From contig NC_057749.1 of the NCBI RefSeq assembly GCF_004010195.1, forward strand, positions 5,544,863 to 5,596,564: a stretch of DNA of 51,702 nt, given 5' to 3'. Source of the DNA: Chiloscyllium plagiosum (Eukaryota). The notes beneath the pieces were generated by a model that did no database searches, was not told where the DNA came from, and saw nothing but the letters and a program-made list of their open reading frames with translations. The translations under genes and the position numbers were made by a program. Positions 1 through 51,702 of the stretch are shown piece after piece (the stretch's first letter is position 1; each line of letters begins with the position of its first letter).

Positions 1-135
1 CGCCCCGTGGCTCAACATTTCAACTCCCCCTCCCACTCTGCCGAGGATATGGAGGTGCTGGGCCTCCTCCACCGCCGCTCCCTCACCACCAGATGCATGG
101 AAGAAGAACGCCTCATCTTCTGCCTCGGAACACTT
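1..135 (+). mobile_element. Penelope-like element, GIY-YIG endonuclease C-terminal fragment
   Basis: Frame 1 reads RPVAQHFNSPSHSAEDMEVLGLLHRRSLTTRCMEEERLIFCLGTL (PVAxHFN...E..LI..LGTL motif). Confidence 0.8.
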
Positions 136-1557
136 CGGCAAATCAGGCAGGACTGGTAAGGGTGGATAGTGTTGCCAAACAAAGGGAACTTGGAGTGCAG
201 GTGCATAGTTTTTTGCAAGTCGTTATGGACCAGACCAGACACCCCTCAAAATGTTTTAAGGTAGCCTAAATCCTAACTTTTTCTTATTTTAAAGGAAGTG
301 GGTGTTCCAGATGTGATGCAACTGGTCAAACCACTCTGCTTTAAGCAACACAATGTATTTAAACACTACATTTAAAACATGAACGAAAGAAAGTGCAATG
401 TAGAATAACTTGTTTATTGGATAACCTAACCAAATACTCAATATCCTAACTTAACTAATTAACTGTTCTAATACAGCAACATCCCATAAATACAGCCCTT
501 GGCAAAACGTTAAATTCAAACACATTCTTACAGGCAGGAGGGAACATCATCCAGAGAGAGATTTCAGAGAAAGTGAAAAGGAGTTCTTTACTGAAGCTTG
601 CAACTCTTCTGGACTCAAACATCTTGTGGTTGCTACAGCTAAACAAAAAACTAGAAAATCCTAGACTGGGAGAACTACAGGCAGTCACTCCTCTTTCGTC
701 GTTTAAATGTTTTAAAAAGTAACCTAAAGGCTCTTACACTATTGAATAGAAGAATAGAATAGAATCCCTACACTGTGGAAACAGGCCTTTCAGCCCAATA
801 AGTCCACACTGATCAAATCAGGTTAGTTCCCGAGCCTCTTCAGCACCTCTGCCTTTACAATCCTCCCTTACAAGAAAACCTAGGACAAAATAACCTTTTT
901 AAACAGTGATAGAATCATCACAAGGTAGACAGGATGGTGAAGGCATTTATTATGCTTACCTGTATTGGTCAGTGCATTGAGTACAGGAGTTGGGAGGTCA
1001 TGTTGCAGCTGTACACAACATTGGTTATGCCACTTTTGGAATATTATGGGCAATTCTGGTCTCCCTGCTCGAGAAAGGACATTGTTGTGTTTGAAAAGGT
1101 TCACAAAAGATTTACAAGGATGTTGCCAAGATTGGTGGGTTTGAGCTACAGGTAGAAGTTGAATAGGCTGAGGTTGTTTTCTCTGGAGTGTTGAAGGCTG
1201 GAGGTGTGACATTATAGAGGTTTACAAAATCATGAGGGGCATGGATAGTCTGAATAATCAAGTCTTTTCCTGAGGGCATAGGTTTAAGGTGAGAGGAAGA
1301 AGGTTTAAAAGGGACCTAAGGGGCAAAGTTTGTGCACAGAGTGGTGCATGTATGGAATGAGTTGCCAGAGAAAGTGGTGGGGGCTGGTACAATTACAATA
1401 CTTTAAAAGCATTTGGATGGATATATGAATAGGAAGGGTTTAGAGGGATATGGGCCAAATGCTGGCAAATGGGACGAGATTAATTTAGGATATCTGGTCA
1501 GCACAGATGAGTTGGACTGAAGGCTCTGCTTCTGTGCTGTATATCTCTATGACTCTC
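136..1557 (+). mobile_element. CR1/HER1-type LINE 3' fragment, interrupted by a solo LTR at 221-922
   Basis: ORF 934-1155 LYTTLVMPLLEYYGQFWSP...KVHKRFTRMLP is the CR1 ORF2 C-terminus; ends in CTCTATGACTCT tail. Confidence 0.85.
221..922 (-). mobile_element. Solo LTR-like element, reverse-orientation relative of 47188-47797; contains a HE1/HER1 tail fragment at about 743-812
   Basis: Ends (c)GTTATGGACCAGACCAGAC...ATCATCACA are the reverse complement of the 47188-47797 ends; shared internal block AACATCCCATAAATACA. Strand given relative to that copy. Confidence 0.65.
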
Positions 1558-1569
1558 AGTAGAACAAAT

Positions 1570-2278
1570 GGGGAGAGCGACGAGAGTAAAAGGTAATGGG
1601 GTTGATAATAGTAGATGAAAGCCACAGGTGAAGAATAGATGTTAATCGAGGGAGTGAATAGCAGAAAATGAGAGAAAAATCGCACACACTGGTTTGGGGG
1701 GGTATTGAAAATATGATGATGAGGACCTTACGATTTGAAGTTGTTTGAACTTGATATAGAGTCCATATCCAAGCAGAAAATTAGGCAGTATTCTCCCTTC
1801 TGTTTTGTGCTTCCCTGAAAGACTGCTTTAGATCTGGGAAAGAAACAAGAGTGAAATGGGGTATCAAATTATCAAGCAACTGGAAGACTGAGGACAGGGC
1901 TCATGTGTTCCACAAAATGTCATTACCCAGTTTGCAATTGGTCTCGGTAATTTAGGGAAGACTGCGTTGTGAGCAGTGGATACAGTAGATGGAAACGGGT
2001 ACAGATAACACACTGTTCTACCTGGAAGGTGTGTTTGGAGGCTTGGATAACGTAGAGAGTGGAAAGGCAAGTGTTACACCTTCGGCGATTACATGACCAC
2101 TGAAAACGTGGTGAAGAAACATCAGGACTGATTGGGGAGTGAACCAGGTTGTTGTGGTTGCAATAACTAGTGTAGAATTTTGACAAGGGAGAGAAGGGAA
2201 AAGATGTTTGACATTACTCACTACTTCAGTCGTGATGGCAAAGGTGGAGGATGATCCTTGAAATGCAGAGGCTGGCAA
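1570..2278 (-). mobile_element. Decayed Penelope-like element (GIY-YIG region)
   Basis: Minus-strand translation CNRRRCNTC...IQASKHTFQVEQ...CT matches the Cys-rich linker and GIY-YIG start of PLEs. Confidence 0.75.
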
Positions 2279-2415
2279 GGAAAAACCTTACCTGGTCTGA
2301 CCTACATGTGACTCCAGACTCCACAGCAATGTGGCTGACTCTCAAGTGCCCTCCAGGCAATTAGGGATGGACAACAAATGCTGGCCTGGTCACATCCTGT
2401 GAATGAATAAAAGAA
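2279..2415 (+). mobile_element. SINE 3' fragment (same family as 12560-13390)
   Basis: CCTACATGTGACTCCAGAC(T)CCACAGCAATGTGG shared with 13300-13335; A-rich end GAATGAATAAAAG. Confidence 0.6.
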
Positions 2416-2569
2416 AACCTGAGAGGCAAAAGGTTTCTGAGTGGGCCTGACAGGGCAGATGCTCGCCCTTGCTGAGATGTCTAGAACTAGGAGGCACAAT
2501 CTAGTATGAAGTCTACGAGACAAAGAGACTTTGAATTTCTCACTCCAACTCAGCAGTGGAGGACCATGG

Positions 2570-3010
2570 ATTATAGTAAGGCAACTGCTCTGCCCAGGTC
2601 TGTAAAAAGATTGCAGAGTTGTTACCACAACCCAGTCGATCATGCATGTCAACTTTCCACCTGTTGACTCCATCTACACTTCTCAATGCTGTGGAAAGAC
2701 AGGCAAAGACCCCTCTCACTCCAGTTATAACCTCTTCCATCGGACAGAAGATACAAAATCTTAAACACAGGTACCAACAGGTAAAAGAACAGCTTTTCCC
2801 CTACTGTTATTAGACTGCTGAATGAACCTCTCAAAATTTCATATCTACTGTTGACCTTGCTTTTTGTGCACTTTCTTAGCAGCTATAGCTTTGCATTCCT
2901 CACTGTCCAATTACCCAATGATCTTTGTATGTTACCTGACTATACTACATGCAAAACAAAAAACTTTTCACTGTACCTAGGTACAGGTGACAACAATAAA
3001 CCAAATCAAA
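2570..3010 (+). mobile_element. Rex1/Babar-type LINE 3' end
   Basis: Encodes LPSDRRYKILNTGTNR*KNSFSPTVIRLLN-like terminal motif; tail ACAATAAACCAAATCAAA. Confidence 0.65.
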
Positions 3011-3938
3011 GGATTGGCCACTAAACATATTAAATGCAGTTAGATATCTGATCAGTGAAGGGTGATGGGATGCTGGTAGGAAAATGGAGATAAAAGCCAT
3101 GATCCAATCAGCCCTGATTTATTTGAAAGGCAGTGCAGACTCAAAGGGCAGAATGGCCTATCCCTAACTCATAACTTTATTGGTTCCATGTCACTGAAGT
3201 GTATTAAAAGGAGAAATTCAGAGTTTTAGAAATTCAAGCAATCACATGCTGCGAAGTCCAGGTGTAAAACAAAACAAATTTACTCTTACTCTGAATTGCT
3301 TAAAGCCCATTGAGAAGATGTTGCGCACTGTATCTGGTCTTTCAGAATTGTCTCAATTGAAAACCCAGGGGACCTACAATGAAGTTATAGATTGTTTTAT
3401 TAATTGCCTAGATAAATGGAAAGCAGTACCGCTGTCAGCGGTAATTGATCTAACTGGGCTAACAGTGACCATCTGAACCCTGAGGGACTAGTCCTCTTAT
3501 CCTCACTTTTCAGAATATTTTAAAATGAACTGAATGGAAATATAGAAAAATGCCAAATTAAATCAAATTGAGAAGTTGAATGCTCCAAGGATAGGGATTT
3601 CATTAAAAACAGATCCATAGGAATCCAATAACTGTACAAATAGAGAAATTCTTGTCAACATCTCTACAACAATTAAGAAAAATTCCACAATTAAATTACA
3701 CCATATATTTGTTTAAGTACCATCTTACCAGCCAGAGTAAATATTATAAATATAATTTCAGCCACTTGTATAGCCATTTGTGCTGTAAGTTCAATTACCT
3801 CAGGGAACACCAAGCACTTTTTAGCCAATGATGGAGTTTTAAGTAGTTACTATAGTAAAAGTCTATACATTTCTACTTCCAATGCATTCACTCAAAATTA
3901 TATTTCACCAATAATGTACCTACTCATTGTAATAAGAT

Positions 3939-4055
3939 TAAAAATCACAACAGCAGGTTATAGTCCAACAGGTTTAATTGGAAGCAAACTAGCTTTTGGA
4001 GCGCCACTCCTTCATGAGGTGATTGACAATCCAGTCCAATACTGGCATCTCCAAA
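3939..4055. mobile_element. Short Penelope-derived insertion (family B) with inverted segment
   Basis: Shares GGTTATAGTCCAACAGGTTT with 15078 and 17263; flanked by direct repeat TCATTGTA(A/G)TAAGAT (3924-3938 / 4056-4070). Confidence 0.75.
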
Positions 4056-4364
4056 TCATTGTAGTAAGATGCAGTTTTTGAAGAATTCAATTGTTTTAAA
4101 TGTAAAGTCATTTTAGTAGATAAAATTGAAAATACTTCCTGGCAATTGAGTGTTTTGTACCAAGAGGTTGATTAAGATGGTTCCATCACTTTTTCAGCCA
4201 ACCCAACGTTTGAGAAACTATTCCGAATGTAGGAGGAAGCCAAGCTCTTCAGTTTGAAGCTGTTGTTTAAACAAAGAACTGGTTTTTAGGCCAGCTTCAA
4301 ATACTACTCGTATTTGACAGGGCAACACAATTAGATTTCATTCTGATCCTGGTCAAAAGATTAT

Positions 4365-5050
4365 GTTAGACAAGCAGGAGGCTGGAAGGACACATCAAGC
4401 CAGGTAGCATCAAGAACTAGAGAAGTAAACATTTCAGGTGTAACCCTTCGTCAGGTGAGCTGCAGATAAGGGGAGTGTAGTTGGTGAGGTGGGGATAGGT
4501 GAAGACAGAGGGTATGACCTGATTGGTCGATGGGAGGAATGAATCCGGTTGGTAGCTGGAAGGAAGGGTCGATCAGAGGAATGGAAGGGAGGGAGGGGCT
4601 GGGAAGGCAAGGCAGTCAGGGGGATGGGGAGGGAGGTTATTTGAAATTAGAGAACTCAAATGTTGAGTCCTTCGGGCTGTAGGCTGCCCAGGCAGAAAAT
4701 GAGGTGTTGTTCCTCCAATCTGCAGTCTAATTTGCTGTGGCAATGAAAGAGGCCAAGGATGGTCATGTCAGAAAGGGAGTGGGAAGGGGAATTGAACTGG
4801 GTGGTGACTTGGGGGTGAGGTTATCCCCTGAGTTTATGTTTAATCTCCCTGGTGTAGAGAAGATCACATCAGGAGCACTGCATACAGTAAACTAGGTTGG
4901 AGAGGCAGGTGAACCTTTGTCTCACCTGGAAGGACTGTTTGGGACCCTGGATGGAGGTGAGGGGTCTAGTGAGCCAGCAGGTTTTGAATTTTTTTTTAAA
5001 AAAAAAACAGTTGCAGGGAAGGTACCTGGGGTTTTGGTGGGGACAGTGGC
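4365..5050 (-). mobile_element. Penelope-like element 3' part: GIY-YIG coding remnant plus terminal hammerhead motif
   Basis: ORF 4869-5054 LTSIQGPKQSFQVRQRFTCLSNLVYCMQCS; minus strand CTGACGA-AGGGTTACACCT-GAAA at 4432-4454. Confidence 0.85.
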
Positions 5051-5184
5051 ACAAACCAAGGATTGGGGAGTAGGGGGAGGAAGGAGAGAAGGTGGGGGGG
5101 GGTTAGTGGGGAGAAACTATTGCCAGGAGCAGATCCCAGGAGACTCTAGTCCTGGTCATTCTGTTGTAGGATGGATATTATCAT

Positions 5185-5610
5185 GCTAGAGAGGATTCAG
5201 AAAATATTTCCCAGGATATTGCTGGAAATGGAAGGCTTCAGTTATAAGGGAGAAATTTTTTTTTTCCCACTGTAGCACTGGAGGTTGAGGGGTAAATGTT
5301 ATAGAGACTGATAAAATCATGAGGGCTATAGATATGATGAATGGCAGGCATCTTTACCTTCTGGAGGGGTGTTTCAAGACTAGGGGACATATATATTTAA
5401 AGGAGAGAGGAGAAAGATTTTTAAAAAAGGACACTAGAGACAATTGTTTGTTTGTGTTTACACAGACTGATGTATGTGTAAAATGAACTTCCAGAGAAAG
5501 TGATGGATTCAGGTACATTTACAACGTTTAAAAGATGTTTGGATAAGTTCATGAATAAGAAATGTTTGACATGAACCAAAGGCTTTATTTCAATGCTGTG
5601 TGGATCTATG
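5185..5610 (+). mobile_element. CR1-type LINE 3' fragment
   Basis: Collinear with 1090-1557 (GAGGTTGAGGGG..., AAAATCATGAGGG..., AATGAACTTCCAGAGAAAGTG). Confidence 0.7.
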
Positions 5611-6455
5611 AAAAGACAAGAAACGGTGTAGTAAATTAAGCAAGGAACCGTTGTTACCCTTAAGGAATCTCCAGATTAATTTCTCTAAAGATTATTAACA
5701 TAAAAAAGTGTTCATTTCTATATTAAATGAGGGCTACACTTTGCACACCAATTTAGATCTGCTGTATTGCCTTTGCTAATAAGATTACTAAAAAGGGGAT
5801 ATTTATGTGAAACGACTGAAGGAAGAATGAAAATCAAGACCTCGTGACCATTTAAAAAGGCACAAAATCATTATTACAGAACCTCAATATTTGCTATCCA
5901 AGTTGGAGCCACATTTAGGATCCATTTGTAAACAATGAAGTATTTTTACTCATAAGCACCGAGTTTCCTCACAAAGACTTGTGATGAGCAAATTCTTTGC
6001 TCTTCTGTGAAAACACAGGTGTCAATTCAATATTTCACCATAAAAGCATCCCTCCCCCAAATCCTTAACTTTGAAAAGGTATCAGCAATGGGTTTGGAGC
6101 ACTTGCTAAACTTTGAAATTGTCACCTCAAACTCTTTCGGGTTGGCTAACCAATCTTTTTGCTAATAATTAGAATCACAACTCCTGAAGAAACATCAATT
6201 TTCACAGCTTAAAAATTGGGACTTTTTCTCCCCCATTATTTTGGATTCCAACACAGTATCCCAATCTAAAAATACATGTAAAGAGGCAATTCTTAATTAG
6301 GTGGTGAACTACAGCAATAGGTACCATATTGTTTTAAAATGGAGACAGAAATATGTGTTTGCATAGATGAAGGCACTATTCTGGTGAGATGGGAGTAAGG
6401 ATTTGCAAAACAACTTCAGAGACAGTACAAGATAACAGCTACATGGGTTTTATCA

Positions 6456-6461
6456 TTTATT
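6456..6461 (-). promoter_or_regulatory. Candidate distal polyadenylation signal AATAAA
   Basis: Minus strand ggacaAATAAAtgataaaacccatgta followed by GU-rich gctgttatcttgtactgtctctgaagttgttttgc. Other AATAAA hexamers at 7515-7520 and 7901-7906. Confidence 0.5.
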
Positions 6462-8222
6462 TGTCCAGAATGATACTGACACATTGACGTATTGGAATGA
6501 CAATGATATCATTTCTCAATAGGAAAAAGACAATTTTGAAGAATTACTGTACTGTAAAAAGTGATAAAATAATGCAGACAACGCTTTCTATGTAGCATTT
6601 GTATTAGCAGAGTAGCTATTAAATAACACATACAGTAACAATTCTTCAGCGGTTTTTGTAGAAATGCCCTTTTAAGTTATAGAGAGTTAACAAATTGCAC
6701 TGTGCAGTTAGAATGACAGTAATTTAGGAGTTAAATAATGAACCTCCAACTGATCGAACAGCAGTTCCAAGTTAATAGGGGGAAACATGTATCCATGTTT
6801 TGCATAATCTTATGACTCAAATATAATATGTTCACTCAGCAATATTACACCAATCTGATGCAAATTATAATTCATTAAACATTAATACTGAATTAATCCT
6901 AATGCCTTCACTATATCACCAAATTAAATTCCAAAAGTCACCAATACAGATACAATTTCTATATAACCTCAGTACACAGCAAAGTCTTAATAAAGCATAA
7001 TTACCATCTTGCTACTTTTAAAATATATTTACAAATATTCAAGTATTTTTGGATGGTGAAAATTGTACAGATGAATGGCCAACGTTATTCACTGGAAATC
7101 TAGATATGGCAGCTCCAAGTTTTTTAAAGAAAGAAACAGCATCTACATTTTTCATTGTGTCATGATTTCTTAAATTTACTTACTTTATCTTAACCCTCTG
7201 CCTGGGTTAACCCAGATTTAGATTTCACTTGCTCAAATTTGAGTCTTTAGTGATACCCAAAATTTGACAAGTAATTACCAGCATGCCATGATTTGCAGGT
7301 AACCAGTGGGGAGGAGGAACACACAAACCTGGATCCTGGCTATCAGAATCAATCGAAATTGGGAGCCTTCCAAAACAGCCTTTACAATGACAAGTCTCGT
7401 CTGTATAGCAACACTTCTAAAGTAGCTCCACCAACCTCAATAATCGTGGTATAACATACATTATGTTGGAACTGTTGATAGAGGGAAAATATGCCTCACC
7501 TGGACTGAAACTCATTTATTTGTATTCTTCAAATCCAAGTGTAACAAATTATTTGCAAGCAAAAATTAAAAATTGTCGAGTTCCTGAAAGTTCCCATTTG
7601 AGCAGGAAGTATACGGCAAAGAGAAGCAAGTAAGTCATCTGCAAATAATAACACAATCCAGCAGCTGGTCAAATTAAAAAAAGCAAATGATTCAATTTCT
7701 TTTGAAATTGAAAAATCATTAATCCTATACATGTATAATAAAGGAAAATAAAATGTCCTTTATCAAACTGCTAGGAACTTCAGATTTCAGATTAATCACC
7801 CTGTTTTAATGCTTAGGACTGGATCAATAAAATGCCAACACAAGCATATTGTTTTGCCATGGCTGTGTCAGGAAAGAAAGTTTGCATCACAGCAATGCAG
7901 TTTATTTCAATGTATTTTCTTCCTGTGCATATGAAAGTACCAACATAGGGGAAGAACTGCTTTGCTGAATCTTCAGAGTGCGGGCTATCAACCAGCAATA
8001 ATGTTCAAATTAGAAAATTCTAGCTCGATTAATTCATTCATTCAGTTCTGGGGCAAGAATATATTTAGCTAACACACTGGTGATTTTCTGATGCCCACTG
8101 GCAATACAAAAATAGGTCTCTCATCTGCAGTTTAATTGTGAGAAATCTGACCCCATTGTGCTGACAATCAGGGACCTAACTTAGTGCTGAATGGAAATAT
8201 TCTTGGGTCTAGGCTTCCTTCC

Positions 8223-8244
8223 ATTGCATTGCATTGCATTGCAT
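8223..8244. repeat. (ATTGC)4 microsatellite in putative 3'UTR
   Basis: attgcattgcattgcattgcat read directly. Confidence 0.8.
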
Positions 8245-11200
8245 GAAAAATAGCCACCATCAGCAATTTACATTAAAGCCTCTCTTTCACCTTGGACAAA
8301 TTGTTTTAAACTAGAAGAGTACAAATTAATGTTCACTTTATGATTGTAACTGCCTTTAGGCAAATCAATGATTTGATGAGAAAACACAAAAATAACAGTT
8401 TTGTTTTATAGTATATTGAGCTAGCCAATAGTTCCTGTACACTTGCAAGATACTGAGGTGCCAGAATGCAACTGTCAATTGGTCCTAGGTGTTAGATAAA
8501 TCAACAAATCATTTCATCCAAGCGTGGACTTTGAGACTCTTTAAGACTCTGTAGCAAAATAATCCCCCTATATTAAATGGGATAACAATGAGAATAAGTG
8601 CATTAATTTTTGATTACTACATAGCACAATGTTTTGTGCATAGGATAGAATGAAATACCTGAAATAATGGAGGTACATTAAAGAGGGCAGTCAACTATTT
8701 TAAACAAGGACTCTGGCATGGAATCAAGCAGCAGTTCGAGTAGTGTTCCAAAAGGATGATCAGTCACCTTGAGGTCTTTTCACAATAAGGAACGGTTTTT
8801 AAAAATCACTTCAATTATTTACAGCAAATCCTTAAGAAAATGAAACCACTCAAAGATATTTTACTGTGAAACATTTAAGGGGCATAATTTGTAGTTCTAA
8901 CATGCAAGGATTTCTGCTTAGTGAGCAAGTGTTTAGTGTTCACTTAACTGCTATTTTGCAATGTAGAGAACATTACTTACTTAAATATAGCTACGCTCCA
9001 AGTGCTACAATTGCTTGGCCAAATGGCATAACATTTCCTCAAAGTACAATTTGACATCTTAAATCTAGATAGAACATTTTCTAAGTGCTAGCTTCTGCAA
9101 ACAATAATCCAACATCGAGAATGCCAAATACCAGCATGCCTTCGAAAACGTTAGCTTCAGAATAAAATGATCTAAAACCAAATTTTGGGGGATTAAGATG
9201 ATTAAAAAAAGCCAGGAAATGTTAATTGTGTAAATGCACTTTTAAAAGGAAATGCATGTTGACAGGTTATACACTATTTGTACCATGTAGAGCACTACTT
9301 CTACAGCAATCACCAGAAAGAGACGCAGGTCAAAACAGCCTCTGTGTAAACCAAAACAGCACGAGCAAAACAGCTAGACCAGATGTAGCTAATAATGATG
9401 ATTTATACTACGTCCGTACTAATACCACAGGTTTCAATGTACAGATTAAATAGTCTTATGTACATCTCATATGCTCAAACGTAGCTCAATTTAATTTCTT
9501 CTAATTTCTCATTATATAAAATTAATCCATTTTATGCCTCTCTCTAAATATGAGCATTATAGACTGAACATCTTAGCATCTTTTCAAATAAGAATTTTTC
9601 TTGAAACAAACCTAAGTACAAAACATTATTCCAAGCAAATTGCCCTCATTCCTTTCCCCTACTGTGTCATACAACAGTCATATCAAGTTGAAGATTTGAG
9701 CAGAGACTGCAATTTGGAATAGAGTTTTAGAAGGAGATAATAAAGAACAAAAAAAATGTTATTTTTCTCTGATTTGGTTTGAAAACATTAACTGGCCACG
9801 TCTCTGCAGTTGATTCTATGAGCAAGTGCCACAGATACCATTTGCTCTCTCACACCTTGGTTCATTTCGTGACCTTTAACCCATCTATCCATGCTTCTGC
9901 CTTTTGTGTAACGGGTCAACAAAATTCAAAGTGGATCTTAAATTAAATCATGTATAATAAAATATATTTTCACCTGCTGAGACAGATTTAGAAAATAAAT
10001 TGAAGTCACAAATTGAATCTTTCCTCATCAGGAATGTACAGCATATAGCAATGTGGATGCAAATAAATTTCCTTGCAGTTATTGCATAAAGTTATATATT
10101 CAAGTCCCAAACCTAGCAGCCCAATGTTTAACATGCATTAGTTTTGTAGTCATCTTTTACTTCATAGTATCAGTTTTCAGGGGCACTCTTTTGGCCCTGA
10201 CGATATTACATGAGAGGATTATCATCTAGATAATTCCTGACATTTCAGTAGTGTTTGTGTGTTGCTATGTCCGTTTTTCCTTTCAGAATCAAAGGGTCAA
10301 ACACTTTCTACAAACATATGATGTGCAACAAGATAAAAATTCCTTGAAGTGAGAAAAACAGTTTAAAAATTAAATGACAAAAACCAATACACAGCTAACT
10401 TAAAATAAATTAATCTCCTGTGCATTATGACAAGTTATTTACACAGTTTAGTGTTCCAGCTTCAAAGTCCACATGAGGCAAAGCATGACTGCATTGCAAA
10501 GATATGGTTAATTTAAATAGCAGAGAAGTTTAACCAGGACAGTGTTTAACCAAAAAAAAAAGCACTGTTTGCAACTGAGCTTGGGGAGGGCACATACTGA
10601 AGAACTGACCAGTCTTTTTCAGCATACAAAGTGCATTAAATAAACAGATCTACCCCTTAAATAAAAAGTCTGCAAAATAAACCTCAATCTAGAAGTATGC
10701 AGAGAAAGTAAACAAACTGGAAAATAAGCAAATTAAATATGTTTTCCTCTTTGTTGTCCATGCCCTTAGCTCACTAAGTACTGCAGGAATACTGAAGATA
10801 TCAAGATAGGATGGTTACAAATTATGTTGCCCATTCCACACAAAGGAAATTTAAAGTGTCTGCATTAGCTTGAATTTACAATAATCAGTACCAGAATTTT
10901 CTTTTGAAATCTCAGTATGTGCTTATTGAAGGGGCCCAATTAGGTTCAAGGGTAAGAAGCATTTTTTTTTTTAAAGTGTGAGAGAAGTAATCTATGGCGA
11001 ACTCAAAACTGAAAGGCCGTCATGTACTCATTGATCATGATCCCTTACAGGTACAGATTTGATCACTGTACAGTTACAAGTTATGATTAACTTATCTGGG
11101 GTCTTTTGTTATTTAGTGCCATTACATTATCTCTACAAACTGGATTATACAATAAGCATTTCACAGAACAGCTTTGCAGGTACTCACAATGTTGCTCTAG

Positions 11201-11646
11201 GATACATCAAAACTAACAATCAATACTGGGTAGGAGTGCAATGTAATACAAGGGCAGGGAATTCTGCACCCATCCAGAAAATACCTGATTATTCCTAGCA
11301 ATATGGTTAGTGTTATTATGGTCAAAGTACCAGATATTATTCTGTGCATGTGTGCGTACACACAGATATTTTTTCTTAAATCTTTTTGCTCCAGTTGGAA
11401 GTGACCTACATCATCACAAACACTTTCAATACCAATAACATCACATTTTTTAAAAAAAGGTATTTGCACATTGTTCTACAGCCACCACGGTTTCAGTTTT
11501 AAAGAGTATACCACAAACATTAGACGCTTTTGGAGAAAAGTAAGCTGTCCGAATCATACATATGAGGCGGGGGGGGGGATTTTTGCATGTCCCAACTGAA
11601 CCCAGGAGAGGCTCTGTAAACTTTAGGGTACATTAACGCAGCAGGC

Positions 11647-11835
11647 TTACATCTGGTTGTTGTAAGCGTAGTTGGGAGTGTCCGAGTACTGCGGGCTTTG
11701 CATGGTCCCTTGCACTGCGCCGACAGCAGCCTGCTGGGCTGCCTGTTGTACATGTGGGTTCTTCCACGCGCCTGTGGTCCATTCCTCTTGTGCCTTGCTC
11801 ATGCTGCCGCCGCTGCCGCGGTAATAGTTGTGAAC
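11647..11835 (-). CDS. SCAMP5: SCAMP5 last coding exon ([62 protein letters not shown])
   Basis: 189 nt from ctgcAG acceptor to TAA. C-terminus closely matches SCAMP5 ([22 protein letters not shown]). Confidence 0.97.
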
Positions 11836-12717
11836 CTGCAGTTGGTGATTAAATTATGGAATTTAGTCTTCAAAAAACAACATTTTTCAGAAGAAAAATG
11901 CCTCAATTAACAGAACCCGAAGCCATGCAGATGAACAGGTTGGCATTTGCACTCCGCTGAAGCTTCCTCCCGTCAGATTTCATCTCACCTCAGCCTTCAA
12001 GAAAATGATCTGCAGGTACTGGAAGTCAGAAACAAAAAACAGAAAGCTTACTTTCCGCAGATACTACAAGATTTGAGTTTCTCCAGCAAATTTGGATTTA
12101 TTCCTCCTACTTCTATTCCTTTCTCCTTCTCCGTGAATACATCTATGCCATTTACCTCAAAAGTTAATTGATAGTGAGCTGCCTAATGTAGCCACTCTCT
12201 GGGCAAAAGGTTTCCTCCGAATTCTTTATTTGTTTCATAATAATCACTATCTCTTTATGACCCCCAATTTCAAAATCCCTACAAAAATAAAAGTGAAAGA
12301 GCAAAAATAAAGCTGGGGACAAAAACAGGAACAGAAATTAGCTATCAAAATGAGTTGTTCATATTGCATCATCAGCTCAATAGTTGAGGAAGACATTCAA
12401 ATAGCTGTAGAACCCAGGGCTTCAATACTTTGTTATTCAAACACTGGGCTGCAGCTGACCTACAGCACAGCAGTACTGATTTGGAGCAAACAAAATCAAA
12501 GACTTCTTTTTAAAGAAGTGTCATGGTAAGACCCCATCAGCAATACAAGGGGAAGTAATGCCTTAGTGGTATGCCGAGTTGTTACCAGTCTCGAGACCCA
12601 GGTCTGAAACCTTGCCATGGAAGATGGTGGAATTTGAATTTAATAAAAATCTGGAATTAAGAGCTGAATGATGACCATATTGTTGGCTGTCAAAAGAAAC
12701 CCATCAGGTTAGTGTCG

Positions 12718-12799
12718 GTTAGTGTGGCCGAGTGGTCTAATGCGCTGGCTTTAAGCTCCAGGCTCTACCAAGTCGGGGGTTCGAATCCCACCGCTACCT
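12718..12799 (+). pseudogene. tRNA-Leu-derived pseudogene / SINE head (anticodon reads TAA on a Leu-TAG/AAG-type body)
   Basis: 82 nt collinear with vertebrate tRNA-Leu (GGTAGCGTGGCCGAGCGGTCTAAGGCGCTGGATTTAGGCTCCAG...GGGTTCGAATCCCACCGCTGCCA). A box TGGCCGAGTGG and B box GGTTCGAATCC intact; mismatches in acceptor, D, anticodon and T stems. Confidence 0.8.
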
Positions 12800-12983
12800 G
12801 GATCGTCGCTGTTCCACTGCAGGCCATATGCATTGCCGTTGTTGCGATTGCAGCTGCTCAGGCCTGTGATCCAGACTGACTCGGAAAACAGTGTCGGAGC
12901 CTCCTCAACCACTCTGCTTTCGGATATATGCATGGCCAGTTTCAGTGTCTCAAATAGTCAGCGCATTTGGCTGAAAGTTTAGT

Positions 12984-13234
12984 GGGCGGCACGGTGGCTA
13001 GCACTGCTGCCTCTCAGCGCCAGAGTCCCGGGTTCAATTCCCACCTCAGGCGACTGACTGTGTGGAGTTTGTACATTCTCCCCGTGTCTGCGTGGGTTTC
13101 CTCCGGCCATGCTAATTGCCTGTAGTGTTGGTTAAGGGGTAAATGTAGGGGTATGGGTGGGTTGCGCTTCGGCGGGGCGGTGTGGACTTGTTGGGCCGAA
13201 GGGCCTGTTTCCTCACTGTAAGTAATCTAATCTA
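12984..13234 (+). mobile_element. HE1-type shark SINE
   Basis: GGGCGGCACGGTGG...AGCACTGCTGCCTC, B-box GGTTCAATTCC, V-SINE-like core GTGTGGAGTTTG..CATTCTCCCCGTGTCTGCGTGGGTTTCCTCC, tail AATCTAATCTA. Confidence 0.9.
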
Positions 13235-14798
13235 CTCCAAGAAATGAGGTTCACTAATGTCCTTTAAGGGAAGAAAACCTACTGTTCTATACCAGTTTGG
13301 CCGACATGTGACTCCAGACCCAAAGCAACGTGAAAGACTCTTCACTTCCCCTTGGGTTTTGGCCCAGTGAGGCCAACATCCAATGACTTTTACAAAATAG
13401 TATGCAGAGTTTTGGTAGTCTTCTTTGAAAGTGGTTAGAATTGTGCTATAAGCAGTTCTGCAACATTCATTTTACTTATTCCTAGGAAGAATAATTTATG
13501 TTATGAAAGGATAGCCTATACCCAATGGAAGTTAGAAACACGAGTGGCAATCTTACGAGGTCTGAGGGGTTTCTCTCTCTCTCTCATGAGACAGCAGCCC
13601 AATGGTCTGATTGGACAATGACGACTTCAATCTATGGAATTCTCTATCCCTGACAGCAGTGAAGGCTGGGACTTGGAGAATATTCAAGGTTAGGTTAGAT
13701 AGATTTGACCTTCAAGGGAATTGGACAAACAGGAAAATGAGAATGGAGATGAGATGAGAATCATATCAGTCATGATCTTGCTAGCAGTGAGACAGGCTCA
13801 AAAGCAACAAAAATGGCTAATTCAAGCTCTCAAGATCCTGGAGGTGCTCCCATCTCTAAAATAGAGAGCAAAGAACTAATAGTTTAAAAAACAGAATATT
13901 CAAGAGAAAATACCATAACACTTTCAGTAAGCGAAAGCAACAGATAAATAACTTGGGTTTTAATCAAAAGAAATGAATAACTTTTAAGTTGAAATAGTAA
14001 AAGACTATAAAGGAATATCAGGAAGACAGATGTAGCAGCCAGAAGTACTTAGTGCTAATATTTCTCAATTTGAAAAATGTGTTACAATAATAATGGTGCA
14101 GGTCAACATCTGGATAATTTTAATGCATGTTTATTCAGCTTTTCAGGGTGCCAACATGTCTCTGGACCTGCCAACTGTAAGCGATAATGCAGTAGCTTGC
14201 AAATGCACAATTAAATATTTGCACTCTATTTAGCATTTATTATGCAGAGCTGATTTCTTCCAAATACAGGTACAAGCGACCAAAACCCAGTTCGTTATCC
14301 AAATTAGTGCAATGCTTATTGAACACAGAATCTCAAATATTACAGATGATAATCTATTCAGCAAAATGCAAAAATATAGACACTAAACATTGAGGAAGGA
14401 AGGAATATAAACACTAGACAAATCATGACCAAAGAAACACGGTGCTTGGTCGTCACCATCTAAGCCTACTCAATTTATGCAATTCTCAGCCAAGTGCAAA
14501 TACCCACACCACCGTTACATGTTGTAGCCATCAGCCTCATTATTATATAGGAATCTTAAGAAAATAAGTGGAACCAAACTGTTTAAATTCCATTTCTGAA
14601 CGTGCACAAAGGTTAGGCCATAAAGTCAGAGAGCAGGAGGAATTTCTTCAGAGAGCAGTGAACCTTTGAAATTCTCTACCCAGAGGCTGTGGAACCAAAA
14701 TCAAACATGGCCAAGACAGAAATCACAACATTTCAGGATGCTATCAGGAAATCTGCAGAGATTGCAGAAAAGGCAAATAAAAAGCCATGATCTAGGAT

Positions 14799-15147
14799 TG
14801 ATGTGGAGCTGCCAGTATTGGACTGGGGTGGACAAAGTCAGAAGTCACACGACACCAGGTTATAGCCCAACAGGTTTATTTAAGATCACAAGCTTTTGGA
14901 ACTTTGCTCCTTGGTTAGGTGAAACGAAGGAGCAGGGCTCCAAAAGCTTGGGATGTCAAAAATAAAACCCGTTGGGCTATAACCTGACGTTGTGTGACTT
15001 CTGACAAAGGATAGCACATGATTTGGAGGTGCCAGTGTTGGATGGGGGTATACAAAATTTAAAAAAGTCACAACACCAGGTTATAGCCCAACAGGTTTAT
15101 TTGGAAGCACTAGCCTTTGGAGCGCAGCTCCTTCGTCAGGTGATTGT
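14799..15147. mobile_element. Two adjacent Penelope-derived family-B insertions (first is a fold-back palindrome)
   Basis: GTCAGAAGTCACAC..AGGTTATAGCCCAAC inverted around about 14915; second copy 15019-15147 flanked by GATAGCACA direct repeat (15010-15018 / 15148-15156). Confidence 0.8.
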
Positions 15148-17205
15148 GATAGCACAGTAATTTTAATGAATTCCTAATAGTACAAATAGAGTGAAGGCAT
15201 GGTTGACTTATTATTTCGAGTGCTTACAAGGGTGGGACAGGGTTATGGGCTGGAGTAGAAGAGGAGGATATATGGAGAAGGACAACGATCATATCTGGAC
15301 CATATTTAATCCAACAAATGAATCCTAGAATCATTCAACAACTCCAAAACAAGTTCTGCATTACACACTCCACGTGATCAAACCAGGACATTAAGCTGAA
15401 GGCCATTCTCCTGAAAACTCCTCTTGAGAGTGTGAAACTGCTAAAAGTGAGTGCATCTAAACAAATGGAGACAGACAACACAACTGTGTTAAACCATTAC
15501 ATTCAAATCCTCAGCTATTGTAAAGGGTTATACTGTGTTGCAAACTTCAATAGTATTGGATAAATCAGCATCTCTAAAAGGATTAGCACAATAAACAAGG
15601 AACCATTTATATAAAAAAAAACGCACCATGGCTCATTAACTGCTAGAAATTAGTGTTATAGTTCTTTTGTCAGAAAACTACAGACAGAACCCATAACATG
15701 CAGCTTTACATTATGTGGACTTTACATTGAAAATTAATTACAGGACATGGCATTTGTTTATACTGGCAATATATGCTAATCTTAATTGAATCCAAAAAGT
15801 GGCAGCTGAACTCATTAGGAGTGCTGCAGTGTACATTATTCTAATACGGTCATTAATCAAATACACACTACACAGATTCAGAACGCAAAAAGTAAAAGGC
15901 CCCAACAAAATGAAGCAATTTTTTTTTCTTTTTTTCTTGGTTCAAGTACAAAAGTTCATCACCCTCTTATCAGAGAAGTTAATACATACTGCTAAATTGA
16001 TTTCTTTTTCCCTAGAATTTTTTTTAAATTGAAACTAGGGTTCAGGTGGACTGCCATGCACTACACTCTCCCAACATTAAATCAAGGAAATTGGGAACAT
16101 CAACAATAAAAAATCCCACATCTCTTGATGCCATCAACATTATGGGGGCCTTCTGCTTTACATCAGTGTATGCCATCAATAGCAAGTCTTCAATTCTGAG
16201 CTTTAATGTTCAAATGTGCAGCTTAATCTCCGATCAGGTTGACTCATGGATTTAATTAGCAGCTGTTTTCTATGATAAAGGGGTTCTGGTTTATTCCATT
16301 ATAAATAACACTGATTCAATTAACAAATCCAATTCCTAGGCTCCTGGAAGGTTTTTTTTATTCTCAAGAGAATATTTTGTCTTGGTGGGTGTGCAGATCA
16401 TAGACTTCCAGATTAATGGGTTTTCAGCATACATTTGATTCATTATCACAATCTCATGAATGAAACAGTGGAACTGCAGGACATATTGTTTGATTTGAAA
16501 TAGAAATGAAAACATGCAGCATGCCAGGAGTGCACATTTTGAAGCAGAGAGAACAGAGGGAGAAATGCATTCAAAGACTGTTGAGAAAACTCAGGCTATG
16601 CATTAATCTACTGAACCTGTTCAAACAATACTTGTTAAAAGTCAAAACTAACAGAATCCAGCTGAAGGTGGTTATTCGGTTCATATATCCATTGCCTTCA
16701 CTGGCAAATAAATTTATCAAGGAATTAACAGCTATATCTTAAAAATAATAAGGATTTCTTCAAATATCTCAAACAGCACATCAGTATAATATAACAAATG
16801 CAATGCAAAATAATCTAGCAACTCCTAACCCACAAACCAGGTTAACAGTTAGCAGTCTTGGAATGCATCTCTGGAAGAGGAAAATACAGAACATGATACC
16901 TTCTATTTGAGGTGAAAAGTGAGCATATAGAAACAGCAGTAAGACCATTACAAAAAAAAATGACAAAAACTTTTAAATGAACAGAATGAATTAGGTTTTA
17001 ATATATTTACCCCTTCCAAGTGTGAAAGCGCTTACATACGCAGACTGCTGAAAGGGAGCTTTGGGTGCAGATGATTAACGATCAGTGGAAGTAAGTTGAA
17101 TTAACATTCTCAGATACAGTCAATAATTTTGCAAGCTTCAGTGAACATTTCAATTTTATGCATTAATCCACCTTTGTCACACTGTCACAGCCTCTAACTT
17201 TTCCC

Positions 17206-17409
17206 GATTTGGAGGAGCCGGTGTTCAACTGGGGTGTACAAAGTTAAAAATGCCACAACACCTGGTTATAGTCCAACAGGTTTATCTGGAAGCACTAGCT
17301 TTCAGAGTACTGCTCCTTCTGACAACCACCTGATGAGAGCAGTGCTCCAAAAACTAGTGCTTCCAAATAAACCTGTTGACTATAACCTGACGTTGTGAGA
17401 TTTTTAACT
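17206..17409. mobile_element. Penelope-derived family-B fold-back element with hammerhead motif
   Basis: Arms about 17242-17319 and 17334-17409 are reverse complements; cacCTGATGA-gagcagtgctc at 17327-17347. Confidence 0.8.
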
Positions 17410-19134
17410 CAAATTTTTCTAAGTCACTTCCTTGCTATTTAAACCAAATAGGAAAACAGATGCCACTCTTAAATCAAATCCACTTTTCTGCTATTATCTC
17501 ATCATCAAAGCCATGAGCAAGGTAACCAGGTGTGTGAGGATCTTCAACCTTAATTTGGGCCATCTGCTGCTGAAATCCTCTTACATTTTTTATCATCTCC
17601 TGAACAGCCTCCCATAAATCACCCACTTTTTCAGTTCGGTCATTCAAAATTTCTGTCCATATGCTATCCTGCATTAATGCCCAGTCACCCATTACTTCAG
17701 CCGTGCTAGCCTGTAGTGGCTTCTGTGCCCTCAGCAAGTTGTCAAATCTTACAACTCTCACCCGGATGTTAAAATCCTTTCCTGGCCTCTTCTGTGTCTG
17801 CTTCTAACATTACCACAACCTAACAATCATTTATATAAATATCATTAATAAATTTTGGAAACCAACTTTCCTGCAGTGAAAAACATTGTCCTGTACAACC
17901 TATTCTGTGCCCTCATCTTTCCCCAATGCACTTTTCTCTTTGAGCACTGGCTCTTATTTGCTAGAGAGTCAGAAAAGTAACTTGGCACCACACAAATACG
18001 AAGGATTTGGATGACTCTAGACAAAAGGGAACTGTGCAATACAGGCAAGGCCCACAAAGAGAAAAATCTAAATACCCTCCTGGCCTGGACCAACTAGAAC
18101 CAAAACATTACCAGGGTTTAGGGTTAGGGGTTAACCCTAATGCAAAAACCAGTGCAGATGTCCATCTTAGGGCAGAAGAGTAACTTAAGCATTTCATTTC
18201 AGCAGTCTATACTCAGACAGATGTTCCTATTGTTAATGCTTTTCTTTGCACAGTAGTAGAGGAGAAAAAAAGTCAAACAGAGAGGGAGAGGCCTATCAAT
18301 ACCCAGCAAATGGATGGCAATAAAACTCAAATAGTAAATACTAATTATTGCCTGAGCTATCGGATCGCGTCCAGTCAGCTGAAATTTTTAGCTGATCTTC
18401 GCCAACTGGGACTGTGCAAGCCCAGCTGACCCAGGAGTCAGACTGCAGTCCCCCAACTGATTTGTTTCAAAGATTTCACAATTAGTTGGGTATGTCAGGA
18501 AGTATTCATCAATAGCTGCAAGCTATTTCACGGGCATTCAAGGAACTTTCAACAAAACAGATAAAAAAAGAGTGCTCAAAAAGTGCCACTTTTCCAATGA
18601 GATCCTCTAATATTTCCCCATGACAACCCCTTTTCTTAGATGCTGTTTTCACCTGCATATGGGTTTGGGACCTGTGCTGCCCAACCTAACTTCCAGTTGA
18701 TTCAGCTCTCTAAAGCTGACAATTCCACTGTCAGAAACAACTAGTCAGAGCTTTTGCGGAAATTTCAGCCATATGAATCTCAGAGGCAGATGGATCCTTT
18801 GAAACAAAATGAAGTGACTGTGTCTTCTTTTGGAGTTTATATTAAAATGCAAAATGTTGTTCCTCGTAAAGCAGCAACTGGAGATCTCCCTCAATTATTA
18901 AATACCATGGTGGCAAGTCCTGAACATCAGTATTGAAAAATTAAGTTGCAAGGTGGTACTGCCGAAAAATACTCCCAAATCATGGATAAATAAAAAGTGG
19001 CTTAATTTCTGTGCTGTTCAAATGAATTATATTTTAAGCAACTTCATATTCCTTAAAACTTACTCCTTTGTCCGAATACATAGCTCTGAGCAGCAGCAGG
19101 TGCCCATGCTACAGCCCAATCAAATGAACTTTAC

Positions 19135-19252
19135 CTTAGTTAGAGCAACGAAAGACAGCACAGCCACTGCCGTGAACATCACAGTTGGGAAGAGCATCAC
19201 AACCGCTGAGCCTGCATTTGTTCCAAAGAAGGAAATTGTAGCTATCCAGCCA
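19135..19252 (-). CDS. SCAMP5: SCAMP5 coding exon 5 ([39 protein letters not shown])
   Basis: 118 nt, pyrimidine tract + ctctacAG acceptor, GTAAAG donor, phase 2/0; TM4. Confidence 0.97.
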
Positions 19253-19601
19253 CTGTAGAGGAGGGGAGGGGAAAAAAAGTGATATATACATTAGACTCAT
19301 CCACCAAGTACTATTAATCTTGTTTTAAGAATGCTGGAGTAACCTGAACGGCAGCACATATTAAAACAATGCCAATATTACATACCTTTTACACAATACC
19401 TTTATAACTGGGATCACAATGTAAATTTATTGATTTGAGAGGCATTTTGTACCCCATGTACAGTACACAGCGTTACAAAAACGCACGTTTTTTCCTGCAT
19501 CAGATGTATGCCACAATTCCTGCAACCATTCTTAAAAACAATTCTATTGACTTCCCAACATCTTCCATAACAAGTTATTTTACAAGTTTTAGGAGTGGAT
19601 T

Positions 19602-19761
19602 ATTTGCAACTGCTAAAACTACATGGTTGGACGGAGAGCATGTTTTACTTGGCAAAATGATCAAGGGCTATGAAATTGTGCAGAAGATGGATGAATTTGG
19701 CAGAGACAGTGGCAAAATTGCCAAAACTATTAGCATTGTTAATTGTAGACAATGTGAATAG
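19602..19761 (+). pseudogene. 5'-truncated cyclophilin (PPIA-like) fragment, probably a processed pseudogene, antisense in a SCAMP5 intron
   Basis: Translates IC(+1 nt)TAKTTWLDGEHVLLGKMIKGYEIVQKMDEFGRDSGKIAKTISIVNCRQCE*, aligning to the cyclophilin A C-terminus [52 protein letters not shown]. One-base insertion plus substitutions at conserved positions. Confidence 0.8.
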
Positions 19762-19927
19762 AATTTTATAATTTAGAAAAACTTGATTACTTACAATTTC
19801 AAAAAATCACTGCATAATTTGGGGGAAGAGGCGGGGGTATATCAGGAACGTGAACACGAGATTCATGCTGCCAGCTTTATGAAATCTGCTACAACTTCAG
19901 GGGTTTCATGTCAGGAGGCATATTGGG

Positions 19928-20390
19928 AGTCATAGTTGGAGATGTACAGCATGGAAACAGGCCTTTCGGTCCAACTTGTTCATGCCTACCAGATATCCTA
20001 AATTAAACTAGTCCCATTTGACAGTACTTGGTTCAGATCCCTCCAAGCCCTTCCTATTCATACACCCACCCAGATGTCTTTTACCAGCCTCCACCACTTA
20101 CTCACGCAGTACATTCCATACATGCACAACTCTCTCTGAAAAAGATGCCTCTTAGGTCCCTTTTAAATCTTCCCCTTTTCATCTTAAACCTATTCCCTCT
20201 AGTTTTGGACTCCCTGACCGTGGGGCAAAGACTTGGACTATTCACCCTATCCATGCCCCTCATGACTTTATAAACATCTAGTCACCCTACAGGGAAAATT
20301 GCCTCAGCCTATTCAGCCCATAGGTCAAACCCTACAGTGCTGGCAACATCGTTGTAAATCTTTTCTGAACTATTTCAAGTTTCCTGAAGC
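19928..20390 (-). mobile_element. CR1/HER1 LINE 3' fragment
   Basis: Reverse complement of the 1090-1557 sequence (CCCTATCCATGCCCCTCATGA, TCTTAGGTCCCTTTTAAA, TACCAGCCTCCACCACT). Confidence 0.85.
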
Positions 20391-21582
20391 AGGGATATCT
20401 CATTTTAATTGCATTTGACATTCATAGGAATGACACTGGATGACCTATTTCCCCTATCATGAAACTAATGTATGACCAGATGATCTGTTCATTTAGTATT
20501 TATAATTACCAATGTGGCAAATAGGCACAGATTTACAGACTCACATGACAAATTTCCATCATCAGAAAATTTGGTTTTACCTCTCTGGAGATATCACTCA
20601 CTATACCATGGCCATTTTTACTTCCTTGCATTACAGTGAGTGAGGCACAATAGCAGTACTGGTGACCCGATGACACTAAATTCCAGACTCCTTCCATATC
20701 AGGAAACCAAGCCTTCCATGGAAAACAATATCAGGATAAAACAGGAACATGCGTTGGCATTCAAAACATTCACTTGATTAAATCATTCCCATTCGCAGAG
20801 TACGATGCAGATTGTTTATTCATTCGTGTGTTTTATCTGAAGGCAGATCCTTGGTGCATTGTCTGATGTTTCATCCAGAGACATTTTCATGTCTACCTCA
20901 GTTGGAAGTGGAATTGCACTTGCTGTGTAAACATGATCCTGAACCAGATGCTAACCCCCTAGCCAACAGAACCAACATACTCCAAATGATGCAGTTATTG
21001 GAAAATAAATTACTGTGCACATGAGCACATTAACAATCAAAAATTGTACTTCTACAAAAATGTTGAATATCGATTAGCATTTAATATACATTTGCAAAAC
21101 TTCGTAGTTAATGGAAACAAAGTTTGCAGCTAGCAATTTCTCCTACAAAAATGGGATGTTTTCCAATAATTTACACCATGACCCACTCTTTAGTCAGACA
21201 TCGACTCGCTTTCCACTCCATTCCTTACGAAGCAGCATGGTCAATACTTCATTTACAGCAATCTCTCGGAGCAAAACACATGGGACTTGTGGTTTAGTAA
21301 ATGAAATTTCCATTGAATCCGTCACACACTATTTGTATTTGCTCATCGCTAAGCCTAGTCCCAAAAAAAAAGTAAAAATTCAGATCGGATTCATTCCTCT
21401 TCTACTGCCAGGAGGCTTTCAAATGATATTTGACACTTATGCACTGTGACAGTGTATACATTTATTCACCCTAAGAACTCATTAAAATGCTGTTGACAGA
21501 ATAGATTGGAGGTATCAAACGTCCACAGACTAGTGTACACATAGATACTCATAGAACCAAAAGGAAAACGGAACAGAAGAAT

Positions 21583-21889
21583 TTAGATTAGATTAGATTC
21601 CCTACAGTGTGGAAACAGGCCCTTTGGCCCAACAAGTCCACACAGACCCTCCAAAGAGTAACCCACCCAGACCCCATTTCCCTCTGACTAATGCTCCTAA
21701 TACTATGGGCAATTTAGCACGGCCGATTCACCTATCCTGCACATCTTTGGACTGTGGGAGGAAACCGGAGCACTGGAAGAAACCCACGCAGATGCGGGGA
21801 GAATGTGCAATTACCAGAGGCTGGAATTAAACCAGAGCCTCTGGTGCTGTGAGGCAGCAGTGCTAACCACTGAGCCACCATGTTGCCCC
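21583..21889 (-). mobile_element. HE1-type SINE
   Basis: (TAGAT)n tail, GTGGAAACAGGCCCTTTGGCCCAACAAGTCCACAC, GAGGCAGCAGTGCTAACCACTGAGCCACC. Confidence 0.9.
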
Positions 21890-22989
21890 CAAAGTGGACA
21901 ACGCTTGCTGATTGATAGCAGATCACACACAAATCTATTTCTCAGAAGTGGAGAAAAACATTAGTGGTTTGGGATGGGGGGGGCACTCAATAAAACATGG
22001 GCTTTCTATACAGTATTTATCATTCTTAATGCCAAAACTTGCACAAAAGTGGGCAATCAGAAGAAATTAATATGACATTGGACAGATTGAAGTTGAGAAT
22101 GATGCTCTTTTAGCAGCTGGCATCTTATAATTTGTTTAGACCTGCTGCAGCCAATTTTCAGCATTTAATTACAGCACCTTTTATTACTTTGGGGCTAAAC
22201 TTGCGATGAACTCAATACAATATAAACAGCTGGATGGTTGATTCTTCAATGTTTTGCAACGAGCAACATTGGTGTTTAAATTTAATGCGCTGGATAAATC
22301 CCTAATCAACAGTCCAACACCAAATCAATATCTAATACTGCGCTCTAAAAACCCCTGCAGCTCTCTGAACAGACCATCTGAAATGACAAATCCACCATAA
22401 AGTAGCAAGCAAAATACTGCAGACAGAAACATCCTAAATCATTCACCCATTTCAACAAATTTACCAAGGGTACATACAATCAGAACATTAGATTGTGACA
22501 TTTTGTTAATGATTATTCAGCTGTTCAACACTAATTTTTCCTTTAACTGATCCTAACAGTACTTATTCTGAAGGAAATGGGAAATAAATACCATTCCAAG
22601 ATTTACATTGCAATGTTCATTCCTGCACAGTTAACTGATTAGTCCGAAACTATACTGATTAAGTGTCTAGAATACAAACTACAACTGTCACATTAATATA
22701 TAACCACTAAATTCTATTATATTTAAAAAATGAGTTAGATTCCACTTATGAATTATGATGTTTTGAGAGTCATTTTGATATAAATTAAGCTTACTGAAGC
22801 CTACATACTATTTAATTCATTCAGAAGGTATAAATCAAACCAGTTGAATTAACTTGCAGCAAATTTATATTATTAAAATTTTTTCAGACAAGTTTCAATA
22901 CAGTATAGTTATTATTAGATTCAGGATATGAAACCTAGAGTCTACTTTTTTTAAAAATGGGCTGAAAAAGTTAAAGGAAACTTAAATGT

Positions 22990-23720
22990 TAAGATGACCA
23001 TGAATCACAAAAAGGTAGCAAGCAGGTACAGCAAGCAATTAAGACAAACAGAATGTGGGTCTTGATTGCAAGGGGAATAGAGTATAAAACGAAGGAAGTC
23101 TGGCTACAACAGTGCAGGACACCCATGTGTACAGTGCAGAGTTTTGGTCTCCTTACTTAAACAGGAATATACTTGCATCAGAGGCAATTCAGCACGGTGT
23201 AATCCTGGAAAGAAGTAATTAGCCTATGTGGAAACGTTGAGCCAGTACCCACTGAAGTTTAGAAGAATGAGAGATGATCTTATTAAAATAAATACTGACG
23301 GTTGGCTGGGTAGACGTTGGTGTGTGTAGGTGTGCGGGAGAGAGAGAAACCTGGAACTAAGTAGAAATTACAAACATAGCAATGTCCTTGCAATGTTCTC
23401 TCCAAGATGTGCTAGCCCTCTAAGGTTCTGCACACGTCAATTGACGTTCCAACAAATTCACCCACAGTCATGGAAGTCACTCGAACTCTGTAGTTCAAGC
23501 ACTGAAAAGAAAAATTAGAAGGAGCATTGTCTCCTAGTCAAGATGAAGGCAGGTAGGAATTTCTTCCAGGGGTGGGGTTTGAGTCTTCAGATAGGCAACT
23601 CCAGAGAACAGTGGCAACTGGGTAAATGGTATATAATCAAAAGGTTGGCCTAGATTTTTTTTTAAATCAATAAGAGAATCAGAAGGTTTGTGGGGCAAGT
23701 AGGTTCAGGCAGCTTAAATG
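22990..23720 (+). mobile_element. Old CR1 LINE fragment
   Basis: GAATCACAAAAAG..AGCAGGTACAGCAAGCAATT..TTTTGGTCTCCTTACTT..TTTAGAAGAATGAGAGATGATCTTATT. Confidence 0.65.
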
Positions 23721-25169
23721 GCTTACTCCAGCATTATTTACCATAATTTAGTTTAGTCAATTGCTTTGCATCCTGTCTTTACACCAAATCCAGTTTACCA
23801 CAGCATGTTGAAAACAGCCATCAATAGACAAGTGCTTCAAATTCCATGAGGAGGAGAACCCTTAAAGATGAAATTTTGCAGATCATAAAGTCTGGACACA
23901 CTAAATGTTCTCCAAGTGGCATGCTTTCTTTCTCACTTTTGTCTAATCATAGTAATAAATAAATATGAAGCAGTGCCAACATACAGGATTGTTCTTTGGT
24001 CTTAGGGAAGTGTTTGCCATGACAGCAAAACAGCCAAAAATCAAACGCCACACCCAGAAGATTGTAATTGTTAATCTGGGCACCAGAGTCTTCATGAAAT
24101 TTGTTTAAGCTGAATAGACAGTTCATGTTCATAAATGTCAAATTTTCTTGTTCACGACAGAAGCAATTTCTTAACCATTTGTTGGTAACAGCTTTGTTGT
24201 ATTAATATTTTTAGTCAAAATTTCTAAATGAGAGAACAGGGTTGACTTAACAGCAGCTCCACAACCTGCACTATCAACAATTTTGGTTATAAAAAAAAAA
24301 ATCAGAAGGGAGATATGGATGGAAACGGATTTACCCAAGGTATGCAGAGGGGATTTTTGAATCATAGTCAACTTGGTACCTTATTGATTAAACAGCTGCT
24401 GCTCATGATCAGTGGAAAGAAGACGGAGATCACCATAGCTACCTGAAACATCCTTTGCAAGAAATAAAAATGCTTCAAATAGAGTAAATTCTTACCATGT
24501 GAACAATCAAGAAATTTAAAATCTATTCATTAATACTATAATTAATATTCCATGAACTAGTTCTATTCTAACAAGCCATCATCTTTGGTTTCATAATGAG
24601 AAGTCATAGGGGACCATTGACGAACATGACGTATGCGAAGAGATAGATGAGGAAGTACGGGAGGTGGCTTGGTGGGGCATAAACACTGGCATGAACCATT
24701 TGGGCTGAATGGCCTGTTTCTGTGCTACACATTCTATGGAAAGTATTGAATATCCAAAAGGTAATTCACAAACAAGGTCAAGTACACATACAAGTAAGGT
24801 ACACGGCTGGAGAGGTGAGCATGTGTGTGGTTTACAAAACAAAACACTAGTTTTAAAAGATACTTTTGAAGTTTGAGGAATTTGGAGAATTCTAGAATTG
24901 GGGAGGAAAAGAACGTTCACAGGAAATAAGGGTTGCTTATCCAGAGATACCCCACCTCCAACACTCTAACATTCAGTAATAGCCAACTAAGATTGAAACT
25001 TCACAGCTCACTCACAACTGGGTTATCCAGTTGCTTAATTCTGACTGGATCCCTTTGATAAACCTGTTTTAGATGAGACACATTAAAGTGAGAGATAACA
25101 AATGTCAGCAATATTCAAGCCTTAATTCCTCAATATACTATAGCTAGTGCAACAAGAAATTGATTCTTA

Positions 25170-25304
<135 letters not shown>

Positions 25305-27091
25305 TCAAGAGCTTTTTTCAAAGTGGCCTCTTCATCTCTAGGTACACAATGGTCTCCAAAGATATAAAAGATTTGGATCAAAAAGGGTCAATTTCGTGCT
25401 CACTTGAAACACGCTTAAGTGAAAACTACATTAAAAATCTCCAAATAGCTGCAGCAATTAAGAATGGTCAGAAAGCTGAGAAAGAATATCTCCAAAAAAA
25501 AACTGCACAAACTTAATTATTAAAATCAAGGCTGCCTTGCACAATAAAACCGAACAGTACCTTAGCAATTAAAAAAAAGTTAAAACAAAAAGGATGTTAA
25601 TTAATATGAATGGCATAGATTGTAAATAAAAAGGTTAGTTGTGCTGGCAAAGATTTTACACACAAAATTAGTATCCTACACAACCCGAAAGTCTTACATA
25701 TACACGTTTCATTTGCATTTTCCATAGGGTACTCTGTAACAAAACTTGTTTCCTTTCACATTAAATAACATACCTGGGAAGAGGGAACATTTATTTAACG
25801 GTTAGCAAAAAAAACGGCAAACAGTGCTTATGACAGAGGTTTCAATTAAAATTAATATAATGAAATCAAAGACAACACCAGTAACTTCACTGGGTTGGGC
25901 GAGGTGATTATTTGTAGCTTGACTGTTGTTAGGAGGAAGGGTGGAGAGAAGAAAGAAAGAACAATAGTGAGGATCAGTCGCACCCAGCAGAACCGATGAG
26001 GATTACAGATTGGAACTGCTCGAGTCAGTGTCACAGAGGAAGTGCGGCAGCATGAATAGAAAATAAGCAAAGAAAATTTTGCTTGCAAAGACCCACTAAA
26101 CAGACAAAAATTGGTTTGGGACTTTGATGCTTTGTCCTATTGATTCCATTTGTTTCATATGCTAAGAGCCTTCTTTCAGATGGTATTTTGGCTCAGGAAC
26201 CAGTGCACCATCGACAACAGTTCTGGCATCTTGAACATAATTTCAGGCAAAGGAGTAATCCCACTGCATGACCCAAGATTAGAAAAACTGGATTCAATTA
26301 ATATGGATTTTGTGTCCTCAGCCAAATAAAACCAGAAATAGAAAGCACACAGCAATAGAATTAGACATGAATCAGAAGCCCCACTGACATGGAGGTTTCA
26401 ATAATCAGCACAGAAACTTACACTGAAAAGTAATTTAGTCAGCCCAGCACTAGAGTAATTTTTCACCTGCTGTATTCACTTTATATGTGGGTAGCTTTCA
26501 AAATGCTATTAGAAATCCTCAAGTCTCTTTCTCCCCCTCCCAAATGAAATTCTATTGCTTGCACTTGAGTGGACTGCTAAGTATAATCTGATGCATGATG
26601 TATGGAGTCACCAGCATACTGGGTCTCTTCATCTGCAGATCTGTATCGTCTCAGCATGCTGCATCCAATCTTCAGAAATTTTGGTGTTGCTAACTCCATA
26701 ACACTGGTGGTTGTACAGAGAAATCTATTAAGTGGCACCAGATGTATTTCTTTACCACCCCGCTCCCAACCCCATTAAACTGAGAACTGTAGCTTTTCTT
26801 TCCCCTCCCTAAGATTGACAAATATTGATTCATTTTCCTTGAGATATTAATTTGTCATTACTTTTGCAGAGGGTTGTAAGAATGTGAAGTTTCTCATCAA
26901 AAGTAAAATGTTCCAAATGTCTTTTTGTTTTCTCTAAGAAACCAGTAAATCAGTGGAAAGAATTGTCCTCAATTTATCTCATCAAGCACCCCTCTACGAA
27001 ATCTGGACAGTGTTTTCAACAAAAGTGTCCTAATGTTCTCATCCATGTGAATGGGGCGGAGGAAAAATGAGCGACAGCTCAGAGTACTTAC

Positions 27092-27248
27092 TTGAAGGCT
27101 TTGTAGATTGGTCTAAACCAGCAAACATAAGAGCATGGTGTGAACAAAATCAGCCAGAGAAAGGCCAGTCCAAAGTTGACAGCTCCACCTCCTCCAATCA
27201 ACCAAGCTAGACAGCCAATCAGATTCACTGCAAGTGTGATGCTGTTCA
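27092..27248 (-). CDS. SCAMP5: SCAMP5 coding exon 3 ([55 protein letters not shown]1-TM2 and E-peptide)
   Basis: 157 nt, ttgttgcAG acceptor, GTAAGT donor, phases 1/2 fit neighbours. Near-identical to human SCAMP5 including E-peptide [10 protein letters not shown]. Confidence 0.97.
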
Positions 27249-27759
27249 CTGCAACAAAGTATCAATAGCACACAACAGCCAATGATCATTCACATTGCAG
27301 GCAACTAACATGGAGGTCAGCATTTCCACAAGTAAGGCAATGAGCCAATTAGCAAAGCGGTGATATAAGCCAATGCCCGGCAAGGTGTTATGCTGGAGAA
27401 CTTGTTTAATAAAATTATACATGGCACAACTGTTCTGACATCAGCAATGGGAGCAGGCAATCTACCTTTAGGTCAACTCAATACTTATTCTCCTTTTACT
27501 ATTTTCCATAAACTGTACAGAAGTCACATTCTGAGCATACTTATGAAAACTTCATAGTTACCTGTCATTTAGATATGACAAAGCCCTAGGATGTCCAATA
27601 CTACACTAGCCAATATTAACCTGAAACCAAACAAACTAGGAAGCCACTCATTTTTGATCGTCCCAACCTTTCCATGAAACACTACATCATTCAGAATTTA
27701 TGGAGATGTCAGTTTGTTATGCATAAAAGGCATTCATCATTTGAAGAACAATCACAATT

Positions 27760-27975
27760 TCAAAATAAATTTGGAATATTGAGAGCAGTTCTAGGCCCTG
27801 TATCTTAAGGATGGATGTGCTGGCACTGGAGGGGATCCAGAGACGTTTACAAGAATGATCCTGGAGATGAAGAGCTTGTCATGAGGACTGGTTAAGGACT
27901 GGGTCTGTATTCAGTGGTTTTTAGAAGTGGTTGGGGTATCTGATTGAAACCTACAGATACTGACAGACCTGGGGT
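27760..27975 (+). mobile_element. CR1 LINE fragment
   Basis: TTGGAATATTGAGAGCAGTTCT..GGATGTGCTGGCACTGGAGG..TTTACAAGAATGATCC. Confidence 0.65.
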
Positions 27976-30303
27976 CAAGAAACATAACCAGCTGTAACCA
28001 AAATCGTGGAGAAGACTCGACAGGCCTAATTCTGTGCCTATGTCTTGTGGCCAGATGAATTTAAAAGCCAAGTTCAATAGTTGTTCAACACATGACTGTT
28101 TTATCATGTGACGTAGTTAAACGCAGACTGTAGCATCCAATAGATGGGTGATGCTGCTCAACATAGAATTACTGCAGGTGATAAATTATAATCTGGTCTA
28201 GAGCTCTCAGGTAATATATAATTTGTGCAACGACACAAATTCCTCCTAAGCTGATGCACTGCAAAGAAAGTAGCAGTGATCTTAGCAATCTCTTGATTTG
28301 CTATTTCACTACTGCAATAGAAAAGTACAGGCCGACTAAATTAGATCATCCCACAATTTCTTGGTGCACTGCAAAATGCAATTCTTCAAATAGTCTTAGA
28401 AGCAACATGTCCACAGTAACAGTGCTCTAAAGCCGTAGACAGTTCCTTGTACGGCACTTGAATGGAATTATATATGGCTCGATTGTGGTATTTATGATGG
28501 ATACATGCTAATGCACAAGAGTTAGGAGGCTGATGCGTAGAAAATATTTGCCCTAAGAACTCAGTCACCAAAAAACCGCTACATTGTACTAGGCATTTCT
28601 GAGCCCACTGGGCAAAGGAGTGGGGAAATTTTTGAATAACCATTCTTTTCATAGATGGAAAAATAACTAACTGCTTCTCTCGCCATGGATGCTACTTGAG
28701 CTGCTGGGCATTTGCAGTATTTATTTCAGATTTCCAGCATACACACAATATTGCGCTTTCGTCTTTATACAAAATGAGAGTTTGGTTGGTTTTGGTTTTT
28801 TCCCCATTAAAGAACCCACCAGTTGTTCTGTCCGTTTCGCTCCCATTACATAGGTGTAATAGCACTTTTTAAAAATATCTCACGGCTAATCATAGCCATG
28901 CTAAGGAACAATACATTAAGATTTCACTGCGTAGATAAAATAATACAGTTTAGATATGTTAACACCTGATTAACCTAACCTTGCATCTGTGGAGAAGCTG
29001 GAGATATAGATTAATCTTCAGATAAGGTCCCAGAAAAAGCAGTCTTTTAAAGGAGGCAAAAACAAAATGAACCGCTACAACAAAGTCTTGGATACGGGAG
29101 CAAGGGTCATTCTTGTCTTTTCACCTTCAGCTATTTGGCTTCTTCAAACTGGAAACAATATATCACAAAAACAGAACGTGGAGCATCATAACGATGCAGC
29201 AGCTACCTTTCATCAGTACAACACAGAAAAACAAAGCAATTTTTAAAGAGATAATTTGCCTTTATCTCACCACCTGCTAGAGGGCTTCACAAGGGCATCT
29301 GATTCACATCAGGAGTATGCTATACAAATTTACCCCATGACATCCTTTGCTATTTCCTGATCAATTGACAAGGAATCCAGAGTAACATGTGGGAACAGCA
29401 GCCAACATTTTTTCTAAAAAATAAGTTTCTTTCTTCACCAATATTAATTCCAACAAGGCTGCACCATCAAAGGCTTGCCTTAGAGCTAACTAATCTCACC
29501 ATGTATAATGGCTTAAGTGATTCACACATCAGTAGATTTTCCAGTTTTCAAGCACATCAAAAAGGCCACTATTAAAACCATTAAGCCATGGCTTTGTTTG
29601 ACCATCACTTTAATTCAGACACGCTAGAAGTTCAGTATATATTCAATTCAAATTTGCAACACTCTGCCCAATTGATTTCCCCTTGGGCACACGGGATGCT
29701 TGCTCTCATGAAGCAAGAAGGAACTGAGACCCGTTTATGCTTCAAGAAAACAGTTGGGTTTCAGGCTGCTCGCCCTTCATGGGTGTTAAGACTATCTTCA
29801 TAGCAAGGACAGAATGAGAAACAGAATAAAGAAAACAGGTTGTTGGGATGCAAGAGATCTAAGGCAACATCAGGATGCACAGATAACTGAAGCAAAGATC
29901 AATGACATAGCTCTCAATTAGCTTAGGCTACCAAGTTCAGAGGCATGCCTGCACAGTACACAATGTGCACTTATATTAGGAATTTACATCAAGGTTTAGC
30001 AATGCAGAATTCTTGCACATACGAATTGAGAGAGTAGGTTCTATTTATTGTGACAATCTATTCCACCATGAGCACAGAGAGGAAACTTATCACATTTCTC
30101 TAAACTATCGATTTTCAACAATGGGGGAATTTCCCTGTAAAAACCAACACATTTCAGCAATTACTCATCTGGAAGAAAAGGATGGCTCTGCAAAGGCTTT
30201 CATGAAAAGAAAGTGAACTTGTTACCATATTAGAGCAGGAACGATAGGCTCATAGGCAAAGGGGGAAAAAAAAAAGAGCACAGCTTGTGCTCATAAGGAA
30301 CAT

Positions 30304-30451
30304 GGCAGCATCCAAGGAGCTTTGAAATCGACGTTTCGGTTTGCCCGAAATGTCGATTTCGAAGCTCCTTGGATGCTGCCTGAACTGCTGTGCTCTTCCA
30401 GCACCATTAATCCAGAATCTGGTTTCCAGCATCTGCAGTCATTGTTTTTAC
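30304..30451. mobile_element. Penelope-derived family-A fold-back element
   Basis: 36-bp arms 30304-30339 / 30345-30380 (2 transitions); 14-bp direct repeat CTCATAAGGAACAT (30290-30303 / 30452-30465). Confidence 0.85.
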
Positions 30452-31229
30452 CTCATAAGGAACATACCTCACTAGGGTGGACTGAAACCTGGTCAGAGAA
30501 GCAGAAAGTCATTTCAGACCAGAAGGAGGTCGCACGGCCCATTATACTTACTACCAGCTCTCAAAGAAGTCTACATGGTTCGTAATCTCCAGTGCAATTT
30601 TTTTTTCTTCGAAAAACTCGATTCTGAACGGTTTTATCTGATAAATAGAGAACATCACTACAAGAATATAGTGAGCACCTTGAAGAATTGTTTTTGAATG
30701 CTTTTAGAATAGGGAAGTCCTCCTTAAAAGAGAGAAAATAAAAATGTAGAATAGGATTTGAGAGAGAAACAGATTAACGTTTTACAAAATTTGTTTTGCC
30801 TTCAACTCAAATACAGCATATCTTATTCTTCTCTCCCGGTTCCCAATAACCCACTCCTCCTTTGACTTCCAGCTTTATTCAGGTTGCGTGAGGCTGCCAC
30901 AGTGCTGCTTGAGCACCTTCATGTCAGCAACCAGTTTAAGTATTTGGCAGGTGGGTTTGCAGCTGGATGCCTTTCCTATCACTAACGCACTCCATTTAGT
31001 CAGACAGCAGGCAAGGGTACAGACACATGCCAACTTGCTTGCACCAGTGGCTGGTTTCGACCAGAAGCATTTATAGTCTTGAAATTTGGTTTGAACCAGA
31101 GAGTATCTTCCATGTCAGGAGGAGGAGATCCACCGAGTCACTCCAGCACTCCCTATCCTAACAGCTTTCTTTATAGAGCTGAATGGGTGATCTCCAAAAG
31201 TATTTCATTCCTGTCTGGCGCAAGACTGC

Positions 31230-33300
31230 AAAAAAACACAATAGCAAAAACATGGCTCAGAAGGGAAGTTAGAGATAGGGTATTAGATGCAAAGAGGGAT
31301 ACAAATTGGCAAGAAAAATACCAACAGACCAGAGGGTTTGTAACAGTTTTATACATCAAAGGAGCATCAAGGGATTGATTAGGAAGGGGGAAAGTAAAAT
31401 ATGACCGCAAGGTTATAGGAAACATAAGAATTGGAGTGTAAAAGTTACTATCTATATGCAAAGAGAAGAAGATTGGTGAAAACTCATGTAGGTCCTTACA
31501 GTCAGAATGGGGATCAAAGAAATGGCTGAAGTAAACTCATACTTTGAGTGTCCTAACGAAGGACACAAACAACATGTTAGAAATGATAGGGCATACAGAC
31601 TTTAGTGAGAGGGAGCAACTGGAGCAAGTCTGTATTAGTAGAGAAATTGATGGGATTGAAGACTAATAAGGCCAGATAATCTAAATCCCAGAGTACTTAA
31701 GGACTTGGCCGTAGAAACAGTTGTATGCATTGGTGGTCAACTTCAAAGATTCTTTCGACTGTGGAATTGGACTGGAAGGTAGGTACTGTAACCCCATCAT
31801 TTAACAAGTGTGAGATAGAAAGAAAAAAAAAGATACTTCTGGACCAGAAGTCTGTCATCAGGAGTGAGGATGCCAGAGTTAATTATCAAGGATTTTATTG
31901 CAGAGCACTTGGAAAACAGTGGTAGAATCAGACAGTCAGCATAGATTTACAAAAGGGGAATAATGCTTGACAAATCTACTGGAATTCGTTGAGGATGCAA
32001 CTAGTACTGTTGATTGGTGAAGCCAGTGGAAATGGTTTATTTGATCTTTCAGAAGGTATTTGGCTAAGTCCCACATAAGAAATTGAAGCTAATGGGATTA
32101 GGGCTAGTGTATTTAAATAATAGCAAAATTAATTAAAGGCAGGAAACAGTAGGAATAAATGGGTCATCTGCTGAATGGTAAGTGTGATGAAAGGGGTACC
32201 TTCAACTACACTAGGTGTCCAGCTATTCGCAATATATGTTAATGATTTAGATGAGGGAACTAGATATGATCTCTTAAACTTTGAGATGATAGAGGTGGGA
32301 GGAAAGGTGACTTGTGAGGAGGATGCAGAGATGTTGCAATGCCATTTAGACAGCGGAGCAAGTGAGCATATGTGGATAATGCCACATTATCCACATATAT
32401 GATGTGCATTTAGTGTGCATCAATGAGAGGATATACACTTTGGTACCAAAAATAGAAAGACATTATTTGAATGGCTGTAATTTAAAAAAAAAAGAGGGGA
32501 ATATTCAAAGAGACCTGGGTGTCCTTATATGCACCAGTCACTGAAAGTAAGCACGCAAGTGCAGTAGGCAGTAAAGACAGCAAACTGTGTGTAAGCCTAC
32601 ACAGCAAAAGGATTCAAGTACAAGGGTGTATTATTGCAATTACACAAGCATTGGCGAGGCCACATCTATTTCGGTCTCTTTATCAGAGGAGGAAGGATGT
32701 GCTTGCTATGGGGAAGTGCAGCAAAGGTTTACCAGACTGATCCCTGGGGTGGTAAGACCCAATGCTAAGACTGGCTGGGTTAAGATTGTGTGGTGCTGGA
32801 AAAGCACAGCAGGTCAGGCAGCATCACACTCTCAACTCTAATCTTCAGCATCTGCAGTCCTCACTTTTGCAGAGTTATGATTGTATTCACTGGTGTTTCA
32901 AAAAATGAAGGGAATCTCAGAAACTTTTAAAATTCTAACAGGACTAGACAGGTTAGATACAAAAATGATGTTTCGGATAGTGGGGGAAATGTCAAAACTA
33001 TGGATAATAGTTTAAGGATAAGGGATTGAGATGATAAGAAATTTCCTCACCCAGAGTGGTGAGCCTGTGAAATTTGTTGCCACAGAAAGTGGTAGAGGCC
33101 AAAACAGTGTTTTCAAGGAGGTGATATATATATAGGTCTTGCGGCTAAAGGCATCTTGAGATAAGGTGAGGGAGATGAATGGGATTAGATGGGAGTCAGA
33201 TGGGATTAGAATCTGAGTTCAACAATCAATCATATTGGTTGGCAGAGCTGGCTTGAGGGACCAAATGACTTATTCCTACTCCCATCTTCTATGTTTCCAT
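31230..33300 (+). mobile_element. About 2 kb decayed CR1 LINE (RT domain to 3' tail), with a family-A PLE fragment inserted at about 32775-32870
   Basis: Remnants of SQHGF, CLTNLLEF, DFQKAFDKVPH (32041-32076) and LFAIYVNDLDEG; tail CTTCTATGTTTCCATGT. Confidence 0.85.
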
Positions 33301-36300
33301 GTTAAATTCTCCTTTTGTTCATATGATGGTGCCTATGATCAACTTATCAAATCTGAATTAGGAGCAAAAGGAGGTCATTCAATAAGATCATTGCTGATTT
33401 CCTATTTAACAAGTATACATCTACAGCCACCTTATTCAATGACCTTCAACATCACCACTTTGAACTAGTGTTCAAAATCACAAAAAGCTTCCCACCTCTG
33501 CCCTAAGACGATCATCCTTCCTAGCTCTGGACTAACCCACAAGAATAAACATCTCTTCCACGTCCATCTGGTCAAAGTCAGAGAGCTTGTATACTTCAAA
33601 TCATGGAATTCTAAAACATCAGCGGAAACATGTCTCAAATCTGACCAATATTTTAATCATAAGACAGTTCATCCATTCCTGGTATCAATCACACCTCTGA
33701 ATCCCCACCTTTCCATCCTGCCTCGAATAAAACTGCACACAGATTTCAAGATCCCCTTTTCAACTGAAGCGTAAAATCCTCTCTAAATTATTCCTAAAAT
33801 ATTTTATCCCTGTACTTCATTAGCGCTTAATTCTCAACATCTTGAGCAAACATCCAAATAACCTTGTTAAAACTTTAGCTCCAATTTCCAATGGCTCTTT
33901 GGAACTCTTGGGTTAGCCCCAGTTTGAAAGTGTCAGCACTCAACTTGAAGGTTATATTTGTCATACAGTAGGTCACAAGAATGAGCCATCTACATTCGGA
34001 TAATATCCCAGAGTTCAGAGATGGAATTTAGTGAACATATGTGCAGAACTGCACTTTTGAGATTAACATGCAAAGGATGATTTTTTTTTAAGAAAAATTT
34101 ATAAAAGCTAACCTTAGAAAAATATAATTTGTCAGCTGACCTCCATGCAGAGCAGTTACATCATTAGGGAGTCAGTATCACATACAACAGTCACACAAAA
34201 TAAAAGCAAACATTGTTACAACACCCTTTCAATAACAATCCTCAAATAGGAAATCAACTTCAAAAGATTATATATCCTAACTCCACTTTGTCAGTCAGTA
34301 AACATGATATCTATGTACCATTTTTCTTAATGCTAATAATACAGGGACAGTTAATTATGAAGAGTCTTTGAAGTGGTTTAAAAATGCATAGAATTATCCT
34401 TAAAATTAAAACGATATTTTTAAACATGGATTGCTTGAATTTTTCATCTTGTACTCATCAGGAATGCTAAATCTCAAATGATGACAATAATTTATACTAG
34501 AAAAGGGTGATGACTGATTAACAAGTCAACTGATTAGACAAAACATTGCTATAGAGAAAGCAAAAGGGAACTTTAAGCTCCCCTACCTCTCTTACTTCCT
34601 GTAGTAAAAATAATAGCAATTGTTTGAAATTTGGCATTCTTGCATTTGTCCTGATAAGTACAAGACAAAGTGCTTCGATGGCAGGACTCTCCTTTCATCA
34701 ACGTCCAAATTGTGTTCAACCAAATAACTAATTACATATAATGGAATAAAAAGGTTTGTGCAAATCATGTGGATAATTCTTATTTACGTGTCCACTCCTG
34801 CAAGAGAAGCTATTCACCTCAGTAGAAATCTAATTACAGAGGCAACACATTTAAAAGATCGGAGCAAGTCAGTGCAATGACCAACAGGACTGCTATAAAA
34901 TAGTAAGGACTTTCCTCGAGTACATTAACCAAGCAGCTCAATAGAACTGATCAATGGACGGTAACAGACTGCAGGCCTGGGTTTGTATTTCTACATGGAC
35001 AATGTTTACCGCTCAAGTGTTCAGGACATGATGATGAAAGCACACAATAATCCTCTGCCTACCAGCATTTTGAACGCTGTCCAAATACTTCACACAGATG
35101 CAGAGGCAGCCTCAAAGCAGCTGGAATCAGTTGTTTAACAGTCCTACAGCACCCCTCACAGGCCACTTTAAACATGAATGTAAATATCATTTCATCTGTA
35201 CTTCAGTTAATTCACACTCCTTAATGCTAGCATGATATCAGATGTGCATCTTGCGGAGATCAATTAAAACTCCCTTTACATAGTGGGTAAGAAAGATAAA
35301 TAGATAGAAAAGCCAATAACTTGCATTTATGTAGGAGTGGATAGCAAGTCTAGAACTATAGCTACCTAATACATGAAATGAAGCCAGAATTGGAGGAACA
35401 AAAAGGTCTTATGGCTTTAAGATTTGAGGAGGTTAGAGACAGAAAGACAAAGCTGTTGCTCCAATCAATGATACTGCCGAACAAAACTGAAGTTAAAAAC
35501 TCAACATTTAATAATCACCACATGCTGAAATCAAATTTTTAAATGAAGGTCACAGTAAGAATTTTTAAAGTTCAAATAATTTGCTCAAGTTCAGTGCCAA
35601 TGTAAATCCTGACAGTGCATAGTTAATCAATTGCTTCAATGCTTTAAAATGGTGAAGTACTGCCATCTACTGACAATCACTTGCAGCATAGCATCTAATG
35701 TTAATGCAAGATTTGATATGCAATGCTGCATTTGCAGAGGCCTGGTTTAACACCTTTAAATTAGACATTGACAAGCAGTTCAAATTGTCAATGAATGTGG
35801 AGGCAGTTAATCCTTCCCAATTTCTGTTGGCAAAATACCAAAATGAAAGAATATACATTACCACAAACCTGAAAAATAGAAATTACTGTATAAAAGCAGA
35901 TTGAGAACACTGCCCTGCTAACACTACCAAGTCTGTTTTTGACTGCTCTGTAACACAACTTTCAACATTCACTGGGAACAGACAAAATGATCTTGAGCTA
36001 TATTTCAGCTGGACAAATATGACTTAAGAATTGTGATAGTTCATTTGGGAGCTGGACAACTCCTTTTATGAAGCAAACAAATAAATATTTCTTAGTATGT
36101 CCCAATATTACACATTTTATTTTGTACAGCAAACAGGGCTGCAATTTTCGTGTATTCATTCACAAGCAGGCATTATCTCTAGCCTAATGATTCTCTTAGG
36201 CTACACCTATAGGTGGGTATAGGTCGAGAAATTTCTGTCTTTTGTCATATGTAGTTTGCAGCAGTTTATGCCTCAGAGTGGACTTTATTCCAACTAAGGA

Positions 36301-37039
36301 GAAAAAGAAAGATAGGAGCTGACCAAAATCTGAGAATAGGTTTTCTGATAAGCTCCTTTGGTAAGTGACACCTTACAATGTATAATGTTTTAAGTGTTGC
36401 ACAAGAGACGGAGAGGCCCTCTTGTGGCACAGTAGTAGTGTCCACAAGCCTGGATGGAGGGGCCTGGGTTCAAAACCCACCTGTTCCAGAGGTGCGTAAT
36501 AACATCTGAGCAGTCTGTCAAGGAAAAATATGTTAAATTGAAAAAAAATTAAGGAAATGTTTCATGAGCTTCTACTTTTGGGTACAGTTGCAAAAGTCAA
36601 AAACAGCAGGATTTTGAAAAGTTGCACATATCTTTCAATCCGGTTTCAATTGGGATATGGTTGTGAGCAGAATGGATTAAATGTTAACAGCTGTAGACTT
36701 ATCAGCCAAACAGTAACTTCCAAACCTTGTCAGGTGTGAAAACAGACTGATGAAAGAACTACCAAATCGAAGTTATTGTACTCGTCTACTAAAGTGCTAA
36801 AATACACAAAGCATTTGCTTCAATAAGAAATTGTTTTATACAATTAAACAGGACATTTGTGACCACCAGAAATTGTTTCTGCTCATGAGGTTTACAGAGA
36901 CTTTCAGCTCACGCGCTCATGTCATTATGATCTCATCTGGAAAGCCAAGTGATTGTTCATAGGCTTAACTTAAATATAAGGGAGCATTATGAGAAACTGA
37001 TCGATCAATTTTCCAGAGGGGAAAAAGAATGATTTATTC

Positions 37040-37410
37040 CTCCATTCTTTGATATGGGTTACTGCTAGCAAGGCCAGCAATTATTCTTCATCCCTAATTG
37101 TCCTTGAACCTAATAATTGCCAAGCCATTGCACAGGACACTGAATAGGTCAACCAAATGACTGTGGTTCAGGAGTAAAACATAGACTCCACTAGCTAAGT
37201 ATGGACCTCCTTCCTCCAAAAGGACTAGAGAACCAGATAGGTTTTTAAACAATTGATGAGCATTACTGAGATAGCTTTATTCCAAGTTCATTAACTCAAT
37301 TTAAATCCCACCGGTTGCCATGATGGGATTTGAACCCTGAATCTCCAGAGGGTGAACCAGAATCTCTGGAGTACTAACCAATGACATGACCATTAAATTA
37401 CCATCTCCTC
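37040..37410 (-). mobile_element. Old SINE (relative of the 12560-13390 family)
   Basis: GGCCAGCAATTATTCTTCATCCCTAATTG..TTTAAATCCCACC..GCCATGATGGGATTTGAACCC is the reverse complement of that family. Confidence 0.55.
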
Positions 37411-38741
37411 AGCATGATGAAGAATCACATTAGTCTTGTGCTAACGTCCAGTTTCTTTATATGTTTTATATTATTTAGTATCGGTGTTCAACCTTTTAAG
37501 TGTTATGGATTTTATTTTAAAATAATATATCAGTTAGATGTGTTTTTCAGGTAGAAGCTTCCCACAAGTTAATTGTTAGGCCAGTGATACTTAAGCAGAA
37601 TCTATTAGCTAGCATTTAAATGATTTTCATAATTTCTAATCATTCTAAAACACTTTGGTGAAGTACTTTTGAAGTGCAGTGCCTTCTACAACATGGAGAA
37701 ACTTGGCAGTATGTGCATAGCAAGGTCCCATTGGAGAATAAATACAGGCTTCAGTTCACTGTTCAATTTAGAAGTGCCATTAAGCTCATTAAATCAGTAA
37801 AGGTATTGACAATAAACTTGAACTGTAACAGATATCAGATTCCTCAGACAAGTCTCGAGGTTTACAGCACAAGAACTAAAGATTTGACAGCCTAAGGGCA
37901 ATTAGGCAGAGGCAACAAGGGTTGGCTCAGCCAGCAATAGGAACACCCTGGGAAAGAATATATGAAAACTTCATCTGTCTCAACTTTCAGCTGAGGGTAT
38001 CTGAAGACAAATTCACCTTCCTGATTTCTCTCCATTACCTTGCAACTTTTCTGTTTATATTTATCATTTTTTCCCATGAAAGAGGCCACACAGTCAACTT
38101 ATTATGTATAAAAAAAAGAGTTGTGCTCTGAAAGACCCTTTGTCTAAAATAATTCCTCAATCTTGCTTTTCAACCTCAACGGCAATTTTAAATTCTTCTC
38201 ACTTACAGGTTAAAAGGATAGAGTAACTCTACATATGAGACTCATAAGTTCCCTTTACATCACTGACAAAAGAACCAGAGAGGGAGTTTCTCTTTACTCC
38301 TGTTATTCTATGCAACATCTGACAGGGATGAAACTGAAATTCAGTACTAACAATCCAAAAAGGACTGGCCAAATCCATGAAGGTAAAAGAATATAAATGA
38401 ATAAGGAAGCAGCAAGGTAGTTGGACTGATTAGATAACTCTTTTTTTTTTTTTAAAAAAAAGAGGTACAACAGTGCAGACGTGATGAGCCAAATAGCCTC
38501 CTTTTCTGATTTGGTAACTTCAACCTGAGGAAACAGTTTTACCGGTTAACCCTTTTAAAAAGTTAAACACCTCTATTAAATCTCCTTTTAGATAGGGATT
38601 CAGAAAAAAAAAGTGATGTTTCTCATGTAAACCAATACTCAATCTATAGCTGCAATATGTTTCTTCACAATTTTGACTTCCCATTTCAGGAAGAGAAAAA
38701 TCCCACTACAGTGAGGCTTGTCTAACTCCACAGTGAAGCAG

Positions 38742-38939
38742 AGCCGGAGATGTGTTGCTGGAAAAGCGCAGCAGGTCAGGCAGCATCCAGGGAACAGGAG
38801 AATCGACGTTTCGGGCATAAAAAGAAGGGCTTATGCCCGAAACGTCGATTCTCCTGTTCCCTGGATGCTGCCTGACCTGCTGCGCTTTTCCAGCGACACA
38901 TCTCCGGCTCTGATCTCCAGCATCTGCAGACCTCACTTT
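38742..38939. mobile_element. Young Penelope-derived family-A fold-back element
   Basis: 82-bp arms 38739-38820 / 38831-38912 with one mismatch; 16-bp direct repeat CTCCACAGTGAAGCAG (38726-38741 / 38940-38955). Confidence 0.9.
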
Positions 38940-40214
38940 CTCCACAGTGAAGCAGCAGTGCAAAGCAATCACTTCAGTTTCACAACTTGCTAATTTAGAA
39001 AAAATAAAAAGATGTGGGGCTACATCATTCAAAATCTATTACTAAAGAGTGAACAGCTATATTTTTGATTTGTCCCAAACAACAGATTCAGATGCTTTAG
39101 GTCATTGAATTTAAATAAAATGTTAAACATTTGTGTTTATATTTCCTGTTAAAATTTATAAAAGGTTAATATATGCTGTCTATTCAGGTTCAGTTTAGTC
39201 TCAGCTCAATTTTTTAAGTTAAAAAAAGTAGGGTTTAGTCATTATAGGAGTAACATTCTGAAGGGGTTGAATTCCACTCATCTCATCACAGCGGATTGAT
39301 TGAAGACTGTTCTTGCCAAATCTATACCTAAAAGCAGCATAAACATACATGCATGCACAGACACAGAGGGGAACAACCACCTTCAGGTGTTATATTATGA
39401 TTTATCAAGGGTATCCAAGAAGCATGTGCAAGAGGAACTTGGAACATGGATGCAGAGAAGAAAAAAAAAAGAGAGTTGACTTATATACATGAGGTTGATG
39501 AAAAATGAACGATTTCTTGGCTAAAATTTGGGGGTCAATGTTTACACAAGCTCGACCATTATGCAAAGTGATAGTGTAAATTTCTTTGGACGCATATTCA
39601 CCAATGACATTCAAAAATTTGAATTGGTGCTAGTACTGTCCATATTCTTCTACATTTTACTATTGTAGCTTGGATTTAAAGTTCTGAACATTTCTCAACT
39701 TAATGACAATTGGAGTTTGAATGACCAAAAGCACAAATAGAACAAGGACTTTCAATAATTAAACTCTGCAGTAAGATTGCTATTACTGGAAATATTCTAA
39801 ATCTTGCCTCTGAATCACTGAGCGCACACAGGGTCATGGTACTTTCTATGTGAAATGACAACTACTCAATTTCTAAATGAGATTTTAGGCATGCTGACAA
39901 GATTAGCTACCTTACACTTATAATCCTGAACTGCACTGTGTACCTACATCTTACTTGCAAAATCCAAACAAACCTCTCAGCCCAAAATTTCCACAATACT
40001 TGGTACTGAAAGGATGTTTTCTTGGGTAATTTCCAAATCTTCTCCTTTGTACAATCTGTAGTGATTGTTCGCCTTCCTTAGTACCAGCGTAAACTAGCAG
40101 CTCTGCTTCTAAACTATTGATTCCTTCACTAGTATGAAGTTACTTTTATTGAGCATGCTTGGCAATTAAGTATACTTCAATAGTGCTCAAGGTTTTTGGT
40201 ATGGGGAACCTCAA

Positions 40215-40745
40215 ATACAAGACCATATCAGGAACACTGCATGCAGTTTTGGTCCACTTGCTTAAGGAAGGATATAATTGTACTGGAAGCAGTTCAGAGA
40301 AGGTTCGTTTAATTTCGGAGGTGAAAGGTGCGTATTAGGAGACGTTGAGCAGTTTTGGCATACATTTGATGAAGTTTAGAAAGATGAGAGATCTATCTGA
40401 GGCTTAAAAGAAGACATGAAAGGAGGTTGACAAAGTACAGCAAATGTTACCAGTTATGGGAATAAGAGTTTTAAGGCTAAGAGGTGGCAAATTTAAACAG
40501 ATGAGCAGGATTTATGTCAGAAAGTGTTGTGAATCTGTAAAATTCATGACCCGAGTGCAGTGGACATCAGGACACAGTGAATTGGAGGAGAAAGATTTTT
40601 TTTTTTTAAAATGAATACGAGATTAGGGGGTATAGAGAGCAGACAGGAAGTGGAGTTGAGGCCAAGATGAGATCAGCCATGGTTGCATTGAGTAGTGAAG
40701 TAGGCTTGAGGGCCAAATTGCCCACTCCTGCTCCCAGTTCTTATG
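40215..40745 (+). mobile_element. Old CR1 LINE 3' fragment
   Basis: CAGTTTTGGTCC..AGGAAGGATATA..GCAGTTCAGAGAAGGTTC..AGATCAGCCATG..CTCCTGCTCCCAGTTCTTATG. Confidence 0.7.
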
Positions 40746-41599
40746 CTGTTGTACACCCATAATCTGATCTTAGTATTGCCTCTTAAGTTCTGACTGACAG
40801 TGCTAGAGAGCTAACAGAAATCAAAAAAAAAAGCTACCAAAAAAAAAAGCAGCTCTTGGTCAGCATAACGCAATGTTTATGCAAGTGGATGTGATGAGAA
40901 ATCAGTTGATCAGAAATTAGGTTTGCTTCAAACAAACTCAAAACCTCAAACAAAAGCTCAGACAATGTAATTGCACCAGAACACAATTTCTTTTTTTTTT
41001 TAAATAAAGATATATGCAAGACTAAAGCCTGACACATTTTACTATGCTGTACCATTAAACCTTCCACTTAGTGAGGAATTAAAAACCGTTTAACATAACG
41101 CACTGAAATTCAATATCTATTTCAAAAGATATCTTGGACAATAAAAAAATGCACTGCGGTTTGCTGTAACTTTGTTGGCTGGGTATCCTTACCTTGAAAC
41201 ATTACATTGAAGCAACTTAAATTACATCTATAAAAGTATCTGTAAAAGCCAGAGGTCAAAGGAAATGAATTTAGGACTGACCAATAAGATGCAAATTCGC
41301 TACATTTCCCTTCCTCAAAATAAATTCCACACACAGCAATTAACTTGATTAACATTCTCTATTTGTAAAACTAACAGCATACAAACACTATTAACTCAGC
41401 GTTTCCAGCTCATCTTTTGGCCTTTGCATCGAAGATAAATGAACAGAAGACAGACGAGCATTAACGTTAAACCCAGAACAGTTACTGAAGGTTTCTTCAA
41501 TGAGGCAGAATGTAGTTGCCATGCAGAGTACAGCTCCCAACAATCTAAGCTAGGAATAAGCTTCAAAGTCAAAAGAATGTAAAGCTTACAGAAACCCCC

Positions 41600-41797
41600 A
41601 GTTAGGGTGCTACAGCAACTCGGGTGTGGTAGCATCTGTAGAGAGAAACAGAGTCCTTTGTTTGAACAGTTCTGATGAAGGGTCACTGGACTTAAAACAT
41701 TAAGTTTATTTTCCCATCTACAGATGTTGCCAGACCTGCTGAGCTTCTCCAGCACGGTTTTTGTTTTAGATTTCCAACACACAGTTCTTTCTTTTTA
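41600..41797. mobile_element. Older Penelope-derived fold-back element with degenerate hammerhead motif
   Basis: GCATCTGTAGAGAGAAA inverted to TTTTCCCATCTACAGATGT; CTGATGA-AGGGTCACTGGACTT-AAAA at about 41672-41697. Confidence 0.6.
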
Positions 41798-41809
41798 GCA
41801 TCGAAGGTT

Positions 41810-42160
41810 TCGGTGTTGTCTCCATGGTAGTTTTCCCATCTCAGAGTCCAAAGGTTGCAAGCTCAAGTCTCACTTTGGAGACCTCAGCACATTTTCACTG
41901 TGGATGTCATCTTCATTTTGAGATTTAAGCTAGCCATTCTCGCAGGAGAACATAAATGATCAAATGACAATTCAAAGAAAAACCACAGATATTCACTTGG
42001 TATCCTGGTTAAAATGTACCCCTCAAATCAACACCCAACTCAATCGTTTATTTCATTCCTACTTATGGGAATTTTCTATGCACAAACTTGCTCCTGCATT
42101 AACTTACAATACAACATTGACTACACTTCAGAAGTACTGTATTATTTGGGATTGCTGTTA
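41810..42160 (+). mobile_element. DeuSINE-like (AmnSINE1/SacSINE1-type) remnant
   Basis: TGGGA..TGCACAAA..TACAACA..GACTACACTTCAGAAGTAC resembles the Deu domain; an inverse fragment lies at about 37650-37730. Confidence 0.5.
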
Positions 42161-42336
42161 TCATAAATAATTTTAAAACTAATATTACCATGTGGTACAG
42201 TACTTCAACAGAAGTATGAAGACCATTTAATATTCAGAATATATAGTACAATTGAATAAAAAATTGTATAAAATCTGTATTATTGCATTTTCACAGAATT
42301 TGTTGATCAGGGATAGACTGTTTAAAACTTGTTTGT

Positions 42337-42613
42337 GGGCGGCATGGTGGCTCAGTGGTTAGCACTGCTGTCTCACAGCACCAGAGACCTGGGTTCAATT
42401 CCCGCCTCAGGCAACTGTGTGTGGAGTTTGCACATTCTCCCGTGTCTGTGGAGGTTTCCTCCAGGTGTTCCAGTTTCCTCCCACAGTCCAAAAATGTGTA
42501 GTTAGGTGAATTGGCTATGCTAAAACGTAGGGGAATGGGTCTGGGCGGGTTGCTCTTCGGAGGGTCGGTGGGGACTTGGGCCGAAGGGTTACACTAAGTA
42601 ATCTAATCTAATC
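42337..42613 (+). mobile_element. HE1-type SINE
   Basis: GGGCGGCATGGTGGCTCAGTGGTTAGCACTGCTG..GGTTCAATTCCC..tail AATCTAATCTAATC. Confidence 0.9.
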
Positions 42614-44580
42614 ATAACTTGACTAGATTAAATTTTGGACTTTACTTAGCTTTGATCCTTCTCTTAAAATGTTTGTTCAGTGTTATCAAAACTTTAAGTA
42701 ACAATAAACAGACATCAAATTTGTATGTAGCATTTGTACATCCTTTGTACATTCAAAATTCTTCACACAGAATTCACATCATTTCATTCATTCGTTGTTT
42801 AAAGAGTCTTAGGAAATTACAATGTATTGGTCCAACATTCAATATCTGAGTGGCTACAGAGCCAGAGTACAAGGAAGAGACAGTCTCAGAAGCCAACAAT
42901 GACAACAAAAGATTGCAATACTTTACCTGACCTGATGGTGGTTTAACAGCAATATGAATTAAGAAGCAAACAGCTCCATCCAGCAGCAAATATCAAGTAC
43001 TGCAGCAGAAGCTCCTGCAGTCTACTACCCCAGTGTGTTATTTGTCATTACAGCACTGTTTTAACACTGAAATAAACTGCTTATTGACACAGAAGATTCA
43101 CACTAGCAATTTAATCAAGTAATTGTAAGTGGGATATACTAGACCTATTTTATACTGCTCTAACATGACAATGAATAAAGCCTAGACCAGTGTAAATGCT
43201 TTCAGGCAGCTTCTGAATCACATGCATGTTAAGATGAAACTGAGGTTTCTCCAGCTCCCTCAACTTACAAAATTACTGGGCTCAGAGTTAATAGCTGGAA
43301 TCTATGTCTTTGGGGATAAAAAGAACAGTTCAGCCCTTCAAGCCTATCATTGCACATTGTAAATGCCACAATGAGATTGTTTCGCGACCCACTAAATGCA
43401 AAGGAAACACGGGCAATGTTGATACCAACTTTCTTCACAGTATTACTATTTAAGCCCTGGTATCATTCTGGCAATAGATACTAAGCTGCATTAAAGACTG
43501 TGTGTGCGCGTGTGTAGAAGAAGGGAGGTGAAAGTCCATAATTGAATGCAGTTATCCAGAATGGAGCAAATCAAGACTTCATGTAATTTCCAATCCTTTG
43601 CATTCCTGTCCCCTGAAGATTAAGCCCAGCAGTGTTACATTTTTTGTAACTGCCCATTATCTGTTTGTTATTACATGACTATCAAGAAGCTCTTTCAACA
43701 GAAAGATACAATCCAAACCACATGCATTTATATTATAAATTCTGTTCAGTTTTATCCTGATCTCTTTAGTGTTGTATAGGGAACTGTTGTGCATGCCTTT
43801 GCAATAGGATGAAAATTCATCTTATTTGCTTATCGTAGTTTTCTTTCTTAAATATAAATAAAACTGATCTTAAAAGCTTTATAGAAACAAACAAACTTGA
43901 AAGAAAATAACTCAAGGATACTACAAAAGCCAAAACTCAATTAATTGAATATTGATACCTATCCCAAGGTATTGAAAATGAACAGGCAAATACTCAGACT
44001 TAAGAAATAGCAGCTGTCCATGTTGTGAGAAGATTGCAGTAAATGAAAGCAATATCAAACAGTCAAGTTCCAAAGCTTTGAAGAATTATCAAAAAAAAAA
44101 CGTCCCAGGGGAGCAGCACAGTCAAAGGAAGAAAAATATTCTTTCTGATTAAAGTTATTATATTGATTCCTTTTCTGAACCTTGCGGATAATTGATTTAC
44201 ACTAGGTAAGCTGTTTGGGAGTGTGGCAGGTAAAGAAAGAGATTTCATTTAATTTGTGCTATCGAGAGATCCTCTGTATTCTAACTTGACAGCTTTTAAA
44301 TTGATTGTTCAATGAAATAGATTTTCATTTGTAATGCTCAATCATGGTTCAAAATTATTAAAGACAATTGCTCAATGCCAGATTAACAAATCTGTTTTGA
44401 TTAAAAAGTGTGTTAAAGACACTAATAACTAAACAATCGGGATAGGGGTTCACAGCAAGAACTACATAGTTCATGAACGGTTCTTATTCTGTAATGGACA
44501 AAAATTGAATTTTCAAATCGTTGGAGAAGGTAAACAGTACATCAATAAATTGCATCCCTCAGAATTCACCGCACCCACAA

Positions 44581-44926
44581 ATCATAGAATCCCTATGGTG
44601 TGGAAGCAGGCCATTCAGCTCACTGATTCCACACCAACCTTCTGAACAGCATCCCACCTAGGCCCACCCCTTACCCTGTAACCTTGCATTTCCCATTGCT
44701 AACCCACCTAGCATACACATCTTTGGATACTACAGGCAACTTAGCCTGGCCAATCCACCTAATCTGCATATCTTTGGACTGTAGGAGGAAACCAGAGCAC
44801 CTGGAGGAAATCCATGCAGACACGGAGAACATGCAAACCCCATACAGACAATAGTCAGAAGGTGGAATCGAACTATGGCCCCTGGCTCTGGGAGGCAGCA
44901 CTGCTACCCACTGAGTCACTGTGCCA
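44581..44926 (-). mobile_element. HE1-type SINE
   Basis: CATCTTTGGA..GGAGGAAACCAGAGCACCTGGAGGAAATCCATGCAGACACGGAGAAC..GAGGCAGCACTGCTACCCACTGAGTCAC. Confidence 0.85.
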
Positions 44927-45188
44927 CTCCAGAAAGTTCTCACCCAATATATTGATCAAACAGGCTGGGTGCCCTTCTACTAAATCTAAAATACTGGTAT
45001 TGGCATTGGTAGTATTTGACAGTTTGCATGTCTTAAGTCTGAACTCCAGTGATATGTATACTTTTTGTTCTCCCAAAGGAGTATTTTATGTTGAGCATTA
45101 TACAAATGAGAAAGGCCCACCTAGGACTGAGATGAACGCTTACAATATATCATTTGGAATTCAAAGAGTGTGTTTTTGGTTTTAAACC

Positions 45189-45890
45189 TGTGACAGTGAC
45201 TTTGAGTTAGCAAGTAATTTTGATCAGTGAGTTCAAAACAGCATCTCACAAAAAGCATGAGATTAAGAGATCAGATAAATGCCGGGTGAGATAATTGAAG
45301 TATTTAATAAATTGAGTTTTCAATTACCTACATAAAGGCAGTCAGGAGCCATAAGGAGGTCAGTTCAGAAGAATGAAAACAATCAGAAGGGCAGTTTTAG
45401 TTTTCTAGGCCAGAGGTCAAAAGTAGTTGCAAGCTGTTTTAATGTTAAAATAGGAGGGCTGGGAAAAGGTCCTGAGCATTTCTCAAGAGCTCAATAAAAA
45501 GGTCAATCAGCAAGCCTGTTAGTGTGTCACTAGGAAAGATGGGGGAGAAACACGTCTGGTGAAATGTGTAGGAAGTCACCAAAATGCAATGCTTACAACC
45601 TTTGCAGTTTAATAGGAAATTTTAAAAGTGAAGATCAGAGTGGGGTTGAGCATTTGTAAAGGATATTGCTGGGAAACAAAAAGGTCGAATCTTTCTTTGT
45701 GTTGTTCATAAGAACTTTCCAACTTATCAAAACTTTGTTTTTGTATAATAACCTAACATACTTCTGTCAAAAGTACATGGACTGCCTTGTGTTAGTTAAT
45801 ATGTTCAGTGACTGCCCCAAGGCAAAAAAAAGATCAAGTGAGGTTTAATTCTGGAATCTGACTTGTCCAGTATTCTCATCAGCTGGGATC
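45189..45890 (+). mobile_element. Possible decayed solo LTR
   Basis: Starts TGTGAC; about 700 bp with AATAAA; 3' end loosely resembles that of 47188-47797, but terminal CA and TSD are not clear. Confidence 0.35.
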
Positions 45891-46505
45891 ACCGAGACTG
45901 AAATAACCCTTCCAACCTCAAAGATTACTAGCATCAACTCCTTAAGGCAGAAGCAGAGAAATGTGTGTTTTGCAATGCTTCAAAAACCAACGTGAACATT
46001 AAGATAGCAAGACTAATTATTCAGCTTGCTGCACTAGTTATAACTGGTAAAGATAAGATTACATGGAGTTTTTAAGGTATATGCATGAGTCAGGAGCTAA
46101 AAACTGATCACACAGGAGACCTAAACCTTTACAAAGTTTGTGATTACACCTACAGAATATGGATTTGTATCTGGATTCCAGGAGGTAAATGGCATGTTTA
46201 CAGTTCAATGTTCTACCTAGGCTCATTATTCAAAAATATGATTACATATATTTTAATCAGTGTAGAATTCTGTGTGTAAGCAGAGAAGATTAAACCATTT
46301 AATTGGTTCATCCAACTTGCATGGACTCTATGACACAGAAACTGAATAGAAATTTCACCATTTTGAAATATAGACACAATCAACCTTAATGCCCTTGAAA
46401 GAAAAAGGGTCTGTAACAATGTTTGGAAGGTTAGAGATGTTACTGGGGTCCACAGCACATCTAGGATGCAAACACATTCACTTGTGATATAGTTCTCATA
46501 CTCAC

Positions 46506-46625
46506 GCATCCAAAGGTAGTAAATGCGTTTTGCCAGGACTTTGTGTGGTTCTGGAATTTCATTAAAATCCTGGTAAAAACACGGTTTCAACGGAATGAAC
46601 TTTGGGAGCGGTGGAAAATTGTTTT
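46506..46625 (-). CDS. SCAMP5: SCAMP5 coding exon 2 ([40 protein letters not shown])
   Basis: 120 nt, ttttctAG acceptor, GTGAGT donor. [15 protein letters not shown] motif is the start of the SCAMP domain; no N-terminal NPF repeats (SCAMP4/5 type). Confidence 0.96.
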
Positions 46626-47187
46626 CTAGAAAACAAAAGCATCATGTTTAGAATAATTTACAAGTAGTCAGGTTTAAGATAATTTAAGATTTGCTGTTTA
46701 TTAATAATGGTGACTCTTAGGCATCACTGCAAAGTTAAAGAATGTTGCTTTATACTGGGTCTACTTCTGGACAGCAACAATTCCTCCGACTCACCCTTTT
46801 CTCTTCCTACCATTAGTTTTTCCAAGCCCTTAGATGGGTGTTTCTGAATATAGTTGGATAACTGGGCTGCATTTCCTTTACTTTTCCAGCCCCCTTCATT
46901 AACGGTTTCTCTTACTTTCCCAGCTCTCATTCATTTAGGTCCTCAGACCCACAAAGTGAATATGCTAAGGTCCATAGCATTTCCAAGTTGACTGAAAGCA
47001 TGCTCTCTCTTACCATGTTACATTCCCTTTTCCACAGAGGGGCAGACACACAAGGAGTTCATGCTCCATTCCTTTTACCCATCACTATTTACCAGGCTTC
47101 TGTTTGTACCTCCATAACATTTTTCCTGATCCAGGTCTAATATTTCTTCTCTCTGCAGAAATAATGTTCTTTTGCACCAGTTCTTAC

Positions 47188-47797
47188 TGTGATGATCCTA
47201 TGGGTTTGTTCTGCTTTTTTTTTGTTTTAAAAACAATGTTTTAAGACAGAGGTGCCAGATATCTATTGAAAACTTAAACAGTTTGTTAGATCTTTGGGTT
47301 ATATTTTTAAAAGTTGGAACAATAGAAGCAGTCTGATGGGGTGTCGTCAAACTCTGGCAGAACCAGGATTTTTAGTTTTTGAGTTATCAGCATTAGCAGT
47401 TGTTGCTAGGTCTGTTGCTGCAGTACATCTCCCCCCTGCTAACTCAGTTCTCTTGATGTTTTTCCTCCTGGGGTTGCATGGGAGACAATCTGTTTTCTGA
47501 ATCTTTTGCCAAAGGTGTATTTATGGGATGTTACTATAGTGGAACAGTTACCATTTAGTAGCTAAGTAATCCTTTATTCTGTTAAGTTTTCCAATAGAAT
47601 TATAGCTAAGCCAACTTTTTTTGCTTTCTTTTGCTGTATTTTAAACTGCAGTGTACGAATAATGTTTTGCTCTTCAAATCTGGTAATTTGACCAATCGAA
47701 CTGCATCTGGAATGCACCACCTTGCACTTATTTCTAAATTAAGAAAAAAAAAGTCTAGACTATGTTGTTAATATGAGGTCTAGTCTGATCCATAACA
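47188..47797 (+). mobile_element. Solo LTR (610 bp)
   Basis: TGTGATG...CATAACA termini (TG..CA, short imperfect inverted ends) with 5-bp TSD CTTAC (47183-47187 / 47798-47802). Transcriptional strand not established. Confidence 0.8.
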
Positions 47798-49447
47798 CTT
47801 ACCCTTCTGCCACATTTTATATTTTCCTCTTTCTCCAAGTATCCTCGTTCAGCTTTCTATACTTTCCATCACTTTGCTCAGTTCCTTTGTTTAATTTCTA
47901 TTCTTCAGAAACACTCCACTTATCTGCCCTAAAACTGAAGACTTTTTATCATCTGCCAGATGCACACAGAGATAACTGCTCAGCTCTCCAACCAAAATAG
48001 AGGGGGGTCACCTACCAGAGGGGCACTATTGGACATGCATGCCTGTGTCCATCATGGCCACAGGTGGATTTCAAGCTAGCAGATGCTCCCAGCAAAGCAT
48101 TTCATACTCATCATTTAACAGGGCACTGACAGCCAGTAAATCTGCACAGAAAGGTTTGCCACTTCTATCCCTATCATCTTTCACTTGCACCTCAAAAGTC
48201 AAATGTGGGGTATAGTCAATAATCCCACATGTCCACAGATTCACAGGTTGTGCCAAGAAGGTCCTGAAATAGTAGCAAGTGGAGAGATGTTGGAGAAATG
48301 CTGTGATTTTCCTGTTTGCTGTGCTACCTTTTTGGCACTGCATATTTTGGAATATTTATAATAGATGCTTCTCAATTTCTTTTTACTTGAATGGGGGTGG
48401 AATCTTTTGGTATTTTGTGTAAAGGGGAAAAAAACAAGTTTTGAGTACTATAATTGGTGAACAGCAATAAGTAGTCAACCCCCTCTGATTTAGTCTTGGG
48501 CAAGGATTACTTAGACATTGGCCTCACTGCCAAACCACAGCAGAAGGCTTGTCAAATAGCTTTCAGCAAGTTATTCCAATTATGCAATAGCATTTAATTG
48601 ACCTTTATACTGCAATTCATTGTAAGTGTTGCATTGCTCATAGACAAATATTCAACTTATAATATGGAGCAAGAATACAGAATATCATTTAGCATTAATT
48701 TGCAAAATCATCCCTTCAAGCAATACATGCACCTTGCATTAAGGGTTCTCGTACTCAAATTTTCAAAATTCAAAATCAACAGAGCACAGTGGCTTACACA
48801 AAATAATGTTTCTTGCCAGAGATTGGAAAACAATTATGAATGAGGGAAGCATGCTTCTCCATTCAACTTTCCAAGACCTTCAAGTCTCCTCACTACTGCA
48901 TTCAGTTTGATCAACTGAACATATGAGGTCCAAGTATTTGGTGTGCTTATAGCTTAAAAACACTGAGCACTTTTACTATAATGAGCAGGTTTCAATGATC
49001 CAATTTCACTGAAGGAATGTGCAGAACCCAGGACGTGGCTTTGAATCCTTTAAAGTGCTCATTATTCTGCTTTTATCTTTAGTCATTCACAAGACAGAAA
49101 GAGCACTATGTGTTGTCACTCTAAATCAGATTCTGTCTGATCAGTCTTCAGCATGCCGATTGGTCGGACAGGGCTAGATGCAGAAGCAGAAGACAAGGAG
49201 ATGGATCAGGGTATTCAGAGGTTTCAGGAGGGCGAGATTGTTGACACAAAAAACTCTGACAGAATTAGCTCCTCAGAGGCAAGTGAAAGAAAATGGGTTA
49301 AAAAAAATTTAAACATCATAGGAATTATCATCGAAATCACAGATATCGGAAAGGAGACCTGCTGATGGTTTGGAGAGAAGGCCCTTTGTTCCCAGGGAAT
49401 GCTGAGCAGAAATTCAGTTGTACAAACTAAATGCCATCCATCCTTAC

Positions 49448-49454
49448 CAGTCAT
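49448..49454 (-). CDS. SCAMP5: SCAMP5 start-codon exon (coding part ATGACTG; whole exon 49448-49510 includes 5'UTR)
   Basis: Minus strand reads ttgtcttgtttttcAG|GTTAGATCG...CTTAAAT ATG ACT G|GTAAGG. Good acceptor and donor, A at -3, in-frame TGA 21 nt upstream. The 7-nt phase-1 coding piece joins the next exon to give MTENNFPP, matching the short first coding exon I recall for vertebrate SCAMP5. Confidence 0.8.
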
Positions 49455-49554
49455 ATTTAAGATGGTGTTTGCTCAGTTTCTGACGTCTCAAATGTGTAAT
49501 ACGATCTAACCTGAAAAACAAGACAATAAACTTTAAAACGTGGGCTAGTGCGGA

Positions 49555-49652
49555 AAATGGATGGACGGACAGACAGACGGACGAATGAACGAAAATACGA
49601 TATAGTAAGCAAATAGCAATGAATAGAGTTACCGGTATGAATGAATGAATGC
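49555..49652. repeat. Compound tetranucleotide low-complexity tract (GGAT/GGAC/AGAC/GAAT)
   Basis: atggatggacggacagacagacggacgaatgaacg...atgaatgaatgaatg. Confidence 0.6.
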
Positions 49653-49659
49653 AATATAG

Positions 49660-49762
49660 TAGAGTCAACTTATACATGAGATATGGAAAAAACAAGACTT
49701 TTTTGCCAAAATGAGGGGTTGTCTTATACATGGCATCGACCTATACATGAGTATATACAATA
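49660..49762. mobile_element. Tc1/mariner (Tc2/pogo-like) transposon end
   Basis: Three subterminal TATACATG motifs ending in GAGTATATACAATA, similar to Tc2-type TIR ends with TA. Confidence 0.5.
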
Positions 49763-50374
49763 GTTCAGATTAGATTGCTCTTTTCAGGCCCTGAAACTCC
49801 CTCCCTACAATGCTCATTTACACACTCTGTAGTGATTCAACTCACCATCTCAAGAGCAATGAGATGAACTACAAGTGCTGGCCTATCCAGCTACACCCAC
49901 GTTCTTTCAAAGAATTTTAAAAATCTGAAATAAAATTGAGTGCATGGTCTCTTCTACTGGAGGGTGACAATCAAATTAAAGCATACCTCAATGAGCAATG
50001 GCAAGTCAGCACGACAAAAGCACCTATTCCTCTGTCTCACACACCCACCCACACACACATACATACGTACAAATGCATGAAAGAACTGAATATTCTAATG
50101 GAGAATTCTTGCTGCACATTAATCAACATCTTGCATGTGCCAACATGCAGGCTCTGCTTTCTTTCTGGAAAGTGGTCTGAACAGCATTCCAGCAAAAAAA
50201 AAAAAGATATCTGCAAACCTTCAAACTGAAATTCTCGTCATTCTTCTACCATCCCTTGTTTCCTTGGAAAACAAAGATTGTGTAGTTGTACCAACTCCAG
50301 TTGGCTCATGACATGCCCAAATGCCACCACGTTTGGGCTGAATAGCCAGTTTTGAGCTCATGTCTTTGGGGTTG

Positions 50375-50566
50375 AAGAGTATGGTGCTGGAAAGGCACAG
50401 CCGGTCAGGCAGCATCAGAGGAGCAGGAGAATCAACATTTCAAGCATAAGCTCTTCAGAGGAACAGCTTATGCCCGAAATGTCAATTCTCCTGCTCCTCA
50501 GATACTGCCTGACCAGCTGTGCTTTTCGACTCTGATCTTCAGCATCTGCAGTCCTTATTTTCTCCC
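50375..50566. mobile_element. Penelope-derived family-A fold-back element (diverged)
   Basis: GGTCAGGCAGCATCAGAGGAGCAGGAGAAT inverted to ATTCTCCTGCTCCTCAGATACTGCCTGACC; ends CAGCATCTGCAGTCCTTATTTTCTCC. Confidence 0.8.
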
Positions 50567-51561
50567 ACAATGCTTTTTGGCCCAACCTGTTGGCAGTTAT
50601 CTTTCATCTAAGCCTATAACCCCAAACACATTTACTTGACCTATATGTGCTTTATTCCTTCATCTCTCTATTACAGCCTTCTAATACCTCCCCAAAACCA
50701 TCTCTTTCCTTTCAGTTCATCATTGGCTACCTCAGTGTCATTTTCCCTCCCTATTGCCTCTACCCAGCTCAGATGTCTTACATTGCTGGTTTTCTCCACT
50801 TGACTTACAAAGAATTGCTCACAAACATTCCAATTATAAAATGCTAGTTTTAACCCCTATAGGTCACGCTCACTTGGAAGACTTCCTGGCATTAACCACT
50901 TTGAGCTGAACTGGCATACTGAACGTATCACGATTATCCAGTTTAGAGGATAATATCGATTGAATCAACGCAAACTACATTATCACCAGTCCACAAGGAG
51001 GGCCTAAGTTTAATTTTTCATAACACATTGTCCAGCTAGTCAATAAACAATTTTAAAAAACACATGTAATCTTCTTCTTGGTTATACAAATATAAGGCCA
51101 AGGTAGGGACTCTCTGGACTATTCCCTGAAAAGCTCATTTCCAACCCACAAAGTCAAAATTAGCTTGCATTTGCTTACAATAAATCTTCATTTCATCTAA
51201 GTTAAAAATAGTGCCAAGATGAAATGAAAACATGCAAGGACAAACAGAGTCAATTTCCTTTCTCTGCCCCAACCTCTTCACTTAAGATGTTCAGCAACTA
51301 AACACTAAATACTTCCCACAAGCTCTTCTGCCTAATATTTACAACTTCTAATACATCAGCTAGTGGTTCAGTTTTAATTAAAAAGTATAAGCTAATTCAA
51401 TTGTCCTGTTTTGTATCTGGATGTGAAAAAGATGGGCAATTCACCACAGGTAATTTATAACTAATTAATGTTGGCCACAAAATAAAAAAAGAAAATCAAA
51501 TTGAATCAATGAAAGTAAAGGCTGTGAACTGAACATGCTATACAGTAGGCTAGATTGTAAA

Positions 51562-51702
51562 TTTCTGGATTAGTGGTGCTGGAAGAGCACAGCAGTTCAG
51601 GCAGCATCCAAGGAGCTTCGAAAATCGACGTTTTGGGCAAAAGCCCTTCATCAGGAATAAAGGCAGTGAGCCTGAAGCGTGGAGAGATAAGCTAGAGGAG
51701 GG
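51562..51702 (-). mobile_element. Penelope-like element terminus (family A), runs off the window
   Basis: Near-identical to the 30345-30420 arm; minus strand attcCTGATGA-agggcttttgccc-AAAACGTCgatt. Confidence 0.8.

What the first reader, a model, noticed from the sequence alone, without database searches (positions are those of the whole stretch)
30290..51702. Family A: TSD-flanked Penelope-derived fold-back mini-elements built on a minimal hammerhead ribozyme
Seen: copies at 30304, about 32775, 38742, 50375 and 51562 share sequence, and the complete ones end in CAGCATCTGCAG..TTT(CTCC/TTACC). Combining copies gives the consensus attc-CUGAUGA-aGGGC(uuau)GCCC-GAAA-CG-UC|gauu. That is a hammerhead core with stem II, a self-complementary ACGU in place of stem III and a GUC cleavage triplet. 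Two copies have clean 14-16 bp target duplications. Established: Penelope-like elements carry minimal hammerheads whose tiny palindromic stem III favours dimeric cleavage, and non-autonomous hammerhead retroelements (retrozymes) exist. Inference: these are a shark retrozyme-like or PLE-parasite system amplifying as 150-200 bp units. No single family-A copy here has a fully intact core; GAAA to AAAA fits CpG decay.
Basis: partly seen in the sequence, partly recalled or inferred. Interest (0 to 1): 0.72.

Follow-up and report, generated by a model that had tools for sequence, protein, structure and literature searches.

The report
Truncated fold-back Penelope-like retroelement copies
These short hairpin-shaped repeats are the stubby, dead-end tail copies that a Penelope-like jumping gene leaves when it inserts, each carrying that element's tiny hammerhead ribozyme motif; the kind is already known, though this shark-type genome holds an unusually large number of them.

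Summary
Six related copies lie at 30304-51702. The complete ones end in a 33-35 nt tail, and three short copies have 11-14 bp target duplications.

The repeats are Penelope-like element (PLE) termini. The copy at 51562 is the 3' end of a 2.44 kb, duplication-flanked, reverse-transcriptase-bearing PLE.

The fold-back is not a unit that copies itself:
- Junctions at the hairpin centre differ from copy to copy.
- The same junction types recur in different subfamilies.
- Usually only one arm carries the tail (6,347 one-tail matches against about 198 two-tail loci).

This is the published PLE insertion architecture: an inverted 5'-truncated copy plus a one-sided tail (PMC8557442, PMC3846280, PMC11167929).

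Retrozyme-like head-to-tail arrays are rare, 248 against 9,719 fold-backs. Folded as RNA, the hairpin buries the ribozyme core.

An earlier follow-up in this scan, on another piece of the same genome, reached the same verdict. New member of a known kind; modest interest.

The parts
30290..30303 (.). left target-site duplication of copy 1 (ctcataaggaacat)
   Evidence: read; repeated at 30453-30465
30304..30341 (-). copy 1, antisense (inverted) arm. Its outer end lies at about +28 of the body and it has no tail.
   Evidence: self inverted match 30304-30380, 88%
30343..30417 (+). copy 1, sense arm. It starts inside ribozyme stem II (gcccgaaatgtc; CpG decayed, no CUGANGA box) and runs through the 63-nt body.
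30418..30452 (+). copy 1, 35-nt tail (tctggtttccagcatctgcagtcattgtttttacc)
   Evidence: the same tail appears in genomic copies L022, L024, L032, L033, L038
30453..30465 (.). right target-site duplication of copy 1
32779..32789 (.). left target-site duplication of copy 2 (gttaagattgt)
   Evidence: the right copy gttatgattgt lies at 32874-32884
32790..32825 (-). copy 2, antisense arm (body +18 to the tail-less end); stops short of the ribozyme
32826..32873 (+). copy 2, sense arm: only the last ~12 nt of the body plus the tail
38728..38741 (.). left target-site duplication of copy 3 (ccacagtgaagcag)
   Evidence: repeated at 38942/38944-38955
38742..38820 (-). copy 3, antisense arm, tail-less
   Evidence: a 79-bp stem pairs it with 38831-38909
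38819..38846 (+). copy 3, ribozyme remnant. A deletion at the hairpin centre removed the CUGA box (3 mismatches to the core). The cut site would follow 38846.
38831..38909 (+). copy 3, sense arm
38910..38943 (+). copy 3, 34-nt tail (ctgatctccagcatctgcagacctcactttctcc)
50381..50565 (+). copy 4: decayed fold-back (arms about 50390-50452 and 50465-50527) with a tail at 50532-50565. No clear duplication.
51550..51560 (.). target-site duplication (CTAGATTGTAA on +) of the long minus-strand PLE copy
   Evidence: second copy at L009:2564-2574, outside the window
51563..51702 (-). Tail-less 3' end of a 2.44 kb 5'-truncated PLE on the minus strand. The ribozyme lies at 51627-51654(-) with one CpG mismatch. 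The copy runs on past the window into RT-coding sequence.
41723..41755 (+). short body-like fragment inside an older, divergent PLE terminus (about 41672-41790, with ctgatgaagggtcactggacttaaaacatt)

Best explanation
Family A is the terminal module of an endonuclease-bearing Penelope-like retroelement (PLE) family of a shark-type genome. On the sense strand the module reads:
- ATTC;
- a 28-nt minimal hammerhead, CUGA(A/U)GA-A-GGGC-loop-GCCC-GAAA-CG-UC;
- a 63-nt body;
- an optional 33-35 nt tail.

The short copies are extremely 5'-truncated insertions.

Shown:
- The same terminus ends RT/GIY-YIG-linked long copies.
- Insertions have variable 11-16 bp target duplications.
- About four in ten sampled arms sit in a fold-back.
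- One arm usually reaches the ATTC boundary, and the other stops at a variable point in or near the ribozyme.
- Nearly always only one arm has the tail.

Inferred mechanism: the element's protein nicks both target strands. Each 3' end primes reverse transcription at one of two neighbouring internal start sites on the element RNA; the tail is the stretch between them. Both cDNAs run toward the RNA 5' end, and their 3' ends are joined by 2-4 nt of microhomology (CC, CCT or TTC against the ...AGGAAT-3' end of a full cDNA). That creates a new hairpin at each insertion.

The sharp ATTC boundary is most simply a physical 5' end of the template RNA. It fits an initiator-like YYATTCC word about 30 nt downstream of a conserved TTATCT box. 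If so, most insertions are run-off copies from a start site only about 100-130 nt from the RNA 5' end and are dead on arrival. The ribozyme travels as a passenger: no arm begins at its cut site, and in fold-back RNA it is locked in a 79-bp duplex.
For: Linkage to a PLE:
- The 51562 copy continues, after a withheld N stretch, into minus-strand ORF pieces.
- The 228-aa piece has 184 homologues at E<=1e-5. The best is 81% identical to a Chiloscyllium punctatum protein, and many are 800-930 aa with RVT_1 and GIY-YIG on record.
- One homologue, rescanned, shows RVT_1 then a C-terminal GIY-YIG.
- The copy is bounded by an 11-bp duplication and has a 20-nt inverted tail at its 5' end.
- Long copies L044, L056, L060 and L065 carry YIGETG-type endonuclease ends upstream of the ribozyme. 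L044 hits GIY-YIG at E=0.0013, below the cut-off.

Scale:
- 88,166 exact cores.
- 192,628 exact body 20-mers.
- 9,719 fold-backs with both cores intact.
- All controls 0.

Architecture, in the 3'-anchored sample of 30 loci:
- 11 long copies, 6 starting 0-8 nt from ATTC|CTGA, 13 fold-backs.
- 0 arms begin at the cut site.
- All 13 fold-backs carry exactly one tail.

Genome-wide, there are 6,347 one-tail strand matches against about 198 two-tail loci.

De novo junctions:
- The 8 copies most like the window's 38742 copy each have a different centre.
- Of the 50 fold-back loci listed, 43 of 47 informative ones have the same loop-II type in both arms.
- 26 of those 50 fall into four junction classes that recur in 3-4 subfamilies.

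Fixed RNA 5' end: in L071, one duplication-flanked insertion holds 4.7 tandem 41-nt units, each starting at ATTC. L070 holds 8.1 units of 72 nt at 99% identity.

RNA and folding:
- RNA reads lose the family match at ATTC and at the tail end.
- The 38742 copy folds into a hairpin of -173.5 kcal/mol, z -24.

Literature:
- PMC8557442 (passages): inverted 5'-truncated copy, a 30-40 bp tail at one end, HHR in the pLTR.
- PMC3846280 (passages): inverted pLTR, a 31-bp tail on one of them, palindromes at the junction.
- PMC11167929 (main text): both strands nicked and extended; two internal RT start sites bracketing the tail; ribozyme cleavage not needed for insertion.
Against: - Priming of both strands is taken from in vitro work on a lizard PLE. 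That paper saw no difference in start site between strands, which does not by itself predict the strict one-tail rule seen here.
- Snap-back self-priming (PMC3846280) gives the same junction sequences and cannot be excluded from junctions alone.
- The transcription-start reading of ATTC rests on motif resemblance and on 5' ends of DNA copies. The only raw RNA reads available (single-cell polyA) show no pile-up of starts there and are unsuited to the question.
- CTGAAGA-type subfamilies are mostly short (2 of 17 long, against 9 of 13 for CTGATGA types; Fisher p=0.002). Simple truncation of autonomous copies does not explain this, and it leaves room for short non-coding masters.
- The endonuclease-coding part of the window-adjacent copy is withheld (N), so its GIY-YIG domain was not seen.
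- Pfam found nothing at E<=0.01 in 7 of the 8 ORF fragments tested.
Confidence: 0.82

Rival explanations
1. One reading: a non-autonomous, retrozyme-like parasite of PLEs. A short ribozyme-bearing RNA, as a fold-back or a ~100-230 nt single unit, is itself the master that is transcribed, perhaps cleaved and circularised, and copied in trans by PLE protein.
For: - CTGAAGA-type subfamilies are overwhelmingly short or fold-back: 15 of 17, against 4 of 13 for CTGATGA types.
- The TTAT-type 'long' copies L023 and L046 carry only 104-130 nt upstream of the ribozyme before a template switch or an inverted tail.
- Tandem arrays of 39-103 nt ribozyme units exist.
- A 2026 preprint argues that vertebrate non-LTR retrozymes derive from PLE pLTRs (10.64898/2026.07.22.740005; abstract and Results read).
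Against: - Fold-back junctions differ copy by copy and recur across subfamilies.
- Head-to-tail units number 248, against 9,719 fold-backs and 88,166 cores.
- The L071 array lies inside a single duplication-flanked insertion, so it arose during one reverse-transcription event and not from a tandem master.
- A CTGAAGA/TCAT copy (L030) continues upstream into the PLE ORF's C-terminal coding end.
- No arm starts at the cut site.
- No circular or back-joined reads appear in the one raw RNA run that laid (weak test).
- Short copies lack the upstream TTATCT/initiator region.
Confidence: 0.13
2. Same elements, different route to the hairpin: one cDNA reaches the RNA 5' end, snaps back on itself through the TTC..GAA or GGGC..GCCC self-complementarity at the ribozyme, and copies itself. 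This is the self-priming model proposed for rotifer PLEs.
For: - The commonest junctions (GCCCTTCTTC-CT-GAAGAAGGGC and relatives) are exactly what a 3-nt snap-back would give.
- PMC3846280 (passages) interprets palindromes at inverted pLTR junctions as self-priming.
- The strict one-tail rule fits a second strand that always stops short of the first strand's start.
Against: - Arms of very unequal length are hard to get from snap-back at the cDNA end. Examples are the 32790 copy, L046, and the 9-20 nt inverted tails at L071 and at the 51562 copy.
- Direct target duplications need a second staggered nick.
- In vitro, both strands are extended (PMC11167929).
Confidence: 0.3
3. A MITE or other DNA transposon with long terminal inverted repeats.
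For: The fold-back shape and flanking duplications resemble a MITE superficially.
Against: - Duplication length varies from 11 to 16 bp.
- The ends are asymmetric, with a one-sided 33-35 nt tail.
- Single-arm and multi-kb RT-bearing copies share the same 3' end.
- The arms stop at variable inner points.
Confidence: 0.01

Closest known systems
Insertion units of endonuclease-bearing Penelope-like elements (Penelope/Poseidon, Neptune): pLTR, adjacent inverted 5'-truncated copy, one-sided 30-40 bp tail (PMC8557442, PMC3846280, PMC11167929)
   Same: - RT with a C-terminal GIY-YIG partner.
- Heavy 5' truncation.
- Variable target duplications.
- Inverted copy head-to-head with a palindromic junction.
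- A 33-35 nt tail on one side.
- Hammerhead motif on the sense strand near the end.
   Different: - Here the great majority of copies are cut down to about 95-130 nt per arm, so the 'inverted pLTR pair' stands alone without any ORF.
- Copy number is very high: at least 192,628 arms by an exact 20-mer.
- A sharp 5' boundary lies 4 nt upstream of the ribozyme.
- The PLE clade was not determined.
Minimal hammerheads (min-HHR) of metazoan PLEs (Cervera and de la Pena 2014, PMC4209133)
   Same: - CUGANGA and GAAA boxes.
- An extra nucleotide before stem II.
- A G10.1-C11.1 pair.
- No helix III, with palindromic 15.2-16.2 (ACGU), suggesting dimeric action.
- Short helix I.
- Pairs of motifs on opposite strands 100-700 bp apart were noted in Schistosoma.
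   Different: - Stem II is the canonical 4 bp here, not the 7-8 bp of the Schistosoma families.
- That paper calls about 4,000 (coelacanth) and 9,000 (Xenopus) motifs 'remarkable'. Here one narrow exact pattern gives 88,166.
- Cleavage was not tested here.
Non-LTR retrozymes of animals (PMC7229834, search listing and abstract only; bioRxiv 10.64898/2026.07.22.740005)
   Same: Non-coding type-I hammerhead repeats related to PLE termini. A minority of loci here are head-to-tail arrays of ribozyme units.
   Different: - Retrozymes are defined by tandem units that yield circular RNAs.
- None of the window's copies is tandem.
- Genome-wide, tandems are about 40 times rarer than fold-backs.
- At least one array arose within a single insertion.
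Twin priming inversions of LINE-1 (recalled from general knowledge, no call)
   Same: The second target strand primes on the same RNA and gives an inverted 5' segment inside one duplication-flanked insertion.
   Different: In L1 the two segments cover adjacent parts of the RNA. Here both arms usually start from the same terminal region, giving a true hairpin.

Membership tests
min-HHR of metazoan PLEs | CUGANGA and GAAA boxes with an NUH (GUC) cleavage triplet | tested here: met
   The exact pattern occurs 88,166 times in the genome, control 0. In the window the best copies have 1 and 3 mismatches.
min-HHR of metazoan PLEs | [quoted passage not shown] | tested here: met
   CUGAAGA-A-GGGC....GCCC in the listed matches. 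G10.1-C11.1 and positions 10.2-10.4/11.2-11.4 were fixed by my search pattern, so those stem positions are not an independent test. The extra nucleotide was left free (N) and reads A in nearly all listed matches (G in one, C1:2318332), so it is not an artefact of the pattern.
min-HHR of metazoan PLEs | No helix III; palindromic 15.2-16.2 allowing a dimer | tested here: met
   GAAA-CG-UC gives the self-complementary ACGU. Dimer formation itself was not tested.
min-HHR of metazoan PLEs | Short helix I (4-5 bp) | tested here: inconclusive
   AUUC/GAAU pairs 4 of 4 in the CTGT subfamily. AUUC/GAUU pairs 3 of 4 in the others.
min-HHR of metazoan PLEs | Self-cleavage after GUC (as a dimer or with protein) | not testable with these tools
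   No pile-up of read starts or ends at the cut site in the one raw RNA run that laid; that library is unsuited.
Rfam hammerhead families | Match to a curated hammerhead covariance model | tested here: not met
   No hit at E<=10 in the window or on an intact copy, L063:1420-1600. These models expect a helix III.
Endonuclease-bearing Penelope-like element | RT followed by a C-terminal GIY-YIG ORF upstream of the same terminus | tested here: met
   The RT fragment next to the window has homologues with RVT_1 + GIY-YIG. Endonuclease-type ends lie upstream of the ribozyme in L044, L056, L060 and L065. Only L044 reaches Pfam GIY-YIG, at E=0.0013, below the cut-off. The endonuclease part of the window-adjacent copy is withheld.
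Endonuclease-bearing Penelope-like element | [quoted passage not shown] | tested here: met
   13 of 13 sampled fold-backs have one tail. Genome-wide: 6,347 one-tail matches against about 198 two-tail loci.
Endonuclease-bearing Penelope-like element | Adjacent inverted 5'-truncated copy, heavy 5' truncation, variable target duplication | tested here: met
Non-LTR retrozyme | Head-to-tail tandem units, each with a hammerhead | tested here: not met
   None in the window. Genome-wide, 105 + 143 spaced pairs against 9,719 fold-backs.
Non-LTR retrozyme | Unit-length circular RNA | tested here: inconclusive
   No back-joined reads in X20. That library is polyA single-cell and is a weak test.
MITE / DNA transposon | Fixed-length target duplication and symmetric terminal inverted repeats | tested here: not met
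   Duplications are 11-16 bp and the tail is asymmetric.

The most novel reading that the evidence does not exclude
The ATTC word 4 nt upstream of the ribozyme is the true 5' end of the PLE RNA, set by an initiator about 30 nt downstream of a conserved TTATCT box. The hammerhead would then be the first thing transcribed, and the protein's internal start sites would lie only about 100-130 nt from that end. Most retrotransposition attempts in this genome would be abortive run-off copies. The TSD-flanked arrays of 41-72 nt units would record a telomerase-related RT reusing a short template again and again in vivo. Some CTGAAGA-type subfamilies may in addition be genuine non-coding lineages.
Probability: 0.3. 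Interest if true: 0.55.

Novelty: new member of a known kind. Interest (0 to 1): 0.3.

Why it matters
For annotating this genome it settles what a very abundant repeat is. By an exact 20-mer there are at least 192,628 arms, roughly 0.5% of the genome as a lower bound by my arithmetic. It also warns that about 10^4 near-perfect 80-bp hairpins lie in transcribed DNA; reads run through them on both strands. Such hairpins are the kind of substrate that feeds double-stranded-RNA pathways, and PMC5625713 (passages) reports Penelope as the one massively edited element of this type in lizard.

For the biology of mobile elements, the genome is a large natural record of PLE insertion products. Thousands of junctions, the one-tail rule, the fixed 5' boundary and the in-insertion micro-arrays can all be used to test the in vitro model of PMC11167929.

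It does not reveal a new class of element.

Tried and rejected
- Rfam at gathering and at E<=10 on the window, and on an intact genomic copy: no hammerhead. The fold-backs drew only sub-threshold microRNA-hairpin look-alikes (MIR533 35.8 bits against a gathering score of 80; mir-680 32.8 against 104). I read these as hairpin shape only.
- Pfam on eight ORF fragments: one sub-threshold GIY-YIG hit and nothing else.
- RNA runs: no RNA holder listed. Of four runs laid, raw-read run X21 laid 0 reads. X20 laid 925 reads with no start/end pile-ups and no joints. X8 and X1 are contigs of unknown kind.
So I could not check whether that 257-arm subfamily has ORF-bearing members. The position list does show inverted pairs 456-1,389 bp apart, so longer arms exist.
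- Literature: 'hammerhead ribozyme' + 'Penelope' + 'cartilaginous' found 0 papers. 'Penelope' + 'shark' + 'transposable elements' + 'genome' found 17, and none in the listing was about this family. I therefore found no description of this shark family in the held library, which lacks most subscription journals and Repbase/Dfam.
- An ORF starting at the AUG inside CUGAUGA was considered and dropped: the frame closes after 17 codons in L063 but stays open in the 51562 copy, so it is not conserved.
- A downstream-promoter-element reading of the ribozyme region was considered and dropped as too loose.
- Pol III transcription was considered unlikely, on recalled rules: no box B-like word, and the body holds T4 runs.

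Full report
**1. What is in the window**

blastn of the five named copies against the window finds related sequence at 30304-30453, 32783-32870, 38739-38944, 41723-41755, 50371-50565 and 51563-51702. Identities are 77-95%. There is no family A sequence before 30 kb. A search with natural arms from other loci adds only a PLE coding fragment at 1-136 and a weak match at 4844-4891.

Reading the sequence gives a common plan:
- an inverted (antisense) arm;
- a sense arm holding the 3' half or more of a hammerhead-like motif and a 63-nt body;
- on the sense arm only, a 33-35 nt tail containing cagcatctgcag.

Target duplications flank three short copies:
- 30304: 13-14 bp;
- 38742: 12-14 bp;
- 32790: 11 bp with one mismatch.

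No window copy has an intact ribozyme core. The best are 51627-51654(-) with one mismatch (GAAA to AAAA at a CpG) and 38819-38846(+) with three. Shuffled sequence gives none. Rfam finds no hammerhead at E<=10 and only sub-threshold microRNA-hairpin look-alikes on the fold-backs.

**2. The composite ribozyme is real at family level**

The window lies in a held 3.56 Gb assembly.
- The pattern CTGANGANGGGCNNNNGCCCGAAACGTC occurs 44,050 + 44,116 times. The reversed control gives 0.
- A body 20-mer occurs 96,499 + 96,129 times, control 0.
- Loop II defines subfamilies: TTAT, CTGT, TAAT and TCAT with CTGAAGA, and TTTT with CTGATGA.

The motif has the features that Cervera and de la Pena list for PLE minimal hammerheads (PMC4209133; abstract, Results, Discussion and the first Methods subsections read):
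- an extra nucleotide before stem II;
- a G10.1-C11.1 pair;
- no helix III, with palindromic 15.2-16.2 (ACGU);
- a short helix I, AUUC with GAAU or GAUU.

Rfam models do not see it even on an intact copy. That paper calls about 4,000 and 9,000 motifs in coelacanth and Xenopus remarkable, so the load here is about ten times larger.

**3. Link to an autonomous element**

The 51562 copy runs off the window. Beyond a withheld N stretch the same strand carries ORF pieces.
- A 228-aa piece has 184 homologues at E<=1e-5. The best is 81% identical to a Chiloscyllium punctatum protein. Many are 800-930 aa proteins with RVT_1 and GIY-YIG on record.
- One homologue, rescanned, shows RVT_1 followed by a C-terminal GIY-YIG.
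- The copy is 2.44 kb and 5'-truncated. It ends tail-less at window 51563, has a 20-nt inverted tail at its other end, and is bounded by an 11-bp duplication.
- Elsewhere, long copies carry endonuclease-type ends (YIGETG) a few hundred bases upstream of the ribozyme. Only one reaches Pfam GIY-YIG, below the cut-off, and 7 of 8 fragments gave nothing.
- A CTGAAGA/TCAT copy (L030) also continues upstream into the ORF's C-terminal coding end.

**4. Are fold-backs copied as units?**

The 38742 copy has at least 40 full-length relatives at 91-97% identity among the 40 candidates scored, out of 2,373 found in the first look. On its face that favours a unit. Five observations count against it.
- The eight best relatives, aligned with flanks, share their ends but each has a different centre and its own 12-15 bp duplication.
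- In a position-ordered sample anchored on the body (30 loci), 11 arms are long, 6 start 0-8 nt from ATTC|CTGA and 13 are fold-backs. The fold-back junctions all differ. Usually one arm reaches ATTC and the other stops inside the ribozyme.
- Genome-wide, 9,719 fold-backs keep both cores. Of the 50 listed, 43 of 47 informative ones have the same loop-II type in both arms. 26 fall into four junction classes that recur in three or four subfamilies. Inheritance from one master cannot explain this. Repeated formation by microhomology can: CC, CCT or TTC pairing with the ...AGGAAT-3' end of a full-length cDNA.
- Arms can be very unequal. Examples are the 32790 copy, L046, and inverted tails of 9 and 20 nt at L071 and at the 51562 copy.
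- The ccggag subfamily has only 257 exact arms and includes inverted pairs 456-1,389 bp apart.

**5. The tail**

All 13 sampled fold-backs have exactly one tail. Genome-wide, 6,347 strand matches show a tail on one arm with both cores intact. About 198 loci show tails on both arms; the two patterns differ in stringency, so the ratio is rough. Single arms occur with and without the tail in similar numbers. Three copies (window 30304, L040, L057) have the tail-less arm ending at about +28, which suggests a third start point.

**6. Retrozyme test**

Head-to-tail ribozyme pairs spaced 55-85 and 86-116 nt number 105 and 143. That is about 40 times fewer than fold-backs.

Two arrays were read:
- L070 has 8.1 units of 72 nt at 99% identity.
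- L071 has 4.7 units of 41 nt inside one insertion flanked by a 12-13 bp duplication, with a 9-nt inverted tail at the other end.
- Every unit starts at ATTC.

So the L071 array arose during a single reverse-transcription event, by repeated jumps from a fixed 5' end. It did not come from a tandem master.

**7. The ATTC boundary**

Four lines of evidence put a 5' end at ATTC:
- 5' ends of single arms;
- the complete arm of fold-backs;
- the units of micro-arrays;
- the point where RNA and contig reads stop matching the family (L063:1453).

No arm starts at the ribozyme cut site.

All long copies of divergent subfamilies have TTATCT about 32 nt upstream and YYATTCC at the boundary. This looks like a TATA-like box plus an initiator. 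PMC3846280 noted TATA and initiator-like words in rotifer pLTRs. The start-site reading is an inference and was not tested.

**8. RNA**

No RNA holder was listed. One raw single-cell polyA run laid 925 reads on both strands. Of these, 95% ran on into unlike flanks, with no pile-ups of starts or ends and no joints. This fits passive read-through transcription but is a weak test.

Folded as RNA, the 38742 copy is a 79-bp hairpin of -173.5 kcal/mol, z -24. The ribozyme core cannot form in such a hairpin.

**9. Comparison with what is known**

- Craig et al. (PMC8557442, passages) describe PLE insertions as heavily 5'-truncated, often with an adjacent inverted 5'-truncated copy and a 30-40 bp tail at one end, with hammerheads in the pLTR.
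- Arkhipova et al. (PMC3846280, passages) describe an inverted pLTR, a 31-bp tail on one of the inverted pLTRs and palindromes at the junction, which they read as self-priming.
- Frangieh et al. (PMC11167929, main text) show a lizard PLE protein that nicks and extends both strands. It starts reverse transcription at two internal sites that bracket the tail and does not need ribozyme cleavage.

The window's elements are this architecture cut down to its last 95-130 nt per arm.

An earlier follow-up in this scan, on another piece of the same genome (e1-7788964), reached the same verdict. I re-derived it independently.

**10. What stays open**

- CTGAAGA-type subfamilies are mostly short: 2 of 17 long, against 9 of 13 for CTGATGA types (Fisher p=0.002). 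They may have short non-coding masters.
- Two-strand priming and snap-back cannot be told apart from junctions alone.
- Ribozyme activity, the RNA 5' end and the PLE clade are untested.
- Supplements of the bioRxiv preprint were not available, and Repbase/Dfam could not be consulted, so the family may already be catalogued there.

**Verdict**

This is a new member of a known kind, notable mainly for its scale and as a data set on PLE integration.

Noticed in passing
window 1-136: The window opens inside another PLE copy. 136 nt are 93% identical to the region upstream of the ribozyme in L056 and read as the C-terminal end of the endonuclease ORF (...AEDMEVLGLLH...EERLIF.LGTL). The match breaks off at 136.
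   Followed up: partly
window 41672-41790: An older, divergent ribozyme-bearing terminus (ctgatgaagggtcactggacttaaaacatt, then a body-like ...gccagacctgctgagcttctccagcac). It looks like a second, more decayed PLE family with a different stem II.
   Followed up: no
window 12718-12799 (+): Rfam tRNA match just above threshold (29.7 bits against a gathering score of 29), 82 nt with a long variable arm. It may be a tRNA gene or a tRNA-derived repeat.
   Followed up: no
L071:173-426 (G000:C7): One duplication-flanked insertion holds 4.7 tandem 41-nt units (ATTC, ribozyme, 7-9 nt after the cut site), then a full tail-less body, with a 9-nt inverted tail at the other end. The ribozyme micro-array was made within a single insertion event.
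   Followed up: partly
L070:242-823 (G000:C15): 8.1 tandem units of 72 nt at 99% identity, each holding ATTC, the ribozyme and 44 nt of body. The junction shares TTCC between the ATTC site and the body. The upstream flank is withheld.
   Followed up: partly
L009:266-1335 and parts of L013, L014, L030, L034, L064, L067, L070: Runs of N lie just where the coding part of long PLE copies should be, so the endonuclease region of the window-adjacent copy could not be read.
   Followed up: no
L006 (G000:C43:11996639-11996897): A fold-back copy inserted into the tail of another copy (its duplication is gagaaagtgaggact, part of an inverted tail). This fits a preference for the element's own terminus as a target, as reported for PLE endonuclease.
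   Followed up: no
L063:1300-1700, runs X1-X18: Runs labelled with four different coded organisms hold 36-81% of the sampled 31-mers of a long copy. Near-identical family members therefore appear to be present in several related species.
   Followed up: no
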